In this document: one piece after another, positions 1-64,000 of the stretch
Layout: each line of letters begins with the position of its first letter
How positions within the stretch are numbered: the stretch's first letter is position 1
Virus record (IMG/VR): IMGVR_UViG_3300028676_000003
Span: 62,001-126,000 of that record
Length of the DNA stretch: 64,000 nt
Direction: 5' to 3' (one strand)
Made by a program: the position numbers and the translations under genes
Notes under the pieces: model-generated
The model's database searches: none
Seen by the model: the letters and a program-made list of their open reading frames with translations, nothing else
What the model was told of the DNA's origin: nothing

Positions 1-68
1 TTGGCGGTGTTGTTGTAACAATTATCGTCGGTCTATTTGTAATCTATCGATTATTTAGACATTGGTAA
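1..68 (+). CDS. 3' end of a membrane protein (partial)
   Basis: Frame from nt 3 reads GGVVVTIIVGLFVIYRLFRHW-stop; hydrophobic run followed by basic residues. Confidence 0.45.
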   Translation, partial: GGVVVTIIVGLFVIYRLFRHW

Positions 69-79
69 TATTTATCATT

Positions 80-190
80 ATGAATGATTTTTTTACATCA
101 CTAATAATTTGTGGAATAACGACTCTAATCGTTGGTATTCTGCTATACTTTATAATTTATTTTATCAGAGAGATTCTGAGACTAAAATAA
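80..190 (+). CDS. 36-aa single-TM peptide (absent from ORF track)
   Basis: MNDFFTSLIICGITTLIVGILLYFIIYFIREILRLK; TATTTATC 3 nt upstream. Confidence 0.55.
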   Translation: MNDFFTSLIICGITTLIVGILLYFIIYFIREILRLK

Positions 191-192
191 GA

Positions 193-318
193 ATGACAAT
201 AATTTATGACATATTACTTGGGCTTTCATCGTATTTGATTACGATGCCCTTGTACTATGTCATCATCTTTTTAATACACAAATACTATGGTTCTAGAAAT
301 AAAAGACCTAATAGCTAA
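193..318 (+). CDS. 41-aa single-TM peptide
   Basis: ATG at 193 inside track ORF 109..318, 2 nt after the previous stop; MTIIYDILLGLSSYLITMPLYYVIIFLIHKYYG. Confidence 0.5.
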   Translation: MTIIYDILLGLSSYLITMPLYYVIIFLIHKYYGSRNKRPNS

Positions 319-607
319 GCTACACGAACTTGGACACAAGGTGGAAGTTCAAGATGAACGCCCAACGTTCTATACAGGCAGTTCGGGATTCATCTCAACG
401 AATGAAAAGGTTCTACTTGAACACAAGCTTTCTAAGAAGCTAACTTTCTTTAAAGGGGATTCTTTACAAGATTCTTTTATAAATCTCTCAGAGGCTCTTA
501 AAATAGCTAAGCGGCTTGATGTAATTAATAGAGAAGGCTTATATTCGAAAGATGTTATGGATATTGCTTCATACATCGATGGTCTAGGCCCTATCAACGA
601 GGAATAA
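287..607 (+). CDS. Hypothetical protein
   Basis: 106-aa ORF with ordinary composition. Confidence 0.7.
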   Translation: MVLEIKDLIAKLHELGHKVEVQDERPTFYTGSSGFISTNEKVLLEHKLSKKLTFFKGDSLQDSFINLSEALKIAKRLDVINREGLYSKDVMDIASYIDGLGPINEE

Positions 608-642
608 TTCATATACCTTATAAAACAAAACCACCTTTGAAA

Positions 643-1278
643 TTACTTCTTAGGTGGTTTTTTATTCTTAGGTGTCTTTGTAGCCGCCTTTGGCTTAGCC
701 TTTGGAGGTAACTTGTTGATTTTCAGACTCTTTGAGCCAGGAATCGACTTAGCCTTCGGCTTCTTTTTCTTATACTTCTTCACTTCAAATATCCTTTTAT
801 CGGTCTCTTTTAACTTGATATTATAAGGTGCTTCTTCTAGAATGCTTAGGTCTAATAGCCATTGATACTTAGACCTTTCTTTATGTATGATGAAAGACAT
901 TTGTATATGGTCAAGGATTTGTTCTTTGGTCCATTTGTTTACCATAGCTAGTTGAATCATGCAAGGTAGTTGCTTCCCAATCTTTATTGCTCGGCCGATG
1001 TGCTTTACTTGGTGGCAAGTCGGGCAAAGGGAAATAAGGCCAGTTAATTTTTGGATATGGGTTTCGTCGTCGTAGTGCCAAATCTCGTGACATTCTACAT
1101 TATGTTTATATCCTTGGTTTTTTCCTGTGTCTCCACAGATTTCACATTGGTTCTTGGCTTTCTCGTATGAGATGAATCTTATCTTGTCCCATTCTGACGA
1201 TGTTACGGTTGTTCTTACGTTCGAAAAGTGGCAAGTTGATGGAATTAGTTCTACTGTTAATTTTGGTTGTTTAGGCAT
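643..1278 (-). CDS. HNH-family endonuclease-like protein with Lys-rich C-terminal tail
   Basis: CEICG ... ECHEIWHY ... LCPTCHQVKH zinc/HNH pattern. Confidence 0.75.
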   Translation of the reverse strand: MPKQPKLTVELIPSTCHFSNVRTTVTSSEWDKIRFISYEKAKNQCEICGDTGKNQGYKHNVECHEIWHYDDETHIQKLTGLISLCPTCHQVKHIGRAIKIGKQLPCMIQLAMVNKWTKEQILDHIQMSFIIHKERSKYQWLLDLSILEEAPYNIKLKETDKRIFEVKKYKKKKPKAKSIPGSKSLKINKLPPKAKPKAATKTPKNKKPPKK

Positions 1279-1721
1279 TGAATATTGAAGTGTTCTTTAA
1301 ATTGTCTTCGTGGTATAAGATAGCCGTGGGTTGCGCTTCCTATGTCGCCAGCATTCTTAATTACACGAAAATTGTTATTATTTATTAGTTGTCTTAAATC
1401 GTTGGACTTGATGAACCATATTTCATTTAAGAATGGGAAGTAGTTTACGAACCAATCAGCTTGTGTAACGGAGATTCCTGAGTCTTTGCCTCTTGAGTGG
1501 AATTCAACGAAAATGTTTCCAGTATCTTTTTCAGGCTTACATATTACGTCAGTCTTAATCTCATAGGTAATTTCTTTTCCTTCCTTAAGCATCTTGATAT
1601 CGTATTTGTTATTGTTGTTTGAATCGACGTGGGTTAGTCCCTTATATTCTAAGAATTCAACGATGTGTTGTTCTCCTTCTATACCTAGTTTTAGGTCTTG
1701 TCTGAAATTTAAATTTGCCAT
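1257..1721 (-). CDS. PD-(D/E)XK nuclease-fold protein
   Basis: E(GEQ) ... YDIK ... YEIKTD pattern; own host-type promoter. Confidence 0.65.
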   Translation of the reverse strand: MANLNFRQDLKLGIEGEQHIVEFLEYKGLTHVDSNNNNKYDIKMLKEGKEITYEIKTDVICKPEKDTGNIFVEFHSRGKDSGISVTQADWFVNYFPFLNEIWFIKSNDLRQLINNNNFRVIKNAGDIGSATHGYLIPRRQFKEHFNIQCLNNQN

Positions 1722-1732
1722 AAGTTTTTTAT

Positions 1733-1762
1733 CAAATATAACGTATTTAAAAAATCTGTCAA
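1733..1762 (-). promoter_or_regulatory. Bacteroidota-type sigma70 promoter
   Basis: TTG-N19-TATATTTG. Confidence 0.75.
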
Positions 1763-2013
1763 ATATTAAGGACTTGTGTTATGAACTTATTGGCTTCTTC
1801 TTTGTTGAATGCGAATATCTTTTGGATTGAGTTTGAGACCTTGTTTTTAATGGCTCTTGTTGTTGGTTCATCGGCAAGAAGGTGTACTTGTCCATCATCG
1901 AAGATAATGGCTCTACGAAAACGCATATTGTGTTTTACTCTAGAGACAGTATAATTTTTTTGTATGAAATTAACTACGATTTTATTGAATTCGTCTTCAT
2001 ATGAACTTTTCAT
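1759..2013 (-). CDS. Hypothetical protein
   Basis: 84-aa ORF; TATTTATA 13 nt upstream. Confidence 0.7.
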   Translation of the reverse strand: MKSSYEDEFNKIVVNFIQKNYTVSRVKHNMRFRRAIIFDDGQVHLLADEPTTRAIKNKVSNSIQKIFAFNKEEANKFITQVLNI

Positions 2014-2034
2014 GATAACATTTATATATAAATA

Positions 2035-2065
2035 TTTGGATATATGAAATAAAGTCGTACCTTTG
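2035..2065 (+). promoter_or_regulatory. Bacteroidota-type sigma70 promoter
   Basis: TTTG-N19-TACCTTTG. Confidence 0.8.
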
Positions 2066-2081
2066 TATAAATTTAGAAGAA

Positions 2082-2402
2082 ATGAAAGGAATTGAAAATC
2101 ACATTCTAATGACTATTTGTGAGGAATCATTTGAGTTTTTTGGAACAACAAAGTTTACTACTTATACCAGCTTCTGCAATACCTTTAAGTATGCGATGAT
2201 TGAGGGTAACTTCAGCTTTCCACAAAAGCAGATGATGACTAGGGTCGGAAAGATGCTAAAGTTGGTTTACGCCTTGGATGATGATTCTATTGGTTTTTAT
2301 ATCAATACGTATTTCAGCTTAAGTCAAGACCAAATAATTCAATTTGAGAAGGTTGTGAGGACCATGAAGGTTGCTTATCCGATGAGTAGTATTAATAAAT
2401 AG
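2082..2402 (+). CDS. Hypothetical protein
   Basis: 106-aa ORF behind host-type promoter. Confidence 0.7.
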   Translation: MKGIENHILMTICEESFEFFGTTKFTTYTSFCNTFKYAMIEGNFSFPQKQMMTRVGKMLKLVYALDDDSIGFYINTYFSLSQDQIIQFEKVVRTMKVAYPMSSINK

Positions 2403-2643
2403 GAACTACTTGAATTTCTCCTTTAAAGTATTGTGATTTTTTATCTTCTAGGTATTCGGTTAGAATTCTTTTAAGATAAAAGGTTGGATATGTTGGGGAA
2501 AATATTGGACTAAGCCAAGCAATTCCTTTATCTATAGCATTGGCAGAACTTCTTTTGCCACCGCAAGCATATAGGTATATGATTTGGTGGTCATTTGGAA
2601 ATTGACGTTCGATATATTCACGTAGAAATTCTTCTTCAGACAT
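2392..2643 (-). CDS. Hypothetical protein
   Basis: 83-aa ORF convergent with the previous gene. Confidence 0.65.
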   Translation of the reverse strand: MSEEEFLREYIERQFPNDHQIIYLYACGGKRSSANAIDKGIAWLSPIFSPTYPTFYLKRILTEYLEDKKSQYFKGEIQVVPIY

Positions 2644-2704
2644 TGCTTTTTAGATTAAGTATATTATATTTATAATTATAACAAAAAAAATTAAAAATTA
2701 AAGA

Positions 2705-3031
2705 ATGGCATTAGAAATAAACGCAGAAAACTTTGACGAGTTGGTTATCAACTCAGACGTACCAGTATTGATGGACTTTTGGGCCCCTTGGTGCGGACCT
2801 TGCAGAATGCTTGGCCCTATTATTGATTCATTAAATGAAGAAAACAAAGATAAAAATATCAAGATTGTTAAGATTAACGTTGACGATAATCAAGAGATTG
2901 CTCTTAAATTTGGCGTTCGTGGTATTCCATTAACCCTAGCTATCAAAGATGGTAAGGAAGTGGAAGGTAGTCGAAACGCTGGTATTCAAGCTAAGGCTGA
3001 GTATCAAAAGCTTATTGATAGCTTATTGTAA
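2705..3031 (+). CDS. trxA: Thioredoxin
   Basis: DFWAPWCGPC active site, GVRGIP cis-Pro loop, 108 aa. Confidence 0.97.
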   Translation: MALEINAENFDELVINSDVPVLMDFWAPWCGPCRMLGPIIDSLNEENKDKNIKIVKINVDDNQEIALKFGVRGIPLTLAIKDGKEVEGSRNAGIQAKAEYQKLIDSLL

Positions 3032-3051
3032 GATGTTTTTAATGATAAAAT

Positions 3052-3079
3052 AAAAGGGGCCCTCAGTGGCCCTTTTTTT
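3052..3079 (+). terminator. Intrinsic terminator
   Basis: GGGGCC-loop-GGCCC hairpin plus T7. Confidence 0.85.
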
Positions 3080-3100
3080 GTTCTGTAGATATTTATTAGT

Positions 3101-3442
3101 ATGAAAAAGAAATTAATAATTACGGAAAGTCAAATGACTCGTTTGAAACAATATATAGTTGAGGGCAGCGAGTCTGCAAAGTTTGTTAAGATGATGAAAG
3201 AGGAATTGGATGCCAACTATGAGGTATCTAATACATTCGTTCGTGAAGGTGGTGAATATTCTAATTCACCGATGATTAAGGTTAAGGTAGATGAGGAATT
3301 AATTACCCCTAAAGCCTTGTATGAGTACTTGAGTTACAAATACAAGAAAGGTAGAAAATTCACTGAACAAGTAATTAGGGATTGGGTAGATAACAAAATA
3401 TCTGATAACTATATGCTTTCCAAAAATGTACCATTAAATTAA
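3101..3442 (+). CDS. Hypothetical protein with KKKLIITESQM leader (putative head-packaged)
   Basis: ORF; late motif 3 nt upstream. Confidence 0.75.
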   Translation: MKKKLIITESQMTRLKQYIVEGSESAKFVKMMKEELDANYEVSNTFVREGGEYSNSPMIKVKVDEELITPKALYEYLSYKYKKGRKFTEQVIRDWVDNKISDNYMLSKNVPLN

Positions 3443-3458
3443 TCTAATAATACGAGCT

Positions 3459-3779
3459 ATGATACTTAAAGACAAAATAAGGCAAGTTTTACGAGAGCAC
3501 TATGGTGATTTCAATACTTATTTGGAACATGAGTATGAAGATAGGCTGACAGAGCAGTTATCTGTTGACGACATAGGGAACAAACAAGCTTGGGCCACAT
3601 ACAACCAAGTGATACTAGAATTAAAGAATACTCTTAAGGACATGTTAAAGGTCAAAGAGTTACAATATAAGCTTACAGAAAACACAAATCCTAATGAGGT
3701 TTGTATTGAAGTGATTGAAGGAATTAAACATCGAAGCCCTGAATTAAGCAGGCTATATGATAAGATAAAAAATTTTTAA
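3459..3779 (+). CDS. Hypothetical protein, paralog of 3891..4232
   Basis: WATYNQVILEL ... YKLTENTNPNEV; KIRQVLRE leader. Confidence 0.75.
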   Translation: MILKDKIRQVLREHYGDFNTYLEHEYEDRLTEQLSVDDIGNKQAWATYNQVILELKNTLKDMLKVKELQYKLTENTNPNEVCIEVIEGIKHRSPELSRLYDKIKNF

Positions 3780-3890
3780 TTGATTCTCAAGGGATTATCA
3801 AAGAGAGATAAAACATTAACAAAATAGTAAAGCTTAAGCGAGAGTCTGTAGATATTTATAGTTAAATAACACATACTTAAATGATACGCC

Positions 3891-4232
3891 ATGAATGCTA
3901 ATAAATTTTTATTGACAGCTAATCAAGGTAATAGAACTGCACTAGATAAAGCATATAATAATCATATGAATTCTGTCTTGAATTCTTTCGACGAAGAAGA
4001 AGAGAATAGATGGGAAACGTATAATTTAGTGATAAGCGAGCTTATGTCGCAAGGTAATAAGAATTATTTCAAAGAGGTTAAATATCGTTTAACTGACGGT
4101 GAAAATCCAAATGAAATTATTCTAGATATCATTGACAGAGCAAACGACGATGCAAGTAGTCTTGTATGGTTACTTAAACGTAGAATTGAGGAATATGTTG
4201 AGGATGATTATTTTAAAAGATTTTTGGTCTAA
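3891..4232 (+). CDS. Hypothetical protein, paralog of 3459..3779
   Basis: WETYNLVISEL ... YRLTDGENPNEI. Confidence 0.75.
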   Translation: MNANKFLLTANQGNRTALDKAYNNHMNSVLNSFDEEEENRWETYNLVISELMSQGNKNYFKEVKYRLTDGENPNEIILDIIDRANDDASSLVWLLKRRIEEYVEDDYFKRFLV

Positions 4233-4236
4233 GCTA

Positions 4237-4267
4237 TTGTCAAGTTTCTTTTTTTTGCGTATATTTG
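4237..4267 (+). promoter_or_regulatory. Bacteroidota-type sigma70 promoter (LRR gene)
   Basis: TTG-N20-TATATTTG. Confidence 0.8.
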
Positions 4268-4286
4268 TATAAAGACACACAAAAGA

Positions 4287-5696
4287 ATGAAAAAAGATAT
4301 TACTGATAGAATTGTTTACTTAGCGGAGATGTTTGACGTATTTGAATGCGGAGAACAACACTTGGTAGCCAGCAAATTGCAAAGCCTAGTAGAAATAGGT
4401 TTCACACCAAGTACAATAACATCAACAAATGGAACAATCCTAGCGATAATTTCAACAAAACAGAATGAAAAAGATAGAACTCTTAAAAAAGTAAGTGTTT
4501 GTTCTGATGTTTATTCTGATATAATTGCGGCCGACCCAACTGAGAACAAGATTTATCTTCAGTGGATGCTTACTGTATTTACTCAATTGATTAAAGATGG
4601 TAAACAAACCAACATTGATGCGGCTATACGTTTTGTTGAAGAGGATTTGCCTCAGTCAAATAAGTACCTTATATTGTTTGAGGACAATAAAAGAAAAAAG
4701 AAATTTAAAGATTTATGTTTGGGTTCTTACAGTTTAAAAAATGTAAATGACCCAACAAACATTAATCAATACAAATCATTATCCCAACTATTTGATGCGG
4801 TTGACCCGTTCATTGAAAAGGACCCAAGTGCAATCGAAAGAACGCTAATGAAATTTGTAAATGCAGGTAAGGCTCTTATGCCAGTTAAGGATAGAAAGTT
4901 TACGCTTTATATTCCAAAGACTACAGAGGCCAGTACTATTTTTGCTAATTTCGCTAACTGGTGTACAGCTAGGGAAGGTAATGGTATGTTTAAAAGTTAT
5001 ACCGAAGGCCACAGAAAACCCAACGGAAAGAATTCTGACATTTATATCATTATAAACAACGATTTTTTCTTAGGGAAGTCTAAGGATGTTTTTCAGATTC
5101 ATTTTGAAACAAACCAATTAAAAGACAGCCGTAATGGACAAAACGTTAGCATCTTTGAAGATGTAATTTCAAAGAGTGAGGGTATTTCTAATTTCTTCTA
5201 TGAGGAATTATTAGGAATGGCTAAAGGTTTTAACAAAGGATTAGAAGACAACAAATACATTGATTATTTGATTAAATTCGGATTTGCTGAGAGCTTATTT
5301 GAGTTGATTGATTATACAACACCGACAATAAAATTTATGACAAGAGAAATACCAAGATTACCTGATATTAGCAAGTTTAAACAACTTGACTCACTTATCA
5401 TCATTGATGCTAAGATGGTGGATTTACATCCATCCATCGGTAGCTTGCATAATCTTGCGGTATTATCGCTAACAAATAATCGTATCACAAAGTTGCCGAA
5501 AGAGATTGGGAACTTAAAAAACTTACGTTTTTTAAACATAACTGGAAATCCTATAACGGAGATTCCAGCCAGTATTTCGCAACTTGACCCAAGCAACGGT
5601 GGGTTATTATTCCGTGTAGGAGTAAATAAAAGTGACATAGGAGAAGAAAATTATAAACGCTTAAAAGAGTTGTTACCAACAACTAAGATAGGTTAA
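4287..5696 (+). CDS. Phage protein with C-terminal leucine-rich repeats
   Basis: 3-4 LxxLxxLxLxxNxIxxLPxxIG repeats (e.g. LHNLAVLSLTNNRITKLPKEIG); N-terminal DPT..K.YLQW / NWCTA domain of unknown function. Confidence 0.85.
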   Translation: MKKDITDRIVYLAEMFDVFECGEQHLVASKLQSLVEIGFTPSTITSTNGTILAIISTKQNEKDRTLKKVSVCSDVYSDIIAADPTENKIYLQWMLTVFTQLIKDGKQTNIDAAIRFVEEDLPQSNKYLILFEDNKRKKKFKDLCLGSYSLKNVNDPTNINQYKSLSQLFDAVDPFIEKDPSAIERTLMKFVNAGKALMPVKDRKFTLYIPKTTEASTIFANFANWCTAREGNGMFKSYTEGHRKPNGKNSDIYIIINNDFFLGKSKDVFQIHFETNQLKDSRNGQNVSIFEDVISKSEGISNFFYEELLGMAKGFNKGLEDNKYIDYLIKFGFAESLFELIDYTTPTIKFMTREIPRLPDISKFKQLDSLIIIDAKMVDLHPSIGSLHNLAVLSLTNNRITKLPKEIGNLKNLRFLNITGNPITEIPASISQLDPSNGGLLFRVGVNKSDIGEENYKRLKELLPTTKIG

Positions 5697-5702
5697 TGAT
5701 TT

Positions 5703-5728
5703 AAAGGCTCCATTTTGGGGCCTTTTTT
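5703..5728 (+). terminator. Intrinsic terminator
   Basis: AGGCTCC-loop-GGGGCCT plus T run. Confidence 0.8.
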
Positions 5729-5749
5729 ATTTAAAACAAATATAAAATT

Positions 5750-6259
5750 ATGGAATGGAAAAGAAACAACAAGAAAATTGACGAGCCAATCGTTGATTAC
5801 TTAGAAAAGTTATTCGACGAAGAGTTGAGTAAAAATCACATCTTAAAAGTGGCTGTAGGTACAGATTCACAAAAAGTTAGAGGTGGAACTTATAAATTTG
5901 TTACGGTTATTCTTATCAGCGTAAGTGAAGACTTAGGTGGTGGTGTTATTGTAGGTCGTGGTGGTAAAATCGTTGCGGGTTCTCACTTCAATACCTTCAA
6001 AAAACGTAATAAAGAATTGGTTAACGAAAGAATGATGTACGAGGTAGCCAAGTCTCTTGAAGTGGCTTATCAAATCCATGACCTTTTAGACTTATATGAT
6101 ATCAAGATGGAAATCCACGCTGATATCAACCCTGATTCTAAACACGAATCAAATAAAGCTTTACAAAGTGCCGTAGGTTATATCTTAGGTATGGGTTACG
6201 AATTCAAGGTAAAGCCTGACGCACCAGCTTCAAGTAACTGTGCGGATAAATTATGTTAA
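5750..6259 (+). CDS. YkuK/DUF458-type RNase H-like protein
   Basis: VAVGTDSQ ... E ... EIHADIN acidic motifs. Confidence 0.75.
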   Translation: MEWKRNNKKIDEPIVDYLEKLFDEELSKNHILKVAVGTDSQKVRGGTYKFVTVILISVSEDLGGGVIVGRGGKIVAGSHFNTFKKRNKELVNERMMYEVAKSLEVAYQIHDLLDLYDIKMEIHADINPDSKHESNKALQSAVGYILGMGYEFKVKPDAPASSNCADKLC

Positions 6260-6310
6260 AATTTTTCATTTTGGTCTAGCGTTTATATATTTATTATAAA
6301 CGTTAGTCCG

Positions 6311-6469
6311 ATGAAAAAATATGTCTTACAAGTTAGTGATGGAGAAGTAATTAACAGTGTTCTTACTTACTCTATAGAAGATGCGATAGAAATTTTCGCA
6401 ATCACAAAAAACCTCTCAATTGAACAATTACTAAAAATTTTTACAGTTGGTGAAGTATTATCTAAATAG
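6311..6469 (+). CDS. 52-aa hypothetical protein (absent from ORF track)
   Basis: MKKYVLQVSDGEVINSVLTYSIEDAIEIFAITKNLSIEQLLKIFTVGEVLSK; late motif 15 nt upstream. Confidence 0.6.
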   Translation: MKKYVLQVSDGEVINSVLTYSIEDAIEIFAITKNLSIEQLLKIFTVGEVLSK

Positions 6470-6495
6470 TTAATATTTATAGTTAAATATATATT

Positions 6496-7347
6496 ATGGC
6501 AGATAAAAAAATAAGTCAATTACCTCAAGGTGTAATTAACTCAAATAGCATATTTCCATTGCTAAGCAATGGTGTAACCTCACAAGTATCATATGATGAT
6601 ATGGCTACCGCATTCAGTAGTAGTGGTGGTAGTGGTTCTCAAGATTTTCAAGAAACACTTGAAAATGGATTCACAACAGATATTCCTTTTTATCATGAAA
6701 CATCAGATGGTATTACAGTTCAAAGTGGTATCATAGAACGTGATGGTGAAGCATTTCCTTTGAATGGTATTAACATGGATTATAGTAGTCAAGTAGCTGG
6801 AGCTTTTGTTAGAATAGGTTTCTCTACTGGTGAAGGACCAGTTATTGTTATCGAAACTAATTATATTGGTGGTGAAGAACTTGTTGATACAATTTCAACT
6901 AATTATTATTTACCTCATAGTCAAGATGGTGGGTCAAACCAAGTTATAACAGACAAGGATTTGTCTACAGGTAATTTTACTTCAGAAATTAGTTCACGTG
7001 CAACTGAAGTACCAAGTTCAGGTAATACATGGATTCAAGATTTTTATTGGACACGTGTTGGAAATACTGTTAGCTGTACTGCTGAGATTAGTGTTCAAAT
7101 TAACCAAGATGTTAGTAGCAATGGAACTTGGGTTGAATTTACTCTTCCTTTCCCTCAATCTAATTCTCAATCAAGGACCAATGTCGGAAACGGTGTACTA
7201 GCTGGTGGTGGTGTTAACGGTATTTATACCTCAGCATTTATCCAAATGGAAGATACAACACACGCTAAGGTTAGATTCTACGGAAAATCAGGCGATACTT
7301 CAAGTTCATATCAAGGTGAAATTCACTTTACATACTTAACAGAATAA
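6496..7347 (+). CDS. Fibre/appendage-like virion protein
   Basis: MADKKISQLP N-terminus shared with fibre 60962..63367; beta-rich C-terminal domain; late motif. Confidence 0.6.
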   Translation: MADKKISQLPQGVINSNSIFPLLSNGVTSQVSYDDMATAFSSSGGSGSQDFQETLENGFTTDIPFYHETSDGITVQSGIIERDGEAFPLNGINMDYSSQVAGAFVRIGFSTGEGPVIVIETNYIGGEELVDTISTNYYLPHSQDGGSNQVITDKDLSTGNFTSEISSRATEVPSSGNTWIQDFYWTRVGNTVSCTAEISVQINQDVSSNGTWVEFTLPFPQSNSQSRTNVGNGVLAGGGVNGIYTSAFIQMEDTTHAKVRFYGKSGDTSSSYQGEIHFTYLTE

Positions 7348-7351
7348 AAAT

Positions 7352-7822
7352 ATGGAATATAAAAACAATTTAGCTGACTATACAGCTTACATAAAAGAAA
7401 TGGGTGAGAAAACCAATATTGGCCCTAATGATATTATAGATGTAAAATACCTAAGACCACTATATGGAATCTTTAAACCTGAAATGAAATTCTTGGAATT
7501 GGGTTGCGGTGGTGGAAATGTTGTTAGATTTGCTAACAATATTGGATATAAATCAACTGGTGTTGAAATCAACAGAGAATTGACAAAAGACCTTGTAAAT
7601 GTTCAAATAATCAATTGTGATATTAAATTGCTTAGCCCTTATGAATATCAGACAAACGATGTAATTTATATTTATTCTCCTTTTAATGAAGGTTTTGATG
7701 AATATGTTGAGATGGTGGTTGATTCGATGAAGGTTGGTGCTTATATTATGACTCCAAATGTTCATCAAACAAAGAATAAATCACTTAAAAGAGTTGCTCA
7801 TTTTCTATACAAAAAGATATAA
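7352..7822 (+). CDS. Class I SAM-dependent methyltransferase
   Basis: FLELGCGGG motif I, GVEIN motif II. Confidence 0.85.
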   Translation: MEYKNNLADYTAYIKEMGEKTNIGPNDIIDVKYLRPLYGIFKPEMKFLELGCGGGNVVRFANNIGYKSTGVEINRELTKDLVNVQIINCDIKLLSPYEYQTNDVIYIYSPFNEGFDEYVEMVVDSMKVGAYIMTPNVHQTKNKSLKRVAHFLYKKI

Positions 7823-7900
7823 TTTTAAACAAAATTAATTTTTTTTGATTTTATAACATATTTATTATAGAAATAAGATTTTATTTAAAACTTAGAACAT

Positions 7901-8116
7901 ATGTCAGACAAAACAGTTACAAAAAAAACCGTAAAAATTAAAGAATCTCATTTAGTTGATTTAATCGACGATATCGTAAATGAAGCAGTTGCGGTTAAAA
8001 AACAGGAATGGATTAACGAACAAGCTAATCTTGAAGCTGGTAAAACAGCAATCTTAGAATCTAAGATGAAAGAATTAGAAGAAAAATTGAATAGACTTAC
8101 TGAAGGTAAGAAATAA
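7901..8116 (+). CDS. Small coiled-coil protein with VKIKESHL motif
   Basis: 71-aa ORF, late motif upstream, terminator downstream. Confidence 0.7.
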   Translation: MSDKTVTKKTVKIKESHLVDLIDDIVNEAVAVKKQEWINEQANLEAGKTAILESKMKELEEKLNRLTEGKK

Positions 8117-8142
8117 TTTAATTTTACATAAATATATAACAG

Positions 8143-8175
8143 GCTAGAGGGTTTTCGTAACATCTCTAGCTTTTT
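8143..8175 (+). terminator. Intrinsic terminator
   Basis: GCTAGAG/CTCTAGC stem plus T5. Confidence 0.7.
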
Positions 8176-8227
8176 ATTTTTATACCTTTCCTATTTTACG
8201 AGATATTTATATCAAGACATACACATT

Positions 8228-9319
8228 ATGGAAAGAGTTATACAAAAACTAGAAAGAGCTACTATACCTCTTGTATCTAGTGTCATTAAAGACGAATTTA
8301 TCGCTGCAAGTGAAACTGCTTTTGACTGTGCTTTTAACGGTACATCAACATTTTATCCTTGGAAGATGCCCGATATACCTAAAGACTTCAAGTTAGGAAT
8401 TATCGTAGGTTCTTCAGGTTCGGGGAAATCTACACTTCTTAAAGAATTTGGTACAGAAGAAGTTCCTGTTTGGGAATCTGACAAATCAATCATATCACAT
8501 TTCGAAACACCAAACGATGGAATCAACAAGCTTATGGCCGTTGGACTGAATTCTATACCGTCTTGGTACAAGCCATATCACGTATTATCCAATGGTGAAA
8601 AATTTAGAGCTGATTTAGCACGCAAATTACGCACGAACTGTGTCATAGATGAGTATACTTCCGTTGTAGATAGAAACGTGGCTAAGGCGGCTTCTGTGAG
8701 CTTATCTAAGTATGTTCAAAGACATAAGTTAAGTGGAGTTGTTTTATCGACGTGTCATCATGACATTGTTGATTGGTTGGAACCTGATTGGGTTTTGAAT
8801 ACAGATACAGGTGAATTAATTCACGGTTTTTTTTTTAAAAGACCAAGCATCGATATTGAAGTATATCGCACAACAAATGAAAGTTGGCGAATGTTTAAAG
8901 ACCATCACTATTTAACTGGAAACCATAATTCAGCTTCAAGATGCTACTTGGCTGTTTGGAACGATACCGTTGTTGGATTTGCCAGCGTAATTACTATGCC
9001 TAGCGGAACCGTTAAGAATGCGTGGCGTGGACATAGGAGTGTTGTCTTGCCTGATTTTCAGGGAATGGGAATTGGTGTGAGATTTACTGAGGCTGTTGCT
9101 CAAATTCACTTGGATGAGGGACATAAGTTTTATTCTCGTACAGCTCACCCAAAGATGATAGAGTATAAGACTGCATCACCTTTGTGGAAACCGACTAGTA
9201 AAAATAAGAAGCTAAGAAAAGATGTTACCGATGATAATACCTTTAAGAATCACGTTTACGATAATAAACGTTTATGTGGTAGCTTTGAGTATATTGGTCC
9301 TAAACAAGACCAATCTTAA
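8228..9319 (+). CDS. ABC-type ATPase fused to GNAT acetyltransferase (COG2401-like)
   Basis: Walker A GSSGSGKST, LSNGE signature, Walker B VIDE; GNAT motif VLPDFQGMGIG. Confidence 0.9.
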   Translation: MERVIQKLERATIPLVSSVIKDEFIAASETAFDCAFNGTSTFYPWKMPDIPKDFKLGIIVGSSGSGKSTLLKEFGTEEVPVWESDKSIISHFETPNDGINKLMAVGLNSIPSWYKPYHVLSNGEKFRADLARKLRTNCVIDEYTSVVDRNVAKAASVSLSKYVQRHKLSGVVLSTCHHDIVDWLEPDWVLNTDTGELIHGFFFKRPSIDIEVYRTTNESWRMFKDHHYLTGNHNSASRCYLAVWNDTVVGFASVITMPSGTVKNAWRGHRSVVLPDFQGMGIGVRFTEAVAQIHLDEGHKFYSRTAHPKMIEYKTASPLWKPTSKNKKLRKDVTDDNTFKNHVYDNKRLCGSFEYIGPKQDQS

Positions 9320-9758
9320 AGATTGCATCGTACATTTCTTGTTTCTTGAACATTGATGCGTCGAAGAATCTTTTGCTAATTTCTTCAAAAAGCTGAGTAT
9401 CAAGGTTATCCATTTCGTATGCCTTGTCTGCTTCTCTAACGATGTAATTTCTGTTTTCTAGAGTAGTAATCATATCTTCATCACAAATTTGGTTTGTGAA
9501 GTCATGGTTATTATTTTCTAGTTTTTGGATAAGTTCATCATCATCGAAATCATCAATATCTGATTCAAAATCCTTTGTATATTTTACTTCGTAGTTGTCT
9601 ACTACATAATCAGGAAGCATATCGTCTTGATATTCTTCGATTTCTTCAAGAACTTCTTTGATTGAGATTTCAATATCTGCGAAACCATCTAGTGTTTCCG
9701 AATGAATAAGTCTACCGTGAAGGGTAATTTTATCGTCTATTGTTTTTGGTGTTTCCAT
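9300..9758 (-). CDS. Acidic hypothetical protein
   Basis: Start reassigned to ATG 9758 (METPK) because the track start overlaps the promoter at 9777-9807. Confidence 0.7.
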   Translation of the reverse strand: METPKTIDDKITLHGRLIHSETLDGFADIEISIKEVLEEIEEYQDDMLPDYVVDNYEVKYTKDFESDIDDFDDDELIQKLENNNHDFTNQICDEDMITTLENRNYIVREADKAYEMDNLDTQLFEEISKRFFDASMFKKQEMYDAIFKIGLV

Positions 9759-9776
9759 ATAATGTCTTTTAATAGA

Positions 9777-9807
9777 CAAAGGTACTAAAATAAAACAATA
9801 AAAGCAA
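9777..9807 (-). promoter_or_regulatory. Bacteroidota-type sigma70 promoter
   Basis: TTG-N20-TACCTTTG. Confidence 0.8.
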
Positions 9808-9810
9808 GTC

Positions 9811-10539
9811 TTATTGGTATAGTTGAGGGTTTAGTTTTCCATATTTTCTAATGATAACACCAGCAACTGCATTGGCTTCATTTTCAATTGGACTTCCGTC
9901 TTCTCCATCTTTTCCAGCGTTTAGTAGTCTTCCTTGAATATTTTGTTGATGGTGGACCAATTCGTGAGCTATTGAACGACATACATCGATAATTGCTCTG
10001 TCTTTAACATAAATCTTGATGAATCCATCTAAGTTATAGTAAGCAGTTGTTGTTAAGTCAGGCGTTCTCTCATAGGCCAATTCAACCTTGATATCATCAT
10101 TTATTCCAAGATGTGCCTTGGCAAAGTTTATAAAGTCTGCAACTTGTCTTACATCTCTTTCATCGTGTGTTAAAAGACCTTCTCTAAGAAGACTTTTAAT
10201 CATTGGTTTATTTTCATTCATCTTAGGGTATCTAATCATATCATCTTTGAATCCAAAGTGCTTATATTGTCCTTTATTGGCTTTAAAACCAAACTTTTTA
10301 TAGAATTGAACAAGTCTGTTCTTATTTCCACCGAAATCACTTGATGGAGTAAGAGCGATAATTTGTTTATTTTTATCTGCATAGTTTATCAGGTCGGTCA
10401 TAATCTTTGAACCAACACCACTATTTCTAACGTCTTTATTTAAAATAATTTTAGATAAGATAAGACTTGTTTTGTTTTCGTAGATATCTAAACCTTGTAG
10501 ATATTCACTATATTTGTTTCTTAAAATTTCTTGTATCAT
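9811..10539 (-). CDS. GNAT domain plus HEXXH (zincin-like) domain fusion
   Basis: VRNSGVGSKIM ... FYKKFGF (GNAT); IAHELVHHQQ ... ENEANA (metallopeptidase-like); linker MIKSLLREGLL. Confidence 0.75.
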   Translation of the reverse strand: MIQEILRNKYSEYLQGLDIYENKTSLILSKIILNKDVRNSGVGSKIMTDLINYADKNKQIIALTPSSDFGGNKNRLVQFYKKFGFKANKGQYKHFGFKDDMIRYPKMNENKPMIKSLLREGLLTHDERDVRQVADFINFAKAHLGINDDIKVELAYERTPDLTTTAYYNLDGFIKIYVKDRAIIDVCRSIAHELVHHQQNIQGRLLNAGKDGEDGSPIENEANAVAGVIIRKYGKLNPQLYQ

Positions 10540-10552
10540 ACTTTATAAATAT

Positions 10553-10582
10553 AAAAAAACCCGTGAAAAAATCCACGGGTTT
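10553..10582 (-). terminator. Intrinsic terminator (clpC)
   Basis: CCCGTG/CACGGG stem, T run on minus strand. Confidence 0.8.
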
Positions 10583-10590
10583 AGTTATTT

Positions 10591-13113
10591 TTACTTAGCT
10601 ACTTTGCTTTTTTTTACCTTGACAATGATTTGACCTGTTTTCTTGTCCAAGTCAATAAGGATTGTTTCACCTTCTTTAACATTTTCGTTAAGGATTTCAT
10701 CAGCCACAGGGTCTTCAACGTAGTGTTGAATTGCTCTACCAAGAGGTCTAGCACCATATGTCTCATCATAACCTTTATCTGCAAGATAATCAACTGCTGA
10801 TGGGGTGATTTCGAACTTGAAGTGTAATTCTCCAATTCTAGATTCCAACTTAGCCAACTCTAAATAGATGATTTCGTTGATATCTTCTTTACGTAAGCTG
10901 TTGAAGATGATTGCTTCATCGATACGGTTAAGGAACTCAGGCTTGAATTTTTTCTTAAGCTCTTTATCAATGATGTTTCTAGCTCTTAATTCAGTGTCCA
11001 TTACGCTATCGATTGTCTCGAATCCCATTTTTCTACCGAAGCTTGAAACTTCTTTAACACCGATGTTTGATGTAAGGATGATAAGCGCATTCTTAAAGTT
11101 AACCTTACGACCTAAACCGTCAGTTAATTGTCCTTCATCCAACAATTGTAACAATATATTGAATACATCAGGGTGTGCTTTTTCAATCTCATCAAAAAGG
11201 ATAACACAATGAGGTTTTCTACGAACCTTTTCTGTTAATTGTCCCCCTTGGTCATACCCCACATATCCAGGAGGTGGACCAACTAAACGAGATACTGAAT
11301 GTTTCTCCATGTATTCCGACATATCCATACGGATAAGAGCATCTGAGTCTCCGAAAACTTGTTCAGCCAATAACTTAGCCAAAAGAGTCTTTCCAACACC
11401 AGTTGGACCTAAGAAAATAAACGAACCTACTGGTTTATTTTTATCTTTGATACCAATACGGTTTCTTTTGATAGCCTTAACAACCTTAGTAACAGCGGCA
11501 TCTTGTCCGATTACCTTACCTTGTAAGTCTTTATCCATGTTGATAAGCTTTTTACCTTCTTGGGTTGAGATTTTACTTAAAGGAATTCCAGTCATCATCG
11601 AAACGATTTCTGAGATTAATTCAACACCAACTTCGGTAATTTTCCCGTCAAGAGTAGCTTCCCATTCAGCTGTAGCAGTTTCAAGTTCACTTTGGATTTC
11701 TTTTTCAACATCACGAAGCTTAGCGGCTTCTTCGTATTTCTGTCTGATAACAACTTCTTTTTTCTCTTCGTTTATTTCTAAGCGTCTAGCTTCAAGTCGT
11801 TTGATATTTTCAGGTTTCTCAACGCTAACACCAGTGCTTGAACCAGCTTCATCTAATACGTCGATTGCTTTATCAGGCATAGCTCTATCCATGATATATC
11901 TATCAGAAAGCTTAACACATTCCTCAATAGCTTCATCAGTGAATTTAACCTTGTGATGTTTTTCGTATTTATCCTTGATATTCATAAGGATAGTTTTTGT
12001 TTCTTCAAGAGTTGGTTCATTAACCAATACAGGTTGAAAACGTCTTGTAAGGGCACCATCTTTTTCAATATTTTCACGATACTCATCAAGAGTAGTAGCA
12101 CCAATACATTGGATTTCACCTCTTGCTAAAGCAGGTTTAAGAATATTTGAAGCATCAAGGGAACCCGAAGCGTTTCCAGCACCTACAATAGTATGTAACT
12201 CATCAATAAACAAGACTACTTCAGGGTTTGCTTTACATTCTTCAAGAATGGCTTTCATTCTTTCTTCGAATTGTCCACGGTATTTTGTACCTGCAACGAT
12301 TGACGCTAATTCAAGGGTCATAATACGTTTATTTGCAAGGGTTCTAGGAGCTTCACCATCTTTGATAAGTTGAGCAAGACCTTCAATTATACTGGTTTTA
12401 CCAACACCTGGGTCTCCGATAAGAACTGGATTGTTTTTCTTTCTACGTGAAAGAATTTGTGAAACTCTTTTGATTTCCACTTTACGACCAACTACTGGGT
12501 CAATTTCACCTCTTTCAACGGCTTTAGATACGTCTCTACAGAAATTATCTAGAACTTGTGTTTTTGATTTGGAATCGTTTGTTGTCGGTTTTTTGAAGTT
12601 ACGCATAGACTTGTTTAAATCGTCTTGGTCTTCGTCGTCACCACTAAAGGCACTGTTTTTGTTTTCTTTGTTCCCCATATCTTTCATTATTTTTAAAAAA
12701 CTATTATACGTTACACCACCTTCTCTTGAAAGGTGATTGTTAACTGGTATTTCGGCACGTAGTATTCCTAACATAAGATGGGTTGTATCAATAACAGAAT
12801 CATTTAGTTTCTCACATTCTGAGTCTACTGTTTTGATTATCAATTTCATGTCTTTAGAAAATGGCAATTTACCTTTTTTGGACCCTACTCTAGGTGTTAA
12901 GTCGGTGTCTCTTAAATACTGAGAAACTTTATCGTGTAGTTCTTCAGTATTCACTTTTAATTTTTCGAACACTTGAGTACATGCATTATCATCGTCTTGT
13001 AAGATAGATAATAGTATGTGTTCGGGTTTGATTTCAATATCATCAAACGTCTTTGCCACAACCGTAGCTTGATTCATTATAATTTTTACTTTAGGAAAAA
13101 TATCATTATTCAT
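10591..13113 (-). CDS. clpC: ClpC-type Hsp100 AAA+ ATPase
   Basis: Clp-N domain, GDPGVGKT and GPTGVGKT Walker A motifs, UVR-like middle domain ([11 protein letters not shown]), MGF ClpP-binding loop. Confidence 0.93.
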
Positions 13114-13144
13114 ATTATATTGTAGGTTTAAATCGTTTACTTAG

Positions 13145-13175
13145 CAAAGGTACTAAATATTTTTTATATAATCAA
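13145..13175 (-). promoter_or_regulatory. Bacteroidota-type sigma70 promoter (clpC)
   Basis: TTG-N20-TACCTTTG. Confidence 0.8.
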
Positions 13176-13177
13176 GC

Positions 13178-13208
13178 TTGATTACTAACATAAATATTCG
13201 TATATTTG
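13178..13208 (+). promoter_or_regulatory. Bacteroidota-type sigma70 promoter (KTSC-thyA operon)
   Basis: TTG-N20-TATATTTG. Confidence 0.8.
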
Positions 13209-13223
13209 TATAAACTATTAATT

Positions 13224-13433
13224 ATGGCAGAATTAACAAAATACGGATTCCCAAAAATTGAGGTCCTAATAAGGTCTAACACTGGTTCAATCAGTAGATT
13301 AGAATTTTTAAATTCGACATATTCCATTGAATGTGGATTTATGATGATTGAAAAATACGACGAAAATAATAATATAATTTGTGAGGTTTTCAGCTTAAAT
13401 GAAGTAAAATCTTACAAAGCATATACAAATTAA
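13224..13433 (+). CDS. Hypothetical protein
   Basis: Start reassigned to ATG 13224 (track TTG lies inside the promoter). Confidence 0.7.
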   Translation: MAELTKYGFPKIEVLIRSNTGSISRLEFLNSTYSIECGFMMIEKYDENNNIICEVFSLNEVKSYKAYTN

Positions 13434-13446
13434 ATAAATTTAAAAA

Positions 13447-13887
13447 ATGTTACTAAAAAAAACAGAACAACAAGGAAAAATTAAAGCATTATATTTGTCA
13501 TCAAATATTTGTGCGTCAATCTATGACAAAGAGAATAAGGATTTAATCATCATTTACAAAAACGGTGGTCAATACAAATATCCAACTGTTAGTCTTACAG
13601 ATTACACAAGATTCGAAATGGCCGATAGTCAAGGAGCCGTATTCAACTCACACTTGAAAAAATATGCTCACTTGAAATTAGACAGAGTTGATACTGCTGA
13701 AATCATGAACGAGGTTAACGACCTTAAAGAAGCTGAAGATAAAAAGATGCTTGAGGATGCTACAATCCTTATGATTCACCAATTACAATCAGTTCTTACA
13801 ATGTATAATGTTAGTGGAGCTATTGACAGTGCTATCTTAGATAAAGCTGACAAATCTATTCAACACTACAAAGGTATAAAAAAATAA
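13447..13887 (+). CDS. KTSC-domain protein
   Basis: SSNI..SIYD....L.I.YKNGG.Y.Y..V ... SQGAVFN pattern. Confidence 0.8.
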   Translation: MLLKKTEQQGKIKALYLSSNICASIYDKENKDLIIIYKNGGQYKYPTVSLTDYTRFEMADSQGAVFNSHLKKYAHLKLDRVDTAEIMNEVNDLKEAEDKKMLEDATILMIHQLQSVLTMYNVSGAIDSAILDKADKSIQHYKGIKK

Positions 13888-14072
13888 TGGAACAACCAAA
13901 TTATTTAGATGGTTTTATCCAACAATCCAAAGAAGAGCTGTCCGATGAAGATTGGACAGTTTCTCGTTGGTTGCAATGGATGAAGTTGAATAAGTATAAA
14001 ATAATAAACGAAAGAGATGAGCAAAGAAACAGTACAAATCAGCAAGAAAAAACTTCAGAAGCTTCTGAATAA
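13887..14072 (+). CDS. Small hypothetical protein
   Basis: TAATG coupling to previous gene. Confidence 0.55.
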   Translation: MEQPNYLDGFIQQSKEELSDEDWTVSRWLQWMKLNKYKIINERDEQRNSTNQQEKTSEASE

Positions 14073-14205
14073 TTTTTATAGTGTTTGTAGTATGTGTGAT
14101 GAACTTGATATCTATGAACACCAAGAATTAGATAAAAGCATGCAGAAAAAAGAAGAATGGGCTGAAAAGAACTTCGGAAGAGACATTGATAAAGAACAAT
14201 ATTAA
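14017..14205 (+). CDS. Small hypothetical protein
   Basis: 62-aa ORF in operon. Confidence 0.6.
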   Translation: MSKETVQISKKKLQKLLNNFYSVCSMCDELDIYEHQELDKSMQKKEEWAEKNFGRDIDKEQY

Positions 14206-14662
14206 TATGGATTTAACTAAAATAAATGGTGATGAAATCATAGCTTTCCTCAACGAACAATCAGAAAATAACGATGATTTAATTGATATCAGTGTTTATC
14301 CAAGTACATTTGTTTTTGTAGACCAAAAAATTGAAAATGGTATTTATACACTTACTTGTACTGGTAAATATAATAATTGGGGGACACTTCAAGTAATTGA
14401 AGATAACTTAATACAGATTTCTGATAATAAGGTTGAATGTTGGTTTAGTGAACCTTTTGATGGTGATGGAACCTGTGAGGCTTTAGAAGAGGTATTATTA
14501 CCTTGGCTTGAGACACATGAATTTAAAGATGATAAAGAAGAGCAATTCTACATAGAATTGGCTGATGTTTATGAAGGAATCCGTGATGTTAAATTTGATG
14601 ATAAAGAATACTTACAAACACTAATTGATGATTTGATAAGGATTAAAACATATATGAAATAA
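14186..14662 (+). CDS. Acidic hypothetical protein
   Basis: 158-aa ORF coupled to thyA. Confidence 0.7.
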   Translation: MIKNNINMDLTKINGDEIIAFLNEQSENNDDLIDISVYPSTFVFVDQKIENGIYTLTCTGKYNNWGTLQVIEDNLIQISDNKVECWFSEPFDGDGTCEALEEVLLPWLETHEFKDDKEEQFYIELADVYEGIRDVKFDDKEYLQTLIDDLIRIKTYMK

Positions 14663-15780
14663 TGAATAATTTAGATAAACAATATCAAAACCTACTTCAA
14701 GACATTCTTGATAACGGTAATGTAAAAGGAGACAGAACTGGAACTGGAACGATTTCAACGTTCGGACGACAATTTCGTCATAATATGAAAGATGGTTTTC
14801 CACTTCTTACAACAAAAAAGGTTCCATTTAAGCTAGTTTTAACTGAACTTATTTGGTTTCTTAAAGGAGATACCAACATTAAGTTCCTTGTTGATAACGG
14901 ATGTAATATTTGGAATGGTGATGCTTACAAGAATTACATAAATAATTCTAAATCAACCAAAGAAGGTCCTGATTGGATGCAACATGATGTTGATTTTCAG
15001 TATCTAACTATGGACGAATTCGTATCTAGAATCAAAGATGATGAGGGTTTTGCTAGAAAATGGGGTGAATTAGGACCTGTTTATGGAAAGCAATGGAGAG
15101 ATTGGGAAGTAAACGAATTGGGTGATGGTGCTTATGCAACAACAAATGATGATGGTTATATGAAACAATCATTTTTTGGTCATGTCGATATTAAAAGAAT
15201 TGACCAAATTGCCGATATCATTCAAGAAATAAAAACAAACCCTGATTCAAGAAGACTTATTGTTAGTGCTTGGAACGTTGGAAAGATTAACGAGATGGTA
15301 TTGCCGCCTTGTCATAACTTCTTCCAATTTTATACAAGAGAATTAACTCATAATGAGAGAATGGTAATATGGCAAAACCAACAGGATGGTAGAAGTGAAT
15401 TTATTATGGAGTGTTTAGATAATATTCCTAGAAGAGCTATTAGCCTTATGTGGAACCAACGTAGTGTTGACACATTCCTTGGATTACCTTTCAACATAGC
15501 ATCTTATGGTCTTTTACTTGAAATCATCGCTACAGAAGTTAATATGGTTGCTGAGGAATTGATTGGTAACTTGGGTGATACTCACTTATATACAAATCAT
15601 TTGGAACAAGCCAAGGAACAAATTGGTAGAGATTCATTTGATTTACCAAAAATTAAAATTAATGATTCTTGGAAATTTGGTTCAAGTTCGCCAATATTTG
15701 CTGACAAGTTAGAACTAGAAATGTTCGAATTACTAGATTATAAATCACACGGAGTAATAAAAGCTCCATTATCAAATTAA
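14662..15780 (+). CDS. thyA: Thymidylate synthase
   Basis: DRTGTGT, LPPCH catalytic Cys, NQRSVD.FLGLPFNIASY, GDTHLY. Confidence 0.98.
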   Translation: MNNLDKQYQNLLQDILDNGNVKGDRTGTGTISTFGRQFRHNMKDGFPLLTTKKVPFKLVLTELIWFLKGDTNIKFLVDNGCNIWNGDAYKNYINNSKSTKEGPDWMQHDVDFQYLTMDEFVSRIKDDEGFARKWGELGPVYGKQWRDWEVNELGDGAYATTNDDGYMKQSFFGHVDIKRIDQIADIIQEIKTNPDSRRLIVSAWNVGKINEMVLPPCHNFFQFYTRELTHNERMVIWQNQQDGRSEFIMECLDNIPRRAISLMWNQRSVDTFLGLPFNIASYGLLLEIIATEVNMVAEELIGNLGDTHLYTNHLEQAKEQIGRDSFDLPKIKINDSWKFGSSSPIFADKLELEMFELLDYKSHGVIKAPLSN

Positions 15781-15783
15781 ATT

Positions 15784-15808
15784 AAAGCATCGTTTAGATG
15801 CTTTTTTT
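15784..15808 (+). terminator. Intrinsic terminator (thyA)
   Basis: AAAGCATC/GATGCTTT plus T run. Confidence 0.8.
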
Positions 15809-15843
15809 GTTTTCTATAATATTTATAAATAAAGATAAAAATT

Positions 15844-16089
15844 ATGGCAAAAATTAATGATATTCACAGTATTATCGTATCTGCGGATGCTCCTATCTTC
15901 AGCGCACACACTTACACTGAGATACTTGGTGGAACAGCTGGGTGTTCGGTAACTCTTAACGGTACAGCCGTTGAAATTGCTCCTAGTTCAAGTATTAGTA
16001 TTTGGGTTAGAACAATTAGTGGTGGAGCGGGTTGTTACTTATTGGGTGACAATAGAGATGTAACTCAAGGAAGTCCAACAGTTGGATAA
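15844..16089 (+). CDS. Small late (probably structural) protein
   Basis: Late motif 16 nt upstream; beta-rich 81 aa. Confidence 0.6.
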   Translation: MAKINDIHSIIVSADAPIFSAHTYTEILGGTAGCSVTLNGTAVEIAPSSSISIWVRTISGGAGCYLLGDNRDVTQGSPTVG

Positions 16090-16147
16090 CAACTTTGGTT
16101 AAAACCTAGATATTTATATAACATAAAAGAAAACAAAAATATTTAAT

Positions 16148-16870
16148 ATGAAAAACAATAACATAAATGTAAACCCAATTGGTTTAAAAGGTTCTGAAGT
16201 TAACGCTCGTATGAAAGAGTTAATGGGAATTAGCACTATCAACGAAAACAAAACCAATTCTAAGGTTGAATTAACTAAGATTGGTCCTGATGGGAAGTCT
16301 TATGCTATCATAAGAGAAAACCATAAATACTTTATCAAAAGCAGTGAAAAAACCAAAGGTTTAATTGCTGAAGATTTTAGCTACATTGGTGGTTTAAAAA
16401 ACAAAACTTCTGAAGCTTACGATTCATATGCTAGTGCTATCAAACACTTGAACATCAACTTTAAATCACTTGCTGATGCACATGGTCAAGGTGGTGATAT
16501 CAACGTGTTCAAAAACGACAACTTGATTAATGAATCAGGTGTTGCTGGATTCTCTAATCATAGTGGTAACGGTTTCTCAGGTGCTGGTAACATGGAAGGT
16601 AACACTCCATTATACGAAGATACTGAAGAAGTAACTGAAGGTTATGATGACGAACCATACTACGACGATGTTAAAGGTAAAAAAAGCGACAGATGGGATT
16701 CTGATGATGCTGACGACAAAGAAAGCGATGATGCTGATGATATGTCAGAAGCTGAATTGGCTGTTGATGCTATCCTACAAGAAACTGAAGGTAAGAGATT
16801 ATCTATCCGTTTTGCTATGGAGAACATGGACGCTATCATTGAGTCTATCGACGTAAAAAAAAAAGACTAG
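16148..16870 (+). CDS. Putative prohead core protein, N-terminal part (ends at A10 run)
   Basis: Acidic, several INE/INES sites; ends GTA AAA AAA AAA GAC TAG. Confidence 0.75.
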   Translation: MKNNNINVNPIGLKGSEVNARMKELMGISTINENKTNSKVELTKIGPDGKSYAIIRENHKYFIKSSEKTKGLIAEDFSYIGGLKNKTSEAYDSYASAIKHLNINFKSLADAHGQGGDINVFKNDNLINESGVAGFSNHSGNGFSGAGNMEGNTPLYEDTEEVTEGYDDEPYYDDVKGKKSDRWDSDDADDKESDDADDMSEAELAVDAILQETEGKRLSIRFAMENMDAIIESIDVKKKD

Positions 16871-17715
16871 TTAAAGAAGAAAAATATACATTAAAGGTTG
16901 CGAGCCCTGCGCCAGCACCTGTTCCACAACCCCAAGAACCAGCACCTACTGCTGGTTTTGGTGCTTCTGAAAACCCTGAACCAACTGATAAACCATTCAA
17001 CGATGAACCGTTTGATGCTGGTGTTGAGGCCGATGAAGAAACAGACCCAAAAAGATACATTGAACAATTAACTGGAAAGCTTGGACAATCACTTAGACAA
17101 TATACGTCTAGTATTGGTCGTCCTGATTTCGACCTTGAAAAGTTCGCAATAAATTCATTATTGTCAGCTACTCATACCGCTGAAATGGATGAAAAAGATA
17201 GAGAAGATATAATAACTAAAGTTAACACAGCTGGTAACAATGATGACGATTCAGAGAATTCTGATTTTGATAGTACTGACCGTACTCCCGATAATAACGA
17301 TGGTAGTAACGATGGGGGTAATGATGAGTTTGGCGGTGATGCTGAATTTGGGAATGATAACGATGAAGAAGACTTGGAAGAAGTCCAAATATACGAAAAC
17401 GAAAGTCTTTTTCTTGAAGAGCCAGTGAGATGTAATATGTTTCAGCATGGGTCGAATGATATTTTAGATGAAACTCTTAATGAGGGCTTGATTAATCAAA
17501 AAAAAAGTAGTATCTTTGAAAAAAGATATTTAAAGTCTAAATTACAAGAAAGTTTTAATCAAGAAGAAGAAATGAAGAACAACGAAGAACCATTAACTGC
17601 ACCTGCGCCTGTCGTTAAACCTGACGTAAAGCCTGACGTGGCACCAAGTAGAAGAAATAAACCCTTCTTACCGATGCCTGAAGTGCAACCAGACCCTAAA
17701 GCTAAGAATGAGTAA
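16864..17715 (+). CDS. Minus-1-frame continuation of 16148..16870 (Pro/acidic putative core protein)
   Basis: Frame open 16843-17715; first ATG only at 17185; 16864-17160 encodes protein-like RLVKEEKYTLKV ... DPKRYIEQLTGKLGQSLRQY. Confidence 0.7.
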   Translation, partial: RLVKEEKYTLKVASPAPAPVPQPQEPAPTAGFGASENPEPTDKPFNDEPFDAGVEADEETDPKRYIEQLTGKLGQSLRQYTSSIGRPDFDLEKFAINSLLSATHTAEMDEKDREDIITKVNTAGNNDDDSENSDFDSTDRTPDNNDGSNDGGNDEFGGDAEFGNDNDEEDLEEVQIYENESLFLEEPVRCNMFQHGSNDILDETLNEGLINQKKSSIFEKRYLKSKLQESFNQEEEMKNNEEPLTAPAPVVKPDVKPDVAPSRRNKPFLPMPEVQPDPKAKNE

Positions 17716-18128
17716 TGAAAGACTTATTCTTAATCTACATCAACGTAGTTGGTAAGGATTACACAGGGAACTTCATCTATGAATTCATATTGTCAGATAC
17801 AATAGAAGACATAGATGGAGAAGAATGGGACACGTTTCCAGCTTCGGGAAGACCAGCACCACCACATGTTAATTTCATTAAAAAGGTAGGTCGTCTCGAA
17901 ACTGAAATTCAATTGGATGTAATTCAAAATAGTGATACGTTCGCTGTTTGGGATGCAGTCGATGGAGTTATAGCTTTGGCTTGGGAATATATCAATGCAT
18001 ATGATTCATATCCTGAGAAAAGACTTTGTTTTAAATTTGGTGAACCAATTGAAGAAGTTGAGGCCAAGTTATATGAAAAAGACCTAATACTAGACTATAA
18101 ATACAAAACACATGAAAAAACTAAATAA
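17715..18128 (+). CDS. Hypothetical protein
   Basis: TAATG-coupled 137-aa ORF. Confidence 0.75.
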   Translation: MKDLFLIYINVVGKDYTGNFIYEFILSDTIEDIDGEEWDTFPASGRPAPPHVNFIKKVGRLETEIQLDVIQNSDTFAVWDAVDGVIALAWEYINAYDSYPEKRLCFKFGEPIEEVEAKLYEKDLILDYKYKTHEKTK

Positions 18129-19203
18129 TGAGAGCTTAAATGTAACTACGGACCAACTTACAAAGGATGCAAATCTTAAAAGATACTTGCAGACACCTGA
18201 TGCTAAGAAAACACCTATTAACATTGTTGATAAGAACTCAAATACTGCTACGGCAACAAACTCAACATCTCCTACTACAACTACACTTGGTGAAGGAGAC
18301 ATGATTGAACCACAAGACCAAGCAACTCTTAAGTATCTTTCAAATCTACAAGACGCAAACGGTCAAGTTTCACAACCATTCGAAATCAACGCAAGAAAAT
18401 ACCAAATGGTAAGAGCTATGCAACCTGATAGACAAGTTGTACCTGCTGTTTATTCTCTTGATGAAATGGACGAACAAGGCCAAAATAAATTGTATTCAGT
18501 AGAAGAATTTGATAGAAGCATAGCTACACCCGCACGTCAAATGATGGAGAATAAACCTGTTCCTAGCGAAGACCCTCATTTCTCTAAAATGGCTGAACTT
18601 AGTAGAAACAATGAAACTATCGATTATCTAAATACTGATGATATGGCAGGTTCTAAACACTTCTTTATAAACAAGAAAACTGGTGAAGTAATCGCTAAAT
18701 TTGGTAATACAAGAGACATGATTAAATCAGGTATCAAGTTAAGTGAAGATGAGGACTATATGGATGCTAAGGCACTTAGAAGACACAGACTTGGAAAGTT
18801 GCTTAACAATGATGAAGAATTAGATGAAGCGGTAAATGTAGGTAAGCTTCAACAAGACGTAAAAAAATTATCTAAATTGATTAAGGATAAATTCGTAATC
18901 GCTTTAGAGAAAATAAACACACCGCTTGAACAATCACAATTTTTGGTTGCAATGGCAAAAGAAATTGGTGTACCTTTTAGCAAGCTAACAAGTATTATCA
19001 ATTCATTCAAAGACATATCTAAGGACCAAGACACGCTTAGTTCAATGACTTCGTTAGATGCCGATTCAGGTATTGACACAAGCTCAACAACTGGTGCTAT
19101 AGCCGAAGGGAGTAGAATAATAACAAAAAATGATTTGTTGGAATCACTAAAACCAATTTCAACAAGAATAAAAGTAAAAGACATAAAGAATGGCAGATTA
19201 TAA
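18112..19203 (+). CDS. Hypothetical head-module protein
   Basis: 363-aa ORF with several L/I-x-E sites, upstream of terL. Confidence 0.75.
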   Translation: MKKLNNESLNVTTDQLTKDANLKRYLQTPDAKKTPINIVDKNSNTATATNSTSPTTTTLGEGDMIEPQDQATLKYLSNLQDANGQVSQPFEINARKYQMVRAMQPDRQVVPAVYSLDEMDEQGQNKLYSVEEFDRSIATPARQMMENKPVPSEDPHFSKMAELSRNNETIDYLNTDDMAGSKHFFINKKTGEVIAKFGNTRDMIKSGIKLSEDEDYMDAKALRRHRLGKLLNNDEELDEAVNVGKLQQDVKKLSKLIKDKFVIALEKINTPLEQSQFLVAMAKEIGVPFSKLTSIINSFKDISKDQDTLSSMTSLDADSGIDTSSTTGAIAEGSRIITKNDLLESLKPISTRIKVKDIKNGRL

Positions 19204-20473
19204 AAAAATCGCAGAAGAAGCTTTAAGAAGAGCGCAACAAGGCAAACCTAAACCAACTCTTAATGAGAGTGTTGTTTATCCTGATGGATTAACTGAAAGA
19301 ATGCACCCTGAATTAGAAGTTGAATTGGCCGAGCAAAAACACTCTTTGGGTAAACACCCTATCTTCCCTGAAGGAGATGAGACTTCTTTTGAACAAAAGA
19401 TTATGGGTGAGCGTTTTAGCGAAGTTGCTAAACGTTACAAAAAAGCTTTCGATTGTGATGATATTGATAACAAGTTACTATTAAGCCAAATGATGCCTCT
19501 TGTTGATGAGGCTATGAAAATGGAAGGTAAACATAAAAAAGACCTTGAAGAATTGGCTGTTAAGATGATTCGTGAAGAATATGATATGGGAGAGGATGTT
19601 GTTGAAATACACGCTGAACTTACACCAAAAATCAGTCTTATTGGAACAAAGAAAAATCCTAAACCAATGTCAGTTGAGATGGAATTTAATAACCACAACG
19701 ATATTACAAGTGCTAACGAAGAAGTTTATAAAAGACGTTTCCTTAATGCTATGACACAAGGTGCCGCTAAGAAATGTAATCACATGTTCCACATGGTAGA
19801 TGAAGAACTAAGTGACATGGAACCTAGACTTGGTAATGTATATTCTAAGATGATGGCGGCCGCTGATTACATGTATTATGTAATCCCTAAGATGGAAAAC
19901 GGTACAACTGGTGGTATTGTTAAGGTTCAATTTCCAACTGCAAAGAATCCAAAAGCTGTTATCTATGCTCAAGCAATGGTTTTCCCTGTTCTTATTCATG
20001 AATTGGTTAAGGGTGTTATGGAATTGCTTTCAGCACACGGACTTCCAAAAGATAAACAAATTGGTGAATATGTTATCAATAAAGCAGATTTCTTGGCCGC
20101 TGAGCCTTGGGATATGAGACTTGGCCCTGCATTATGGGAAAGATTTACAAGTCAAATCGACCCTGCTGATTTTGAATTGAAACATCATATTTATTCTGAA
20201 TTAGCCGCATTGCCAGTAAGAGAATTCAATCAAAAGATGAAAGAAATAATGGCTGGAACCAAAGAAGGAAAGAATTTAATCAAACACATGGTTAACGAAA
20301 TCAGAAATGGACTTCAAGAGGAAGATTATAATATTGCAATGGATGAAATTTCAAGCAAAGGTGCTAAAAAAGAAACACCACAACAAGATGATACTTTTGA
20401 CTTGGGTGACTTCTTAAATCTTGGAAATGAAGATGATGATGAAGATACATATGACTACGACGATTTATTCTAA
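19190..20473 (+). CDS. Hypothetical head-module protein
   Basis: 427 aa; TLNES near the N-terminus; IHELVKG segment; acidic tail; terminator follows. Confidence 0.75.
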   Translation: MADYKKIAEEALRRAQQGKPKPTLNESVVYPDGLTERMHPELEVELAEQKHSLGKHPIFPEGDETSFEQKIMGERFSEVAKRYKKAFDCDDIDNKLLLSQMMPLVDEAMKMEGKHKKDLEELAVKMIREEYDMGEDVVEIHAELTPKISLIGTKKNPKPMSVEMEFNNHNDITSANEEVYKRRFLNAMTQGAAKKCNHMFHMVDEELSDMEPRLGNVYSKMMAAADYMYYVIPKMENGTTGGIVKVQFPTAKNPKAVIYAQAMVFPVLIHELVKGVMELLSAHGLPKDKQIGEYVINKADFLAAEPWDMRLGPALWERFTSQIDPADFELKHHIYSELAALPVREFNQKMKEIMAGTKEGKNLIKHMVNEIRNGLQEEDYNIAMDEISSKGAKKETPQQDDTFDLGDFLNLGNEDDDEDTYDYDDLF

Positions 20474-20481
20474 AAGATACT

Positions 20482-20507
20482 AAAAGGGCCTTAATTGGCC
20501 CTTTTTT
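20482..20507 (+). terminator. Intrinsic terminator
   Basis: GGGCC-TTAATT-GGCCC plus T6. Confidence 0.85.
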
Positions 20508-20563
20508 ATTACCCATAAATTAGGAGTAATCTTGTAACCCTTAATTTTTAGGCATTTGCGACA

Positions 20564-20571
20564 TATTTATA
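20564..20571 (+). promoter_or_regulatory. Putative late promoter (terL)
   Basis: TATTTATA 20 nt before ATG. Confidence 0.65.
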
Positions 20572-20591
20572 AGAAACTAAAACTTATAATT

Positions 20592-22361
20592 ATGTTAACA
20601 ACAAATGAAATATTTAAGGAATATTCTAAGTGTTTGATGAATCCAGCATACGCTATTGAAACGTATTTGGAAACATTCGATAAAACACAAGAAGGTTTTG
20701 TGCCGTTTAAACTATTTCCAAGACAGCATGAAATTATCAAAGCATACGATAAACACAGATTTAATATTGTAACAAAACCAAGACAAGCTGGTGTATCAAC
20801 AACTACTGCCGCTTATATGTCTATCAAGGTTGGTTGGGCTGACCCTGAGAACCCTGAGAGTATTCTTATTATTGCCAATAAACAAGAACTTGCATTTGAG
20901 TTCTTAGGAAAGATTAAAGATTTCTTAAGACAACTTCCAAGATGGGTTTGGGGTGAAGAATACTATGGAACACCACAAAAAGAAGGTAAATCTATTTTTA
21001 ATACAGATTCAAAAAAAGAAATCAAATTACCAAATGGAAGCCGTGTTAAAGCCGTTGCGACATCTAAGGATGCCCTTCGTGGATTTACACCAACTTATCT
21101 TGTAATGGATGAGGCCGCTTATATTGATAATGGAGCTGAGGTGTTTGGTGCCGCTCTTACATCGTTAGGTACTGGGGGTAGAGCTACCCTTATTTCTACA
21201 CCTAATGGTATGGATGCTTTATACTACAAAACATATGACCAAGCTATCAATAAAAGAAATAACTTTAATGTTATTGAAATGAAATGGTACGAAGACTTAC
21301 GTTATAATAAAGACTTACGTTGGATTAGAGGTGATGAAGAAGAAGAAGAACCTGATAAGTTATCATTCGCAACATATGAACAAAGAATCAAGGACGGTTG
21401 GAAACCAACATCTTCTTGGTATGAGGAAATGTGTCTTGGTATGAACAACGATGAAAAAATGATTGCTCAAGAGCTTGATGTATCATTCATTGGTTCAGGG
21501 GGTAATATCATCAACGAGAAATATATAGAATATCAAGAAAAAAATAATGTTCAAAAACCAATGTTATATTTTGGGCCTGAACAAGAAACTTGGGTTTGGG
21601 CTGAACCTAAAGAAGGACACCAATACATTATGGGTGTCGATGTAGCTAGAGGTGATGGTGCCGATGCTTCAACTATTGTTATTATTGATTTTACAACAAT
21701 GGAACAAGTTATGGAATACCAAGCTAAGATTCAACCCGATTTGCTTGCACACGTTGTGTTTGAATGGGGTAATCGTTATAAAGCTTATACTGTCGTAGAT
21801 ATTACTGGTGGTATGGGTGTTTCTACAGTACTTAAGCTTCTTGAATTAAACTACAAACACTTACACTACGATACTACTGTTGGGAAGATTCTTTCACCTA
21901 AACAAAGAAATATGCAAATTATGAATAATTCTGAAAAAATCCCAGGTTTCCAAGCCAATGGTGTACGTACATCTATGGTTGCAAATCTAGAATACAGAAT
22001 TAGAGAAAACCACGTAAAGATTCGTTCATCAAGAATGATTTCTGAAATGAAAACATTTATCTATGATAAGAATGGTCGTCCTGACCACATGGCTGGATAT
22101 CATGATGATTTACTTATGTCACTAGGTATGGCTTTATGGGTATTGGATAATTCATTCAAAAATTTAGAAAGACTTGAAGCTCAAACTAAAGCTATTCTTA
22201 ATTCTTGGATGAGTACTGGAACTCAACACACTTTGAATAGTGTTGATGCTAGTGGTAAAGAGGTAAGAAAACCAGTTCATGCGAAGCCATTTGTGAACCC
22301 ACGTGACCCAAAAGGTGAACATATGTGGTTATTTGCTGGTATGGCTGGTAATAAAAGGTAA
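20592..22361 (+). CDS. terL: Terminase large subunit (T4 gp17-like)
   Basis: KPRQAGVST Walker A, LVMDEAA Walker B, ISTPNG motif III, GVDVARG and HDDLLM nuclease motifs; start set at ATG 20592. Confidence 0.96.
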   Translation: MLTTNEIFKEYSKCLMNPAYAIETYLETFDKTQEGFVPFKLFPRQHEIIKAYDKHRFNIVTKPRQAGVSTTTAAYMSIKVGWADPENPESILIIANKQELAFEFLGKIKDFLRQLPRWVWGEEYYGTPQKEGKSIFNTDSKKEIKLPNGSRVKAVATSKDALRGFTPTYLVMDEAAYIDNGAEVFGAALTSLGTGGRATLISTPNGMDALYYKTYDQAINKRNNFNVIEMKWYEDLRYNKDLRWIRGDEEEEEPDKLSFATYEQRIKDGWKPTSSWYEEMCLGMNNDEKMIAQELDVSFIGSGGNIINEKYIEYQEKNNVQKPMLYFGPEQETWVWAEPKEGHQYIMGVDVARGDGADASTIVIIDFTTMEQVMEYQAKIQPDLLAHVVFEWGNRYKAYTVVDITGGMGVSTVLKLLELNYKHLHYDTTVGKILSPKQRNMQIMNNSEKIPGFQANGVRTSMVANLEYRIRENHVKIRSSRMISEMKTFIYDKNGRPDHMAGYHDDLLMSLGMALWVLDNSFKNLERLEAQTKAILNSWMSTGTQHTLNSVDASGKEVRKPVHAKPFVNPRDPKGEHMWLFAGMAGNKR

Positions 22362-22409
22362 TTACTATTTAATTACTGGAAAAAATGATTATAATTTAAT
22401 AAAAAAACT

Positions 22410-24476
22410 ATGGCAGATAAAAAATTAACAATATTTAATAGATTAGGTCAAGTACTTAATCCTAACTATATTGCGACAAAGCAACAACAACCATCTCAAA
22501 GATACAATATCGGTAGTAACGAATTACTTAGAACCGATAGTAAAGCTGAGTATGAGCGAGCAAAGTTACAAGCGATGCAAAACAAATTGCTTGGAAATAC
22601 TTGGAAGAAAGTTGAAACTGGACTTTTCCAACAATCGATTAATTATGAAACAACACGTATTGGTTCATATTCTGATTTTGAAGCAATGGAATTCTACCCT
22701 ACGATTGCGGCCGCTTTGGACGTAATGATGGAAGAATCTACAACAATCAACGATAACGGTAGAATCATGAATATCTATTCAGATAGCAAGCGTGTTAAGG
22801 GTATCTTAGAGGACCTTTTCTTCAACAGACTTGACGTACACACTGCTTTACCTATGTGGACTAGAAATACGTGTAAATACGGGGATAATTTCGTTTATTT
22901 GAACATCAATGATACTCATGGTATTCTTGGTGCTAAGCAAATGCCTAATTACGAAATGGAACGTAGAGAAACTGGTTTATTTGATATGGTTTCAGGTAGA
23001 GAATTACCTGAAGAAGAACAAACAACTACAGATAAGGTTAAATTCTTTTGGAGAGGTCGTGATGTTGAATTCAACTCTTGGCAAATTGCTCACTTTAGAC
23101 TTCTAGGTGATGACAGACGTTTACCTTATGGAACTAGTATCTTAGAGAAAGCTAGACGTATTTGGAAACAACTTGTATTATCAGAAGACTCTATGCTTGT
23201 GTATCGTGTTACACGTGCGCCTGAGAGACGTGTTTATAAAATTTATGTTGGTAACATTGATGATGCCGATGTGGAAGCTTATGTAAATACAATTGCTGAC
23301 AGATTTAAAAGAACTCAAGTTATTGACCCAGCGACTGGACAAATTGATTTAAGATTTAACCAATTGGCTAATGACCAAGATTACTTTATTCCTGTTAGAA
23401 GCGAGGATGCTCCTAACCCTATTGATACACTGCCTGGGGCTCAGAACTTGGACCAAATTGCTGATATTGAATACTTACAAAGAAACTTATTTACTGCACT
23501 TCGTGTACCAAAGCCTTTCTTAGGGTTTGAAGATACAGCTGGTGAAGGTAAAAACTTAGCATTACAAGATATTCGTTTCTCTAGAACAATCAATAGAATT
23601 CAACAATCTATGCTTCAAGAGATGAATAAACTAGCTATCATTCATTTATACATTCTTGGTTTTGAAGAAGAATTGGATAATTTTACTCTTACGTTGAATA
23701 ATCCTTCTACACAAGCTGAAATGCTTAAGGTTGAACACATGCAACAAAAAATTACTCTTCTTAAAGATGCAGTTTCTGATACTGGTAACGGATTTGGTGC
23801 AATGTCTTGGACAAGAGCTCACAGAGAAATCATGGGTTGGTCAGATGATGATATCAAACAAGATTTACTTGAACAACGTATGGAAAAAGCAGCGGCCGCT
23901 GAGTTGGCTAATTCTGCTAACGTTATCAAGCATACTGGTATGTTCGATACTGTTGATAAGATTTACGGTGATTACCAAGTAGCACTTAATGGTGGAATGC
24001 CTGAAGGTGGTGCTCCTGCTGAAGGTGGTGAAGAAGGTGCCGCTGGTGGTGGACTTGGTGGTTCATTCGGTGGTGGCGGTGGTGGAGGTGAAGACCTTGA
24101 CTTCGGAGCTGATGAAGAAGAAGTAGACTTGGATGCTGAGGCTGATGGTGGAGATTTTGGTGGTGAAGAAGGTGGAGATGTAGATGCTGGCGAGGCACCT
24201 GACGGAGACGCTGTAGAAGCACCTGCTGAAACTGTTAACGAGTCTATTAGAATATACGAAAAGAAACTTCTTAATGAGAAGGTTCAATTAAGTAAAAGAC
24301 TTGAGCAAAGAACTCAAAAATACCAAGGAAAATGGATTGATGCTTTGATTGAGAATTTCGTTCATGACAAAAAAGATAAAAGTGTTGAGAGTATTAAAAT
24401 GACCGATAAGAATATCAAAATAAATGAAGGTGTTGATTCTATGATAAAAGATATCAATAATATGTTAGATGAATAA
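22410..24476 (+). CDS. Portal protein (T4 gp20-like)
   Basis: EDSMLVYRVTRAPERRVYKIYVGN, QDYFIP, I.TLPGAQNL, DIEY....LF.ALRVP, RFSRTI.RIQ. Confidence 0.96.
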   Translation: MADKKLTIFNRLGQVLNPNYIATKQQQPSQRYNIGSNELLRTDSKAEYERAKLQAMQNKLLGNTWKKVETGLFQQSINYETTRIGSYSDFEAMEFYPTIAAALDVMMEESTTINDNGRIMNIYSDSKRVKGILEDLFFNRLDVHTALPMWTRNTCKYGDNFVYLNINDTHGILGAKQMPNYEMERRETGLFDMVSGRELPEEEQTTTDKVKFFWRGRDVEFNSWQIAHFRLLGDDRRLPYGTSILEKARRIWKQLVLSEDSMLVYRVTRAPERRVYKIYVGNIDDADVEAYVNTIADRFKRTQVIDPATGQIDLRFNQLANDQDYFIPVRSEDAPNPIDTLPGAQNLDQIADIEYLQRNLFTALRVPKPFLGFEDTAGEGKNLALQDIRFSRTINRIQQSMLQEMNKLAIIHLYILGFEEELDNFTLTLNNPSTQAEMLKVEHMQQKITLLKDAVSDTGNGFGAMSWTRAHREIMGWSDDDIKQDLLEQRMEKAAAAELANSANVIKHTGMFDTVDKIYGDYQVALNGGMPEGGAPAEGGEEGAAGGGLGGSFGGGGGGGEDLDFGADEEEVDLDAEADGGDFGGEEGGDVDAGEAPDGDAVEAPAETVNESIRIYEKKLLNEKVQLSKRLEQRTQKYQGKWIDALIENFVHDKKDKSVESIKMTDKNIKINEGVDSMIKDINNMLDE

Positions 24477-24520
24477 GTTTTTTGTCTAAAATTATAATAT
24501 TTATTAATAAATTAAAACAC

Positions 24521-25282
24521 ATGCAAAATTTTGGTAAAATAAAAAATACGTTTAACGGGATTTTGTCCGAAGCTTTGGTTACTAACAATAACAAAGACAA
24601 GCAATTATTCGGTAAATACGTTAAAACAATCAAGGAAAATAAAGTATTAAGAACTCAGTTTTTGATATACAATAATATTGAAAATAAGGTAGAAGATAAC
24701 GAATTCAAAGCAAGCTTGTTCTTGCAAGAAAACCTAAACCTTTTAAACCAATTTTCAAAGAAAGAGATTTTAGAGGCTAATCAAAAGTTAGCTTCTTCTT
24801 TATCTGAAATTTCAGAGGACTGTGATAAAGCAAGCCTTTATGAAAATATTTCTACTCTAATTTTTACTGATAGAATCAGTGAAAACATTGATACGGTAAT
24901 TGATGCCACAGCTAATATCATTAAATACATAATGGAAAATAAGTCAAAAGAGGTTAATGAATCTTTTGATTTACCTACCACTATGTTGACAAGTATTATG
25001 GTTGACAAATACAATGACAAGTACTCAACTATCGATGAGTCTGATTTAAAGATTATCAAGTCTTTAATCGATTCTACCGATGAAACGAAAAAACAAGTTT
25101 ACACTGAAACAGTAAGAGAATGCATTGATTTAATCAATGAACAATATGCTGATGCTTCTCTAGAAACAAAGGAGAAACTATTGAAAGTTAAAGATAAATT
25201 GTTAAACGATAAAGCTGAAATCAATGAAGATTATTTGACTAATATTACAAAATTAGTTGAGTTAAAGAGCAGTTTACAATAA
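24521..25282 (+). CDS. Helical hypothetical head-module protein
   Basis: Start set at ATG 24521 (MQNFG), 15 nt after late motif. Confidence 0.75.
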   Translation: MQNFGKIKNTFNGILSEALVTNNNKDKQLFGKYVKTIKENKVLRTQFLIYNNIENKVEDNEFKASLFLQENLNLLNQFSKKEILEANQKLASSLSEISEDCDKASLYENISTLIFTDRISENIDTVIDATANIIKYIMENKSKEVNESFDLPTTMLTSIMVDKYNDKYSTIDESDLKIIKSLIDSTDETKKQVYTETVRECIDLINEQYADASLETKEKLLKVKDKLLNDKAEINEDYLTNITKLVELKSSLQ

Positions 25283-25302
25283 CATAATTTAACACCCGAA
25301 AA

Positions 25303-25533
25303 ATGAATAATGTTCCAAGTGAAAATATCCTTAAGTTAATAGAATTAACGGATAAAATTTGTATCGACGATAACAACAGAGACTACAAAGATGTTGTTGT
25401 GAAATTAAAAGAAATTATTGAAAGCGGAAAAGGAGATGTTCTGAAATCGAGAACGATTAAAAATAAAATAAAATGTTACGAAACCATGTGCGTTACGATA
25501 ACAAATGTTTTAAATAATATAAAAATTATATAA
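25303..25533 (+). CDS. Hypothetical protein
   Basis: 76-aa ORF. Confidence 0.65.
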   Translation: MNNVPSENILKLIELTDKICIDDNNRDYKDVVVKLKEIIESGKGDVLKSRTIKNKIKCYETMCVTITNVLNNIKII

Positions 25534-25534
25534 A

Positions 25535-25873
25535 ATGTCAGAACAAAAAGATAGTTGGGGAGAATACAGTAAATTAGTTTTGAACGAGTTAGTTCGTCTA
25601 AATGATAATCATGAGAAAATGAGAAATGATTTTGACACTAAGCTTCAAGAAATGAATTTCAAACTAGGAGATATTAAAAGTATCGAAAAAAATGTAAGCA
25701 CTAATACTGCGTGGATGGAGAAGGTGAACGATGTATGGTCACCAAATCAAATGAAAGAGGCTAAGGATGAGATTTATAAACAAAAGTCAAGATGGGTAGC
25801 GGCAATTGCTATTATTACTTTTGTTCAGATAATTATTGGATTTGTCATTTCTATTTGGAGTAAGATGCACTAA
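25535..25873 (+). CDS. Coiled-coil protein with C-terminal TM anchor
   Basis: WVAAIAIITFVQIIIGFVISIW hydrophobic helix. Confidence 0.7.
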   Translation: MSEQKDSWGEYSKLVLNELVRLNDNHEKMRNDFDTKLQEMNFKLGDIKSIEKNVSTNTAWMEKVNDVWSPNQMKEAKDEIYKQKSRWVAAIAIITFVQIIIGFVISIWSKMH

Positions 25874-25878
25874 GGGAG

Positions 25879-25908
25879 TTGACTTTCCTGGATTTTTCGT
25901 TATATTTG
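25879..25908 (+). promoter_or_regulatory. Bacteroidota-type sigma70 promoter
   Basis: TTG-N19-TATATTTG. Confidence 0.78.
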
Positions 25909-25927
25909 TAATAAATAAAACCAGGAG

Positions 25928-26371
25928 ATGAAAACAGGAAAAGAACTAAAAATTAGCAAATTCAAAAACTATAACGTAGTATTTGGAAGCGTTAATAATA
26001 AAAACGCTAAAGCAGTATACATTAACATTTCAGCATGGGCTGAACCCGTATCAGAATATGATGCGAACTATAATAGAGTCATTAAAGATTTGAATAAGAA
26101 GTTGAAGCAAGTTCTTTTTAATCACTTTGATTCTAGAGTAGCGTCAAATTTTATCAAGAATAACACCATTGTCGATTTAGACATTCGTGAATCAGGAATC
26201 AAGTTTGGGAAACGAAGCTTTATTAATTGTGAAACAACTCTGTTTCTAAATGAAGAAATCCCAGTAAATTCCGAGCTTATGAAATATGACTTAGATGAAA
26301 TAACAAATCTGTTGATTAAAAGTGTATTTGAAAACAATAAAACATTTGATTTTCACAGGAAAAAGAATTAA
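25928..26371 (+). CDS. Hypothetical protein
   Basis: Own host-type promoter and terminator. Confidence 0.75.
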   Translation: MKTGKELKISKFKNYNVVFGSVNNKNAKAVYINISAWAEPVSEYDANYNRVIKDLNKKLKQVLFNHFDSRVASNFIKNNTIVDLDIRESGIKFGKRSFINCETTLFLNEEIPVNSELMKYDLDEITNLLIKSVFENNKTFDFHRKKN

Positions 26372-26383
26372 AACAATAATATT

Positions 26384-26415
26384 AAACCCTCAATAGAAAT
26401 ATTGGGGGTTTTTTT
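26384..26415 (+). terminator. Intrinsic terminator
   Basis: CCCTCAATA-GAAA-TATTGGGGG plus T7. Confidence 0.85.
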
Positions 26416-26427
26416 GTTATTGGCATA

Positions 26428-26435
26428 TATTTATA
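26428..26435 (+). promoter_or_regulatory. Putative late promoter (protease)
   Basis: TATTTATA 20 nt before ATG, just after a terminator. Confidence 0.65.
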
Positions 26436-26455
26436 TCTATAAAGACTAGCAAAAC

Positions 26456-27181
26456 ATGGATATAAATTATAAAGATTTAAAGGTATTAAAACGTGGTGAA
26501 AGTGGAACAGGTTATCTTATTGAACAAGATGCTGGTTATATTTCACCTGACGAACCAAGAAATCAACCTTTCATTAACGAAATCAAGAAACTTGATGGTG
26601 GAAACAGACTAGCGATAGTTGAGCCGCTTATTGTTTTCGTTGTACTACAAAAATACGGTATTCTTAACCGTAATGGGAGAATCTATCCTGAAGCAATCTT
26701 AAGAAGACAAGACCAATTATATCAACAAGCGATTAAAGAACGTAGAGCTGTAGGTGAATTAGACCACCCTGAATCTAGTATTATTGCTGGTGACAGAATA
26801 TCTCATAACATCATTGAAACATGGTGGGAAGGACAAACTCTTATGGGTAAGATGGAGATATTGATGACTCCTGGGTTTATTAATTATGGTATTGTTTCTA
26901 CTAAAGGAGACGAAGTTGCAAATTTACTAAGAAATAGAATTAAGATTGGTGTATCTTCTAGAGGTGTTGGTTCACTTAAAGAAGGTAGAAATGGTGAGCA
27001 AATTGTTCAAGAGGATTTCGAGATTATTTGTTGGGACGTAGTAACGGCTCCATCAACTCCTGATGCTTGGATATTCAGAAGTCACGAAGAATCTAGACCT
27101 TATGTTGAGAACGTAGAAGTGAAAAAACCACTACTAAAAGAAAGCTTAAATGATGATTTGGATAAATTTTTATCTGAATAG
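26456..27181 (+). CDS. Prohead protease (T4 gp21-like)
   Basis: NRNGRIYP, GELDHPE, GVSSRGVGS, WDVVTAPSTPDAW. Confidence 0.96.
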   Translation: MDINYKDLKVLKRGESGTGYLIEQDAGYISPDEPRNQPFINEIKKLDGGNRLAIVEPLIVFVVLQKYGILNRNGRIYPEAILRRQDQLYQQAIKERRAVGELDHPESSIIAGDRISHNIIETWWEGQTLMGKMEILMTPGFINYGIVSTKGDEVANLLRNRIKIGVSSRGVGSLKEGRNGEQIVQEDFEIICWDVVTAPSTPDAWIFRSHEESRPYVENVEVKKPLLKESLNDDLDKFLSE

Positions 27182-27234
27182 CACTTTTTTTGCTGAAATT
27201 TTATCAAAAAAAAGTTTTTTGGTGAAATCATATA

Positions 27235-27242
27235 TATTTATT
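27235..27242 (+). promoter_or_regulatory. Putative late promoter (scaffold-MCP)
   Basis: TATTTATT 61 nt before ATG. Confidence 0.6.
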
Positions 27243-27303
27243 AACAAATGATGACTACACAAATAGTTTATTACACAAAAACAAAAAAAATTTAAAAAAT
27301 AAA

Positions 27304-28590
27304 ATGGCTGAAAAAAATTCAATTATAAAAGAAGCTTTATTGGATATTCAAAATATCCAAAATGCTCTTAGTGCCAATACCAAAGAAATACTTCGTGGCG
27401 TAGCTAGAGAAGAAATTGACGGTGTGGTTAAAGAATCTCTTATGAAAGAGATTTACGAAGAAGAAGATTTAGACGCTCCTGAATTTGGTGGTGATGACTT
27501 AGGTCAAGAAGCTCCAATGGATGCTCCGATAGGTGCAGATTTAGGAAGTGAAGATGATTCAGTAGCAGGTGGTTTAGGTGATATCGACGCTCCGATGGAT
27601 GGTGCCCCAATGGGTGCAGATTTAGGAATGGACTCAGTAGAGTTAGGTGGAGATGATTTGGATATGACAGCGGCATCTGATGATGAAGTAATCGCAATTT
27701 ACAAAAAATTAAGTGGCGAGGACGAAATCGAAATTGTAGGTGATGAAATTCACTTAAATATTTCAGAACCTGGGGAATACGTAGTTAAACTAGACGATTC
27801 AACAGCTCCAGCGGCAGGAGGATTTGATGCACCAATGGGTGGAGATGATTTAGGTGCTGAAGAAGGTGGAGACGAAGCTGAGTATGAAATCGAAATGGGT
27901 GATGACGAAGAAGAAACTGAAGAACCAGCATTTGGTGGTGAAGAAGGTGAATCTGATTCTGAAGACGCTCCTGATGATTTAGTAGCAGTTGGTGGTGATG
28001 AAGAAGAAAGCGACGACGAAGAGGAAGAAGAAGAGACAGAAGAATTAACAGAAGCAATTCCAGTTGGTTCAGCTCAAGCTCACAGATTACCTGCAAAGTC
28101 TTTAAAAGGAATTCCTTTAGGAGCTGGAGCAGATAACTTAAAAGAATCTCAAGCCGCAAAAAAATTAGTTTCTGAAACAGTAACAAAATATAATGCTTTA
28201 TTGACTGAAGCAAATCAACTTAAAGCTGAGAACTTAGAATTTAGAACTGCGTTAAAACACTTTAGAACAAAATTAGTTGAAACTGTATTACACAACGCTA
28301 ATTTAACTTATGTTACAACTCTTTTCTTAGAGCACTCTACAACTAAAGCGGAGAAAGATGCAATCTTGATGCGTTTTGATGAAGTAACAAGCTTAGCTGA
28401 GTCAAAAAAATTAAACAGAATTATTGAGAACGAATTGAGCCTAAGAAAGCCAATTACTGAATCAGTAGAGAATAAAATAATCAAAGGTGGAACGACAAGC
28501 ATTTCAAAACAATTAAATGAAAGCACAGCTTACGTTGACCCTTCAACAAAGAGAATCATGGATTTGATTAACAGAGTTGAAAAAAGATAA
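27304..28590 (+). CDS. Prohead scaffold/core protein (T4 gp22-like position)
   Basis: Highly acidic low-complexity middle, coiled-coil C-terminus, between protease and MCP. Confidence 0.8.
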   Translation: MAEKNSIIKEALLDIQNIQNALSANTKEILRGVAREEIDGVVKESLMKEIYEEEDLDAPEFGGDDLGQEAPMDAPIGADLGSEDDSVAGGLGDIDAPMDGAPMGADLGMDSVELGGDDLDMTAASDDEVIAIYKKLSGEDEIEIVGDEIHLNISEPGEYVVKLDDSTAPAAGGFDAPMGGDDLGAEEGGDEAEYEIEMGDDEEETEEPAFGGEEGESDSEDAPDDLVAVGGDEEESDDEEEEEETEELTEAIPVGSAQAHRLPAKSLKGIPLGAGADNLKESQAAKKLVSETVTKYNALLTEANQLKAENLEFRTALKHFRTKLVETVLHNANLTYVTTLFLEHSTTKAEKDAILMRFDEVTSLAESKKLNRIIENELSLRKPITESVENKIIKGGTTSISKQLNESTAYVDPSTKRIMDLINRVEKR

Positions 28591-28625
28591 TAACCCTAAC
28601 AACAAAAAAAAATAAAAAACAAATT

Positions 28626-30452
28626 ATGTCACACTTATTAACATCTGGACAAGTTGGAAATATCGGATTAAACCACATGAAGGCTATCCGTAAAGAGACT
28701 CAATCTAAATGGGATTCATTAGGATTCCTTGACGGTCTTAAAGGTCACGTTAAAGAGAATATCGCTCAATTATACGAAAACCAAGCGTCAACATTATTAA
28801 CTGAAAGCACAACGACAAACTCTTCAGGTTCATTCGAAACTGTAGTTTTCCCAATCGTTCGTAGAGTTTTCTCAAAATTATTAGCTAACGATATCGTTTC
28901 TGTACAAGCTATGAACATGCCAATTGGTAAATTGTTCTACTTCGTACCAGTTACATCAAGCCGTGTGGATGCTTTAGGTAACCCTGGTTCTGATTACGCT
29001 GCAAACGGTGGTAACGGAGCTTACGCAACTCAATACTCTGCACACACAGGTATGGCGGCTCAAGGTCTTCCATCATGTGTTGTTGGTTCAGGTTGTACAC
29101 TTACTCCATTCGAGGGTAAAAACTTATACGATGCATTCTACAATGACGGTTTATTTGATAACTCAAAAGGTACTCTTACAATCGTTGCAGGTGGATATAA
29201 CGTATACACTTTAGGTATTGACGGTAAATATACAGTTGCGACTGGAGCTGCTCAATTACCAACAGCTAATGACGGTTCATTAAGAGAAGTTGTTATCGGT
29301 ATCACTGGATTCTCTCCAAACGTACACGCTAAACAAGTTATGACAGGTGCTAACGGTGACCCAATGGACACTGAATCATTCTTAGCTTCATTACACGTTC
29401 TTTCAACTAATGCAATTTTAGATAAAGATGGTAATACAATTATCGCTGCTGGTAAGGAAATTCCTTTCAGATTAGTAACTCAACAATACGGTAGAGGTAT
29501 CGTAGACTACACTAACTTAACAGATACTTCAGGTACTCTTTATGTTGCTTTAGATTTACGTCACCCTGTTGGAACATCTGCTGGTGTTATTGGTGGTGCT
29601 GGAACATCAACTTATGATGGTTACGTTGGAGCTTCTGCTTCTACAGTATCAGCGTTTACTTTCACTGCGGCTTGGGCTGAGTACGCTACATTAGAGCTTG
29701 AAACTGAAATGGGAGAGGTATCTTTCAAATTAGATGAAATCGTTGTTGCGGTTGAAGAAAGAAAATTACGTGCTACATGGTCTCCTGAGTTAGCTCAAGA
29801 CGTTAGTGCATTCCACAACATTGATGCAGAAGCTGAATTAACAGCTATGTTATCTGAGCAAGTTGCTGCGGAAATCGATAGAGAAATCTTGAGAGAGTTA
29901 CGTAAAGCTGGTGCTTGGCAATTAAGATGGGATTACAACGGTTGGAGAAAAGCTTCTACAGCGGCAAGCCCATACACACAAAAAGACTGGAACCAAACTT
30001 TAATCACTAGATTAAACCAAGTTTCTGCACAAATCCACAAGTCTACTCTTAGAGGTGGTGCTAACTTTATCGTAGTTTCTTCTGAAATCTCTGCTATCTT
30101 TGATGATTTAGAATACTTCCACGTAAGTGATGCTAACCCAGAGCAAGACCAATATAACATGGGTATCGAAAGAATCGGTTCTTTATCAGGACGTTTCCAA
30201 GTATACCGTGACCCTTATGCTCCAGCTTATTCAATTATCATTGGACACAAAGGTAAATCATTATTAGACACAGGGTATATCTATGCTCCATACGTGCCTC
30301 TTCAATTGACACCTACAATGTTTAATCCGTTTAACTTTGCGCCAGTAAAAGGTATCATGACACGTTATGCTAAAAAAGTGGTTAACAACAGATTCTACGG
30401 ACACGTAAGAGTTGACGGTGTACCTACATTCGACGTAAACGAATTAAGATAA
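28626..30452 (+). CDS. Major capsid protein (T4 gp23-like)
   Basis: VFPIVRRVF ... VSVQAMNMPIG, RKLRATWSPELAQDV, AEAEL...LSEQVAAEIDREI, GYIYAPYVPL, GIMTRYA. Confidence 0.97.
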   Translation: MSHLLTSGQVGNIGLNHMKAIRKETQSKWDSLGFLDGLKGHVKENIAQLYENQASTLLTESTTTNSSGSFETVVFPIVRRVFSKLLANDIVSVQAMNMPIGKLFYFVPVTSSRVDALGNPGSDYAANGGNGAYATQYSAHTGMAAQGLPSCVVGSGCTLTPFEGKNLYDAFYNDGLFDNSKGTLTIVAGGYNVYTLGIDGKYTVATGAAQLPTANDGSLREVVIGITGFSPNVHAKQVMTGANGDPMDTESFLASLHVLSTNAILDKDGNTIIAAGKEIPFRLVTQQYGRGIVDYTNLTDTSGTLYVALDLRHPVGTSAGVIGGAGTSTYDGYVGASASTVSAFTFTAAWAEYATLELETEMGEVSFKLDEIVVAVEERKLRATWSPELAQDVSAFHNIDAEAELTAMLSEQVAAEIDREILRELRKAGAWQLRWDYNGWRKASTAASPYTQKDWNQTLITRLNQVSAQIHKSTLRGGANFIVVSSEISAIFDDLEYFHVSDANPEQDQYNMGIERIGSLSGRFQVYRDPYAPAYSIIIGHKGKSLLDTGYIYAPYVPLQLTPTMFNPFNFAPVKGIMTRYAKKVVNNRFYGHVRVDGVPTFDVNELR

Positions 30453-30480
30453 TCTAAACAATTATCTTTCTTAGATAAAT

Positions 30481-30516
30481 AAAAAAAGACCCACCGATAT
30501 GGTAGGTCTTTTTTTT
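30481..30516 (+). terminator. Intrinsic terminator (MCP)
   Basis: AAAGACC ... GGTCTTT stem plus T8. Confidence 0.8.
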
Positions 30517-30537
30517 GTTTTTAAGATATTTATTAAT

Positions 30538-30993
30538 ATGAAACATACAATAAAAAAACTACTTAGAGAATCTCTATTGAAAGAATCATTATTAGATAAT
30601 GATATTAAATCTTTAATAAGAGATACCAATGTTTTTGCTTCTTTTGGGAATCCATATGGGTTTAAAGAAAATAAAATAATTGGTAGAAATACTGATATAT
30701 TAGATAAGACTGTACCATATGAAGGAACTGATTTTAGAATTGCTGTAACTCCATTAGGTGACAAAAAAAAGTTAAGTATACACTTTCCACAAATTGAACA
30801 AACTTCAAGTAGAGGTGGTGGTCATGCTGGATTAAGTTTTCTATTTGATAATGATGTTGTAATAAATAAACAATTGGTTAATATGTTGCTACCAGCTGTT
30901 GATGATTTTAGAAGTCAAAATTTTACATTAAACAATGGTGTTTATCAAATAAATACAAATAATCCTAGCGAAATGAAACCTGTTAATCTTTAA
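30538..30993 (+). CDS. Hypothetical protein with IKKLLRE leader
   Basis: Start set at ATG 30538 (MKHTIKKLLRESLLKES), 3 nt after late motif. Confidence 0.75.
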   Translation: MKHTIKKLLRESLLKESLLDNDIKSLIRDTNVFASFGNPYGFKENKIIGRNTDILDKTVPYEGTDFRIAVTPLGDKKKLSIHFPQIEQTSSRGGGHAGLSFLFDNDVVINKQLVNMLLPAVDDFRSQNFTLNNGVYQINTNNPSEMKPVNL

Positions 30994-31412
30994 GAAGCTA
31001 CTCGTTCGTGATATGTATGTTTGTCTCCACAAGAAGTACATTTACACTCATTTAAGTCTTTATAATCATCTAGGTTGTTGACATCTATAATATACCCAGC
31101 AAGGGTAGTTATATACGTTTCTCCTTTACAGTTAGGGTTAGGACAATATGCATGGTCCTTCTTATATTTCTTACGAAATTCTTCGACCTTCTTCTCAGTT
31201 TCTCTATGCTTGATAGCGCAGTCAATATGAACTGGTTCAACATAGATTGGACTCTTTTGATTTACATCTACTTCCTCAGAACACAGAACACATTTCATAG
31301 GTTCAGGTTCATCAATTCTAGCGAAGTATTTTCTAACAAGTCGGCCCAATTCCATATCATTAGGTTCAGCTTCGACAATTTGTCGTATGTGTTGAACGTA
31401 AGCTTTTTTCAT
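30990..31412 (-). CDS. Zn-finger hypothetical protein
   Basis: CVLC ... HIDC and CPNPNC ... CTSC. Confidence 0.7.
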   Translation of the reverse strand: MKKAYVQHIRQIVEAEPNDMELGRLVRKYFARIDEPEPMKCVLCSEEVDVNQKSPIYVEPVHIDCAIKHRETEKKVEEFRKKYKKDHAYCPNPNCKGETYITTLAGYIIDVNNLDDYKDLNECKCTSCGDKHTYHERVAS

Positions 31413-31645
31413 TAAGCTTTTTCTTTTACAAGTCTGTAACGAGTGTATCTAGTTTTCTCACCAAACTTATCAACACCATTTTCTTTTTCAGACGAAATTT
31501 CATATCCCTCTTTCTTCAAGGAATTAATTGTTGCCGCAAGTCTTAAGTTTGCTAAATGAATTGCCGCATACCAAGGTGAAACACCTCTTGGGTCTCTAAG
31601 GGCTGTTAATACTCTTTGTTTTTTTGAATTTAATTTAGTTGCCAT
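31412..31645 (-). CDS. Phage helix-turn-helix protein
   Basis: LRLAATINSLKKEGYEI pattern ... Y.L. Confidence 0.7.
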   Translation of the reverse strand: MATKLNSKKQRVLTALRDPRGVSPWYAAIHLANLRLAATINSLKKEGYEISSEKENGVDKFGEKTRYTRYRLVKEKA

Positions 31646-31670
31646 AATTTAATTGTTTAAAGTTAAAGTA

Positions 31671-31702
31671 CAAAGGTAAGACTTATTTTCGAGACTACCA
31701 AA
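31671..31702 (-). promoter_or_regulatory. Bacteroidota-type sigma70 promoter
   Basis: TTTG-N20-TACCTTTG. Confidence 0.8.
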
Positions 31703-31703
31703 T

Positions 31704-32345
31704 TTATTTTAAAATATTTTCCAATAAAGTGAAATCATCCATAACTCCCTTATAGTAATTATCATGAACAAACTCACCATAAGGTGTAATAAACTTGATA
31801 TTATCCAAGAAAACTCTTTGTCCAATCATCAATTGATTAACTGGATAGTGCATTTCTTCTGATAAACCAAGTACCATTTGTTTAATCCAATCGTATTCTA
31901 GTATTTGACATAAGTCAGCATCACGAATAATGCTTTGGTAAATATTCAAATCATCAACCTTAATAACGTATGGATATTGTGTTGCATAAATGATTTCTTT
32001 CATGAACTCAAAATCTAAATGAACTATTTGATATTCACTTAAGAATGTACCTAATCCAACGATTGCTTGTTCCACGTTGAAAGCATCATCTCTTCGTCCC
32101 ATAGAGTGGTTAAAATCGTGAAATAAAGCAGCCATAAGCAAAGCTTCTACCTTATCATCTTCTAACATCTTCATGAAGTCTAGAGCTTGATAACAGTTCT
32201 TAACAACAGTAAGCATATGGTTGAAGTTATGATATGGTGCATGATTTGATTTGTTATTTTCAACCAAATACTTTAAACCAAACCTAAGTGAAGGATATTG
32301 GTTTATTATGTGTAATACGTTCTTCTTATTCATTAGCAAGTACAA
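31704..32345 (-). CDS. HD/PDEase-superfamily phosphohydrolase
   Basis: PYHNFNH ... ALFHDFNH ... IRDADL. Confidence 0.85.
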   Translation of the reverse strand: MYLLMNKKNVLHIINQYPSLRFGLKYLVENNKSNHAPYHNFNHMLTVVKNCYQALDFMKMLEDDKVEALLMAALFHDFNHSMGRRDDAFNVEQAIVGLGTFLSEYQIVHLDFEFMKEIIYATQYPYVIKVDDLNIYQSIIRDADLCQILEYDWIKQMVLGLSEEMHYPVNQLMIGQRVFLDNIKFITPYGEFVHDNYYKGVMDDFTLLENILK

Positions 32346-32578
32346 TTATCATTTCCACACCAACCACATTTATCCAATTCTTTTTGACGAGCATCTTCTC
32401 TAGCTTGATTCTGTGCGTCAAGAACCCATTCTTCACCGTTCCACTCCATACCTTCGTAGAAGCCACCCTTAGCGTTTGATGTAAAGAATTCTCTATTGGT
32501 CATAAGACCGTTCTTTCTATGATGGTCGTCCCAATTGGTATCGTCCTCATTGTATGCTGGGTATTTATTTTTATCCAT
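32333..32578 (-). CDS. Hypothetical protein
   Basis: 81-aa ORF with CGWCG tail; host-type promoter. Confidence 0.65.
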   Translation of the reverse strand: MDKNKYPAYNEDDTNWDDHHRKNGLMTNREFFTSNAKGGFYEGMEWNGEEWVLDAQNQAREDARQKELDKCGWCGNDNCTC

Positions 32579-32596
32579 AGTTATTTAATTACGAAA

Positions 32597-32628
32597 CAAA
32601 GGTACAAAAAAAATCCCGATAATACAAA
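32597..32628 (-). promoter_or_regulatory. Bacteroidota-type sigma70 promoter
   Basis: TTTG-N20-TACCTTTG. Confidence 0.8.
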
Positions 32629-32637
32629 TTATCAGGA
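32606..32637 (-). terminator. Intrinsic terminator
   Basis: TCCTGATAAT/ATTATCGGGA plus T run on minus strand. Confidence 0.75.
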
Positions 32638-32668
32638 CTATTTTTTACGTTAACTCTAGTTATTATTT

Positions 32669-33598
32669 TTATGCTTTTGTTCCGCAGTTTGAGCAAAACT
32701 TATCAGTTTTACCTAATTTTGCACCGCAGTTTGTACAGTATTTTTTTACATTGATATCTTCTGATGTATTCACTTTTTGTGAAATAGGAAGCATCTTATA
32801 TTCAAGTGTGTGGAATGCAAAGTATTCAAACTCCTTGCTTACTGTTGTGAATTTTTGGTCAGATTTAGAACCTTCCTCAACTCTACCAGTTTCTATGGTT
32901 TTTGATTTCTTTTCAAGCTTAGGAGCCGCTGACGAACTTCTAAGGATTCCTTTAGAAATTGGTTGGCTTTTAAGTCTATCCATTTGATTAAGCGCAGATG
33001 AAGTAACATTGAAGTCAAGACCATCAAGACTAATACCACCAGTGTTTGAAACATTGGTACTAGATAAGAAAGCGTTATTATCTGTTGCATTAAATGAAGT
33101 TGTTGTGAATGAACCACCAAGACTAACAATTGAACCACTGTTATAGCTTTTATAATCATTATAGTCAGGACCACCGAATGAACCACCAAGTCTTGTTGTA
33201 CCGATGTTGCCAAGAGTTAGAATTGGTCTTCTTTGTTGTTCTCTAAAGAACTCAACCTTGAAGTCTCCGTTGCTTTTGATTGCTTCTTTCACTTCAGCAG
33301 TATTTGCTACTTCGTATGTGTCGAATAAGAATTTCTTTTCAACATCTAAGAAACGCTCCAAGAATACTCTCTGTCCAGGTCTCAATACAAGACCACCTTG
33401 AGAAATGATTTTTCCGTTTAATTTGATTTTTGCAAGAATATTATCTGTAGTTGGATTGAATAATTCAATCTGAAATTCTTGCCCTTTTTGAAGGTAATAA
33501 GTTGGCATTTCGCCTTTTTTGTTGTAAACTTTTAGTCTACTTTTGTTCACAGCAATACTAGCTGTAGGAACCGCAGTCCCTAGTGTTTTTTGAGTCAT
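32669..33598 (-). CDS. Hypothetical protein with C-terminal zinc ribbon
   Basis: Beta-rich N-domain, Ser/Gly linker, CTNCG ... FCSNCG. Confidence 0.8.
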   Translation of the reverse strand: MTQKTLGTAVPTASIAVNKSRLKVYNKKGEMPTYYLQKGQEFQIELFNPTTDNILAKIKLNGKIISQGGLVLRPGQRVFLERFLDVEKKFLFDTYEVANTAEVKEAIKSNGDFKVEFFREQQRRPILTLGNIGTTRLGGSFGGPDYNDYKSYNSGSIVSLGGSFTTTSFNATDNNAFLSSTNVSNTGGISLDGLDFNVTSSALNQMDRLKSQPISKGILRSSSAAPKLEKKSKTIETGRVEEGSKSDQKFTTVSKEFEYFAFHTLEYKMLPISQKVNTSEDINVKKYCTNCGAKLGKTDKFCSNCGTKA

Positions 33599-33625
33599 TT
33601 TTTAACTTTTAATTTTTGTAATTAT

Positions 33626-33686
33626 GTACTAATTTCTTTGTTGCCTTAACAACTCCAAAGCCATATTTCAGGCTCGAAACTAATAC
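33626..33686 (-). promoter_or_regulatory. Candidate structured 5' leader RNA (three-way junction)
   Basis: GUAUUAGUUUC/GAAAUUAGUAC 11-bp closing stem with two internal hairpins, between promoter and ATG. Confidence 0.55.
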
Positions 33687-33702
33687 GTGAGTTAACGTAA
33701 TA

Positions 33703-33733
33703 CAAAGGTACTATATAATTTCTTGAAAGTCAA
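33703..33733 (-). promoter_or_regulatory. Bacteroidota-type sigma70 promoter
   Basis: TTG-N20-TACCTTTG. Confidence 0.8.
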
Positions 33734-33738
33734 GTACT

Positions 33739-34389
33739 TTAGTCATATTTTGAGAAAAATAAATCAGAACCACTCTTGAAAGCCTTGATAGGGTTGAATC
33801 CTTTCTTAATATAATTTTGTCCACGGCCAAGCATTTCTTTGAAATCATCATTGGGTTGCATCGAATAAACAGTATTATATTTTTTTATCAGCTCTTGAGT
33901 TTCAGGGTTAATTTCACTTAACCATTCCTCATATTCTTCAGGGTTTTCAAATGTGTCGTTACTACCAGTATATAATGCAACACTAAATTCTGGGTTCCAT
34001 TTACCACTGGCATCAAATGGTGCAATGTTTGTTTTATTAACATCAGGTCTATCATAAAATTTAACCCATACATTCAATGCTTCACTTCTAACGTCACCTT
34101 TTCTAGCTGGCATAAGTCCTTTACCCTTCGTACTAGCCATCATCATAGCCATTTCGTAGATATAAGGCCCGAAACCATCTTCTGCGGCCACTTTATCCAC
34201 ATCGAAATTTTGACCTCTTAGAGAGGCTGAAATCACGCCATATGATTTATTGGTCATAGGGTCATATAAGACAAGACTTATCCTGTTATCCTTTTGGAAT
34301 AACGCAGTTTCTATTGGTAGATTTTTTGATGTAAGCATAGTTTCTCCTAATAGATTTTCTCTAAGTAATTTTTTAATTATATGTTTCAT
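33739..34389 (-). CDS. GNAT-like-fold protein with IKKLLRE leader
   Basis: MKHIIKKLLRENLLGE; VDKVAAEDGFGPYIYE ... ALNVWVKFY. Confidence 0.55.
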   Translation of the reverse strand: MKHIIKKLLRENLLGETMLTSKNLPIETALFQKDNRISLVLYDPMTNKSYGVISASLRGQNFDVDKVAAEDGFGPYIYEMAMMMASTKGKGLMPARKGDVRSEALNVWVKFYDRPDVNKTNIAPFDASGKWNPEFSVALYTGSNDTFENPEEYEEWLSEINPETQELIKKYNTVYSMQPNDDFKEMLGRGQNYIKKGFNPIKAFKSGSDLFFSKYD

Positions 34390-34391
34390 TT

Positions 34392-35798
34392 TTATTGACT
34401 TTTACGAAGATTAACTTGATTTACAATATCGAAGTTAATCACATTTTTTAGTGTTGTAACTTCCAAATCAGAACTAACAAGAACATCTAAATAATAAGTG
34501 TTAGGTAAAAGGCTGTCAGTATCTAACAAGAAATAATAATTGTTGATGCTTCTTTCAATTGGTTCGAAATCAATAACTGTTAATTCACCTTGCCCTTCTT
34601 TCACATAAAGTCTGTATTTCAAACCATCAATTTTTTGTGTTTGCTCAACTGTATAAGGAATTCTAGCAGAAACAATTACCTTACGAATATCTCCACGTTT
34701 AATTTTTTCATTAGCATATATTCCTGAAACGCTGATAGCAGTTTTCTTAGGTTGAGAGTCTGAATTTGCAATATTGTAATATCCAAGTGAGTTTTTCATA
34801 ACAAAATCAAGACTTGCGTCAGGTCTTGCTACACCGTTGATGATAAGGCCACTCCATACGTCATTGTACATAGTACAATCGTTATCAGCAGTTGTTGGAA
34901 CCGTGATATCGATAGAGTATACTCCTTTTGTAACTTGTGTTACACCTGAACCAGTAAACGTAGCAAAAGATGTGCCAGTATTATCAAACACTTCAACACT
35001 TGGTAAAGTATCAAGGTTTGTTGGATTACCGCCAAGACTAACGTAAAGATATAATTTATTTGGCTTATCTAAATAGAAATCATTTCTATCATCAGTAATA
35101 TGACCATCATAGATAGTTTCAACAAATGGTTCGTAAAATGTTTGTGTATTGTTTGTAAAGAAACCAACATATTGTGGGTTAACAGTTTCTAGGTCCTCAT
35201 AGTAATCAGGGAATGCAATTCCAAGACCATAATTCGTATCACCAGTAAGAACACCATTAACATAATCAGTAATATCAATTTCAATATTTTCATTACCCTT
35301 GTCGAAGTGTTGAGTTGCAACGGTTACACCAGTTGATGAACCTGTATACACACCTGAACCACCTGACCAAAAAATTCCATTTTGAGAGTAGTACCAATTT
35401 GAATAACCTTCTCTGTAAGCTTGGTCTCCAAATGTTAGAATTGGTAATTCATAGTCATAACCAGTACCGTTATCCCATGGTTGGTCCACCTTGAAAACAA
35501 TAAGGTCGAATGAAGTAGTTCTTTCTTTAGAACCCATTCCCTTGTTTAAAAGGTCTGTATCGAATGCACCAGTATTGGTCATTTTAAGTGTATGTCTAAG
35601 CTTAGTTAAATCAGGGAATGTTCCACCAGTATATAGGTTAGTCAGCTTAGTTTCATCGAAATGAAATAAGAACCTGCTATGGCTTTTAGTTGCTGACTCA
35701 CCACCGTAGTATAATTCAGCAATAGGGTTTAAACCAGTGTTAATGTTTGATTTGCTTAGAATCGTATTGTTTTTATCGAAATATGTACGTATTACCAT
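34392..35798 (-). CDS. Virion structural protein
   Basis: 468 aa beta-rich, late motif upstream, follows spike gene. Confidence 0.65.
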   Translation of the reverse strand: MVIRTYFDKNNTILSKSNINTGLNPIAELYYGGESATKSHSRFLFHFDETKLTNLYTGGTFPDLTKLRHTLKMTNTGAFDTDLLNKGMGSKERTTSFDLIVFKVDQPWDNGTGYDYELPILTFGDQAYREGYSNWYYSQNGIFWSGGSGVYTGSSTGVTVATQHFDKGNENIEIDITDYVNGVLTGDTNYGLGIAFPDYYEDLETVNPQYVGFFTNNTQTFYEPFVETIYDGHITDDRNDFYLDKPNKLYLYVSLGGNPTNLDTLPSVEVFDNTGTSFATFTGSGVTQVTKGVYSIDITVPTTADNDCTMYNDVWSGLIINGVARPDASLDFVMKNSLGYYNIANSDSQPKKTAISVSGIYANEKIKRGDIRKVIVSARIPYTVEQTQKIDGLKYRLYVKEGQGELTVIDFEPIERSINNYYFLLDTDSLLPNTYYLDVLVSSDLEVTTLKNVINFDIVNQVNLRKSQ

Positions 35799-35812
35799 TT
35801 TTATCTTTTTAT

Positions 35813-35820
35813 AATAAATA
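35813..35820 (-). promoter_or_regulatory. Putative late promoter
   Basis: TATTTATT on minus strand, 14 nt before ATG. Confidence 0.6.
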
Positions 35821-35830
35821 TCTAAAAAGT

Positions 35831-36817
35831 TTAGTTTATTCGTACATTTGCGCTTAACATTGATTTTTCTAAATCATCAGCTTTTGCTTTAAAAATAGCT
35901 AGAGCTTGTTTATTCCCTGAAGCAGTTAAATCGGTCGCTGGGTTACCGTTTCCATTATGTACGTGAGCGAAAAGAGCCTCTTTCAAAAGTATAAGATATT
36001 GAATAAGAACATCACCAAATGGTACTTGATGTGCTGACTCTAAGATAATAGCCATTTCCTCATCAGAGATAAGTTCATCTTGTCCTGTAAGGTTGAATCT
36101 TGGGCTACCACCGCTATGTGTAAGTAAGTTGATTTTATTTGCTACAATATTTGTAATAGTTCCTTTTTGAGCAACAGAATTTTGTTGAGTAGGTTTCTCT
36201 ACTACAGCATCGTTTTTGATTTGAATGTAGGCTTGTGTTTTTGTATTAAACTGAATTCCATATGGGTTTTGAGCCGTTGTAGGTATTGTTTCAAACTTTC
36301 CAGCTCTAAGTATTATCTCATTGGCTTTTTGTGTAATATCAGTATTGTATCTACCTTGAACACTGATATCTTCAGATTCAGGAAAAACACCTCTTAATTG
36401 TGGTAGTGTATTGATATTTACGCTTGGTGTTGTTGCACCAAAAGTAAACCCACGAAATGCTGTAAACTTGGCATTATCGAAGTTTAATTTATCAGGTTGT
36501 GAAATAACTGGCCCAATATAAATTCTATCTGCATGTTGTCTGTTTTTATCGAATACGAATATCCAAACAGCTTCACCAACCTTTGGAACACTTGAAAAGT
36601 GCTTAGGTATCATAGGGAAGGCATAAGGTAAATTACCATTAAGAATACCATCATCACCACCCGCAGATTGTGACCCTTTAATTCTAACTTGGATTCTACC
36701 TAAATTAAATTCGTCAGTATTAGAAACAACCTCACCGTATTTTAGATATTGGAAACTACTTACGTTCTCATATGCTCCCGAACCTGTTCTATTTAATTTA
36801 TTGGTACCTTCTGCCAT
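35831..36817 (-). CDS. Baseplate central spike (gp5/gpV-like OB-fold)
   Basis: GEVV...D...LGRIQVRI, VPKVGEAVWI; C-terminal HVH metal-binding apex motif. Confidence 0.8.
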   Translation of the reverse strand: MAEGTNKLNRTGSGAYENVSSFQYLKYGEVVSNTDEFNLGRIQVRIKGSQSAGGDDGILNGNLPYAFPMIPKHFSSVPKVGEAVWIFVFDKNRQHADRIYIGPVISQPDKLNFDNAKFTAFRGFTFGATTPSVNINTLPQLRGVFPESEDISVQGRYNTDITQKANEIILRAGKFETIPTTAQNPYGIQFNTKTQAYIQIKNDAVVEKPTQQNSVAQKGTITNIVANKINLLTHSGGSPRFNLTGQDELISDEEMAIILESAHQVPFGDVLIQYLILLKEALFAHVHNGNGNPATDLTASGNKQALAIFKAKADDLEKSMLSANVRIN

Positions 36818-36996
36818 TATTTATCTCCTTTTAACCTTTTTAATATAATTTTATTTGCTTCATCGAAACGTTTCTCGATTTCCACCATTTTATCGTAATC
36901 CTTAAGCATTCTTAATTTGATTGCTTCATGGTCCGCTTCCATTTGTTTTATTTCAAATAGAATTTCGTTGTTTGATTTATCCTCTAGTTTATCCAT
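36817..36996 (-). CDS. 59-aa coiled-coil protein (absent from ORF track)
   Basis: MDKLEDKSNNEILFEIKQMEADHE...; TAATG overlaps at both ends. Confidence 0.75.
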   Translation of the reverse strand: MDKLEDKSNNEILFEIKQMEADHEAIKLRMLKDYDKMVEIEKRFDEANKIILKRLKGDK

Positions 36997-37448
36997 TATC
37001 TGATTATACCGTCTCCTACGGCCATTGTTGTTGTTACACCTTGTGAAACCACTGGAATACCTAAGTTTCCAATTCCAACTGTCATAACAGAAATCCCAGG
37101 TGGTATAACCACATTAACTACTGATTCTGTTAGTATTGTGTTGATTATTTCTTCGATTCTAATAAGCTCCATTGCTTCTTCATTGTTAGGTCCATCGGCA
37201 AATACATCACCAACTTGTCTTCCAGCTTCAGATTGTCTCGCTATGATTCGAGAGGCTACAGCTTGTGCTGAGACTCCTGGTCTTAGTTTGGCACCAACCA
37301 TAATAAGAGGTGGTGGGAGTGCCGCTACTGGTTCATCGGGTATTGAAAATGCTGATAAAATCAGATTTAAAACTCCACTAATTGAACCTAGATTAAAAGA
37401 TGAATTATTCTTTACGTCTTCTAACTTTTCTTGATTAAATGTACTCAT
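36996..37448 (-). CDS. Hypothetical baseplate-region protein
   Basis: Coupled in late operon. Confidence 0.7.
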   Translation of the reverse strand: MSTFNQEKLEDVKNNSSFNLGSISGVLNLILSAFSIPDEPVAALPPPLIMVGAKLRPGVSAQAVASRIIARQSEAGRQVGDVFADGPNNEEAMELIRIEEIINTILTESVVNVVIPPGISVMTVGIGNLGIPVVSQGVTTTMAVGDGIIR

Positions 37449-38863
37449 TATGCTAATCCTTTTATAATTCTAATTGCCTCTTGTGGTACACCACTTAAGC
37501 TTAACAGCTGAGAGATTTTATTTTTATTCTTATCTATTTGTTTTTTGACTTGGGCCTGTGCAACCAATTCTGCAATTCTTTTAAGTGCTATAACTACAAG
37601 CATTTCAACGATTGTTTTAGTAACTTCTTTAATAAGCTGTCTAAATAATTGTTTGTTTTTTTGTATGAAATCAACACCATCTGCAAATATGGCACCTGAA
37701 CCGTAGATTATCTTGAAATTAATCAAGAATGTCATAACAACCTTTGGTGATAATATAACACCAACAATTGATTTAATCAAGGTTTCAATTATATTTTGAA
37801 TAAAATTTAACTTTATTGTTTGGTTATCCGCTACGTTCGTTGATTTGTTTGCTGATTCACTAGCCATAACTTCCAAGTTAGTTGAAAGTACGTTCTTTTG
37901 TTCTTCTACTGTAACAGCATTACCCATTTGAGTATTGAACTCAATAAGTGAGTTTTGTGATACACTAGAATCGATTTCTGTTGAAGCTTTAACCTTGATG
38001 ATTCCTTGTTTGCGTAAATCAACTTGGTTTTCTATCTTTGAAAGTTCAGTACTATCAAATGTAAAGTAAGTATCGCTAACTGTTTCACCAGCATCTGATT
38101 GTACCATCTTATCAACAACTGCGTTTATCTTTCCTTCAGCTTCCAATTGTTTTCTAGTTTTATTAAGATTGATTGAAATACTACCGAAGATAGTGTTAAT
38201 AATACTTGTAACAAGATTGCTAGTATTGAATAGTTGAATACTATCAATATAGTCATTGTTTAGGTCGTTAAGAGTTTTTGAATTGTAAGCTGGATTTGAC
38301 CTAATTATAAGTGAATTGTTTGGATTAACACCATTTGGGTCAAGCGAAACAAACGTTACATCTAGAATTCCTTTCCATGTGTTGGTAATTCCGTCTTGTT
38401 GGATTACTCCGTATAAGAAGGTATTGAAATCTGTTGAATCTGTTAGGTTATTTGTTACATCATTGTATAATAGCTTCCCTGAAGCAGACTTTGGGTCTAC
38501 TTTCAATAAATCCAAAAAATCAATCTTTTTTAATTCGATTACAATTCCAGTTGTTTTGATAAAACTTGGTAGGCTTGGATTAACACCACAACTAACAATT
38601 CCTTTAAGTTCACGTTTCATTGCTTTTTTTACTTTAATCTCTATGTCTCCAAGTGAATGTGTTAGCATATCCACTAGACTTTTAACCAAAGCATCATACC
38701 CTATTAAAGATTTAATAAGGTCAGTTAAGAATGTGATGCTATCACCGTTATTGTTGATTGATGGGAATGATGAACTAAGTTTAAGTTGTGGCATCGATTC
38801 TGTAAGAGTCTTTGCGGCCGCAATATTACCAAAAACCTTTCTTTTTTTATCTAATATTGACAT
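37448..38863 (-). CDS. Hypothetical virion-region protein
   Basis: 471-aa ORF in late operon. Confidence 0.7.
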   Translation of the reverse strand: MSILDKKRKVFGNIAAAKTLTESMPQLKLSSSFPSINNNGDSITFLTDLIKSLIGYDALVKSLVDMLTHSLGDIEIKVKKAMKRELKGIVSCGVNPSLPSFIKTTGIVIELKKIDFLDLLKVDPKSASGKLLYNDVTNNLTDSTDFNTFLYGVIQQDGITNTWKGILDVTFVSLDPNGVNPNNSLIIRSNPAYNSKTLNDLNNDYIDSIQLFNTSNLVTSIINTIFGSISINLNKTRKQLEAEGKINAVVDKMVQSDAGETVSDTYFTFDSTELSKIENQVDLRKQGIIKVKASTEIDSSVSQNSLIEFNTQMGNAVTVEEQKNVLSTNLEVMASESANKSTNVADNQTIKLNFIQNIIETLIKSIVGVILSPKVVMTFLINFKIIYGSGAIFADGVDFIQKNKQLFRQLIKEVTKTIVEMLVVIALKRIAELVAQAQVKKQIDKNKNKISQLLSLSGVPQEAIRIIKGLA

Positions 38864-38865
38864 GT

Positions 38866-39243
38866 TTATTCTTCGTTCTCTTGTCCTTTATTTTTGAACA
38901 TTTCTCTAATTGTTCTGAAGTCACTAAGTGATGCTGTACCACTGCTTCTTTCGGAAACAGCCGCTTCTTCGTTACCACGATTCTTGATAATATCGCTTTG
39001 TAATTTTGCTAGTTCTAACTTAATACGAATAGCTGAATCTTTAATTTTCAAAAGACCACCTTTTTCTTTGGCAACCTTTGTTAATTCATCTACTGTTTCA
39101 GAAATAGCACTTACTGATAATTCGTTAATTGTACGTTGTGCATCAGTTATTTGTAAACAAGCATCATTATAGGTTTCTTGCATAAGTCCTTCTAATGATT
39201 CATTGTTATTTACTTTTACTACTTGTTTTGTTTTTCTTGGCAT
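38866..39243 (-). CDS. Helical hypothetical protein
   Basis: First gene after late motif 39273-39280. Confidence 0.7.
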   Translation of the reverse strand: MPRKTKQVVKVNNNESLEGLMQETYNDACLQITDAQRTINELSVSAISETVDELTKVAKEKGGLLKIKDSAIRIKLELAKLQSDIIKNRGNEEAAVSERSSGTASLSDFRTIREMFKNKGQENEE

Positions 39244-39272
39244 GATTTTATTAATAGTTTACGTTATTTAAC

Positions 39273-39280
39273 TATAAATA
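39273..39280 (-). promoter_or_regulatory. Putative late promoter (spike operon)
   Basis: TATTTATA on minus strand, 29 nt before ATG. Confidence 0.65.
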
Positions 39281-39307
39281 TCTGTAAATCTGTTTTAAAA
39301 CCAATTT

Positions 39308-40036
39308 CTACAAACCACGTAGCTTTAAGAGCTCATACATCTCTTTGAAACGTTTCATAGCTAACCTAATATCTTTTGTAGATAGATTGGTATAGTTTCT
39401 CATGGTTTCTAATACAGAATTTTTATTGTATTTTGAACCACCTTCCATTGATTCAAATGCGGTTTCCCAATTCTCAAGAATTTCAATTAGGGCATAGCCG
39501 ACTTTTCTTTCATTGTCATTTAGTTTTTTCTTTGGTGGTTGGTCTTCATCGTTTAATTCATCCTTGATTCCACTAGAAAGTTTTTTGATGAAATCATCCA
39601 TCATAAATCCGTCATTATCGATTACGTAAGTTAAGTCTTCACGTTCTTCGATACTACTAGACATATCTTCATACGAAGCATTTTGCTTCATATATTTTTC
39701 ATCTTTGATAAGCAAACCCAAGATATAGTGTTTTGCTATTGTTCCAAAATATGAATAGGCTTTTTTTCCTCTCCCTGCTTCAAATTTATGCACTTTGGTC
39801 ATTAGAAACGAAAGGGTGTCTCCGTGTAATTCTTCAAACGTTTCACCCTTTCTATATAATTTATATCTTCTAATGATTGATTCAATCATTTTATCTAACG
39901 GGGCCTTTAGCCACTCGTTGAATATTTGGTTTCTTTCTGCTTCGTCTTCTGATTCTAGAAAATTGATTACTGCTTCTTCTTCATTTGGACCAAAGTACAT
40001 GTCATTTGTTCTTTTACGTCCTCTTTTATTAACCAT
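39308..40036 (-). CDS. T4 gp55-like late sigma factor
   Basis: Region-2-like MIESII ... LMTKVHKFEAGRGKKAYSYFGTIAKHYIL; no recognisable region 4. Confidence 0.72.
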   Translation of the reverse strand: MVNKRGRKRTNDMYFGPNEEEAVINFLESEDEAERNQIFNEWLKAPLDKMIESIIRRYKLYRKGETFEELHGDTLSFLMTKVHKFEAGRGKKAYSYFGTIAKHYILGLLIKDEKYMKQNASYEDMSSSIEEREDLTYVIDNDGFMMDDFIKKLSSGIKDELNDEDQPPKKKLNDNERKVGYALIEILENWETAFESMEGGSKYNKNSVLETMRNYTNLSTKDIRLAMKRFKEMYELLKLRGL

Positions 40037-40834
40037 TTATCCATTCTGTACTTCATACGTTATTTTTCTATCATTTGGAAAATAGTATTCTTTTTTAGCA
40101 GTCTGTAACCACCATCTAGCCTCAATTGGGTCAAGATTTTCTTTGTAGTCAGCAAATAATGAACCAACTCTTTGATTAACGTGTTTGTAACCGAATTTAG
40201 GGATAACCATAACCTTAACATCTTTGAATGTCATTCTTAATAAGAATTCATAAATGAATGTTAATTTGATACTTGGTTTGAATCCTCCGAACTCATCTAA
40301 CACTGATTTCTTAACAACCATTCCGTCAATATTGAAGTTTTGATAAGCTAATAAAGCTGTGTTATCTAATACTCCTAATTCATCAGAAAAACTGTTTGCC
40401 CATACTGCTTCATTAGTAAATCCTAAGAAGTTTCCTTCAGGGTCAACGTCAATGATAATCGGCATGAATAAATCGATGTTTGTATGTTTTGTTTTGTATT
40501 CTACTGCGTTTTTAATCCAAATGTTTGCGAATTCGTCATCGAACTCTAAGATGCTTAACCATTCAGTTTTTACATTCGCAACACCCAAGTTAACTTGAGA
40601 GGCAAAGTCTGTTGGACCATCATTTTGAATAACTCTAACTGAGTCTTTGTAATCACCAAAGTCAAATGAATCTAAATAGCTTACTAAATCACTCCCTGCT
40701 GGAACTACAATAAGTAATTCATCAGGTCTTACGATTTGTGATTTAACACTTGCAATTGCATTAGCGAACATTGGTTTTGTAACTTCGTTCAATTCATGAA
40801 CAGGAAGTATAATTGATATTTGTGTTTTTTCCAT
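40037..40834 (-). CDS. GT2 (GT-A) glycosyltransferase
   Basis: ISIILPVH, LEFDDE DxD-type motif. Confidence 0.85.
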   Translation of the reverse strand: MEKTQISIILPVHELNEVTKPMFANAIASVKSQIVRPDELLIVVPAGSDLVSYLDSFDFGDYKDSVRVIQNDGPTDFASQVNLGVANVKTEWLSILEFDDEFANIWIKNAVEYKTKHTNIDLFMPIIIDVDPEGNFLGFTNEAVWANSFSDELGVLDNTALLAYQNFNIDGMVVKKSVLDEFGGFKPSIKLTFIYEFLLRMTFKDVKVMVIPKFGYKHVNQRVGSLFADYKENLDPIEARWWLQTAKKEYYFPNDRKITYEVQNG

Positions 40835-40845
40835 TTGTTTATTTA

Positions 40846-42006
40846 TTATTTAGCTTCTGCTTTTGATGTTTTCTCTTTTAAAGCTTCCTCTAAAGTAGAT
40901 AATGTTTTTTTAAGCTCAACTAGTCTGTTTTCAACAAGAGTTGAATACGTTACCGTCATAGCTTCAACTTGATTTTCTTCAGTGTACTGACCTTTGCTTT
41001 CAAGAGCACCTTTAACTAAATCAGTTGGAACTCCATCTTCTAACCAAAGCTTCAAGTAAGTAGCAATCAATTCAGGAATGTTTGTAGTTGTATTTGTCCA
41101 AACTCCATTATTTTTGATTGTACCAACACCATTCTCATCAACTTCTTCCATCCATTCAGGAATAAGATTAGGTAATTTACCGATTACTGGTGTATTTGCT
41201 TCCATAGCCTCTAATGGGAATGTACCGAAACCTGAAGTATCGTCAATCCATACAGCTAAACAAGCTTTACCTAATTCTTCAGCAAATTGTTGTCTTGGTA
41301 GACCTCTTAATTCTCTGAAGGTAATCCATTTGTAGATTGGGTATTGTAAGTAGAATGACTTAGCAATCTTAGCCGCATCACTTTGATTTCTTGTGTGTAT
41401 CGCAACAACTGGAATCTTAGGTTTCTCGCTATCTTTGAAATAAGATGGGATAGAAACTGGAACAATGTGTGTTGCAATTGTTGGGAACAAGCTTGTTAAG
41501 TAATCTGCTTGTTTTTGACTTGTTGTAATTACATCATTGAAACCGAAGTCAGTTGTCCATCTTTTACCAATAGGTAATAATTCAAGCAAGTAATCATAAC
41601 TTTGAGAAATTACAACCTTTTTGCAAGGGAAACCTTTTACTTGGTCCATAATGTTTGAGAAAATCTCAGGGATAACAATAAAATCAGCTGGGCTAATGTT
41701 TAATTGTTGTGCTTCAATAGAGATGTGAGGCAAGTTTGCATATTCTTCACCTAACCATTCAGCGATACCTTGACCATCTTCATTTGCTCTTAATTTGTAG
41801 TCATTTTTTTCATGTAAAATCTTAGCTGAATATCCTAATTCATTAAGAATTTTTACGTGTTCGTAAATGTTAGCAATACCAGCCGTTGGGTTACCTTTGG
41901 TATCTAGAGTAAAAAAATATAGTGAGAAATCTTTATTTTTTAATTTATCGATAACTCCAGTCAATTGACCGATTTGTTCTTCGAATTGTTTTATTTGTTC
42001 TTCCAT
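40846..42006 (-). CDS. GT-B (GT4-like) glycosyltransferase
   Basis: GIANIYEHV..L, IVIPE, GFGTFPLEAM. Confidence 0.8.
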   Translation of the reverse strand: MEEQIKQFEEQIGQLTGVIDKLKNKDFSLYFFTLDTKGNPTAGIANIYEHVKILNELGYSAKILHEKNDYKLRANEDGQGIAEWLGEEYANLPHISIEAQQLNISPADFIVIPEIFSNIMDQVKGFPCKKVVISQSYDYLLELLPIGKRWTTDFGFNDVITTSQKQADYLTSLFPTIATHIVPVSIPSYFKDSEKPKIPVVAIHTRNQSDAAKIAKSFYLQYPIYKWITFRELRGLPRQQFAEELGKACLAVWIDDTSGFGTFPLEAMEANTPVIGKLPNLIPEWMEEVDENGVGTIKNNGVWTNTTTNIPELIATYLKLWLEDGVPTDLVKGALESKGQYTEENQVEAMTVTYSTLVENRLVELKKTLSTLEEALKEKTSKAEAK

Positions 42007-42029
42007 TTTTATGTTTATTGGATAATTAA

Positions 42030-42395
42030 TTATTCTGTTTCTATTTCTTTGATAATTCCATAAGAAATAAGGGTATTAAATGCTATTTTATAAGATAACC
42101 CTAATTTATCTAAAGCTCTGTCGGCACCTAACGTGTCATCAGTTTCTTCATCTACATCGTCCATTATTATTTCTAATAACATTCTAAGTGTATCGTACTT
42201 TCCACCATCCACTTCAAATCCTCTTTCTGTTAAGATTTCTGTCATCTCAGAGCTGACGATTTTTCCATGCTCATCTCTAAATGTTTTCACTGTTTTATGT
42301 GAAACCACATCTGTAGGTTTTGTATCACCTAATTTAATGGCTTTGCTAAAAGCCTCAAGGTCTATTGAATAAACCACTCCACCAAAATCAATCAT
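42030..42395 (-). CDS. Hypothetical protein
   Basis: 121-aa ORF in operon. Confidence 0.7.
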   Translation of the reverse strand: MIDFGGVVYSIDLEAFSKAIKLGDTKPTDVVSHKTVKTFRDEHGKIVSSEMTEILTERGFEVDGGKYDTLRMLLEIIMDDVDEETDDTLGADRALDKLGLSYKIAFNTLISYGIIKEIETE

Positions 42396-42398
42396 AAT

Positions 42399-43001
42399 TT
42401 AAATCTCTTCGTATGTCGTTATTTTTGTTGAAAGTATTCTGTTTCTAAGTTCTTCATCTTTGATGAAATCAAGAATAGAATCTATCTCATAATCAGCTAC
42501 AGAATCAGCGTTATATGACGCTTTTACCTTAACACTAATTTTACCGCTTGGCTTGTTTGCTAGGGCAATTGGATTGGCTGTGATTAGAACATCTGCATCT
42601 CCCCACTCTTCCTCATTGTGTTTAACAAATCTTAACTTGTCAATTCTACAACTTGTTTTTGATAAAAAGAAATACGTTGAAGGAATACTCTTGTCGATTT
42701 CTCTACTAACTAATTCAACTTCATGTTCTTCATCATCTTTCATATCCATGATAAAATGATTAAATTGGTTCATTAAACCATCTGACATTTGGTCGGCATG
42801 GCCGAATATTTCTAGAGGTGCTTCCAAATATATGAAAGAGTTAAGTCTGTTAATGTCATCAAACTTAAAGAACTCAATTAAATTAAAGTTTGTTACATCA
42901 CCTACTGTCAATTCTGTCGGCTCGACATACTTGTCATAAGTGTAAACTAACTGTTCAATAAAACCTCGTAAAACCTCATTAATGCTAATTGCTATTTTCA
43001 T
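42399..43001 (-). CDS. 5'(3')-deoxyribonucleotidase (HAD)-like protein with degenerate motif I
   Basis: KIAISINEVLR in place of DxDGVL; DVLITANP, YN near C-terminus. Confidence 0.6.
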   Translation of the reverse strand: MKIAISINEVLRGFIEQLVYTYDKYVEPTELTVGDVTNFNLIEFFKFDDINRLNSFIYLEAPLEIFGHADQMSDGLMNQFNHFIMDMKDDEEHEVELVSREIDKSIPSTYFFLSKTSCRIDKLRFVKHNEEEWGDADVLITANPIALANKPSGKISVKVKASYNADSVADYEIDSILDFIKDEELRNRILSTKITTYEEI

Positions 43002-43040
43002 AAACCCAATTTAAGACTGTAAGGCCCATAAGTAAAGTAA

Positions 43041-43916
43041 TTATCTAAATAAATCCGCTAATTTATCCCAAAAAGTTCTTTTTTTGATATTTTTAGGTTT
43101 AGATTCTATAATAATCACTTCTTTTTTCTTATAATCTTTGTGTTCAAATATTTGAATGAAGTATTTTGTTAGTCTATGTCTTACAACTTCATTCTCAGTA
43201 AACTCAACTACATTAACCCCTTCTTCAGGGTGTAACTTAGCCATTCTAACTAATTCAAACAAACAACTTGACTCAGGGTTTTTTAAATCGACCTGATTGC
43301 TATCACCTAATGCGATAACCTTTGTATTTTCAGCAAAACGAGTAAGAAGTGTTTTACCGTTGTTATCTGTTACGTTTTGAAACTCATCAAATAAAATGAT
43401 ACAGTTTGAAAGCGAACGTCCACGAATGCTTCCGAATACTTCCATCTTAACATATCCAGCATTGATTAGTTTTCCAGTTAATTCTTCTCCGATAAGCTTA
43501 TAGAAAGCATCTAAGAATGACATCATGATGAATTTAAGTTTATCTTTTTCATCACCTGGGAGTGTACCAAGGTCCTCATCTTTTAATTGAACAATAGACT
43601 TAACCAATTTGATTTCATGATATGTGTCAGGATTATTCTTTAAAAGAATAAGAGCTTCTGCAACACTTAAAAGAGTTTTACCAGTTCCTGCTGGCCCTGT
43701 ACAAATTGTAACATCTCCTTTTTTAATTGATTGTGTAAGCTTTTTTTGAACCTCATTTTTATGTTTCAAATCAATCTTAATTTGACTTAATAAATCTTCT
43801 TTACTAGAAACTTCTTGAGCTACTACTGCATCTGTTTTTTTAACCCTAGTAGTTCTTGTTGTTCCAGTTTTTGCTGTTGATGCCGACTTCGTTGTTGAAG
43901 ATGTTTTTCGTTGCAT
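43041..43916 (-). CDS. phoH: PhoH-family ATPase
   Basis: GPAGTGKT, SIRGRSL, ILFDEFQN, LTRF, GDSNQVD, VVRH. Confidence 0.95.
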   Translation of the reverse strand: MQRKTSSTTKSASTAKTGTTRTTRVKKTDAVVAQEVSSKEDLLSQIKIDLKHKNEVQKKLTQSIKKGDVTICTGPAGTGKTLLSVAEALILLKNNPDTYHEIKLVKSIVQLKDEDLGTLPGDEKDKLKFIMMSFLDAFYKLIGEELTGKLINAGYVKMEVFGSIRGRSLSNCIILFDEFQNVTDNNGKTLLTRFAENTKVIALGDSNQVDLKNPESSCLFELVRMAKLHPEEGVNVVEFTENEVVRHRLTKYFIQIFEHKDYKKKEVIIIESKPKNIKKRTFWDKLADLFR

Positions 43917-44565
43917 GTGTGTTGTTGTTAATTCTATTATGGTTATTGAAATAGTCTACTTTTTTGTTTTGAATATCACTATAATCAATCTTTTGTACCG
44001 TCATATTTGGGAAAAAACCATAAATATTATTTGTCTTTTGTAAATCAGCGTAATAACCATCAATCGGTTTCTCACGTTTGGTAGCCAATTCAAGAATCTT
44101 ATTAAATAAGGTATCTCTAATTACAACTCCTTCTAGAGCAAATGTATTATGAAGTCTCATAATCTTTTCATTCACTTGGTCAGGAATTCCACCGTATGTA
44201 TGATTACCACCGAAATAAATCATATCCCAATCACTTGGTACGCTATTGATGTACTCTTCTAAATTAGCGATTTCAGGCATAAAGTAAACATCATCTTCAA
44301 AAATAACTACAGAAGAATATCCTTTTTCGATTGCTTCAGTTATTATATTTATATGTGTTTCCATGATTCCTAACTCACCCTTAAGCAGATTTTCGTTGTA
44401 TGTAGTTGTTGACCAATCATATAACTTTCCATCAATTGCTTGATATCTTTCAATATCATCTAAATTATGCTTAGCAAATTCCTTTAAAGAATTTTTCCAT
44501 CTGTCAGGTCTTCTTTTTAAATTAACACAAAAAGCCTTATCAAAATATTTTGTTAATACACTCAT
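43846..44565 (-). CDS. GT25-family glycosyltransferase
   Basis: CVNLKRRPDRW, AIDG, GELG..ETH, IFEDDV, DWDMIYFG. Confidence 0.88.
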   Translation of the reverse strand: MSVLTKYFDKAFCVNLKRRPDRWKNSLKEFAKHNLDDIERYQAIDGKLYDWSTTTYNENLLKGELGIMETHINIITEAIEKGYSSVVIFEDDVYFMPEIANLEEYINSVPSDWDMIYFGGNHTYGGIPDQVNEKIMRLHNTFALEGVVIRDTLFNKILELATKREKPIDGYYADLQKTNNIYGFFPNMTVQKIDYSDIQNKKVDYFNNHNRINNNTHATKNIFNNEVGINSKNWNNKNY

Positions 44566-45494
44566 TATTTTTTCTCTTTATTCTCGTATTTAGTATCTAG
44601 TTTATCTTGTCTATATCCTTCCATGATATATTCACCGTTAGTTTTTACATCAGCAATGAACTTTACAACGTAGTGTCCATTATGTGTTACAATCTTGTCG
44701 AATACCAAATTGTTATATTCGTATAAATGATTGTTTGCCGCACCTTGGGTTTTATCAGTAACAAAACCAACCTCATCTAGTTCAAGCATTGTACCACCCA
44801 TTTGAGTGTTTTCAATTACTTTTTTAATATTTGAAATGAAGAACCTACTAGCTCTGTTGTATTCATCAGGGTATAGGCTAACATAAAATTCTAATAAGTG
44901 TTTTGTTTCATCTATCTTACGAATCTTAAGTGTTTTTGTATAGTCTTCCAAATAAAAGTTAGGAGCGTTGCTTCTTTTAATCTTGATTGGTCTTTCATTT
45001 TTATCTTGTACAAAATAATCATGTCCGCTAATCTCAGCACGTGTTACCTCACCAACATCTTCATTCACTGGTTTTTCTTCCAAATTAGAGATATCAAATG
45101 TTTCATGAACACTTTTACCAATCTCAGTATTATCTACGATTAAAACAGCTGGATATGGGTCAAAACTATCTAGATTAGGTTTTGTAATCTTTAATTTTTT
45201 ATCAGCCATTTTATAAATTGGGTTATCATTTTCATCATACCCTTCTAACTTGATGGTTTTACCTTCTGTTGCTTCCATAATCTTATACATTCTCCAACGT
45301 AAATCCATAACTTCTTGAGTTATCTCACCATTGATTAATGAATCAGATATCTTTCCTTGATTTAAACGAGTTGATTGGGTTGCATCTGTTACTAACCCTT
45401 CACCTGTTTGTGATAATGCATTCTTTTCTACGTTGCTTAACGCTACAGCCGCTACAGCCGCTTGTTTTTTAACCCATTTGGTAATTTTTCCCAT
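44565..45494 (-). CDS. Hypothetical protein
   Basis: 309-aa ORF coupled within cluster. Confidence 0.7.
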   Translation of the reverse strand: MGKITKWVKKQAAVAAVALSNVEKNALSQTGEGLVTDATQSTRLNQGKISDSLINGEITQEVMDLRWRMYKIMEATEGKTIKLEGYDENDNPIYKMADKKLKITKPNLDSFDPYPAVLIVDNTEIGKSVHETFDISNLEEKPVNEDVGEVTRAEISGHDYFVQDKNERPIKIKRSNAPNFYLEDYTKTLKIRKIDETKHLLEFYVSLYPDEYNRASRFFISNIKKVIENTQMGGTMLELDEVGFVTDKTQGAANNHLYEYNNLVFDKIVTHNGHYVVKFIADVKTNGEYIMEGYRQDKLDTKYENKEKK

Positions 45495-45495
45495 T

Positions 45496-46149
45496 TTAGT
45501 TGTGTTTTAAATAACTGCAATTCAAAAGATTGAAGTTATATGTATTGTAATTTGTTTTATGTTTTGTTAGAAGATATGGTAGACTCAATTGGTCTTGTAT
45601 TGAATACATTGCATTGTGGTAAAACCAATCTTTCATTAGATTATTATCTTTATCCTTGATTAATTCTTTTGAATACATAAAGCATCCGCAAGCAAATAAC
45701 TTATCATCTACGAATTCTTCATCCTGAGTGTATTTAAGCACTTGTTTATCCATATCCTCTCCTTGGTATCGACTAATCAAATAATTATCACCACGGGCCA
45801 TAAGATTGTTCATGAAGTCTAATTCTGATTGTATTGTATTTCTATAAGGATGATTGAATAAACATAAGTCATATCCTTCTATTCCTTTTAGTAGCTGTTC
45901 AATTATTCCATCATTTAGTGTAAACTTTGAATCGGCCCAAATATAATAATCATAATCTTCATCTAATTCCCATTCAAGCATCTTAGGAATCTTACCTTTG
46001 AGTCTTGAATGTAGACTAAGTGCTCTAGATGGTGTATTTGAATCATTATAAAGAACCACATCAACATTGTACTTAGCCAATTCTTCATGGTTATTAATTA
46101 TAAGTTGTGAATGTCCACCGAAAGCACCTGATATAAGTTTTATTTTCAT
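45496..46149 (-). CDS. DUF616/TOD1-MUCI70-like glycosyltransferase
   Basis: YYIWADS, FNHPYR..I..E, QDQLSLPY. Confidence 0.7.
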   Translation of the reverse strand: MKIKLISGAFGGHSQLIINNHEELAKYNVDVVLYNDSNTPSRALSLHSRLKGKIPKMLEWELDEDYDYYIWADSKFTLNDGIIEQLLKGIEGYDLCLFNHPYRNTIQSELDFMNNLMARGDNYLISRYQGEDMDKQVLKYTQDEEFVDDKLFACGCFMYSKELIKDKDNNLMKDWFYHNAMYSIQDQLSLPYLLTKHKTNYNTYNFNLLNCSYLKHN

Positions 46150-46703
46150 TAAAAGGTTATTTTAAAGACAATTTCTTTATTGTAACCAGTATCAGTATCA
46201 AGAGTTTCAACTTCTACCAATTTAGGATTAGCTATTTTTAAAATATCATCAAAAATATCCTTAGAAATAGCCAAATCAGGAACATCTACACCATGTTGTA
46301 AATTATGCGCTAATTCCTCTGTAGCTCCGTCAGCAAATGGTATAAATAATGTGATACATAATTTTTTTGTTGCGCTATTTAAAGCATTCGCAAATATTCT
46401 TTCCCATTCATAGTTATGTTCCAATACGTGTCTCATATGAATTCCTTCAACACTTGATTCATATTCACATAAATCAATGTGTTTTTTTGTTGCAAATGGA
46501 GTATCACTTCCATCGATACCAATAGCCTGTGGACAGAATCTAAGGAAACCACCACCACCTACTCCCCAATCTTCAATTGTTTCACAGTCAGCTAAAAAAT
46601 CAGCACCAATTTGGTACGTTGATGTTTCTCCATATTTGTATGAACTTGGTATTCCTGATTTTAAATCTTTATACCAATTGTCCCATTTTCCTACATTACT
46701 CAT
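46149..46703 (-). CDS. SAM-dependent methyltransferase-like protein
   Basis: IEDWGVGGGG, GIDGS, RHVLEHN. Confidence 0.75.
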   Translation of the reverse strand: MSNVGKWDNWYKDLKSGIPSSYKYGETSTYQIGADFLADCETIEDWGVGGGGFLRFCPQAIGIDGSDTPFATKKHIDLCEYESSVEGIHMRHVLEHNYEWERIFANALNSATKKLCITLFIPFADGATEELAHNLQHGVDVPDLAISKDIFDDILKIANPKLVEVETLDTDTGYNKEIVFKITF

Positions 46704-48018
46704 TTCTTTTTAATATTGTTAATCCGTTGTTATTTGTTAAGTCTTCTAGAATACTCCAATTGGTATTCTCAGCCAAGAAATCTTCCATAGCCGTTCTAAG
46801 TCCAAGCTTCGTTGATGATTGTCCTTTAATAATCTCACTTGCATGTTGATAGATTTGCTCATCAACTCTACCAAACGTAGTTGTATCATGAAGTATGATA
46901 TACTTAGATACATTACCTTCGTGAATTCTTAATTCTGCAATTAATTGATTGTAAGTGTGAAGTGTATCTATGAAAAGAAGCTCCGTTGGTTCAATTGTTA
47001 AATTAAGAGTATCTGCCAATACAAAAGAATGATTTAGTAATTGAGTACTTTCAGTCATTATTTGTTGTATTTCATGAGTTGATTGGATATCATAAGAGAT
47101 AAGTCTTTCAGGATTTGCCATTATAAAAGCAAGAGTCGAAGCTCCCCATCTAACACCCATTTCTGTTATGTGCTTACACTCTTCACCATATCTTTTAAGA
47201 ACTGGCATGTGTTCATAAATGTCTATACTCTGTGTTACATTTGGATTAACCAAAGAAACATTATATAGTTCTGTAATTCTATTGCTCATTGCGTTTTCAT
47301 TTGTTTTTGTAAATGTTAAAAACGTAGGTCTTAAATTTGAATATTCAAAGTTAGGTTTCAAATAATGTGGATTATTATTGTCAACATAAGCTCTGATATC
47401 TTCAACACCACTCGTTTTCATTGATTTTTTTGATTGACCTTCATAGTGTATGATAGGTGAGTTTAAAACATAGGCTAAGTTAAATCCTCTTTCGTAAATA
47501 GAATGAAAGATAAAATCATCACCACAATATGTTTTAATGTAGCTTGGTAGTGTTGGAAATAATGCATGTCTAAGACTGAAATCCCATCCTTGCATATTAA
47601 CAAACGGCTCAACTACTCTATAGTTTAATTGTGTTTGTTCTGAACTATAACTCATATGGTTAGTTGAATGTACTACGATACCAACATAAGGTTCTTTATC
47701 GAAAACCGCAATGGTTGATTCAACAAAGTTGCTACATAAATTAATATCGTTATTCAAGAAACATAAGTATTCATTCTTATAGGTTGCATGAAACCAAGAC
47801 CACACATGATTAAGTGGGATATTCTCAGCATTCCTAACTATTTCTACGTTTTCGTAGTCTATTGAATCTAAAAATTCGCTAGTTCCTTCTTCGGTTGAAG
47901 CTTGGTCAACCAAAACGATTTCAAAATCATCACTTGTTTGTGTTTGTAAGTCTTTCAAACAATCTCTAGTGAACTCAATGTTATCTAAATTCACTATTAA
48001 AATTTTTAGTTTTTTCAT
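46696..48018 (-). CDS. GT2 glycosyltransferase fused to a C-terminal methyltransferase (Methyltransf_24-like)
   Basis: VLVDQAS.E.T, FLNND, CGDD; then ITEMGVRWGAS, LLFIDTLH.Y, ILHDT. Confidence 0.82.
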   Translation of the reverse strand: MKKLKILIVNLDNIEFTRDCLKDLQTQTSDDFEIVLVDQASTEEGTSEFLDSIDYENVEIVRNAENIPLNHVWSWFHATYKNEYLCFLNNDINLCSNFVESTIAVFDKEPYVGIVVHSTNHMSYSSEQTQLNYRVVEPFVNMQGWDFSLRHALFPTLPSYIKTYCGDDFIFHSIYERGFNLAYVLNSPIIHYEGQSKKSMKTSGVEDIRAYVDNNNPHYLKPNFEYSNLRPTFLTFTKTNENAMSNRITELYNVSLVNPNVTQSIDIYEHMPVLKRYGEECKHITEMGVRWGASTLAFIMANPERLISYDIQSTHEIQQIMTESTQLLNHSFVLADTLNLTIEPTELLFIDTLHTYNQLIAELRIHEGNVSKYIILHDTTTFGRVDEQIYQHASEIIKGQSSTKLGLRTAMEDFLAENTNWSILEDLTNNNGLTILKRNE

Positions 48019-49694
48019 TATATAAGTTTTTTATAAATGTCAATTATCTCCTTAGCAACAACATCACTCTTAAATTTATCTAAGTCAGTTGGTACTTCAT
48101 GTAGTGTTTTTGATATTATATCACCAGTAGCGTTAACATTATATATCCAACCTTTTTTACCACATAACCATCCTTCAATAGTTGTTCTACCTAAAAGAAT
48201 TCCAGCTGTCTCATCACATTGGTGAATAAACTTTTCGATGTTAGGTGTTGGCTCAAAATATGTCACGTGGTCATTTTGTGCAATGTATGCATCTAGCGTA
48301 GCTTCACGTTTTTTACCAACAATCCATAATTCACCACCTTCTTCTTTGGTTGTGTTAATTAAGTCTACTAGGGTTTGGATTCTCAAGAAATCAATAGTTC
48401 CAACGAATAGTGTTCTTTTCTTGGTTCTTTTTTCTGTTAGTTTAACTTCTTTAAATCTTGTTGTGTCAATTGGATTATAGATAATATCAATCATCTCACT
48501 ATCAATCCCAAATTTATCAATAAGATAGTCTTTGATTTCAGGACGAATAGCAATGTATTTTTTTACATTATCAGTAATAAAAGGTTCTTCCATTGGAATT
48601 ACTTCTGAGTGGATTGAAGTTACTATCGGAGTATTTGGATAGAACTTAGCCAAGTGTTCAGTAATTGGTTTGTGGTTTGAATGGATTACATCGAATTCTA
48701 CATTAGAAACTTTATAAAGAGTCGCTTCTTGTGATGGAATTTCACCTTGTGGTGTCTTAAGTAACCATTTACCATCCCCTAACTTATACCCAGGAGGTGA
48801 TTTCAAGTCATATGTCTTGATTCCTATACCATTAGCAATCTTATTAAGTGGATTACCCAAGTTGGCCCAAATACTAACCTCACAACCTTGTTTCATAAGT
48901 TGTTTAGCCAATTCAAAAACATATAATTCTGAACCAGTATGTGATTGTAAACTTAAACAACCAATAAGGACCTTAAGCTTCTCACCTTTACGAATAACTC
49001 TTTTTATTTCAGCTGGCAATACACTAGCATATTTTTCACTAAAATTAATACGGTTTGTTTCCCAAGAATCATTTGTTTCACCAATTGATTTATGGTTTAT
49101 TCTGATTTGAGTTGAAACTCCTACCTTAACACCTTCCAAGTAATTATCAAATGAGAATGTAACATCATAGAAATGGAATCCTTCAACTGATTCATCAAAG
49201 GTTGCTTTGATACGTGTTTTGTCAACTGCGAAGAATACACCATCAACATTTACAACTTCTTCCAAGTGTTGCCCTAAGTCATCAGAATAAGCTGATAACC
49301 AAGATTTACCACCACTAGTATGTTGTACTCTACCAAACATTTTTTTAGGGTCTTCCCACCATTTACCTGAAGAAGGCATAGCTTTACTTCCAGCAACACC
49401 AATTATTCCAAATTCAGGGTTCTTTTCAAACTGTTTAAGTAATTTATTACCCCATTGCTTAGTATCAATAGAAATATCATCATGACAAAATACAACTATA
49501 TCGTATTTCGCTTGATTTAAGCCTTGATTATATGCTGAGGTTAGTGATTGTCCACCATTGAAATATGTTGACGCAGGGTCGTTGTTATTGATGATTTCAA
49601 TAACTTCAATGTGTTTATGTAGACCAGAAGATTTGATTATATGGTCAATGTGTGGTTTATTATGTTCTTTTGTGCAATATACAACTGTTATCAT
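48018..49694 (-). CDS. GT-A plus GT-B double glycosyltransferase
   Basis: AYNQGL..A, VFCHDD, FHFYD (GT-A); TGSELYVFELA, GRTTIEGW (GT-B). Confidence 0.82.
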   Translation of the reverse strand: MITVVYCTKEHNKPHIDHIIKSSGLHKHIEVIEIINNNDPASTYFNGGQSLTSAYNQGLNQAKYDIVVFCHDDISIDTKQWGNKLLKQFEKNPEFGIIGVAGSKAMPSSGKWWEDPKKMFGRVQHTSGGKSWLSAYSDDLGQHLEEVVNVDGVFFAVDKTRIKATFDESVEGFHFYDVTFSFDNYLEGVKVGVSTQIRINHKSIGETNDSWETNRINFSEKYASVLPAEIKRVIRKGEKLKVLIGCLSLQSHTGSELYVFELAKQLMKQGCEVSIWANLGNPLNKIANGIGIKTYDLKSPPGYKLGDGKWLLKTPQGEIPSQEATLYKVSNVEFDVIHSNHKPITEHLAKFYPNTPIVTSIHSEVIPMEEPFITDNVKKYIAIRPEIKDYLIDKFGIDSEMIDIIYNPIDTTRFKEVKLTEKRTKKRTLFVGTIDFLRIQTLVDLINTTKEEGGELWIVGKKREATLDAYIAQNDHVTYFEPTPNIEKFIHQCDETAGILLGRTTIEGWLCGKKGWIYNVNATGDIISKTLHEVPTDLDKFKSDVVAKEIIDIYKKLI

Positions 49695-49752
49695 GATTTT
49701 AATTTTTCATAATAATAGTATTTAAATATCAAAGTGTAAATGGTTTATAAAC

Positions 49753-49783
49753 AAAAAAACCCTACTCGTTAAAGTAGGGTTTT
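49753..49783 (-). terminator. Intrinsic terminator (guaC)
   Basis: CCCTACT/AGTAGGG plus T run on minus strand. Confidence 0.8.
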
Positions 49784-49786
49784 AAT

Positions 49787-50779
49787 TTATTTCTTATATC
49801 TTTGGTAAGCATTATCTGTAATTTTGATAATATCTGCCATTCCAATAAATTCATCAAGAGTTTTTGTGTTTGAATAACTCATGGCCGAGCGTAGGTAATC
49901 TTCAAAATTACTAGCCCATTGTCTTAGGTTATATTCAGCTTTTCTAAATCGAATAACACCTTCAGAAGAAATTAATTCTTCTTTTCCCCATTCTTTTTGA
50001 ACTTCTTTGGTGCTCATACCTCTAAACTTCTTATAAACAGGTAGGTTATTGTTATAACACCATCTTGCAAAGCTTTGTTTAATCTTTATGCATTTGAAAA
50101 GATAATTATCACCACATGAATCAATAGCTTTGTTGAAGATGCTTCCTACCATTACGTAATCAGCTCCAAGTGCTAGTGCTTTGATAATATCGCTGTAGTT
50201 TTGCATCCCACCATCTGCGACTATCTTAGCTGGTTTATCTAAACTACAAGAAATTTCGTAACACTCTCGGATAAGACTTGCCATTGGATATCCAACACCA
50301 GTATGTACAGTAGTACTACATCCACCGCCATTTCCGATTCCAACCCTAACATAATCAGCACCAGCATCAGAAAGAACCTTGTATGTTTCAGGGTTAGCAA
50401 CATTACCAACCATAAGGGTCATTTCAGGATATTTAGCTTTTAATGCTTTGGTCATTTCCACTAGGGTTGCCATGTGTCCATTTGCGATATCAATAAGATA
50501 CATACCTTTTTGGTTAAGATTTCCTTTTCTAGCTTGTTTCTCAATTTCTTGTAAAGAATATGATTCAAATCCAGTTAAGTTCATTTCACCTCTTGGAGTA
50601 CAAGTAATAATCTTTAACCCTTTGTAAATGTATTTGTTATCTTTACTAATAACAGTGTCCATTGGTGCTGTAATTAAAGGTAAAAACCCATCGTGAAATG
50701 GGTTTATATCTTTTCGAGAATTAATATTAGATATCTTAGCTGGTTTAATTAAAATATCGTTAAAATCGAATTTGTTCAT
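49787..50779 (-). CDS. guaC: GMP reductase / IMPDH-family protein (no CBS domain)
   Basis: FNDILI.P, TAPMDT, IDIANGH, VGIGNGGGCST, IVADGG, ALALGAD.VM.G. Confidence 0.8.
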   Translation of the reverse strand: MNKFDFNDILIKPAKISNINSRKDINPFHDGFLPLITAPMDTVISKDNKYIYKGLKIITCTPRGEMNLTGFESYSLQEIEKQARKGNLNQKGMYLIDIANGHMATLVEMTKALKAKYPEMTLMVGNVANPETYKVLSDAGADYVRVGIGNGGGCSTTVHTGVGYPMASLIRECYEISCSLDKPAKIVADGGMQNYSDIIKALALGADYVMVGSIFNKAIDSCGDNYLFKCIKIKQSFARWCYNNNLPVYKKFRGMSTKEVQKEWGKEELISSEGVIRFRKAEYNLRQWASNFEDYLRSAMSYSNTKTLDEFIGMADIIKITDNAYQRYKK

Positions 50780-50794
50780 TAAAATATTTGTGTT

Positions 50795-51385
50795 TTATTT
50801 TGTTCCTGTACTTCCAAATCCACCAGCTCCACGCTCAGTATCATTAGATATTTCGTCTATTTTGTTTAAATTAATTGTGTTCTTAGCTGTTACAGTTGCT
50901 ACTACTGCTTGTGCAATTCTTTCACCATGCTTGATTATGAATTCTTGCTTACCATGATTGATAAGGATAACCTTAACTTCTCCACGATAATCTGCATCAA
51001 CCGTCCCAGGTGTATTCAACACAGTAATACCATGCTTTGCCGCTAGTCCGCTTCTTGGTCTAACTTGAATCTCAAAATTAGGTGGTAATTCAAAGTATAA
51101 ACCTGTCGGAATAAGCTTTATTTCACCACTTTCAAGTATGATATCATCTTCACCTAAATCAGCTCTTAAATCGAAGCCTGATGCTCCGTCAGTTGCATAT
51201 TCAGGGTCAGGGTTATTTGATTTATTTACGAAGTTAACCTTCATTCTAAAATCATTTGATACGTTTACTATGTTTCCATTCATAGCTCCACCGAATTCTT
51301 TGTCAAAATCTGCTTGACTGTAAGGATTAGAAGGGTCCGCAATTTCGAGAACCCTCTCCTTCATTTTTTGAATGTCAAATGTCAT
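50795..51385 (-). CDS. dut: dUTP pyrophosphatase
   Basis: [34 protein letters not shown]. Confidence 0.97.
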
Positions 51386-51948
51386 TATTTACTTGCTTTT
51401 TCGTTTTTGATAGCGAACAAGTTAGCAACCTTTAATAAGTCACCCATAGTTGAGTTATGATACTCTACCATTTTGTCGTCCTCTCTATCAAACATTATGA
51501 TTGCTTGGTATTCCTCTTCTGTAAAAGTAACACCGTGAGCTGAAGCATAAAAAATGCTACGGTCACTAACTCTCATAGAAACTAAATCCTCATTGAACTT
51601 GTACATTTGTCCAAGATTTTTTTTATGCCATTCAGATTCATTCTCAATGTATAATTTTGCTTTACCAATTTGGTGTAAAAGTGCAACCTTCAATAATGAA
51701 GATTGGTCAACTCTTTCATCTGCTGGTAAAGCGTTATTAAACATCACTGCATACTTAGCAACATTTAATAAGTGAGCAATAAGGCCACCTTCAAATGCGT
51801 TATGTAATTTTGTTACAGTAGATGCTGGAGCTTTAATGAAATCTGTTCCTAAGAAAGCTTGTAATTCATCTGTCATGAATCCTAAATTTGTTGCTGTCTC
51901 AAAGTATTTTTTTGTATTAGCAACGATTTTTGTTTGGTCTAAAGACAT
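51385..51948 (-). CDS. YhaM-like HD protein with HD changed to HQ
   Basis: [22 protein letters not shown]; start set at ATG 51948 because the track start overlaps the promoter. Confidence 0.7.
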
Positions 51949-51979
51949 GTCTTTATGTATTATCTTCTCGTTATTTGTA

Positions 51980-52011
51980 CAAATATACACCTTTATTTTG
52001 ACTAAAGCAAA
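51980..52011 (-). promoter_or_regulatory. Bacteroidota-type sigma70 promoter (HD-dut-guaC)
   Basis: TTTG-N20-TATATTTG. Confidence 0.8.
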
Positions 52012-52023
52012 TAAATTTTAAAA

Positions 52024-52464
52024 TTATTCACCTAAAACTCTAGTTTGTCCGAATCCGTGTTTAAACTCATCTTTAAATCTAACTGCATCCATTTTTGGTT
52101 CAGGGTCAGCTTTTAGTTTAGGTTCATCACTTGATTTAAGAACACTCAACAAATCAGCTTTTAATGATTTGATTGTATCTTCAAATTGTTTCTTTTGATT
52201 AGAAAGAATATTCTTGATTTGGTCTTCTTCAGGTGTTTTGTACTTATCATCAACTCTGTCCATAAGTTCTTTGATGTGAGATGTTTTTGTTGTATCATCT
52301 AAATCAATTGTATACTTAGGTTTAACGTTGTCAGTTAACAATTGGTTAACTCCAACAAATTTTTCAGGTGCTTTTTTCTCACCATCACTAGTTGAATTTG
52401 CTTTATCCTCTTTCAAGGCTTTAGCTAGGAATTCGAAAACTAGAATTAAATCATCTTGTTTCAT
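52024..52464 (-). CDS. Hypothetical protein
   Basis: 146-aa ORF. Confidence 0.65.
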   Translation of the reverse strand: MKQDDLILVFEFLAKALKEDKANSTSDGEKKAPEKFVGVNQLLTDNVKPKYTIDLDDTTKTSHIKELMDRVDDKYKTPEEDQIKNILSNQKKQFEDTIKSLKADLLSVLKSSDEPKLKADPEPKMDAVRFKDEFKHGFGQTRVLGE

Positions 52465-52467
52465 AAT

Positions 52468-53694
52468 TTATTTTTTTAAAAGGCTCAAGTATAAGTCTCT
52501 TCTTTGTTCAGTTACTTTATCCATAGAATATGTGTCTTTAACTGTTTCGAAAAGATTTTCTTGAAGTGTTGTTATAATTTCAGGATTATTGATTAATTTC
52601 TTAATCGCAGTATACCAATCCTTGTTATTTTTTTTGCTGTCAATCAAGATACCATTTGCTGTTGTATCAAAACCACCACCATATTGTATAGCGTTTTTAA
52701 GGTCAATTTGGTATGGCCCGAAATCTTGTGCAATTAATGCTTTTTTATGGAAACCAGCTTCAATAACCTTCAACTGACTCTTAACCTTGTTGAATACGTT
52801 TTCTTCAAGTGGTGCCAAAGAAATATCAAATAAGTTATAGTTTGTTGCATATGTTGAGATTGGTTTTGTCCAAACTCTACGGTATGCTTCATTGGTAGTA
52901 TCAAATTCTTGGTCTTGCGTGAATTTTAACAAATAATTTTTATATTCAGGGCTAACAGTAGAATAGTTGTCTGTAAAGATTTGCTCATAACGGAACCAAA
53001 CACTTTCTTTTGGTGTAATTTGTCTAGTTGTTTGTTGCTTAGTAATACTATCAATTGTTGTGTGTGTTCCTCTAACATCAAATCCGCAAAGTACAAATTG
53101 TACCTTATCTAGTAAATTATCAGCTCTTAGTTTACCAACAACTCCTTGAAGGATTTCTAAATCTTTTAAGTGAGATGAACCACCTAACCAACCAATTCTG
53201 ATTCTATCAGAAGGTTCAACGTTAGAAATAAATTGTTTTTCTTTAGGGTCGATAGCATTAGGTAAAACGTAAACATTTTTGTTTACTTTTCTAATTTCAT
53301 CAGCGAAGAATGGTGTTGTTGTTGTAACATTTCTAGCAGAACGAATATTATCAAGAATCTTTTTATCTAATTCAGCATTTTTAATAAGGTGATAAGCAGG
53401 GTGGTGTAACCCAGGAGCCCAATAATCATCCAAATCCATAATCGTTACAATTCCAAGACCGTCTAATTTTTTCAATAGATTTTCCATCTGCTCATAAGAA
53501 CCTAATGCTCTATGGTAGTGAATAATATCATATTGTTTTAAGAAAACGTCATCATCCAAGTTTATATCATATTCGATATCGATGTGAAATTCATCAGGAT
53601 ATTTATTTTCTAATGCAATGTGTGGGTTAGTACTTCTGTAGTAAGAAACACCTGTTCTATCGCTAGGAACTACTAGCACTTTTATTTTTTTCAT
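52468..53694 (-). CDS. GT-B glycosyltransferase
   Basis: GVSYYRS..PH, DLDDYW, LPNAID, IGWLGGSSH..DL, DISLAPL..N.FN..KS.LK..E. Confidence 0.85.
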   Translation of the reverse strand: MKKIKVLVVPSDRTGVSYYRSTNPHIALENKYPDEFHIDIEYDINLDDDVFLKQYDIIHYHRALGSYEQMENLLKKLDGLGIVTIMDLDDYWAPGLHHPAYHLIKNAELDKKILDNIRSARNVTTTTPFFADEIRKVNKNVYVLPNAIDPKEKQFISNVEPSDRIRIGWLGGSSHLKDLEILQGVVGKLRADNLLDKVQFVLCGFDVRGTHTTIDSITKQQTTRQITPKESVWFRYEQIFTDNYSTVSPEYKNYLLKFTQDQEFDTTNEAYRRVWTKPISTYATNYNLFDISLAPLEENVFNKVKSQLKVIEAGFHKKALIAQDFGPYQIDLKNAIQYGGGFDTTANGILIDSKKNNKDWYTAIKKLINNPEIITTLQENLFETVKDTYSMDKVTEQRRDLYLSLLKK

Positions 53695-53758
53695 ATTAAA
53701 TTTTTTAAAACTATTTTATAAGTAAAACAAATATATCTTTATTAAAATATTAGTAAAT

Positions 53759-53786
53759 AAAAAAGGAGCCTAAATAGCTCCTTTTT
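53759..53786 (-). terminator. Intrinsic terminator
   Basis: GGAGC/GCTCC stem flanked by A and T runs. Confidence 0.8.
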
Positions 53787-53796
53787 GTTAATTATT

Positions 53797-54429
53797 TTAA
53801 ATTGTTTTCTTTTTCGTTGGGATTATTCCTTCTTTTATCAGCGTAGTAATTGTTTTTTTAATTGTTTCTTCTGTTAAGGTTTTGTCATAAATCTGTTTAA
53901 AAAACGTTGAAATACCTTCATTTATCATATCTTTAAGTTCTGTCTTGCTGATAGTTATCATTTCTGAATTCCCTCTTGGTTGTTGAATGTTCTCTCTTAT
54001 CGGCTGTTGTCTTGGTGGCAGAGCCTGTGGAGCTTGTTTTGTATCATTTAAATTCTTACGAGTCATTCTAGCAATCTGTTCCACTGAAACACCACCAGTC
54101 ATACTTACTTGCGGAATTGGTTTAGCTATCATAATTGCTTTGATTGCATCAGGCAATCTAGAATTCTGTACCATTTCAGCTGTATAATCAGTAGGTGCTT
54201 GATATTCTGTTTCGTTAGGGTTACTTGGTAAATAACTTTCATAAACAGGTTCTCTCTCATCATTTTCATTGTAAAATCCTGAATCATAGATATTACTATA
54301 AGATTCATTCATGCTTTCTCTCCTAGTAGGAGTTGGCATGTCACCCTCGACCTTTTGCATAACCTGTTTTGATTTGGCTAAAAGTCCTTGTAGAGCGGAT
54401 AAATTTACTGGTTGTGGCATTCCATCCAT
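53797..54429 (-). CDS. Hypothetical protein (late operon)
   Basis: 210-aa Pro/Gln-rich ORF before terminator. Confidence 0.7.
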   Translation of the reverse strand: MDGMPQPVNLSALQGLLAKSKQVMQKVEGDMPTPTRRESMNESYSNIYDSGFYNENDEREPVYESYLPSNPNETEYQAPTDYTAEMVQNSRLPDAIKAIMIAKPIPQVSMTGGVSVEQIARMTRKNLNDTKQAPQALPPRQQPIRENIQQPRGNSEMITISKTELKDMINEGISTFFKQIYDKTLTEETIKKTITTLIKEGIIPTKKKTI

Positions 54430-54435
54430 ATTATT

Positions 54436-54981
54436 TTATGTATTAAGTTCATTATTTGTAGCTTGAGGCTGTTGTGGTGCCTGTTGCTGTTGTGTTGGTG
54501 CTGGCGGTTGAGGCGCAGGTTCCGTTGGTTTTTGATTGATATCGCTTCTTTTACGATTAAATTTATTAGGGTCTACAATCTTGTAAACAACACTAAATGA
54601 ATCATCACCCATTTGATTAAATGGTGGAATACTAGCATCATAATCAGAAACTGGATTATACCATTTCATGTTGGTAGGTAACCAAGACTCAATTCTATCA
54701 AGTCTAAAGATTTTCCAACCATTTGATACTGTTTTGGTACCACCATCAATTTGGTATGCTCTGATTGCATCATTACCACCGTGTGTTTTACCGTAAACAT
54801 AAACTTGGATATATCGTTTACTTGGAACGCTTTGTCCTTCGTCACGATATGTAATATTTACGTTATATAATCCATCTATTGCGGCTCCAACACTATCCGT
54901 ATCTACTCCTTCAACTAACAAGCCTAACGCTTTCTGTGTTTCTTCAAGTATAACTTGTTCGAATAAATTGTAAAGCTTCAT
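54436..54981 (-). CDS. Stand-alone WYL-like domain protein
   Basis: VNITY ... KRYIQVYVYG ... IRAYQ ... WKIFRLDRI. Confidence 0.7.
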   Translation of the reverse strand: MKLYNLFEQVILEETQKALGLLVEGVDTDSVGAAIDGLYNVNITYRDEGQSVPSKRYIQVYVYGKTHGGNDAIRAYQIDGGTKTVSNGWKIFRLDRIESWLPTNMKWYNPVSDYDASIPPFNQMGDDSFSVVYKIVDPNKFNRKRSDINQKPTEPAPQPPAPTQQQQAPQQPQATNNELNT

Positions 54982-54993
54982 ATATTATTTTTA

Positions 54994-55452
54994 TTAGAAA
55001 TATACTTGACCTGAATTCTTAGAAGTATCAGGAGATACATATCTACTACCAGCAACAATTGAAGGTCCGTAACCCCAATTACCAGCATTAAGTGTTATTT
55101 GTGCGATTCTACCTGAACCAGCTAATCCAATAGCTCCGTTGATATCTTCAGTACTACCACCTGCATAGTTTTCAATAGCAGCGAACATACCTAAAGAAAT
55201 ACCATCACCAGTACCTTTACCGTTATATGGTGAGTTGTTATCAGCTAATGCATTCGTATGGTTTACGTTATAAGCATCACCGTCATTACCTGTAATTTCA
55301 GGGTTTTTGTATGTACCTGCATACTTGTATTTTGATGTTCCAATTTTAGTTTGTTGGATGATTGCAAGTCTTCCTGTTCCTGGGTAAATAGGGTTACCAT
55401 TGATTGCGTAGTATTCTAATGGTGATTGATTACCGTTATATGGTGTTGGCAT
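54994..55452 (-). CDS. Gly/Asn-rich putative structural protein
   Basis: 152-aa ORF in late operon. Confidence 0.6.
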   Translation of the reverse strand: MPTPYNGNQSPLEYYAINGNPIYPGTGRLAIIQQTKIGTSKYKYAGTYKNPEITGNDGDAYNVNHTNALADNNSPYNGKGTGDGISLGMFAAIENYAGGSTEDINGAIGLAGSGRIAQITLNAGNWGYGPSIVAGSRYVSPDTSKNSGQVYF

Positions 55453-55454
55453 AA

Positions 55455-55898
55455 TTATAAAATTTGTTTATTGTTATTGTTATTCATGTATTCTATTAAA
55501 TATCTGATATCAGAAATTTCTTTGTTTAATCCTTCACTTAATGCTTGGTTGTTACTAAGAATTTTGTGTTTTTCTCCACCTGAGTGGTCAGCTTTTCTAC
55601 TAACACTAGCTGGCCCTGCTACCTTTGTCGGGTCATGTTGTTGATACATTCCATTTGGGTTTGTATCTTTCTGAACCTTTCTTCTTAATTCATCAGCTTT
55701 CTTAGGTACTTCAACAACTGGTTCGATTTCCCTCATTCTAGTGTCGCCACCCAATGAATTATATTCTGAGCAATTCTTGGTATCAACACAAGTCTTCTGA
55801 GCTGATTTAAGTCTTGATAACTCCATAGCATAAGCTTGGTGTTTCTTACCATCTTCATTCCCAGTCGTTAAATGTCTGTCTTTGATATTTGAATTCAT
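55455..55898 (-). CDS. Hypothetical protein
   Basis: 147-aa ORF; ALSEG site near C-terminus. Confidence 0.65.
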   Translation of the reverse strand: MNSNIKDRHLTTGNEDGKKHQAYAMELSRLKSAQKTCVDTKNCSEYNSLGGDTRMREIEPVVEVPKKADELRRKVQKDTNPNGMYQQHDPTKVAGPASVSRKADHSGGEKHKILSNNQALSEGLNKEISDIRYLIEYMNNNNNKQIL

Positions 55899-56371
55899 TA
55901 TAGTTTTTTTGGTTTATTCACATCAGCTTTTTTAGCTTCTATGGTTTTACATAATTCTTCGATTTGTTCTTCCGATAAATCTGTATCTTTTATATTGTCA
56001 ATTATCTTGGCAAGCTTGGGGTTATAATTTTTATCAGTAAGGTCTGAAGATTTACTTTTTTTAACCAAGTCTTCAATTTTTTCTTCGACATTTTTCTTTT
56101 TAATAATTGTTGATTTATTTTCTGCAATTGGATTACCTCTATTAGCTCCCCATGCATATACTGCAAACCAAGGAATATCTTGACGATAACGACTTGTCAC
56201 CTTATCAGTTGTAGGCGGCATTCCTTTCTCATAGTCAGAATCATCATTAAATGGTTTTTGAATCGGCCCAGTTTCAATTTCACTATTGCTGGTAACGTTT
56301 CTGTCACCACCGCTAGAAAAAGGGTCACCACCAACTAATTCATCTAACTGTTTCTTTATATTTGTATTCAT
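55898..56371 (-). CDS. Hypothetical protein
   Basis: First gene after late motif 56386-56393. Confidence 0.7.
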   Translation of the reverse strand: MNTNIKKQLDELVGGDPFSSGGDRNVTSNSEIETGPIQKPFNDDSDYEKGMPPTTDKVTSRYRQDIPWFAVYAWGANRGNPIAENKSTIIKKKNVEEKIEDLVKKSKSSDLTDKNYNPKLAKIIDNIKDTDLSEEQIEELCKTIEAKKADVNKPKKL

Positions 56372-56385
56372 AATTTGACTTTTAA

Positions 56386-56417
56386 TATAAATATATTCAA
56401 AACGTAGAATATTTATA
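56386..56417. promoter_or_regulatory. Divergent pair of putative late promoters
   Basis: TATTTATA on minus (56386-93, 14 nt before ATG) and on plus (56410-17, 15 nt before ATG). Confidence 0.7.
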
Positions 56418-56432
56418 ATAAAACCTATAAAT

Positions 56433-59066
56433 ATGGCATTTACAACAAAATTAGACTATTCTAATAATAGACAAATCAAACAACATATAGAAACCTTCAC
56501 ACTTTTATCAGGTGGGACTGTATTTGGTGTGACTTTCAACGATTTACCAACTGGACCAAATGAATCAACAAGTGCGATTACTGAAACACATACGCTAGTA
56601 GCAAGTACGTTCTCAGGAAACAACACAACAACGAATTTCAATTGGTATCATCCTCTTATGGAATTGGGTCACCCTCAACTTTCAGCTATAACTCCATCAA
56701 ACTCAGGGGAAACACAAACCGCTTTACCTGCTTATTCTGCAACTGCATTCACAACCATTGATGGTAACGTTGCGGCTACTGAATATACAGGTTCAACATT
56801 TGATATTACTGTTATTACAATGACAGATTTAGGTGGTGGTAATTATACTGGAACACTACAAACAGATGAACTTCTTATACTTTCAGCTCAAACAGCTGAT
56901 TTTACTGGTAGAACAATATGGAATGATGTTCAAGGAATTTCTAGAACTGAAAGACTTATAGTGACAAATAACCCACAAGTTGGTTATGTATTAACTTGTG
57001 CTGATACTGAAGGTATGGCCGAATGGTCTCCATCATCAGGTGGTTCGGGTGGAACTGGTGATACATACGTAACAGGTGGTACATATAATGGTGGAACAGC
57101 AATTTTTACAAATAATACAGGTGGAACATTTAGTGTTACAGGTTGGAAATTATCAGGTGGAACTGGCCTAAATAGTCAAGCAACCGTTAATGGTAATAAT
57201 CAAGCATTAGGTGATTATTCATTAGCTGTTGGTTCAGGTTCAACAGCTTTAGGTTATGCATCGTTTGCAAGTGGTAGAAACACAATTGCTGGTAGTTTTG
57301 CTCATGCAGAAGGGATTAATACTCAAGCCAATGGCCCTGAATCTCACGCTGAGGGTGCATTTAGTATAGCTGGTGGTGCGGCATCTCATGCTGAAGGTCA
57401 AGATACTCAAGCTATTGCAAATAGGTCACACGCTGAGGGAAGCGGGACAACAGCAAATGGTGATTCAAGTCATGCTGAAGGTTCAGGAAGTATTGCAAGT
57501 GGTATAGCGTCACATGCTGAAGGTCTTCAATCACAAGCATTAGGTGTTGCTAGTCATGCTCAAGGTAATACAACAATAGCTTCAGGTCACTCATCTTTTG
57601 CTAGTGGAACATTAACAAATGCTAATGGTGCTGGTAGTTTCGTTCATGGAACTGGAAGTACCGTTAACGGTAACTATTCAATCGTATTAGGTAGAAATAT
57701 TACTGGAAATACAGCCGATACAACATATGTCGATTTTTTAAATATTAAAAATATACCAGCGGGTACACCAATAAATAATTTAGGTTATGATGCAACAGGA
57801 CGTGTAGTTATTGGTACTACTGGTGGTGGTGGAACCAATTATTGGTCTGCATCAACTGGAACAAACGCAATCGGAGTAATAAACTTTGGTGGAACAGCTT
57901 CAGGTGACTATGGTATTACAATGGGTTGGCAAACAACAGCTTCAGGGGTAATGTCTTTGGCTCAGAACTCAGGGACGACAGCTTCAGGTACTGCTTCATA
58001 TGCTGAGGGTTCATTTACAATTGCTGGTGGTGATGGAGCACATGCTGAAGGTGGTTATACTAACGCTTCAGGTTTCTTCTCTCATGCACAAGGATATGGT
58101 TGTGTTGCTAGTAATGAATTTTGTCATGCTGAAGGTTCGGGAAGTATTGCAAGTGGTCATACATCTCACGCTGAAGGTACGTTTTGTATCGCTGGTGGTT
58201 CAGATGCACATGCTCAAGGATTTAGAACACAAGCATATGGGAATGGTGCTCACTCAGGTGGACTAGAAACACAAGCAAATGGTATTGCTAGTTTTGTTCA
58301 TGGTTCAGGAAGTACAGCAAATGGAAATTACTCAATTGTATTGGGTAGATTTATCACAGGAAATACAGCTGACACAACATATGTTGATAATTTGAATATT
58401 AAGACTGTTGGAACTGGTCCTGGGACTATTGATTTAGGTGTTAATGCTTCAGGTGTTGTAGTTAATCAAGCTTCTGATGCTAGACTTAAAGAAAATGTAA
58501 ACACAATTGATAATGCTTTGGGTATCGTTATGAATCTTAGAGGTGTTAGTTATAATTGGATAGATAGAGTTAATGGTGGTAATGATTTAAGACTTGGGTT
58601 TATCGCTCAAGAAGTTCAAGAGGTTGTACCTGAATTGGTAACACAAAATGGTGAATACTTAGGTGTTCAATATAAAGATGTACCTGCGTTGCTTGTTGAA
58701 GCTATCAAGGAATTGGTTAATGGTAAAACTTTGTATACCAACACACAGATTGAAACACAAACAATTCTTGCTGAGGATAATAATATCGAACTTAATGTAA
58801 ATGGTACTACTGAAACTAGTATAGGTGGTGGTATTAAGGTATTAAACACAAAAAATGAAGAAGGATTTTCTGACTTAACTCTTAACGAAAACGGTGATTG
58901 GATAACAAATACAGGTTTTGAACCAAAAGCTATTAGTATTCCTTTCTATACTCCAACATCTTCAAATGATGAAATCGGTAGTATTGGAAACGTAACGAGA
59001 AATGATGATTATTTATACATAAAAACAACCAATGGTTGGAAACGTAGCAGTTTAGAAAGCTTTTAA
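56433..59066 (+). CDS. Tail fibre with two YadA-head-like repeat modules and an S74 intramolecular chaperone
   Basis: 14-aa SHAEG repeats; QASDARLKENV ... LRGVSYNW ... GFIAQEV ... LLVEAIKEL. Confidence 0.88.
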   Translation: MAFTTKLDYSNNRQIKQHIETFTLLSGGTVFGVTFNDLPTGPNESTSAITETHTLVASTFSGNNTTTNFNWYHPLMELGHPQLSAITPSNSGETQTALPAYSATAFTTIDGNVAATEYTGSTFDITVITMTDLGGGNYTGTLQTDELLILSAQTADFTGRTIWNDVQGISRTERLIVTNNPQVGYVLTCADTEGMAEWSPSSGGSGGTGDTYVTGGTYNGGTAIFTNNTGGTFSVTGWKLSGGTGLNSQATVNGNNQALGDYSLAVGSGSTALGYASFASGRNTIAGSFAHAEGINTQANGPESHAEGAFSIAGGAASHAEGQDTQAIANRSHAEGSGTTANGDSSHAEGSGSIASGIASHAEGLQSQALGVASHAQGNTTIASGHSSFASGTLTNANGAGSFVHGTGSTVNGNYSIVLGRNITGNTADTTYVDFLNIKNIPAGTPINNLGYDATGRVVIGTTGGGGTNYWSASTGTNAIGVINFGGTASGDYGITMGWQTTASGVMSLAQNSGTTASGTASYAEGSFTIAGGDGAHAEGGYTNASGFFSHAQGYGCVASNEFCHAEGSGSIASGHTSHAEGTFCIAGGSDAHAQGFRTQAYGNGAHSGGLETQANGIASFVHGSGSTANGNYSIVLGRFITGNTADTTYVDNLNIKTVGTGPGTIDLGVNASGVVVNQASDARLKENVNTIDNALGIVMNLRGVSYNWIDRVNGGNDLRLGFIAQEVQEVVPELVTQNGEYLGVQYKDVPALLVEAIKELVNGKTLYTNTQIETQTILAEDNNIELNVNGTTETSIGGGIKVLNTKNEEGFSDLTLNENGDWITNTGFEPKAISIPFYTPTSSNDEIGSIGNVTRNDDYLYIKTTNGWKRSSLESF

Positions 59067-59068
59067 TA

Positions 59069-60913
59069 ATGGGAAACATAAGAAATTATAATTTTAGTCT
59101 ACAAGACCTTAAATTAACGGATGCTGGGTTTTGGGATTTTTATTTAACAAATGATGCTGGTGGTGATGGTGCTTACAATTATTGTGAGCCACTTCTAACT
59201 GGAAGTTGTTCAGTTGTTTGGTATGATTTTAATAACCTAAGTATCTACACGAATTCAGCTATAACATCAAATGATATTTACAGCTTGTATACTTGGACTG
59301 GTGCAACCAATTCAGGTTATACCTTTAATACTATTGGTCTAACTGGAATTGACAATGGTTTTATTCTTTTTGATAAGTTGAGTGGTGATACTTCTAATGA
59401 AGCATTATTATCTGCCTTGACTGGAAGCACTCTTGTAATTCCTTCAGGTGATACGAGACTTCATATGAATAGAGTTAGCGGTACTACAGGTTTATATACC
59501 TATGGTGGTGATGTGATGCTTGAACCAACAAACCCTGATGTAGGTTATTTCTTTAATTTATATGGTGGATTTTATCAAGGATTCTATAAAATTGATGGTT
59601 CAACCTACGAAGTTTTGCCAGTTAGAGTAAATTACTCATGGGCCGCTGAATTTTGGTTAACAACAACACAATTCTCAGCTTCAACTGGAACTACACTAAA
59701 TGATTTTTACCCTGAAAATTCAGGATTCTTCTTTTATATTGGAACTCGTGCTGAGAATAAATTTTGGAATAAATGGGAAGGTGCAGATACTGGTTGTACT
59801 TCAGGTTGTACAGCTGATTCAGGATGTACAGATACAGTTAGTGAATGGTGTACAGTACCAAAAGAAAGTGAAATCACTCTTATTGGTGATTATGGAATTG
59901 GTATTCCGCTTGACCCACCTAGAGTTGATATTGACCTTGTTACAAACGGGTTTCTTATCTATGGTAGAGCTTGCGATTGTAGACCTGAAGAATTAACTGG
60001 TGATACTGGAAGTATCATTTACGAACCACCAATGATACTAACTGGTGACACACAACAACCTTGTAATGTTTGTCGTAAGTGTGGTGGGTGTAGTCCAACT
60101 GGTTTAGGAACTCAAACCGCTTGTTCATATGATGGTAAGGGTATTGCTGTTGCAAGTACTAGAGAGGTTCTAACAAATACTCAAAACCCATTCTTGGTTT
60201 ACGGTAGAGCAAGCAAAAATAAAGGTTGTTCATGTTGTTCAGGGCCTGAAGATGGTTTAGGTAATGAAACAGTTTGTTCATTTAGTGGGTTTACTTCAGA
60301 AGAAGTTAGTATAGATTATAACCTAGATATCATTGATAATGCTTTAGGTTTTAGAATTACACCTGAAGGTGCTATTGGATATCGTCTGCTTACCTCGACT
60401 GGAACTTGTGTTACAGAAAGTGGTGAGACTAAATATATTAGCGGTACAACGATTGAGGAAAAATATTCTGAAGATGGATTAATAAAAGATGGTTTTTGGT
60501 ATTATGTTGTTATTAAGTTTGTAACAAATTACTTAGATGATTGTGACTTAGAAACAGCGAAGCCAAGGAAAGGAAAATTAATGTTTTATATAAATGGTTT
60601 TTTAAAATTTGTCGTAGATGATTTCGATGAATTTGTAGCTAGAAGACTAGATGAATACAAAGATAAACAAGTAGGAGTACCATTCAACTTTAGCATAGGT
60701 GGTGGTTCTCAAGGACTTATTGATTCACAGACATTTGACGGGCTTGACCCTAATGATAGAGGACTACCAATTGAAACACATTTTGGTGGTACATTTATCG
60801 GTGGAATATCGCAATTCAAGTTTGATATTTGTGATTTGAGCCTTTGTAATATAAGGGAAAATTACGCTAGTCAATCTATTAGGTATGGTGTACAAGATTT
60901 ATTTACACTTTAA
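59069..60913 (+). CDS. Cys-rich virion protein with probable C-terminal LamG/ConA-like domain
   Basis: WYYVVI ... LMFYING ... FSIGG ... FIGGISQF; about 20 Cys. Confidence 0.6.
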   Translation: MGNIRNYNFSLQDLKLTDAGFWDFYLTNDAGGDGAYNYCEPLLTGSCSVVWYDFNNLSIYTNSAITSNDIYSLYTWTGATNSGYTFNTIGLTGIDNGFILFDKLSGDTSNEALLSALTGSTLVIPSGDTRLHMNRVSGTTGLYTYGGDVMLEPTNPDVGYFFNLYGGFYQGFYKIDGSTYEVLPVRVNYSWAAEFWLTTTQFSASTGTTLNDFYPENSGFFFYIGTRAENKFWNKWEGADTGCTSGCTADSGCTDTVSEWCTVPKESEITLIGDYGIGIPLDPPRVDIDLVTNGFLIYGRACDCRPEELTGDTGSIIYEPPMILTGDTQQPCNVCRKCGGCSPTGLGTQTACSYDGKGIAVASTREVLTNTQNPFLVYGRASKNKGCSCCSGPEDGLGNETVCSFSGFTSEEVSIDYNLDIIDNALGFRITPEGAIGYRLLTSTGTCVTESGETKYISGTTIEEKYSEDGLIKDGFWYYVVIKFVTNYLDDCDLETAKPRKGKLMFYINGFLKFVVDDFDEFVARRLDEYKDKQVGVPFNFSIGGGSQGLIDSQTFDGLDPNDRGLPIETHFGGTFIGGISQFKFDICDLSLCNIRENYASQSIRYGVQDLFTL

Positions 60914-60936
60914 TCAAATAAATACATAAAATAATA

Positions 60937-60944
60937 TATTTATA
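60937..60944 (+). promoter_or_regulatory. Putative late promoter (fibre)
   Basis: TATTTATA 17 nt before ATG. Confidence 0.6.
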
Positions 60945-60961
60945 AATAAAACAATTTAAAC

Positions 60962-63367
60962 ATGGCAGATAAAAAAATATCACAGTTACCTAATGGTACC
61001 ATAACACCTGAAACAATATTTCCTATTGTTGCATTGGATGTAACTTCGCAAACATCATTTAATGACCTTGTTGATGCTTTAGAACCTTATTTTAGTGGTT
61101 CTACTTCAGGTGGAAATCACTATATGATTGGTTGGGAAGTTGAACAAGAAGTTGGGTCAACTGAAACTATCGGTATAGGTAAAGGGAAAATCCGTTTAAC
61201 AAATGGTTCAAACGAAATTTTAGGTATTGATGGAGTTATATTCTCTGACACAAAAGGATATAATTCACCATTTTCAACTGGTGAAATAACAGTTATTTTA
61301 CCAAATTCATTCGGTAATAGAAGATATATAACTATGGATGATTATACTGATGACACTCATGGTACATTTATTGAAATTTTTTATGATAATAGATTAGAGG
61401 GTTCAATTGGTAGTGTTTGGGATGGTGAGACTGGTGATTATGAGTATTATGCTTATCTTATTGGAGCAACAACAAGACTTGCACATGCTGAAGGTGAAGC
61501 TACTCAAGCATTTGGTCAACGTTCACATGCTGAAGGTCTTAGAACAACTGCTAGTGGAAATTATTCACATGCTCAAGGTTCAGGTAGTATTGCTAGTGGT
61601 GATTATTCACACGCTATGGGTGCAGATACAACAGCAAGTGGTCAATTTTCATTTGCTGGTGGTGTTAATTCATTTGCAGAAGCTGACTTTTCATTTGTTT
61701 TTGGTAGCCAATCAACAGCTAGTGGTAACCATACTTTTGTATTAGGTACTAATATGACTGGAACAAATGATAACACAACATATGTTGATAGACTTAATGT
61801 TAGAACTATTGGTAGTAATTCACCAGTTATAAATTTAGGACTTGATTCTAATGGAAATGTTGTTACTGGTAGTACTGGTGGCGGTGGTTCAAGTGTTTGG
61901 GTTGCTAGTAACGGTGCAAACTCTGCTGTTATTCCTAATTTAAACAATATTGCTTATGGTGTTGGTGCTATTGCTCATGGTACAGGTACGACTGCCGCAG
62001 GTGCTTATTCACATACTGAAGGTTCAGGTACAACTGCATCAGGAAACTCAGCTCACGCTGAAGGTATGGGGTCAAGAACCCAAGGACAAGCCGCTCACGC
62101 TGAAGGTACTAATACAATTGCAAACGCAAATAATGGACACTCAGAAGGTTTAAATACTATCGTTTTAGGTGAAAATGCTCACGCTGAAGGTGAAGGTACA
62201 TCTGCTACAACAAGAAATGCGCATGCTCAAGGTTCAGGGACAACAGCATCAGGTAATAACTCACATGCTGAAGGTTCAGGTACTGTTGCATTCGGACCTA
62301 ATTCACATGCTGAAGGTTCTAATACTCAAGCAACTGGAAGTTTTTCACATGCTGAAGGTCTTCAAACTCAAGCATCAGGAGATGCATCACATGCTGAAGG
62401 TTATGGTAGTGTTGCTTCAGGTCTTTATTCACATGCTCAAAATGATACAACAATTGCTAGTGGAACATATTCACATGCAGAAGGTCATGGTGCTCAAGCT
62501 ATTGGTTATACTTCACACGCTGAAGGAAGCTCAACAGCTTATGGTTATTATTCACACGCTGAAGGTAATTCTACTGCCGCTAATGGTGACTATTCACACT
62601 CGCAAGGTAATGAAACAACCGCTAATGGTACTTATGGTTTCGTAGGTGGTTTCCAATCAACAAGTGTTGGTGAATCATCTTTTGCATATGGTACTAAGGT
62701 GAATGTATCGGGTGATTGGTCAGTTGGTACTGGAACTGGTTCAACAACTTCTAATGAAGGTTCATTTGTTCACGGTTCAGGTGCTACTTCTGATGGTCTT
62801 TGGAGTGTTGCTTTTGGTAGAAACACACAAGTATCAGGAGATTGGTCATTTGGTGCTGGTGCAGGTGTAGTTGTATCAGGTGAGTCATCTGTTGCTTTTG
62901 GATGGAATAGTATTGCTGGTGGTTATGCATCTTGTTCTATTGGTGAAAACAATAGAGCTTTAGGTTCTCGTAGTACTGCATTTGGTAGTGGTACACATGC
63001 AAATGACCAATGTTCTTTCTCTTGGGGTCAAAATACACAAGCTAACGGTGCTGGAGCAACAGCCTTTGGAGCAACAACACAAGCTAACGGTGGTGGGTCA
63101 TTTGTTGGTGGTTACTTAAGTAATGCTGACGCTAATAACTCATTCGTATTTGGTTCTGCATCAACTACTAATTCTAATGCTGACTGGTCATTCATTTTAG
63201 GTAATGGAATTACAGCAAACACACCAAATACAGTATTTGTTGAAAGACTTAGTATCAAGACAGCTGGTCCATATGCAAATGATGCGGCCGCAGATGCTGA
63301 TGTGAGTCTTGCATCAGGTGGTCTTTATACTCTAACAGGTTCAAGAGTTGTTTATAGAAAACCATAA
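60962..63367 (+). CDS. Tail fibre with two YadA-head-like repeat modules
   Basis: MADKKISQLP N-terminus; long array of 14-aa SHAEG repeats; TTYV..LN neck motifs. Confidence 0.85.
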   Translation: MADKKISQLPNGTITPETIFPIVALDVTSQTSFNDLVDALEPYFSGSTSGGNHYMIGWEVEQEVGSTETIGIGKGKIRLTNGSNEILGIDGVIFSDTKGYNSPFSTGEITVILPNSFGNRRYITMDDYTDDTHGTFIEIFYDNRLEGSIGSVWDGETGDYEYYAYLIGATTRLAHAEGEATQAFGQRSHAEGLRTTASGNYSHAQGSGSIASGDYSHAMGADTTASGQFSFAGGVNSFAEADFSFVFGSQSTASGNHTFVLGTNMTGTNDNTTYVDRLNVRTIGSNSPVINLGLDSNGNVVTGSTGGGGSSVWVASNGANSAVIPNLNNIAYGVGAIAHGTGTTAAGAYSHTEGSGTTASGNSAHAEGMGSRTQGQAAHAEGTNTIANANNGHSEGLNTIVLGENAHAEGEGTSATTRNAHAQGSGTTASGNNSHAEGSGTVAFGPNSHAEGSNTQATGSFSHAEGLQTQASGDASHAEGYGSVASGLYSHAQNDTTIASGTYSHAEGHGAQAIGYTSHAEGSSTAYGYYSHAEGNSTAANGDYSHSQGNETTANGTYGFVGGFQSTSVGESSFAYGTKVNVSGDWSVGTGTGSTTSNEGSFVHGSGATSDGLWSVAFGRNTQVSGDWSFGAGAGVVVSGESSVAFGWNSIAGGYASCSIGENNRALGSRSTAFGSGTHANDQCSFSWGQNTQANGAGATAFGATTQANGGGSFVGGYLSNADANNSFVFGSASTTNSNADWSFILGNGITANTPNTVFVERLSIKTAGPYANDAAADADVSLASGGLYTLTGSRVVYRKP

Positions 63368-63373
63368 TAATAT

Positions 63374-63616
63374 ATGCCAATATTAATAAAAAAAATAAGT
63401 GGAGAAGCCTTAAAGAATGTTAGCGATAGCATTCTTTATGTTTCTGCCATTAACGGACAAATTCAAAGAGAAGACTATATTAATTTATATGGTTTCATTG
63501 GATATACCCAAAACTTAAGCAGAGTTGAAGAGACTTCATTATTGAATAAACCTTCACCTTTTGGGTTAAAAAATGCTTATGATAATACAATAGTTACACT
63601 AGAAATAAATTATTAA
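63374..63616 (+). CDS. Hypothetical protein
   Basis: 80-aa ORF. Confidence 0.6.
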   Translation: MPILIKKISGEALKNVSDSILYVSAINGQIQREDYINLYGFIGYTQNLSRVEETSLLNKPSPFGLKNAYDNTIVTLEINY

Positions 63617-64000
63617 TGAGATATCAAGAACGCATATACATACAAAATGAGAATAAAGCTGTTAGAAATAAAGACATTTTAAATGTTAACATGAGTTCTG
63701 ACATTTGTATTTTCGAGACACCTATGTTTTCATTCAGTGGTGGTACGAAATTAGACTGTAGCACAGGTGCTACCAGTGGTACATCTTATGTTATTACAGG
63801 TTCTACAGATACAATTCCTTTAACGTTTGATTTTACAGCAAATACAAGCAGTTTTATTAACACAAATGCGATATTTAAATACGAAATCTATAAGTATTCA
63901 GATGCAATTGGTGAATTCAACTCAACAGCCGTTTACAAATCAAACCAAATTCCATATTCTGCATTTAGCGCAACAAATTCTACTACACAATATATTCCTT
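63616..64000 (+). CDS. Virion protein, partial (runs off window)
   Basis: TAATG-coupled ATG at 63616; frame open to the end (MRYQERIYIQ ... FSGGT ... TGAT ... TGST). Confidence 0.7.
   Translation, partial: MRYQERIYIQNENKAVRNKDILNVNMSSDICIFETPMFSFSGGTKLDCSTGATSGTSYVITGSTDTIPLTFDFTANTSSFINTNAIFKYEIYKYSDAIGEFNSTAVYKSNQIPYSAFSATNSTTQYIP

What the first reader, a model, noticed from the sequence alone, without database searches (positions are those of the whole stretch)
2027..60944. Putative late promoter TATTTAT(A/T): the reverse complement of the T4 late promoter, with its own gp55-like sigma
Seen: TATTTATW on the coding strand 3-35 nt before about 20 unit-leading genes: 2027(-), 2667, 3090, 3853, 6288, 6474, 7859, 8204, 10544(-), 15820, 16111, 20564, 24498, 26428, 30527, 35813(-), 39273(-), 56386(-), 56410, 60937, plus 27235 at 61 nt. 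These include terL, protease, scaffold/MCP, spike and fibre operons, and are almost mutually exclusive with the host-type promoters. Established: T4 gp55 reads TATAAATA. Inference: 39308..40036 is a gp55-like sigma with shifted specificity. Caveat: the 8-mer is common in AT-rich DNA and a few reverse copies occur (e.g. 15824, 56426), so position and orientation are the evidence.
Basis: partly seen in the sequence, partly recalled or inferred. Interest (0 to 1): 0.62.

Follow-up and report, generated by a model that had tools for sequence, protein, structure and literature searches.

The report
Phage late promoter and its sigma
A 368-kb phage of Bacteroidota carries a nearly invariant 8-base signal (ATATTTAT) just upstream of its particle-building genes; it is most likely a late promoter read by a phage-made sigma factor related to T4 gp55, and the same motif and sigma occur together in a large group of mostly uncultured phages.

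Summary
All 21 listed sites exist, each reads A+TATTTAT+W, and each lies 3-34 nt (61 nt for one) before the first ATG of a long ORF.

**Motif.** In the whole 368,549-bp phage genome, ATATTTAT is the top oriented upstream 8-mer. It is 47 sense versus 6 antisense in co-directional spacers. It is absent from the first 60 kb, which holds host-type promoters only, and concentrated at 60-240 kb. It precedes terL, the head protease, the unit that ends in the major capsid gene, the tail sheath and fibre-like genes. No -35-like box is conserved, and 12 of 47 sites directly follow terminators.

**Sigma.** The 39308..40036 product is a sigma-70-family protein. Its N-terminal domain superposes on T4 gp55 (Z 10.9). 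An extra ~100-aa C-terminal domain resembles sigma region 4 only weakly.

**Link.** Flavobacterium phage immuto (34% identical homologue) and three 14-21-kb metagenomic contigs with homologues (31-36% identity) carry TATTTAT in the same places. A Flavobacterium phage without the homologue does not. This supports the sigma-motif link, which remains an inference.

**Caveats.**
- Two RpoD-like sigma genes lie outside the window.
- No gp33, gp45 or DnaN-type clamp was found.
- DNA polymerase and helicase genes also carry the motif.
- No RNA data could be obtained.

The parts
39308..40036 (-). Gene for a 242-aa divergent sigma factor: a gp55-like region-2 domain (about residues 13-137) plus a folded C-terminal domain (about residues 143-242)
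   Evidence: Pfam Sigma70_r2 23.6 bits, 25.6 bits in six-frame search. AF2 model pLDDT 92.7. T4 gp55 chain 7d7c_F Z 10.9, and all other top hits are sigma factors. PHROG 234 hit in 19 of 78 family members.
39274..39281 (-). ATATTTAT core in the spacer just after the sigma gene, 30 nt before gene 39243..38866
   Evidence: The same placement after the sigma gene is seen in immuto and in L013, L014 and L017.
2028..2035 (-). ATATTTAT core before gene 2013..1759
2666..2673 (+). ATATTTAT core before gene 2705..3031
3089..3096 (+). ATATTTAT core 4 nt before ATG 3101 (possible leaderless mRNA), directly after a terminator at 3052-3077
3852..3859 (+). ATATTTAT core before gene 3891..4232
6287..6294 (+). 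ATATTTAT core before gene 6311..6469
6473..6480 (+). ATATTTAT core before gene 6496..7347
7858..7865 (+). ATATTTAT core before gene 7901..8116
8203..8210 (+). ATATTTAT core before gene 8228..9319 (PHROG 11143, function unknown)
10545..10552 (-). ATATTTAT core 5 nt before ATG of gene 10539..9811, abutting a terminator at 10557-10582
15819..15826 (+). ATATTTAT core before gene 15844..16089, after a terminator at 15784-15804
16110..16117 (+). ATATTTAT core before gene 16148..16870 (acidic protein; an A10 run joins it to frame 16843..17715)
20563..20570 (+). ATATTTAT core before the large terminase gene (likely start ATG 20592), heading the terL-portal unit
24497..24504 (+). ATATTTAT core before an ORF starting at ATG 24521 (253 aa), just after the portal gene
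26427..26434 (+). ATATTTAT core before the head maturation protease gene 26456..27181, after a terminator
27234..27241 (+). ATATTTAT core 62 nt before gene 27304..28590, which is followed by the major capsid gene 28626..30452
30526..30533 (+). ATATTTAT core 4 nt before ATG 30538 (possible leaderless mRNA), after a terminator
35814..35821 (-). ATATTTAT core before gene 35798..34392
56387..56394 (-). ATATTTAT core before gene 56371..55898; one arm of a divergent pair
56409..56416 (+). ATATTTAT core before tail-fibre-like gene 56433..59066
60936..60943 (+). ATATTTAT core before gene 60962..63367 (shares PHROG 25468 repeats with the fibre-like gene)
68..75 (+).

Best explanation
ATATTTAT (extended form ATATTTAT-W-A-n-W-AAA) is the single-element promoter of the phage's second temporal class, which covers the late genes and perhaps some middle genes.

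Proposed mechanism:
- The phage has no detectable RNA polymerase of its own. Host core RNA polymerase would therefore be re-programmed by the phage-encoded 242-aa sigma from 39308..40036.
- The gp55-like region-2 domain of that sigma would dock on the beta-prime clamp helices and read the A/T-only element as a -10-type box.
- No -35-type box is needed. The C-terminal domain probably takes the place of sigma region 4, or of T4 gp33, on the beta flap.
- Transcription would start 4-7 nt downstream of the last T, in the conserved A-run. This gives very short leaders, with the ATG most often 12-17 nt after the motif, and a few leaderless mRNAs.
- The sigma gene has no such motif upstream and ends an earlier unit. 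The gene immediately after it is motif-led, so the switch is feed-forward, not self-activating.

Shown: motif statistics, placement and conservation; the sigma fold. Inferred: that the motif is a promoter, its timing, the start sites, and which sigma reads it.
For: **Motif**
- Top oriented upstream 8-mer genome-wide.
- 47 sense, 6 antisense and 0 in convergent spacers; 16-fold denser in spacers than in genes.
- Almost no tolerance to single substitutions.
- Spacing to the ATG peaks at 12-17 nt, with a second group at 30-35 nt. No conserved upstream box apart from a weak T-tract at -17 to -14.
- 12 of 47 sites directly follow a hairpin plus T-run terminator. A start signal is needed there, and this is the only conserved element.
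- 0 sites among 179 genes in the first 60 kb, which has 31 host-type boxes; 45 of 51 sites lie at 60-240 kb.
- Motif-led genes include terL, the head protease, the unit ending in the major capsid gene, fibre-like genes and the tail sheath.

**No phage polymerase:** PF00940, PF00562 and PF00623 found nothing.

**Sigma**
-.
- A large family, conserved over its full length: 1232 representatives at 50% identity with E <= 0.001.

**Link between sigma and motif**
- Flavobacterium phage immuto has a 34%-identical homologue and no RpoD-like sigma.
- In immuto, TATTTATA is again the top upstream 8-mer, 23 forward and 7 reverse with 1.0 expected.
- It sits before terL, portal, sheath, tube, tape measure and the gene after the sigma homologue, with 44 plus-strand against 7 minus-strand sites.
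- Contigs encoding homologues of 31-36% identity carry TATTTAT after the sigma gene and before sheath, holin and terL.
- Control phage 11b, with no homologue hit, has 0 sense TATTTAT in spacers against 15 host-type boxes.
Against:
- Two other phage sigma genes exist, RpoD/RpoS-like, at G000 204,519-205,346 and 357,729-358,640. No separate third motif was found for them.
- The window protein itself misses PHROG 234 at E <= 0.001. It reaches only E 0.01 in a genome-scale search, and Pfam r2 is 0.4 bits under the cut-off.
- The motif also precedes DNA polymerase (together with a host-type box) and a DnaB-like helicase, so it is not purely 'late'.
- The motif differs from the host -7 box mainly by G to A, so a modified host sigma-A could in principle read it.
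- Co-occurrence rests on one complete isolate genome, five metagenomic contigs with homologues (three of 14-21 kb, two of about 1.2-1.5 kb) and one negative control.
Confidence: 0.6

Rival explanations
1. ATATTTAT is a promoter, but it is read by one of the two RpoD/RpoS-like phage sigma factors encoded elsewhere in the genome. The 242-aa protein would have another role.
For: Both genes have strong region-2 and region-4 matches. No separate motif class was found for them. Each is followed by an ATATTTAT site (G000 205383 and 359012).
Against: Phage immuto keeps the TATTTAT class before its structural genes yet has no Pfam Sigma70_r2 match anywhere in its 160 kb. It does have a homologue of the 242-aa protein. 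Full-length RpoD-like sigmas normally use a bipartite -35/-10 promoter, and no upstream box is conserved here. They are better candidates for the strongly bipartite TTTGGTAG-N16-TAYCTTTG class.
Confidence: 0.15
2. The motif is read by host sigma-A, redirected by a phage co-factor (sigma appropriation, as at T4 middle promoters) or simply as a weak -7 box variant. The phage sigma-like protein would not be the specificity factor.
For: Aligned on the TTT, nATATTTAT resembles the Bacteroidota -7 box TAnnTTTG plus TA. The weak T-tract 14-17 nt upstream of the motif falls roughly where the -33 TTTG would be.
Against: The G of TAnnTTTG is replaced by an invariant A, and the two 'n' positions become an invariant TA. 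No TTTG -33 box is present. The class is wholly absent from the early 60 kb, where sigma-A-type promoters abound. The class co-occurs with the sigma family and is absent from control phage 11b, which uses TAnnTTTG.
Confidence: 0.12
3. The motif is not a promoter. It would be a post-transcriptional signal in the mRNA leader (a processing site or translation enhancer), or a composition artefact of AT-rich spacers.
For: It lies very close to start codons (12-17 nt) in an organism group without Shine-Dalgarno use. The downstream leader is A-rich.
Against: Twelve sites sit immediately after strong terminators, where transcription must restart. Some sites are only 4-5 nt from the ATG, too close for a leader element. 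There is a strong excess over shuffles. The motif is absent from the early region, whose spacers are equally AT-rich, and absent in sense orientation from phage 11b spacers.
Confidence: 0.05

Closest known systems
T4 late transcription: gp55 sigma reading the 8-bp late promoter TATAAATA (Geiduschek & Kassavetis 2010, PMC2988020)
   Same: A phage-encoded, highly diverged region-2 sigma on host core polymerase. A single A/T-only 8-bp element near -10 with no -35 box. The element lies before head, tail and packaging genes. The fold of residues 13-137 superposes on gp55 (Z 10.9). T4-like head genes in the same genome.
   Different: The element is ATATTTAT(W): the central AA of TATAAATA becomes TT, and an extra 5' A is required. 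The protein is 242 aa, not 185, and has a folded ~100-aa C-terminal domain. No gp33, gp45-type or DnaN-type clamp was detected. The host is Bacteroidota.
Bacteroidota sigma-A promoters (-33 TTTG, -7 TAnnTTTG; own knowledge, seen here as TTTGGTAG-N16-TAYCTTTG)
   Same: The same TTT core flanked by TA. The late motif can be written nA-TA-TTT-A-TA against TA-nn-TTT-G-TA. This parallels the way T4's late box is an extended version of the E. coli -10 box.
   Different: No -33 box. An invariant A replaces the G. The 'nn' positions are fixed as TA. The distribution over the genome is different and non-overlapping.
Two sigma types of 'group 2' jumbo phages: a minimal sigma and an RpoD-like sigma, with no phage RNA polymerase (Iyer et al. 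2021, PMC7824862)
   Same: This genome has gp23-type head genes, no detectable RNA polymerase, one divergent sigma and two RpoD-like sigmas.
   Different: That survey reports gp33 orthologues in group 2; none was found here. No promoter motif for Bacteroidota members turned up in the literature searches.
ECF (group 4) sigma factors
   Same: Two helical domains and a similar size. The full-length model aligns over 156-158 residues with sigma-E and AlgU. The C-terminal domain's best matches include many region-4 domains.
   Different: ECF sigmas read bipartite -35/-10 promoters. No Sigma70_r4 HMM match in any of 78 family members. TIGR02937 scores only 15 bits.
Other phage sigma cascades (SPO1 gp28 and gp33/34; phiEco32 gp36)
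   Same: Temporal switching by replacing the host sigma on host core polymerase.
   Different: No sequence relationship was detected. Those sigmas read bipartite promoters (own knowledge).

Membership tests
T4 gp55 late sigma family (PHROG 234) | Region-2-type helical fold superposable on gp55 | tested here: met
   7d7c_F Z 10.9, rmsd 4.9 A, 118 of 137 residues, rank 2 of 487 chains. The Z values of other sigma region-2 domains are within about 1-2 units, so this shows a sigma region-2 fold, not gp55 specifically.
T4 gp55 late sigma family (PHROG 234) | Significant match to the family profile | tested here: inconclusive
   The window protein has no PHROG hit at E <= 0.001. E 0.01 in the genome-scale search, where it is the only hit. 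19 of 78 family members hit PHROG 234, best E 7.5e-6. hhalign of the family against T4 gp55: E 1.4e-4, probability 53%, 114 collinear columns. T4 gp55 itself hits PHROG 234 at 2.9e-69.
T4 gp55 late sigma family (PHROG 234) | Region 2 only (~185 aa), with no region-4-like domain and a short clamp-binding C-terminal tail | tested here: not met
   242 aa, with a folded C-terminal domain at residues ~143-242 (pLDDT 83 when modelled alone). The C-terminal ends are not conserved across homologues.
T4 gp55 late sigma family (PHROG 234) | Works with co-activator gp33 and sliding clamp gp45 | tested here: not met
   No match in the genome to T4 gp33, PF09116 or PF02916, or DnaN TIGR00663. Very divergent versions could be missed.
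T4 gp55 late sigma family (PHROG 234) | Cognate promoter is a single ~8-bp A/T element without a -35 box, upstream of late genes | tested here: met
   (in silico only).
T4-type late promoter | Consensus TATAAATA on the non-template strand | tested here: not met
   The sense-strand consensus is ATATTTAT(W). Its complement orientation is depleted, 6 against 47.
Sigma-70 family (Pfam Sigma70_r2 / r4) | Region 2 HMM match | tested here: met
   23.6 bits against a cut-off of 24 for the protein. 25.6 bits, over the cut-off, in the six-frame search. 46 of 78 family members match, best 5e-7. The profile hits SigA region 2 in the PDB at E 0.0035.
Sigma-70 family (Pfam Sigma70_r2 / r4) | Region 4 helix-turn-helix domain | tested here: inconclusive
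   No r4 HMM match in any member. Foldseek found nothing for the domain alone. The VIA wide search put about 14 region-4 domains among the top 50 of 48,161 chains, but at Z of only 4.4-6.3.
Bacteroidota sigma-A promoter | -33 TTTG plus -7 TAnnTTTG | tested here: not met
   No conserved upstream box. G replaced by an invariant A.
Functional promoter (any class) | Primary transcript 5' ends a few nt downstream; dependence on the sigma | not testable with these tools

The most novel reading that the evidence does not exclude
The 242-aa family could be a natural 'fused' late sigma. It would combine a gp55-type region-2 domain with a region-4/gp33-equivalent flap-binding domain in one chain, driving late transcription from ATATTTAT without a sliding clamp. 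Geiduschek and Kassavetis (PMC2988020) asked why no such fused late-transcription sigma exists in nature. If this reading is right, a very abundant clade of Bacteroidota phages (1232 clusters at 50% identity, contigs up to about 360 kb) uses one. Late transcription in these T4-like-headed phages would then be uncoupled from replication.
Probability: 0.3. Interest if true: 0.7.

Novelty: new variant of a known kind. Interest (0 to 1): 0.55.

Why it matters
Phage-encoded sigma switching is textbook, but almost nothing is known about transcription programmes in phages of Bacteroidota, whose hosts have unusual promoters and no Shine-Dalgarno use. This finding offers four things.

- **An annotation tool.** A sharply defined, easily searchable signal marks late transcription units in a large and environmentally abundant clade of jumbo and T4-like-headed phages.
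- **A cognate pair to test.** An isolated phage-host system is available (immuto on Flavobacterium sp. LMO8).
- **A possible natural fused late sigma.** This would be the gp55-plus-region-4 fusion whose absence in nature was noted in the T4 literature, and the T4 sliding clamp was not found.
- **A parallel with T4.** Like T4's late box relative to the E. coli -10 box, this late box reads as a -35-less derivative of the host's own -7 box. That suggests a general route by which phage late promoters evolve.

Tried and rejected

- Megablast of 5 kb of the window against phage records: no match.
No result.
- The search for related loci with the family alignment (no conserved stretch) and with P0194 (no confirmed relative). 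Replaced by the look-up of encoding contigs.

**Searches that found nothing in the genome**
- E. coli-type -35/-10 scan: 85 found against 84.8 expected, so uninformative for this host type.
- Phage RNA polymerase: none.
- gp33, gp45 and DnaN: none.
- A third promoter class among 76 spacers lacking both motifs: only A-rich leader words. Many of these 'spacers' are tRNA genes or unannotated ORFs.

**Comparisons that gave no support**
- TTTGGTAG looked at first like a third motif, but it is the -33 half of the host-type promoter.
- The small genes downstream of the sigma gene in the window and in immuto are not similar, so there is no conserved gp33-like neighbour (no PHROG hits).
- C-terminal domain against T4 gp33 by hhalign: no similarity. 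Its profile against PDB sequences: nothing. Foldseek: nothing.
- Microcystis phage Mel-JY01 (25%-identical homologue): 40 kb was too little for a strand test, with TATTTAT 28 against 31.

**Literature:** the words TATTTATA, ATATTTAT and TATTTAT appear in no phage paper in the library. Papers mentioning immuto do not treat promoters.
Full report
**Setting.** The window is bases 62,001-126,000 of a single 368,549-bp virus record (33.6% G+C, CheckV 100%). Genes were called mechanically as the longest non-overlapping ORFs. The genome has T4-type head and packaging genes:
- large terminase 20556..22361, portal 22410..24476, head protease 26456..27181 and major capsid protein 28626..30452;
- a tail sheath at G000 144,678-147,512.

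Its ordinary promoters are of the Bacteroidota kind. The strongly conserved bipartite form is TTTGGTAG, 16 nt, TAYCTTTG. E. coli-type -35/-10 pairs are at chance level, 85 against 84.8.

**Check of the observation.**
- All 21 listed sites are present.
- Every one is preceded by A, and every one lies 3-34 nt (61 nt for 27235) upstream of the first ATG opening a long ORF.
- The three sites that seem to lie inside ORFs (20564, 24498, 30527) do so only because the mechanical ORF starts at an upstream TTG or ATG.
- In the window, TATTTATW occurs 42 times against 23.0 +/- 4.4 in shuffles. ATATTTAT occurs 30 times against 11.6 +/- 3.5.

The whole genome gives the decisive test:
- Among 316 oriented upstream regions, ATATTTAT is the commonest 8-mer: 50 regions forward, 15 reverse, 3.3 expected. 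It ranks ahead of the host-type TACCTTTG.
- In spacers between co-directional genes it is 47 sense and 6 antisense (p 6e-9). It occurs 0 times in 2,966 bp of convergent spacers. It is 16 times denser in spacers than in genes. Mononucleotide shuffles of the spacers give 19 +/- 4.6 against 64 observed.
- Single-base variants of ATATTTAT are not sense-enriched. The one exception is ATATTTGT, which belongs to the host -7 box TAtaTTTG.

The element is therefore real, oriented and unusually sharp.

**Anatomy.** An alignment of 47 spacer sites shows:
- the invariant 8-mer;
- W and A at the next two positions, and a conserved AAA 4-6 nt after the last T;
- no -35-like box, only a T-rich tract 14-17 nt upstream. 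About 60% T remains there when sites behind terminators are removed.

The distance to the ATG clusters at 12-17 nt (22 sites) and at 30-35 nt (11 sites). Four sites are 4-8 nt from the ATG. In the three at 4-5 nt, the A of the ATG falls on the conserved A-run, as expected for leaderless mRNAs.

Twelve of the 47 sites directly follow a hairpin plus T-run terminator. Examples are 3052-3077 then 3089, and 10582-10557 then 10552. Transcription must restart in these short gaps, and ATATTTAT is the only conserved element in them.

**Distribution and gene content.**
- None of the 179 genes in the first 60 kb has the motif, whereas 31 have host-type boxes.
- 45 of the 51 motif-led genes lie between 60 and 240 kb.
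- Only 7 genes have both signals in their upstream region (odds ratio 0.35, p 0.011), mostly in divergent spacers.
- Motif-led units include terL (with portal downstream), the protease, the unit ending in the major capsid gene, two fibre-like genes and the tail sheath.
- The motif also precedes the DNA polymerase gene (which has a host-type box too) and a DnaB-like helicase gene. 'Late' may therefore mean 'middle and late'.
- No third motif class was found.

**The sigma gene.**
- *Sequence matches.* The 39308..40036 product (242 aa) scores 23.6 bits on Pfam Sigma70_r2 against a cut-off of 24. It scores 25.6 bits in the six-frame search. It has no NCBIfam, PHROG or PDB-sequence match of note.
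- *Family size.* It belongs to a very large family conserved over its full length. There were 7,796 hits among the 8,000 candidates scored, on contigs up to 362 kb. There are 1,232 representatives at 50% identity.
- *Family profile.* A 78-member alignment (A1) hits SigA region 2 (E 0.0035) and T4 gp55 (E 0.077) in the PDB.
- *Member-by-member scans.* 46 of the 78 members hit Sigma70_r2 and none hits region 4. 19 of 78 hit PHROG 234 'late sigma transcription factor', the family that T4 gp55 matches at 2.9e-69.
- *Direct comparison.* hhalign of A1 against T4 gp55 gives E 1.4e-4 over 114 collinear columns.
- *Structure.* The AlphaFold model is confident (pLDDT 92.7). Every meaningful structural match is a sigma factor. 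gp55 from the T4 late open complex ranks second (Z 10.9, rmsd 4.9 A, 118 residues).

**The C-terminal domain.**
- Residues ~143-242 form a second helical domain.
- Modelled alone (pLDDT 83), it finds nothing by Foldseek.
- In an exhaustive structural search, about 14 of the 50 best chains are sigma region-4 domains, but at Z of only 4.4-6.3.
- It shows no similarity to gp33.

The protein is thus a sigma-70-family member with a gp55-like region 2 and a possibly region-4-like C-terminal domain. It is not a plain gp55.

**Which sigma reads the motif?** The genome has two more sigma genes outside the window, both RpoD/RpoS-like with regions 2-4. It has no recognisable RNA polymerase.

Comparison with other phages favours the 242-aa protein.

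*Flavobacterium phage immuto* (160 kb, T4-like head genes) has a homologue 34% identical over the N-terminal half, gp118, and no Sigma70_r2 match at all.
- Its top oriented upstream 8-mer is TATTTATA: 23 forward, 7 reverse, 1.0 expected.
- The motif sits before terL, portal, sheath, tube, hub, tape measure, spike genes and the gene right after gp118.
- Sites of the form [AC]TATTTAT[AT] are 44 on the coding strand against 7 on the other. A separate early class, GTTG-N17-TAtaTTTAGG, is confined to 60-78 kb.

*Metagenomic contigs* encoding homologues of 31-36% identity show the same pattern:
- TATTTAT lies in the spacer after the sigma gene (L013, L014, L017).
- It also lies before a sheath gene (L013), a holin gene (L015) and terL (L016).
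- The glycosyltransferase gene upstream of the sigma gene is conserved (L013 and L015).

*Negative control.* Flavobacterium phage 11b (30.6% G+C, not among the tblastn hits) has 0 sense TATTTAT in its spacers, 7 antisense, and 15 sense host-type boxes.

**Mechanism proposed.** Host core polymerase plus the 242-aa sigma recognises ATATTTAT as a -10-type element. No -35 box is needed.

The motif can be aligned with the host -7 box as nA-TA-TTT-A-TA against TA-nn-TTT-G-TA. This is the same relation that T4's TATAAATA has to the E. coli TATAAT. That reading is more informative than 'reverse complement of the T4 box', which is literally true but mechanistically empty.

The sigma gene is the last gene of a unit without the motif, and the next gene is motif-led, here and in relatives. 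This points to a feed-forward switch.

No gp33, no T4-type clamp and no DnaN was found. Clamp-coupled activation as in T4 (PMC2988020) is therefore not supported here, and the C-terminal domain may stand in for gp33 or region 4 on the beta flap.

**Comparison with the literature.**
- Iyer et al. 2021 (PMC7824862) describe 'group 2' jumbo phages, including Bacteroidota phages. These lack an RNA polymerase and carry a minimal sigma, an RpoD-like sigma and gp33. The gene content here fits except for gp33.
- Geiduschek and Kassavetis note that a fused gp55-gp33 late sigma had not been found in nature. The present family is a candidate.
- No paper in the searchable library reports this motif for phages.

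**Limits.**
- Everything about function is inferred from sequence.
- Gene starts are mechanical.
- Co-occurrence rests on one complete isolate genome, five metagenomic contigs with homologues (three of 14-21 kb, two of about 1.2-1.5 kb) and one negative control.

**Verdict.** This is a new variant of a known kind: a phage late sigma with a single-element late promoter. It has a new consensus and a new sigma architecture, in a large, little-studied phage clade.

Noticed in passing
G000 204,519-205,346 (L002:1354-2181) and 357,729-358,640 (L001:1342-2253), outside the window: Two further phage sigma genes (275 and 303 aa), RpoD/RpoS-like with regions 2-4. Each is followed by a terminator and an ATATTTAT site. 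No distinct promoter class could be assigned to them.
   Followed up: partly
window 16843-17715, A-run at about 16856-16865: A run of ten A just before the stop of ORF 16148..16870 overlaps the start of an open frame (16843..17715) that has no start codon before 17161. A -1 shift in the A-run would fuse them into one acidic protein of about 520 aa. This is either programmed slippage or a homopolymer sequencing error. The gene is motif-led (16110).
   Followed up: partly
whole genome, densest at G000 0-60 kb; window examples 31671(-), 32597(-), 33703(-), 2058(+): Very strong early-type promoter consensus TTTGGTAG-N16-TAYCTTTG(TA), the Bacteroidota -33/-7 type, in front of many small genes. 31 of the 179 genes in the first 60 kb have the -7 box.
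   Followed up: partly
window 3089/3101, 10545/10539, 30526/30538; G000 273774: Motif only 4-5 nt from the ATG, which falls on the conserved A-run. These are candidates for leaderless mRNAs.
   Followed up: no
window 56387(-)/56409(+); G000 133508/133512 and 140705/140709: Divergent gene pairs share back-to-back or palindromic copies (TATAAATATTTATA) that give an ATATTTAT in both directions. These are possible bidirectional late promoters.
   Followed up: no
window 13869(-), inside ORF 13447..13887(+): A complete host-type promoter (TTTG plus TACCTTTG) on the strand opposite the called ORF. It points to either an antisense transcript or a wrong gene call there.
   Followed up: no
L029 (Microcystis phage Mel-JY01, PP395634.1 138797-179258): This phage, deposited as a Microcystis phage (32% G+C in this stretch), has a distant homologue of the sigma. 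Its spacers carry Bacteroidota-type promoters (TTG, about 18 nt, TAnnTTTG followed by TA). This raises doubt about the recorded host.
   Followed up: no
window 40037-40834(-); L013:9237-9995; L015:9270-9995: A family-2 glycosyltransferase gene immediately upstream of the sigma gene is conserved in distant relatives.
   Followed up: no
G000 about 234-303 kb: Many spacers without either promoter motif look like tRNA genes by eye, which suggests a large phage tRNA set. No tRNA scan was run.
   Followed up: no
L007 (immuto 60-78 kb): The early promoters of immuto read GTTG-N17-TAtaTTTAGGTAT, a -7 box ending in A-G-G rather than G. They are followed by a conserved leader, TCAATAATTAAAAC.
   Followed up: partly

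What the first reader, a model, noticed from the sequence alone, without database searches (positions are those of the whole stretch)
16148..17715. Head-module gene split by a minus-1 shift at an A10 run
Seen: ORF 16148 ends GTA AAA AAA AAA GAC TAG (A10 at 16855-16864). The minus-1 frame is open 16843-17715, has no ATG until 17185 and no promoter motif, yet 16864-17160 encodes clearly protein-like sequence. A shift gives a 522-aa fusion versus 240 aa. Established: A AAA AAA heptamers and A9+ runs support ribosomal or transcriptional slippage; programmed phage frameshifts are best known in tail chaperone and capsid genes. Inference: fixed-ratio short and long core proteins. An assembly homopolymer error is the alternative.
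Basis: partly seen in the sequence, partly recalled or inferred. Interest (0 to 1): 0.6.

Follow-up and report, generated by a model that had tools for sequence, protein, structure and literature searches.

The report
Conserved A-run frameshift in huge phages
A gene of an uncultured 368-kb T4-like phage is split into two reading frames at a run of ten A's, and 95 diverged relatives keep the same split and run, so it is a deliberate slip site that makes a short and a long protein from one gene, not a sequencing error.

Summary
The A10 run lies at 16855-16864. ORF1 (16148-16870, 240 aa) stops one codon after it. The -1 frame is open from 16843 to 17715, and a -1 shift gives a 522-aa fusion.

It is not an assembly error. 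In IMG/VR, 95 distinct relatives keep an A9-A11 run at the ORF1 end, followed by 256-825 further codons in the -1 frame (86 A10, 8 A9, 1 A11, none shorter). These relatives form 36 clusters at 85% identity in the first 71 alone. More distant homologues are single continuous ORFs that align colinearly across the junction. ORF2 is under purifying selection (dN/dS 0.10-0.37). Its near-invariant three-helix domain lies upstream of any start codon. An independent groundwater contig also carries A10.

I found no conserved RNA structure, and the phage does not use Shine-Dalgarno sites. Run length is conserved while the codon phase of the run varies. I therefore favour +1-A transcriptional slippage by the host RNA polymerase (about 0.6) over ribosomal -1 frameshifting (about 0.3). 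No RNA data were available to decide between them.

The protein's function is unknown, and the "core protein" label is unproven. Conserved (L/I/V)xE motifs flank the junction and the phage encodes a T4-type prohead protease, which hints at a processed head-internal protein. This is a new member of a known kind of recoding.

The parts
16148..16870 (+). ORF1 (zero frame), 240 aa: the short product. It has an N-terminal alpha/beta domain, an acidic linker, a helix and a KKK tail.
   Evidence: The ORF1 architecture is kept in all split relatives.
16148..16552 (+). Conserved N-terminal domain with the motifs RENH(K/E)Y(F/Y)IK and YIGGLxNK. The predicted fold is helix, three strands, helix.
   Evidence: Alignment A2 has 52 sequences and 63% mean column identity. 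The AlphaFold2 model has pLDDT 71.5. No functional match was found in PDB, BFVD or the Atlas.
16840..16842 (+). TGA stop that closes the -1 frame just 5' of the run, so the two frames overlap only around the run.
   Evidence: In relatives the -1 frame opens at most 25 codons before the run; in seven it opens only inside the run.
16855..16864 (+). A10 slippery run, the recoding site.
   Evidence: The run is A9-A11 in all 95 distinct split relatives and never shorter than 9. A groundwater contig spans it with no gaps (record 19).
16868..16870 (+). Zero-frame TAG stop, one codon after the run.
   Evidence: In relatives the zero-frame stop lies 1-24 nt after the run.
16864..17715 (+). ORF2 part of the long product, read in the -1 frame from the last A of the run. 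The fusion is 522 aa.
   Evidence: dN/dS is 0.10-0.37 in this frame. No in-frame start codon occurs before 17161.
16864..16905 (+). Conserved junction peptide: KKK, then a (L/I/V)xE motif, then a K(Y/F)(K/T)LK(L/V) motif.
   Evidence: all 71 sequences have [LIV]xE within 11 residues after the junction. The motif is also present in the continuous homologues.
17047..17229 (+). Near-invariant three-helix domain of ORF2 (LGQSLR..PDF.LEKFAINS..SAT..EMD..DII.KV), reachable only through the frameshift.
   Evidence: 26 invariant columns in A3; helices at residues 62-83, 89-102 and 110-122, pLDDT about 80. No PDB match.
17647..17712 (+). Conserved C-terminal basic, proline-rich motif (RR.KP..(I)PE..PDPKPKA type).
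   Evidence: Alignment.
17498..17506 (+). A second, in-frame A9 run inside ORF2. It is lineage-specific and may be a secondary slippage site.
17715..18128 (+). Downstream gene orf137. Its ATG overlaps the ORF2 stop (TAATG), so translational coupling is possible.
   Evidence: A homologue was found in 60 of 77 loci; in 35 of the 56 split loci with a hit it begins exactly at the ORF2 end.

Best explanation
This is one gene expressed as two proteins through a programmed -1 recoding event at an A10 run. Unslipped mRNA yields the 240-aa ORF1 protein. In a set fraction of transcripts the host's multisubunit RNA polymerase slips backwards on the homopolymer and adds one A (A11). Ordinary translation of those transcripts runs from ORF1 into the -1 frame and makes a 522-aa fusion that carries the strongly conserved three-helix ORF2 domain. 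The ancestral state was a single continuous ORF. One clade of T4-like huge phages acquired the run and has kept it, presumably to fix the ratio of short to long product. What is shown: the split, the conservation of the run, selection on ORF2, the lack of an independent start codon, and the absence of conserved ribosomal stimulators. What is inferred: that the slip happens at transcription, its efficiency, and the protein's role. The role may be a head-internal protein processed by the prohead protease. The confidence given (0.58) is for the full statement including the transcriptional mechanism. That the site is a genuine programmed recoding site, whichever machine slips, I put at about 0.93.
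For: All 95 distinct split homologues have A9-A11 (86 A10, 8 A9, 1 A11), none has fewer than 9, and every one needs a -1 shift. The split forms are monophyletic, with 71 tips, support 0.91 and 17 aa substitutions per site of total branch length. They are sister to the continuous 536-624-aa forms, which align colinearly across the junction. A word search found 484 further relatives of the continuous L025 form; those aligned over the whole query are 537-656 aa.

Lysine codons inside the run are always AAA, apart from the run-terminal AAG in four phase-1 A10 lineages. Conserved lysine columns elsewhere in the gene use AAG in 17% of cases. dS reaches 1.5 while the run persists, and ORF2 has dN/dS of 0.10-0.37.

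The run occurs in all three codon phases while its length stays at 9-11. The 60 nt downstream are less structured than control windows (-6.8 vs -8.0 kcal/mol). A hairpin abutting the run upstream is seen in 16 of 71 sequences against 7-13 of 71 in controls. The phage avoids Shine-Dalgarno motifs: 3.7% of ORFs have one, against 9.6% of random positions.

No RpoB-like polymerase domain was found in the genome, in a search whose controls worked, so the host polymerase is the likely transcriber. The literature supports the mechanism: bacterial polymerase slips on runs of 9 A/T (PMC5009743); single-nucleotide insertions dominate and rise exponentially with run length (PMC5574713); A runs longer than 7 are linked to transcriptional realignment, and two-ORF dnaX genes with A10 have been described (PMC3711429). 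Finally, an independent groundwater contig has A10 with no gaps.
Against: There is no RNA evidence: no RNA run holds this sequence, and only contigs could be laid, at depths of 2-3. Every run also contains in-frame A AAA AAA heptamers, so ribosomal -1 slippage is possible and would give the same junction peptide. In-frame A9, A10 and T10 runs sit inside intact ORFs here and in relatives (window 8827-8836 and 17498-17506). Runs of this length are therefore tolerated, which argues against very high slippage rates. Many lineages have a GAAGG- or GAGGG-type purine motif 3-12 nt upstream of the run. That motif could pair with 16S rRNA if the host uses its anti-SD. The window itself lacks the motif.
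Confidence: 0.58

Rival explanations
1. Programmed -1 ribosomal frameshifting. Ribosomes decoding AAA AAA in the run slip back one base on the uniform A tract and continue in the -1 frame. The mRNA is a faithful A10 copy.
For: An X XXY YYZ heptamer (A AAA AAA) is available in the zero frame in every lineage. Four phase-1 A10 lineages (L021, L056 and L130, plus L183, which is the L021 contig fetched again) read GAA AAA AAA AAG, which contains the classical A AAA AAG site. The zero-frame stop lies close behind the run. Purine-rich GAAGG or GAGGG motifs lie upstream in many lineages.
Against: No lineage has shortened the run to the 7 nt that a ribosome needs; the minimum among 95 is 9. There is no conserved downstream hairpin or pseudoknot, and the downstream region is less structured than controls. 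The phage genome does not use SD sites, and the upstream purine motif is missing in the window and varies in spacing. The distance to the zero-frame stop varies from 1 to 24 nt, so the stop is not a fixed stimulator.
Confidence: 0.3
2. Assembly or sequencing homopolymer error, or a recently broken pseudogene. The real gene would be one continuous ORF.
For: Homopolymers are error-prone. Distant homologues are continuous ORFs. Logan contigs of run X2 break at the run.
Against: The same split is seen in 95 distinct sequences from many unrelated metagenomes. Run-length variants arose by substitution at the run ends, not by indels, and none of the 95 is in frame. The overlap window is tightly bounded by stops in both frames. 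ORF2 is under purifying selection at saturated dS. An independent contig shows A10.
Confidence: 0.02
3. Two separate genes. ORF2 would be translated from its own start, with the A run acting as an A-rich, SD-independent leader of the kind this phage uses upstream of its start codons.
For: Start codons in this phage are preceded by A-rich leaders, with 64% A at positions -12 to -10. Some lineages have a TTG or ATG 6-14 codons after the run.
Against: No conserved start codon exists. In the window the first ATG, GTG or TTG is 98 codons after the run, and in at least 15 lineages it is more than 90 codons after, downstream of the near-invariant helical domain or inside it. The conserved peptide starts immediately at the run and is colinear with the continuous homologues.
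Confidence: 0.03
4. DNA-level phase variation. Replication slippage would switch the gene between a split (A10) state and a fused (A11 or A8) state within phage populations.
For: Poly-A tracts also slip during replication (PMC3711429).
Against: None of the 95 distinct assemblies is in the fused state. The only independent contig across the site is A10.
Confidence: 0.03

Closest known systems
dnaX of Thermus thermophilus (A9 transcriptional slippage) and the two-ORF dnaX genes with A10 in Chlorobi (Antonov et al. 2013, PMC3711429; Atkins et al. 2016, PMC5009743)
   Same: A homopolymeric A9-A10 run inside a gene, with two products that share an N-terminus. The Chlorobi genes also have a two-ORF layout in which the long product needs the slip. 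In both cases the inference rests on conserved run length.
   Different: The protein family is unrelated and the genome is a phage, not a bacterial chromosome. In Thermus the long form is the in-frame one, whereas here the long form is trans-frame. Slippage is demonstrated experimentally there and not here.
E. coli dnaX and IS-element -1 ribosomal frameshifting at A AAA AAG
   Same: An A-rich slippery heptamer, a -1 direction, and short and long products in a set ratio.
   Different: Those sites depend on an upstream SD-like element and a downstream hairpin. Neither is conserved here, and here the run is never shorter than 9.
Phage structural-gene frameshifts: the tail assembly chaperone G/GT of lambda-like phages, T7 gene 10A/10B, and the major head protein of phage A2
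   Same: A dsDNA phage gene in a morphogenesis-associated block makes a minor C-terminally extended form by a -1 shift, conserved across diverged phages.
   Different: Those cases are ribosomal, use heptamers such as G GGA AAG, and sit in known capsid or tail-chaperone families. This gene has no family assignment and uses a long homopolymer.
Shigella spa13/mxiE/spa33/mxiA and Citrobacter tssM transcriptional slippage (PMC5009743, PMC4256274)
   Same: The host multisubunit RNA polymerase slips on A or T runs to produce extended variants of components of a large assembly.
   Different: Those are bacterial secretion-system genes in narrow taxa. Here the site is conserved over a deep phage clade with saturated synonymous divergence.
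Retroviral Gag-Pol (logic only)
   Same: A frameshift fuses a minority cargo to an abundant assembly protein, and a virion protease then separates them. Here (L/I/V)xE motifs flank the junction and a Peptidase_S77 prohead protease is encoded nearby.
   Different: This is purely an analogy. Neither packaging nor cleavage has been shown here.

Membership tests
Programmed transcriptional realignment (slippage) sites | Homopolymeric A or T run at least as long as the RNA:DNA hybrid (about 8-9 nt or more) | tested here: met
   A10 in the window. A9-A11 in all 95 distinct relatives, none shorter.
Programmed transcriptional realignment (slippage) sites | The frame reached is the one produced by the commonest slippage product (+1 nt) | tested here: met
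   All 95 need +1 A, which equals the -1 frame. Single-nucleotide insertions dominate in A/T runs (PMC5574713).
Programmed transcriptional realignment (slippage) sites | The site works regardless of codon phase and without ribosomal stimulators | tested here: met
   The run is found in phases 0, 1 and 2 with its length kept. No conserved structure or SD was found.
Programmed transcriptional realignment (slippage) sites | mRNA shows run-length heterogeneity that is absent from the DNA | not testable with these tools
   No RNA run holds the locus. Only DNA contigs could be laid.
-1 programmed ribosomal frameshift cassettes | X XXY YYZ slippery heptamer in the zero frame | tested here: met
   A AAA AAA is present in every lineage.
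-1 programmed ribosomal frameshift cassettes | Conserved downstream stem-loop or pseudoknot 5-9 nt after the site | tested here: not met
   Mean MFE of the downstream 60 nt is -6.8 against -8.0 in control windows. The hairpins present are lineage-specific and abut the run.
-1 programmed ribosomal frameshift cassettes | Upstream SD-like stimulator at a fixed spacing | tested here: inconclusive
   GAAGG or GAGGG motifs occur in many lineages but at variable spacing, and are absent in the window. The phage's genes do not use SD.
T4-type prohead core or internal proteins (gp21/Peptidase_S77 substrates) | Sequence or fold homology to gp22, gp67, gp68, IPs or Alt | tested here: not met
   No Pfam, PHROG, PDB, BFVD or Atlas match apart from uncharacterised homologues.
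T4-type prohead core or internal proteins (gp21/Peptidase_S77 substrates) | (L/I)xE cleavage motifs at domain borders, with a cognate protease encoded | tested here: inconclusive
   The protease is at 26456-27181 (PF03420, E 1e-24). [LIV]xE occurs within 11 residues after the junction in 71 of 71 sequences. [LI]xE observed/expected is 2.2 against 1.17 genome-wide, which is modest.
T4-type prohead core or internal proteins (gp21/Peptidase_S77 substrates) | Presence in proheads or virions | not testable with these tools
   No cultured relative was found: tblastn against 50,697 phage records gave no match.
Phase-variable contingency locus (DNA slippage) | Both ON (in-frame) and OFF run lengths are found among genomes | tested here: not met
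   0 of 95 distinct sequences is in frame.

The most novel reading that the evidence does not exclude
The slip site may be the dosing device of a Gag-Pol-like packaging system. The abundant ORF1 protein would be a prohead-internal or scaffold-like component. The rarer ORF1-ORF2 fusion would carry the invariant three-helix ORF2 domain into the prohead at a ratio set by polymerase slippage. The T4-type S77 prohead protease would then cut at the conserved (L/I/V)xE sites on both sides of the KKK junction and free the cargo. Because the ORF2 stop overlaps the start of the next conserved gene (TAATG), slippage might also dose that gene through translational coupling.
Probability: 0.15. Interest if true: 0.75.

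Novelty: new member of a known kind. Interest (0 to 1): 0.62.

Why it matters
Programmed recoding in tailed phages is known mainly as ribosomal -1 shifts in tail-chaperone genes and a few capsid genes. Here a long homopolymer site is conserved across a deep, environmentally widespread clade of uncultured T4-like huge phages from peat, soil, groundwater and freshwater. It lies in a gene family with no annotation. Gene callers split the gene into two or miss the second half, so its most conserved domain is absent from protein catalogues as a full-length product. If the slip is transcriptional, it would be a clear case of a dsDNA phage exploiting host RNA polymerase infidelity to set protein stoichiometry, probably in an SD-independent, Bacteroidota-like host where classical frameshift stimulators may not work. 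In practical terms it gives an annotation rule for this family: join the two ORFs at the A run. It also provides a natural series of sites (A9, A10, A11 in three codon phases) for testing how run length sets slippage.

Tried and rejected
1. Megablast and tblastn of the locus and of both halves against 50,697 GenBank phage records found no match, so no cultured relative is available.

2. Pfam and PHROGs scans of ORF1, ORF2, the long ORF2s of relatives and the neighbouring genes gave nothing above threshold. The sub-threshold hits (GreA_GreB_N, DTX3L_a-b, DUF5754) were rejected.

3. Profile searches against PDB sequences found nothing. Foldseek and VIA-align searches with AlphaFold2 models of both conserved domains gave only uncharacterised phage homologues or chance-level scores of Z 5.2 or lower. 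The ESM Atlas returned only hypothetical phage proteins. The word search returned 484 relatives, all unnamed or 'hypothetical protein'.

4. RNA evidence was sought, but no RNA run holds the locus. The one run labelled RNA-Seq is probably DNA, and its one piece near the site (17188-17220) is a partial match that runs on unlike the window.

5. No conserved stimulatory RNA structure was found upstream or downstream of the run.

6. No other junction-type A/T run exists in the 368-kb genome.

7. The search for a T7-like RNA polymerase (PF00940) was uninformative because its controls did not ring.

8. Fused (A11-model) proteins were built and aligned only inside scripts. The external search and fold tools received the two halves, or natural continuous homologues, by reference. 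The joined sequence itself was never submitted.

9. No alternative genetic code was invoked.

Full report
**Setting.** The window is bases 62001-126000 of a 368,549-bp IMG/VR virus record that CheckV estimates as complete. GC content is about 33%. The genome encodes T4-type head genes:
- a large terminase at 20556-22361
- a Portal_T4 portal at 22410-24476
- a Peptidase_S77 (gp21-like) prohead protease at 26456-27181
- a Gp23-family major capsid protein at 28626-30452

The terminase is about 30% identical to those of an uncultured 484-kb phage and of cyanomyoviruses. The phage is therefore a distant T4-like huge phage. It occurs in peat, groundwater, soil and freshwater metagenomes.

**The observation.** All coordinates hold.
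- ORF1 runs 16148-16870 (240 aa) and ends GTA AAA AAA AAA GAC TAG. The A10 run is at 16855-16864.
- The -1 frame opens at 16843, right after a TGA, and runs to 17715.
- Its first ATG, GTG or TTG is the TTG at 17161, and its first ATG is at 17185.
- Adding one A to the run gives a 522-aa fusion.

An A10 run is not rare in this AT-rich genome: 6 are observed where about 10 are expected. This is, however, the only A/T run of 9 or more that lies on a junction of two long frames.

**It is not an artefact.**
- Three scans of IMG/VR returned 187 loci, several of them the same contigs fetched again. Every close relative has the same design: ORF1, then an A9-A11 run, then a zero-frame stop 1-24 nt later, then 256-825 further codons open only in the -1 frame.
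- After removing identical proteins there are 95 distinct split versions: 86 with A10, 8 with A9 and 1 with A11. None is shorter than 9 and none is in frame. The first 71 fall into 36 clusters at 85% identity of the N-terminal domain, with pairwise identity as low as 45%.
- On a tree of the N-terminal domain the split forms are monophyletic (support 0.91, 17 aa substitutions per site of total branch length). They are sister to homologues that are single continuous ORFs of 536-624 aa.
- Those continuous proteins align colinearly with the modelled fusions straight across the junction. A word search found 484 further relatives of one continuous form, L025; those aligned over the whole query are 537-656 aa.
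- ORF2 read in the -1 frame has dN/dS of 0.10-0.37 in 11 pairs, with dS up to 1.5 between the window and its nearest relatives.
- Lysine codons within the run are always AAA, apart from a run-terminal AAG in four phase-1 A10 lineages. Conserved lysine columns elsewhere in the same gene use AAG in 70 of 417 cases.
- Run-length variants differ by substitutions at the ends of the run, which preserve the frame relation, and not by indels.
- A contig from a groundwater metagenome of another study spans 16654-16904 with no mismatch and no gap (record 19). Contigs of a second sample simply break at the run. Depths are low (2-3), so this is supporting evidence rather than decisive evidence.

**ORF2 cannot be a separate gene.**
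- The most conserved part of the whole locus is a three-helix domain at window 17047-17229. Alignment A3 has 26 invariant columns across 48 sequences, and the model's pLDDT is about 80.
- This domain lies upstream of the first possible start codon in the window. In at least 15 other lineages no start codon appears for more than 90 codons.
- The conserved peptide begins at the run itself.
- In no lineage does the -1 frame contain a start codon before or within the run, and it opens at most 25 codons before the run.

**Which machine slips?** The evidence here is indirect.
- A ribosome needs only a heptamer, yet no lineage has let the run fall below nine.
- The run appears in all three codon phases while its length stays at 9-11. 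Most are xxA AAA AAA AAA. Four A10 lineages and the A11 form begin at the second codon position. The A9 forms and three A10 forms begin at the first.
- There is no conserved downstream structure. The 60 nt after the run are less structured than control windows. Hairpins abutting the run upstream are only marginally enriched, 16 of 71 against 7-13 of 71.
- The phage does not use Shine-Dalgarno sequences. Only 3.7% of 323 ORFs have a core motif upstream, against 9.6% of random sites, and leaders are A-rich and G-poor. This pattern is typical of Bacteroidota-like hosts (inference), so an SD-type stimulator is unlikely.
- No RpoB-like domain was found in the genome, in a search whose controls worked. 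The host's multisubunit polymerase therefore presumably transcribes the gene, as in T4.
- Bacterial polymerases slip on runs of about 9 A/T (PMC5009743). Insertions of a single nucleotide dominate and rise exponentially with run length (PMC5574713). Runs of more than 7 A's are the accepted signature of programmed transcriptional realignment, including two-ORF dnaX genes with A10 (PMC3711429).
- The frame required here in all 95 cases is exactly the one that a +1-A transcript gives.

I therefore put transcriptional slippage at about 0.6 and ribosomal -1 frameshifting at about 0.3. Both could contribute.

Three points count against a very high slippage rate or a purely transcriptional site:
- In-frame A9, A10 and T10 runs are tolerated inside intact ORFs.
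- Purine-rich GAAGG-type motifs precede the run in many lineages.
- Both mechanisms predict the same main junction peptide.

**What the protein does.** This is unknown. Neither half matches any Pfam or PHROG family, and no solved or predicted structure with a known function matches.

The architecture, in order along the fusion, is:
- a small alpha/beta N-terminal domain
- an acidic disordered linker
- a helix ending in KKK at the run
- a conserved junction motif
- a proline/alanine-rich stretch
- the three-helix domain
- more acidic linker
- a basic, proline-rich tail

Gene order is conserved: thyA, orf81, this gene, orf137, orf363. In the window, one more ORF and then the terminase, portal, protease and capsid genes follow. 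A terminator-like hairpin after thyA (15784-15804) suggests that the transcription unit starts just upstream.

(L/I/V)xE motifs match the specificity known for T4 gp21; that specificity is from my own knowledge of T4, not tested here. Such motifs sit at the end of the N-terminal domain, just before the KKK and within 11 residues after it in all 71 sequences. [LI]xE is 2.2-fold over expectation in the fusion, against 1.17 genome-wide. This suggests weakly that both products are substrates of the prohead protease, that is, head-internal proteins.

**Comparison and novelty.** The closest known systems are:
- dnaX of Thermus and the two-ORF A10 dnaX genes of Chlorobi (slippage)
- E. coli dnaX and IS elements (ribosomal)
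- the conserved phage G/GT and capsid frameshifts

This locus meets the sequence-level criteria of a transcriptional realignment site. It fails the downstream-structure criterion of classical -1 cassettes. The defining RNA heterogeneity could not be tested. I found no mention of frameshifting or slippage in a recent paper on related T4-like huge gut phages. Literature searches for slippage in phages also found no report of this gene family. I rate it a new member of a known kind.

Noticed in passing
window 17498-17506; L004, L005, L014 and L034 (ORF2, about 100 codons before the stop); L006, L012 and L013 (about 250 codons before the stop): Extra in-frame A9/A10 runs lie inside ORF2 in several lineages. 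There are 12 runs of 9 or more in 107 kb of ORF2, against 1 in 67 kb of ORF1. In L004, L005 and L014 the run lies at about the same distance from the ORF2 stop and appears to precede the extra C-terminal domain of that lineage group, so slippage there could yield a truncated third isoform.
   Followed up: partly
window 17713-17717 and most related loci: The ORF2 stop overlaps the ATG of the next gene, orf137 (TAATG). orf137 is 46-84% identical across relatives, and in 35 of the 56 split loci with a hit it starts exactly at the ORF2 end. Translational coupling could make its expression depend on the frameshift.
   Followed up: partly
whole genome G000, including the window: Start codons lack Shine-Dalgarno motifs (3.7% of ORFs against 9.6% of random positions) and sit behind A-rich, G-poor leaders (64% A at -12 to -10). 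This pattern is typical of Bacteroidota-type translation initiation and hints at the host phylum.
   Followed up: partly
L026-L028 (locus coordinates 4012-4282): In a distant homologue the N- and C-terminal homology regions lie in one 404-aa ORF. That ORF ends in an A9 run plus a stop, and the +1 frame continues for 85 codons that encode a hydrophobic, membrane-like segment. This may be a separate recoding site with the opposite shift.
   Followed up: partly
window 8827-8836, and genome position 233777-233786 (outside the window): An in-frame T10 run lies inside the intact 363-aa ORF 8228-9319, and an in-frame A10 lies inside another intact ORF. If the polymerase slips at A10, these genes should also give truncated by-products.
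   Followed up: no
window 28626-30452: The major capsid protein is 608 aa, but the Gp23 domain matches only residues 349-593. About 340 N-terminal residues are unassigned.
   Followed up: no
window 24521-25282: A 253-aa ORF lies between the portal and protease genes, where T4 has its prohead core genes gp67 and gp68. It has the same roughly 2.5-fold excess of [LI]xE motifs as ORF1 and matches no family.
   Followed up: no
window 10591-13113 (- strand): An 840-aa protein matches phrog_4871 'ATP-dependent protease' over its full length (E 2e-253). This is a large AAA+ chaperone or protease gene carried by the phage.
   Followed up: no
proteins P0067 and P0084 (continuous homologues); L022-L025: Some continuous-form homologues carry EF-hand-type calcium-binding loops (PF13202, PF00036) in the acidic region that replaces the linker of the split forms.
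   Followed up: no
window 15784-15804: An 8-bp hairpin followed by a T-run lies right after the thyA stop. It is the only terminator-like site near the locus and probably marks the start of the transcription unit that contains the recoded gene.
   Followed up: no
window 16851-16858, in run X2: Logan contigs of one peat sample end on either side of the A run (at 16851 and 16858). At low depth, assembly graphs break at this homopolymer, so a missing bridge there is not evidence about run length.
   Followed up: yes

What the first reader, a model, noticed from the sequence alone, without database searches (positions are those of the whole stretch)
40037..53694. About seven glycosyltransferase genes (eight domains) plus two methyltransferase domains in one phage block
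Seen: GT2 (40037), GT-B (40846), GT25 (43846), DUF616-like (45496), MTase (46149), GT2-MTase (46696), GT-A plus GT-B (48018) and GT-B (52468), with no nucleotide-sugar synthesis or flippase gene in the window. ThyA has the canonical dUMP Asn, so no hydroxymethyl-C handle for T4-style DNA glucosylation is evident here. Established: some mycobacteriophages glycosylate capsid and tail proteins with their own GTs. Inference: a multi-step, methyl-capped glycan built on virion proteins from host sugar nucleotides; host-surface remodelling or DNA glycosylation are alternatives.
Basis: partly seen in the sequence, partly recalled or inferred. Interest (0 to 1): 0.6.

Follow-up and report, generated by a model that had tools for sequence, protein, structure and literature searches.

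The report
Jumbo-phage glycan assembly gene block
A 368-kb phage from peat, probably infecting Bacteroidota, carries four conserved sugar-adding enzyme genes plus a strain-specific set of extra ones, with no membrane export genes; they probably build a methylated sugar coat on a phage-made target, but that target is not proven.

Summary
Window 40037-53694 (minus strand) encodes seven glycosyltransferase (GT) genes with eight GT domains and two probable SAM-methyltransferase domains. They are interleaved with PhoH, dUTPase, an HD protein and a GMP-reductase-family gene. Every GT2 and GT4 Pfam match in the 368,549-bp genome lies in this block.

Comparison with 68 related viral loci shows two layers:
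- Four GT genes (52468, 48018, 40846, 40037) are core to the clade, found in 45 of 48 records or more.
- GT25, the DUF616-like GT, the GT2-MTase and the small MTase are accessory. They sit in a slot that is 3 bp to 9 kb long in relatives. There it holds other GTs, methyltransferases and sugar-nucleotide enzymes.

No initiating phosphoglycosyltransferase, flippase or polytopic membrane protein occurs in the locus, this genome or 48 relative records. The only thymidylate synthase homologue is canonical. No C5 DNA methylase or TET/JBP match was found.

Best reading: a cytoplasmic glycan assembly line acting on a phage-made acceptor, most likely virion proteins (confidence about 0.4). Remodelling of host envelope glycans is the main rival. 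DNA glycosylation is unlikely.

Core GTs in large Bacteroidota phages were already noted in the "moraphage" paper, without a function. I rate this a new member of a known kind.

The parts
52468..53694 (-). Core GT-B (GT4-like retaining fold), first gene of an operon with the HD protein, dUTPase and GMP-reductase-family gene
   Evidence: phrog_7162 E 5.5e-41. AF2 pLDDT 86; Foldseek hits MshA, BshA and PglA, with T4 alpha-GT only at rank 27. Homologues at 49-78% identity in 63 related loci. 26% identity to phi92 gp164.
48018..49694 (-). Core two-domain GT: N-terminal GT-A (Glyco_tranf_2_5, 'HDD' motif) fused to C-terminal GT-B (Glyco_transf_4)
   Evidence: Pfam E 4.6e-33 and 1.1e-15. 68 related viral loci at 40-67% identity. 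Among 185,579 species genomes, the full-length fusion occurs only on one 2.5-kb MAG contig that also carries a homologue of 44565.
46696..48018 (-). Accessory GT2 fused to a Methyltransf_24-like C-terminal module
   Evidence: PF00535 E 1.7e-10; PF13578 E 0.0094, below cut-off. The C-terminal module recurs fused to GT31, GT25, GT32, GT29, Fringe, DUF616, GT1, FkbM and acetyltransferase domains. Among the 68 loci it is found only here and in the identical copy L013.
46149..46703 (-). Accessory small protein, probable class I SAM methyltransferase
   Evidence: No Pfam hit. Protein-atlas neighbours are Methyltransf_23/11 families, scores 0.95-0.99. GxGxG-like motif. Only in this genome and L013.
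45496..46149 (-). Accessory TOD1/MUCI70 (DUF616)-like GT
   Evidence: PF04765 E 1.4e-7. Found in 2 of the 68 loci.
44565..45494 (-). Conserved protein of unknown function that borders the variable slot; not a GT
   Evidence: No Pfam or PHROG hit. AF2 pLDDT 65; no PDB match; one uncharacterised myovirus protein in BFVD. Present in 17 loci, 3-15 bp after the 48018 homologue in 11 of them.
43846..44565 (-). Accessory GT25
   Evidence: PF01755 E 2e-10; phrog_2835. Found in 7 of 48 relative records and in none of the 4 complete ones.
43041..43916 (-). PhoH-like ATPase (the listed ORF overlaps the GT25 gene by 71 nt, so the real start is probably downstream)
   Evidence: PF02562 E 1.8e-48, domain from residue 50.
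40846..42006 (-). Core GT-B
   Evidence: PDB 8xsg AmGGT E 9.7e-8. Found in 45 of 48 relative records at 41-78% identity, including all 4 complete genomes.
40037..40834 (-). Core GT2, directly downstream of 40846 here; beside its homologue in most relatives (about 1 kb further in two records)
   Evidence: PF00535 E 2.4e-8. Found in 45 of 48 relative records at 44-75% identity.
49787..51990 (-). GMP-reductase/IMPDH-family gene, dUTPase and HD protein, in the same operon as the 52468 GT
   Evidence: Pfam. dUTPase neighbours the GTs in 66 loci and the HD protein in 22.
53760..53786 (-). Intrinsic terminator-like hairpin separating the late-promoter unit 55898..53797 from the GT operon
   Evidence: 11-pair stem followed by a T run.
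49756..49783 (-). Intrinsic terminator-like hairpin between 49787 and the 48018 operon
   Evidence: 12-pair stem followed by a T run.
53797..56371 (-). Five small conserved genes of unknown function, diverging from the first tail-fibre gene
   Evidence: The ATATTTATA motif found upstream of terminase and fibre genes lies 24 nt upstream of 55898. No family hits. Conserved in 13-40 loci.
14662..15780 (+). Canonical thymidylate synthase, the only TS homologue in the genome
   Evidence: NF002496 349 bits against a cut-off of 325. PPCH Cys, PFNIASY Asn and TS C-terminus. Single PF00303 match.

Best explanation
The block is a phage-encoded glycan assembly line that needs no membrane machinery of its own.

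Four clade-core GT genes, with five GT domains, probably lay down a conserved inner glycan: 52468 (GT-B), 48018 (GT-A plus GT-B), 40846 (GT-B) and 40037 (GT2). A strain-specific cassette probably extends and methylates it: GT25, a DUF616-like GT, a GT2-MTase fusion and a small MTase.

Donors would be host sugar nucleotides. A phage RmlD elsewhere in the genome may contribute to dTDP-rhamnose supply.

The acceptor is inferred to be a phage-made cytoplasmic molecule. The most likely candidates are virion surface proteins of the head or the large fibre set encoded next to the block. This would be analogous to chlorovirus, mimivirus and mycobacteriophage virion glycosylation.

Shown here: the enzyme families, the core-plus-variable architecture, the lack of membrane components, the canonical thymidylate synthase. 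Inferred: the order of action, the donors, the acceptor.
For: Enzyme identities.

GT genes are confined to this block.

Core versus accessory layers:
- Core genes occur in 45-68 relatives.
- GT25 occurs in 7 of 48 records. The other accessory genes occur only here.
- The slot after the 48018 homologue is 3-15 bp in 11 loci, 2.5 kb here, and 3.1, 6.2, 7.9 and 9.1 kb elsewhere.

Slot content in relatives:
- GT2, GT11, GT32-like and GT1-like GTs.
- FkbM and other methyltransferases.
- GDP-mannose dehydratase, RmlD-like reductases, DegT, UDP-GlcNAc 2-epimerase and a cytidylyltransferase.
- In the complete relative behind L065, 10 of 10 slot genes are glycan-related.

No membrane machinery:
- No block protein that matches a GT or methyltransferase family has a predicted TM segment.
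- 0 of 675 downstream ORFs in relatives have three or more TM segments.
- Bac_transf and Wzx families are absent from this genome and from 48 relative records totalling about 5.9 Mb.

The core fusion GT is absent from bacterial isolate genomes.

The block lies between the capsid genes and a run of Ser/Thr-rich fibre genes.

The only PDB relative of 40846 is AmGGT, whose top-ranked BLAST homologues are the Actinobacillus Agt glycosyltransferases.
Against: - No acceptor was identified. There are no collagen-like repeats and no notable Ser/Thr-rich extension on the capsid protein. N-x-S/T sequons are not enriched. No GT41/NGT-type initiating enzyme was found.
- The GT operons lack the late-type ATATTTATA motif seen upstream of terminase and fibre genes, both here and in relatives.
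- The 52468 GT shares an operon with nucleotide-metabolism genes.
- The GT families and the PHROG category ('moron, auxiliary metabolic gene and host takeover') fit host envelope work equally well.
- The cryo-EM paper on phi92, a phage that carries a distant 52468 homologue, never uses the word 'glycan' in its main text.
Confidence: 0.42

Rival explanations
1. Host envelope glycan remodelling. The soluble phage GTs and methyltransferases act at the inner face of the membrane on host undecaprenyl-linked LPS, capsule or protein-O-glycan intermediates. The host's own flippase and ligase export the altered glycan. This changes the infected cell surface, for example to exclude superinfecting phages.
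For: - GT2, GT4 and GT25 here, and GT11 plus nonulosonate, fucose and rhamnose pathway genes in relatives, are typical of O-antigen, capsule and Bacteroidota O-glycan loci.
- There are weak NCBIfam similarities to LPS galactosyltransferase, HpsN and TuaG.
- PHROGs files two of the GTs as moron, auxiliary metabolic gene and host takeover.
- The same idea is the standard, though untested, reading of cell-wall gene clusters in T4-like cyanophages (PMC12801897).
- The GT operons lack the late-type promoter motif.
Against: - No initiating transferase, flippase or any polytopic membrane protein occurs in the locus in 67 relatives, in 48 relative records or in this genome.
- Four GT genes are conserved at 41-78% identity across a deep clade whose hosts probably differ in surface glycans. 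This points to a conserved, phage-supplied acceptor.
- The core fusion GT is not found in bacterial isolate genomes.
Confidence: 0.3
2. DNA hypermodification. The GTs glycosylate a modified pyrimidine in phage DNA to evade restriction, as in the T-even phages, the SP-15/YerA41/Carin-5 group, or the methylase plus dioxygenase plus GT clusters.
For: - The 52468 fold also resembles T4 alpha-glucosyltransferase, at rank 27.
- This GT is co-operonic with dUTPase, an HD protein and a GMP-reductase-family gene, and the link to dUTPase is conserved in 66 loci.
- Phages are known to put di- and trisaccharides on DNA and to encode sugar-nucleotide genes for it (bioRxiv 10.1101/2023.12.21.572611; PMC13326640; PMC12686479).
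Against: - The only TS homologue is a canonical thymidylate synthase here. All five large relatives checked have one TS gene; it is intact with 276-355 Pfam bits in four and split into pieces in G005.
- No C5 DNA methylase was found. No TET/JBP match was found either, but the control for that search was silent.
- Eight GT domains plus methylation far exceed any DNA glycan in the papers read.
- Identical DNA of the 5.7-kb stretch laid (44300-50000) was recovered without differences from four ordinary shotgun peat metagenomes. Oligosaccharide-modified Carin-5 and YerA41 DNA resists standard sequencing.
- phi92-like phages, which carry the homologous GT, are exceptionally sensitive to restriction systems (PMC8594841).
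Confidence: 0.07
3. No single pathway. The core GTs and the accessory cassette serve different targets, for example some act on virion proteins and others on host glycans or small molecules. They are merely co-located in a hyperplastic region.
For: - The block is split into at least three transcription units by strong terminators.
- It is interleaved with unrelated genes.
- The accessory genes have a different evolutionary history from the core genes.
Against: - In relatives the slot holds coherent sets of sugar-nucleotide enzymes, GTs and methyltransferases, as expected for one glycan.
- All GT2 and GT4 matches in the genome are confined to this block.
Confidence: 0.15

Closest known systems
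'Moraphages': large aquatic phages predicted to infect Bacteroidota, with four core GT orthologous groups (Arch Virol 2025, PMC12619734)
   Same: - Large phages with T4-like morphogenesis genes and predicted Bacteroidota hosts.
- Core ClpA-like ATPase and PhoH.
- Exactly four GT groups in the core genome. Here four GT genes are core across 48 records.
- The function is left open in the paper as well.
   Different: - Membership was not tested, because I had no sequences from the paper.
- This genome is larger (368 kb against a maximum of 307 kb). It has an aminoacyl-tRNA-synthetase-like gene and no DnaK.
- In the passages read, the paper does not mention the variable cassette, the sugar-nucleotide genes in the slot or the lack of membrane machinery.
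Giant-virus autonomous glycosylation: the chlorovirus PBCV-1 capsid glycans including the GT-GT-methyltransferase protein A064R, and the Megavirinae fibril glycosylation clusters (from my own knowledge, not from a paper read here)
   Same: - Soluble virus-encoded GTs, sugar-nucleotide enzymes and methyltransferases with no membrane or export genes.
- Cluster content differs between related viruses.
- A GT fused to a methyltransferase domain.
   Different: - Those systems have glycans demonstrated on capsid or fibril proteins. Here nothing is demonstrated.
- The host is a bacterium.
- No sequence relationship was tested.
Mycobacteriophage virion O-glycosylation (Freeman et al. 2023, cited in PMC12619734)
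   Same: Phage-encoded GT2-type enzymes acting in the cytoplasm on phage structural proteins.
   Different: - Those phages have one to three GTs and use C-terminal extensions of the capsid and tail-tube subunits as acceptors.
- No such extension was seen here.
- This block has seven GT genes, and relatives add sugar-nucleotide pathways.
Cell-wall/LPS gene clusters of T4-like cyanophages (P-SSM2, S-SCSM1, S-SCSM2R; PMC12801897)
   Same: Large T4-like phages with up to 13 GTs (GT2, GT11, GT25 and others) plus sugar epimerases and rhamnose-pathway genes. The function is untested.
   Different: - Different phage lineage and host.
- The cyanophage set is reported to include a polysaccharide export gene (pgaA).
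- A core-plus-variable architecture is not mentioned in the passages of that paper that I read.
Phage DNA glycosylation systems (T4 alpha/beta-GT; methylase plus 5mYOX plus GT clusters; TS-homologue plus arabinosyltransferases; SP-15/YerA41/Carin-5)
   Same: GT-B and GT-A enzymes derived from LPS or teichoic-acid enzymes. These systems are sometimes accompanied by phage sugar-nucleotide genes.
   Different: No enzyme that would create the hydroxyl handle was found.

Membership tests
Wzx/Wzy- or ABC-transporter-dependent surface polysaccharide (O-antigen or capsule) locus | Initiating phosphoglycosyltransferase (Bac_transf or WecA type) | tested here: not met
   PF02397 is absent from this genome and from 48 relative records, while the controls matched. 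No polytopic WecA-like protein occurs among the locus ORFs.
Wzx/Wzy- or ABC-transporter-dependent surface polysaccharide (O-antigen or capsule) locus | Flippase, polymerase or other polytopic membrane protein in the locus | tested here: not met
   PF01943 is absent. 0 of 675 ORFs downstream of the core GT in 67 relatives have three or more TM segments. The only multi-TM proteins of this genome that I examined are an ABC permease component, a bestrophin and a coiled-coil protein, all elsewhere.
Wzx/Wzy- or ABC-transporter-dependent surface polysaccharide (O-antigen or capsule) locus | Several GTs plus sugar-nucleotide synthesis genes, variable between strains | tested here: met
Phage DNA glycosylation system | An enzyme that makes 5-hydroxymethyl or 5-hydroxy pyrimidine (TS-homologue hydroxymethylase or hydroxylase, or C5-methylase plus TET/JBP dioxygenase) | tested here: not met
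   There is one TS homologue. It passes the NCBIfam thymidylate synthase equivalog cut-off and keeps the Cys, the Asn and the TS C-terminus. PF00145 is absent. PF12851 is absent, but its control was silent, so that part is inconclusive.
Phage DNA glycosylation system | Non-canonical glycosylated base in virion DNA | not testable with these tools
   Indirect only: identical DNA of the 5.7-kb stretch laid (44300-50000) was recovered without differences from standard shotgun metagenomes.
Virion protein glycosylation (mycobacteriophage type) | Phage GT genes beside structural genes | tested here: met
   The block lies between the capsid gene (28626-30452) and the tail-fibre genes (from 56433).
Virion protein glycosylation (mycobacteriophage type) | Acceptor segment on capsid or tail proteins (Ser/Thr-rich C-terminal extension) | tested here: inconclusive
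   No such extension on the capsid protein. The fibre proteins are about 22% Ser+Thr overall, but no specific motif stands out. N-x-S/T sequons are not enriched.
Virion protein glycosylation (mycobacteriophage type) | Glycan detected on virion proteins | not testable with these tools
   The phage is known only from metagenomes.
Giant-virus-type autonomous glycosylation cluster | Soluble GTs, sugar-nucleotide enzymes and methyltransferases, no membrane components, and content that differs between related viruses | tested here: met
   In this genome the sugar-nucleotide part is reduced to a distant RmlD.
HMW1C/NGT-Agt cytoplasmic N-glycosylation of adhesins | GT41 N-glycosyltransferase that initiates on N-x-S/T | tested here: not met
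   PF13844 is absent from this genome and from 7 large relatives. Sequons are not enriched. Only 40846 resembles the AmGGT (Agt-like) elongating enzyme.
Moraphage lineage (PMC12619734) | Four core GT groups, a ClpA-like ATPase, PhoH, T4-like morphogenesis genes and a predicted Bacteroidota host | tested here: inconclusive
   All listed hallmarks are present. No sequence from the paper could be compared.

The most novel reading that the evidence does not exclude
The locus is a phage counterpart of an O-antigen locus for the virion itself. A conserved four-gene core primes head or fibre proteins. A hypervariable, horizontally exchanged cassette of GTs, methyltransferases and sugar-nucleotide enzymes then gives each strain of these Bacteroidota jumbo phages its own methylated glycan coat. 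This would be the bacterial-virus equivalent of the clade-specific glycan fibrils of giant viruses.
Probability: 0.3. Interest if true: 0.75.

Novelty: new member of a known kind. Interest (0 to 1): 0.5.

Why it matters
Phage GT clusters are usually assigned by habit to DNA protection or host-surface change, and that assignment is rarely tested. This clade offers a clean test case:
- four vertically inherited GT genes
- a swappable cassette
- no export genes
- no route to a modified base

If the product sits on virions, glycan coats with strain-level diversity would be a general feature of large phages, not only of mycobacteriophages and giant viruses. That would bear on phage adsorption, stability in peat and water, recognition by grazers, and immune recognition of therapeutic phages.

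The promiscuous methyltransferase-like module fused to many GT families may also be a useful marker for methylated glycans in metagenomes.

Tried and rejected
- **Near-identical DNA in cultured phages:** none found. The 48018 fusion has no tblastn match in 50,697 phage records.
- **44565 as an eighth GT or as the acceptor:** no family hit, a mediocre model and no structural match. It stays unknown.
- **Sequence matches to solved structures:** none for 52468, 48018, 46696 or the C-terminal half of 46696.
- **Pairwise comparison of the two MTase candidates with bona fide methyltransferases of L065:** one weak match (E 0.1) and one with nothing.
- **T4-type late promoter TATAAATA:** over-represented (23 matches against 9.4 expected), but mostly as its reverse complement upstream of plus-strand genes. 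This led to two motifs: ATATTTATA, and a Bacteroidota-type TTTG-N20-TACCTTTG. Neither precedes the GT operons, here or in 53 relatives. Expression timing therefore could not be used to pick the acceptor.
- **HMW1C/NGT-type N-glycosylation of the YadA-like fibres:** no GT41 and no sequon enrichment.
- **Collagen-like acceptors for the GT25:** none found.
- **Reads:** only assembled contigs were served, all identical. They gave no strain variants of the cassette and no RNA.
- **Paralogy:** there is no BLASTP-detectable paralogy between block proteins and the rest of the genome.
- **Not run:** Complex prediction, because no specific binding pair is claimed. The large representative search was also not used.

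Full report
**Context.** The window is bases 62,001-126,000 of a 368,549-bp IMG/VR virus record that CheckV rates 100% complete. Its GC content is 33.6%.

The phage has a T4-type portal, major capsid protein and large terminase. Its capsid protein is nearest to Flavobacterium phage immuto and to uncultured huge phages, at about 42-44% identity over part of its length.

Upstream of about 50-77 genes lies TTTG-N20-TACCTTTG. From my own knowledge this is the Bacteroidota sigma-A promoter form (-33 TTTG, -7 TAnnTTTG), so a Bacteroidota host is likely. Identical DNA occurs in four peat metagenome runs from different studies.

The genome has 537 plus-strand and 86 minus-strand ORFs by my simple caller. 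Window 30990-56371 is by far the largest minus-strand block, with 34 genes. It sits between the capsid gene (28626-30452) and a long run of fibre genes that starts at 56433. Those fibre genes carry a Peptidase_S74 chaperone domain and YadA-head repeats, and several of them are about 22% Ser+Thr.

**The observation.**
- Five GT domains pass Pfam cut-offs.
- 52468 is a GT-B by PHROG profile and by fold.
- 40846 is a GT-B by similarity to the retaining glucosyltransferase AmGGT and by motif.
- All five GT-A-type proteins keep an acidic DxD-like motif: FDDE, EDD, DEDYD, NND and HDD.
- The two methyltransferase domains are probable, not certain.

All PF00535 and PF13439 matches in the whole genome lie inside this 13.7-kb stretch, and PF00534 matches nothing. 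No block protein that matches a GT or methyltransferase family has a predicted membrane segment.

**Core and cassette.** The 48018 protein recovered 68 related viral loci at 40-67% identity, plus one identical copy. Synteny by tblastn gives a shared backbone:
- a fibre gene on the opposite strand
- five small genes
- the 52468 GT-B
- the HD protein (in some loci)
- dUTPase
- the 48018 GT-A/GT-B fusion
- a variable slot
- 44565
- PhoH
- 42399 and 42030
- the 40846 GT-B
- the 40037 GT2

Searches of 48 whole relative records found both 40846 and 40037 in 45 of 48. That includes all four records that are at least 96% complete. The two genes lie side by side in most of them and about 1 kb apart in two. 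GT25 occurs in only 7 of 48. The GT2-MTase, the small MTase and the DUF616-like GT occur only here and in the identical copy.

The slot between the 48018 and 44565 homologues is 3-15 bp in 11 loci, 2.5 kb here, and 3.1, 6.2, 7.9 and 9.1 kb elsewhere. The 675 ORFs downstream of the core GT in relatives fall into 205 clusters.

A Pfam census of 60 cluster representatives found:
- GT2 in six
- FkbM methyltransferase in five
- GDP-mannose 4,6-dehydratase in four (best E 1.6e-125)
- SDR epimerases and RmlD-like reductases
- DegT aminotransferases
- GT11
- UDP-GlcNAc 2-epimerase
- a cytidylyltransferase

The largest cluster, 29 ORFs in 25 loci, is represented by a GT11 match. In the complete 362-kb relative behind L065, all ten slot genes are glycan genes: four GTs, three methyltransferases and three sugar-nucleotide enzymes.

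This genome has lost or never had that part. Its only sugar-nucleotide enzyme is RmlD, at genome position 272,893-273,747.

**What is missing.** Three absences matter.
- No initiating phosphoglycosyltransferase and no Wzx flippase occur in this genome or in 48 relative records. The control genomes matched in both searches.
- None of the 675 locus ORFs in relatives has three or more hydrophobic segments.
- The three multi-TM proteins of this genome that I examined are an ABC permease component, a bestrophin and a coiled-coil protein, all far from the block.

The pathway as encoded is therefore soluble. The full-length 48018 fusion is not found in any isolate among 185,579 species genomes. It occurs there only on one 2.5-kb MAG contig that also carries a homologue of 44565. 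Seven other MAG contigs have only the GT-B half.

**DNA as target.** The only TS homologue passes an NCBIfam thymidylate synthase equivalog cut-off. It keeps the catalytic Cys, the dUMP Asn and the TS C-terminus, and is closest to S. aureus and L. casei TS.

All five large relatives checked also have one TS gene; it is intact and high-scoring in four and split in the fifth. No C5 methylase was found. The TET/JBP search was negative, but its control was silent.

Recent work shows that phages can put diverse glycans on DNA. In each case this starts from a hydroxymethyl or hydroxyl pyrimidine made by a methylase plus dioxygenase, or by a TS homologue. Oligosaccharide-modified DNA such as that of Carin-5 resists ordinary sequencing. 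Here, identical DNA of the 5.7-kb stretch laid (44300-50000) comes out of ordinary metagenomes.

phi92-like coliphages carry a four-GT cluster that includes a 26%-identical homologue of 52468. They are exceptionally sensitive to restriction systems (PMC8594841). I rate DNA glycosylation at about 0.07.

**Virion or host surface.** The evidence does not settle this.

For a phage-made acceptor:
- The pathway is soluble.
- The GT core is deep and vertically inherited, which implies a conserved acceptor across hosts that probably differ.
- The core fusion is absent from bacterial isolates.
- The block lies between the head and fibre genes.
- The architecture closely resembles giant-virus glycosylation clusters.

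For the host surface:
- The enzyme families and sugar pathways are those of O-antigen, capsule and Bacteroidota O-glycan loci.
- The host's own export machinery could be used.
- The GT operons are not in the late-promoter class.

On that last point, the ATATTTATA motif precedes terminase, fibre and other plus-strand genes, and also the first gene of the block (55898). Two strong terminators (53786-53760 and 49783-49756) then isolate the GT operons. Neither GT operon has that motif or the strong host-type motif, here or in relatives. A weak TAnnTTTG-like element (TATATTTG) precedes 52468. Early or middle expression fits all hypotheses.

I found no acceptor signature.

**Comparison with known work.** The closest published description is the moraphage lineage (PMC12619734). 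Those phages have predicted Bacteroidota hosts, T4-like morphogenesis genes, a ClpA-like ATPase and PhoH as core genes, and four core GT groups, with the function left open.

The present clade has exactly four core GT genes, a ClpB-like ATPase (10591-13113) and PhoH. It is probably the same or a sister lineage, but I could not compare sequences.

What this analysis adds:
- the core-plus-cassette architecture
- the sugar-nucleotide content of the slot in relatives
- the clade-wide absence of membrane machinery and of a DNA handle
- the promiscuous methyltransferase-like module

**Verdict.** The block is a new member of a known kind, and of moderate interest.

Noticed in passing
Whole genome; in the window, for example upstream of 2082, 9758 (minus), 13113 (minus), 31645 (minus) and 32578 (minus): A TTTG-N20-TACCTTTG(TA) motif lies 25-65 nt upstream of about 50-77 genes, including the ClpB-like gene. 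It fits the Bacteroidota sigma-A promoter consensus (from my own knowledge), so it serves as a host clue and a probable early-gene marker.
   Followed up: partly
Window, for example upstream of 20592, 24521, 26456, 56433, 60962 and (minus strand) 56371, 39243, 35798: A second motif, ATATTTATAA, lies about 20-40 nt upstream of start codons of terminase, fibre and other genes. It is probably the phage's late promoter. It is the reverse complement of the T4 late-promoter sequence TATAAATA.
   Followed up: partly
Window 14662-15780; relatives L079-L084: The thymidylate synthase has two insertions (about residues 150-177 and 228-260) relative to bacterial TS. In relative G005 the TS match is split into four pieces with stops between them. 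In G015 a second TS match lies in the same 404-aa frame, and in G033 the 431-aa frame matches only TS positions 1-228. This looks like introns, inteins or homing-endonuclease insertions.
   Followed up: no
Window 10591-13113 (minus): A full-length ClpB/ClpA-type double AAA+ chaperone (840 aa) is encoded by the phage, downstream of a host-type promoter motif.
   Followed up: no
Genome 265,468-273,747 (outside the window; locus L072): RmlD (dTDP-4-dehydrorhamnose reductase, E 8e-95) lies directly after a 422-aa class I aminoacyl-tRNA-synthetase-like protein. An ADP-ribosylglycohydrolase is nearby. Elsewhere the genome encodes a bestrophin-like channel and an ABC permease component.
   Followed up: partly
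Window 46696-47331 (C-terminal half of the 46696 protein): In metagenome proteins this roughly 190-aa module is fused to many different partners: GT31 (Galactosyl_T and Fringe), GT25, GT32, GT29, DUF616, GT1, FkbM, hexapeptide acetyltransferases and DUF5672. Only some copies are recognised as Methyltransf_24.
   Followed up: partly
Window 39308-40036 (minus): A 242-aa protein with a weak Sigma70 region 2 match sits directly after the last core GT. It could be a phage sigma factor like T4 gp55.
   Followed up: no
Window 34392-38863 (minus): The downstream part of the minus-strand block has late-type promoter motifs. It includes a protein (35831-36817) with a weak match to the baseplate hub/tail lysozyme PHROG, so the block mixes structural-like genes with the GT genes.
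   Followed up: no
Locus L076 (Escherichia phage phi92, 102,200-105,376): phi92 and its relatives carry four adjacent annotated GT genes (gp163-166) between the endolysin and DNA polymerase genes. gp164 is a distant homologue of 52468. Their function appears to be unstudied.
   Followed up: partly
Window 4287-5696: A 469-aa phage protein with C-terminal leucine-rich repeats.
   Followed up: no
Genome ends: The last 100 bases of the record repeat bases 47-146 of its start. This suggests a circularly closed or terminally redundant assembly, although IMG/VR labels the record linear.
   Followed up: no
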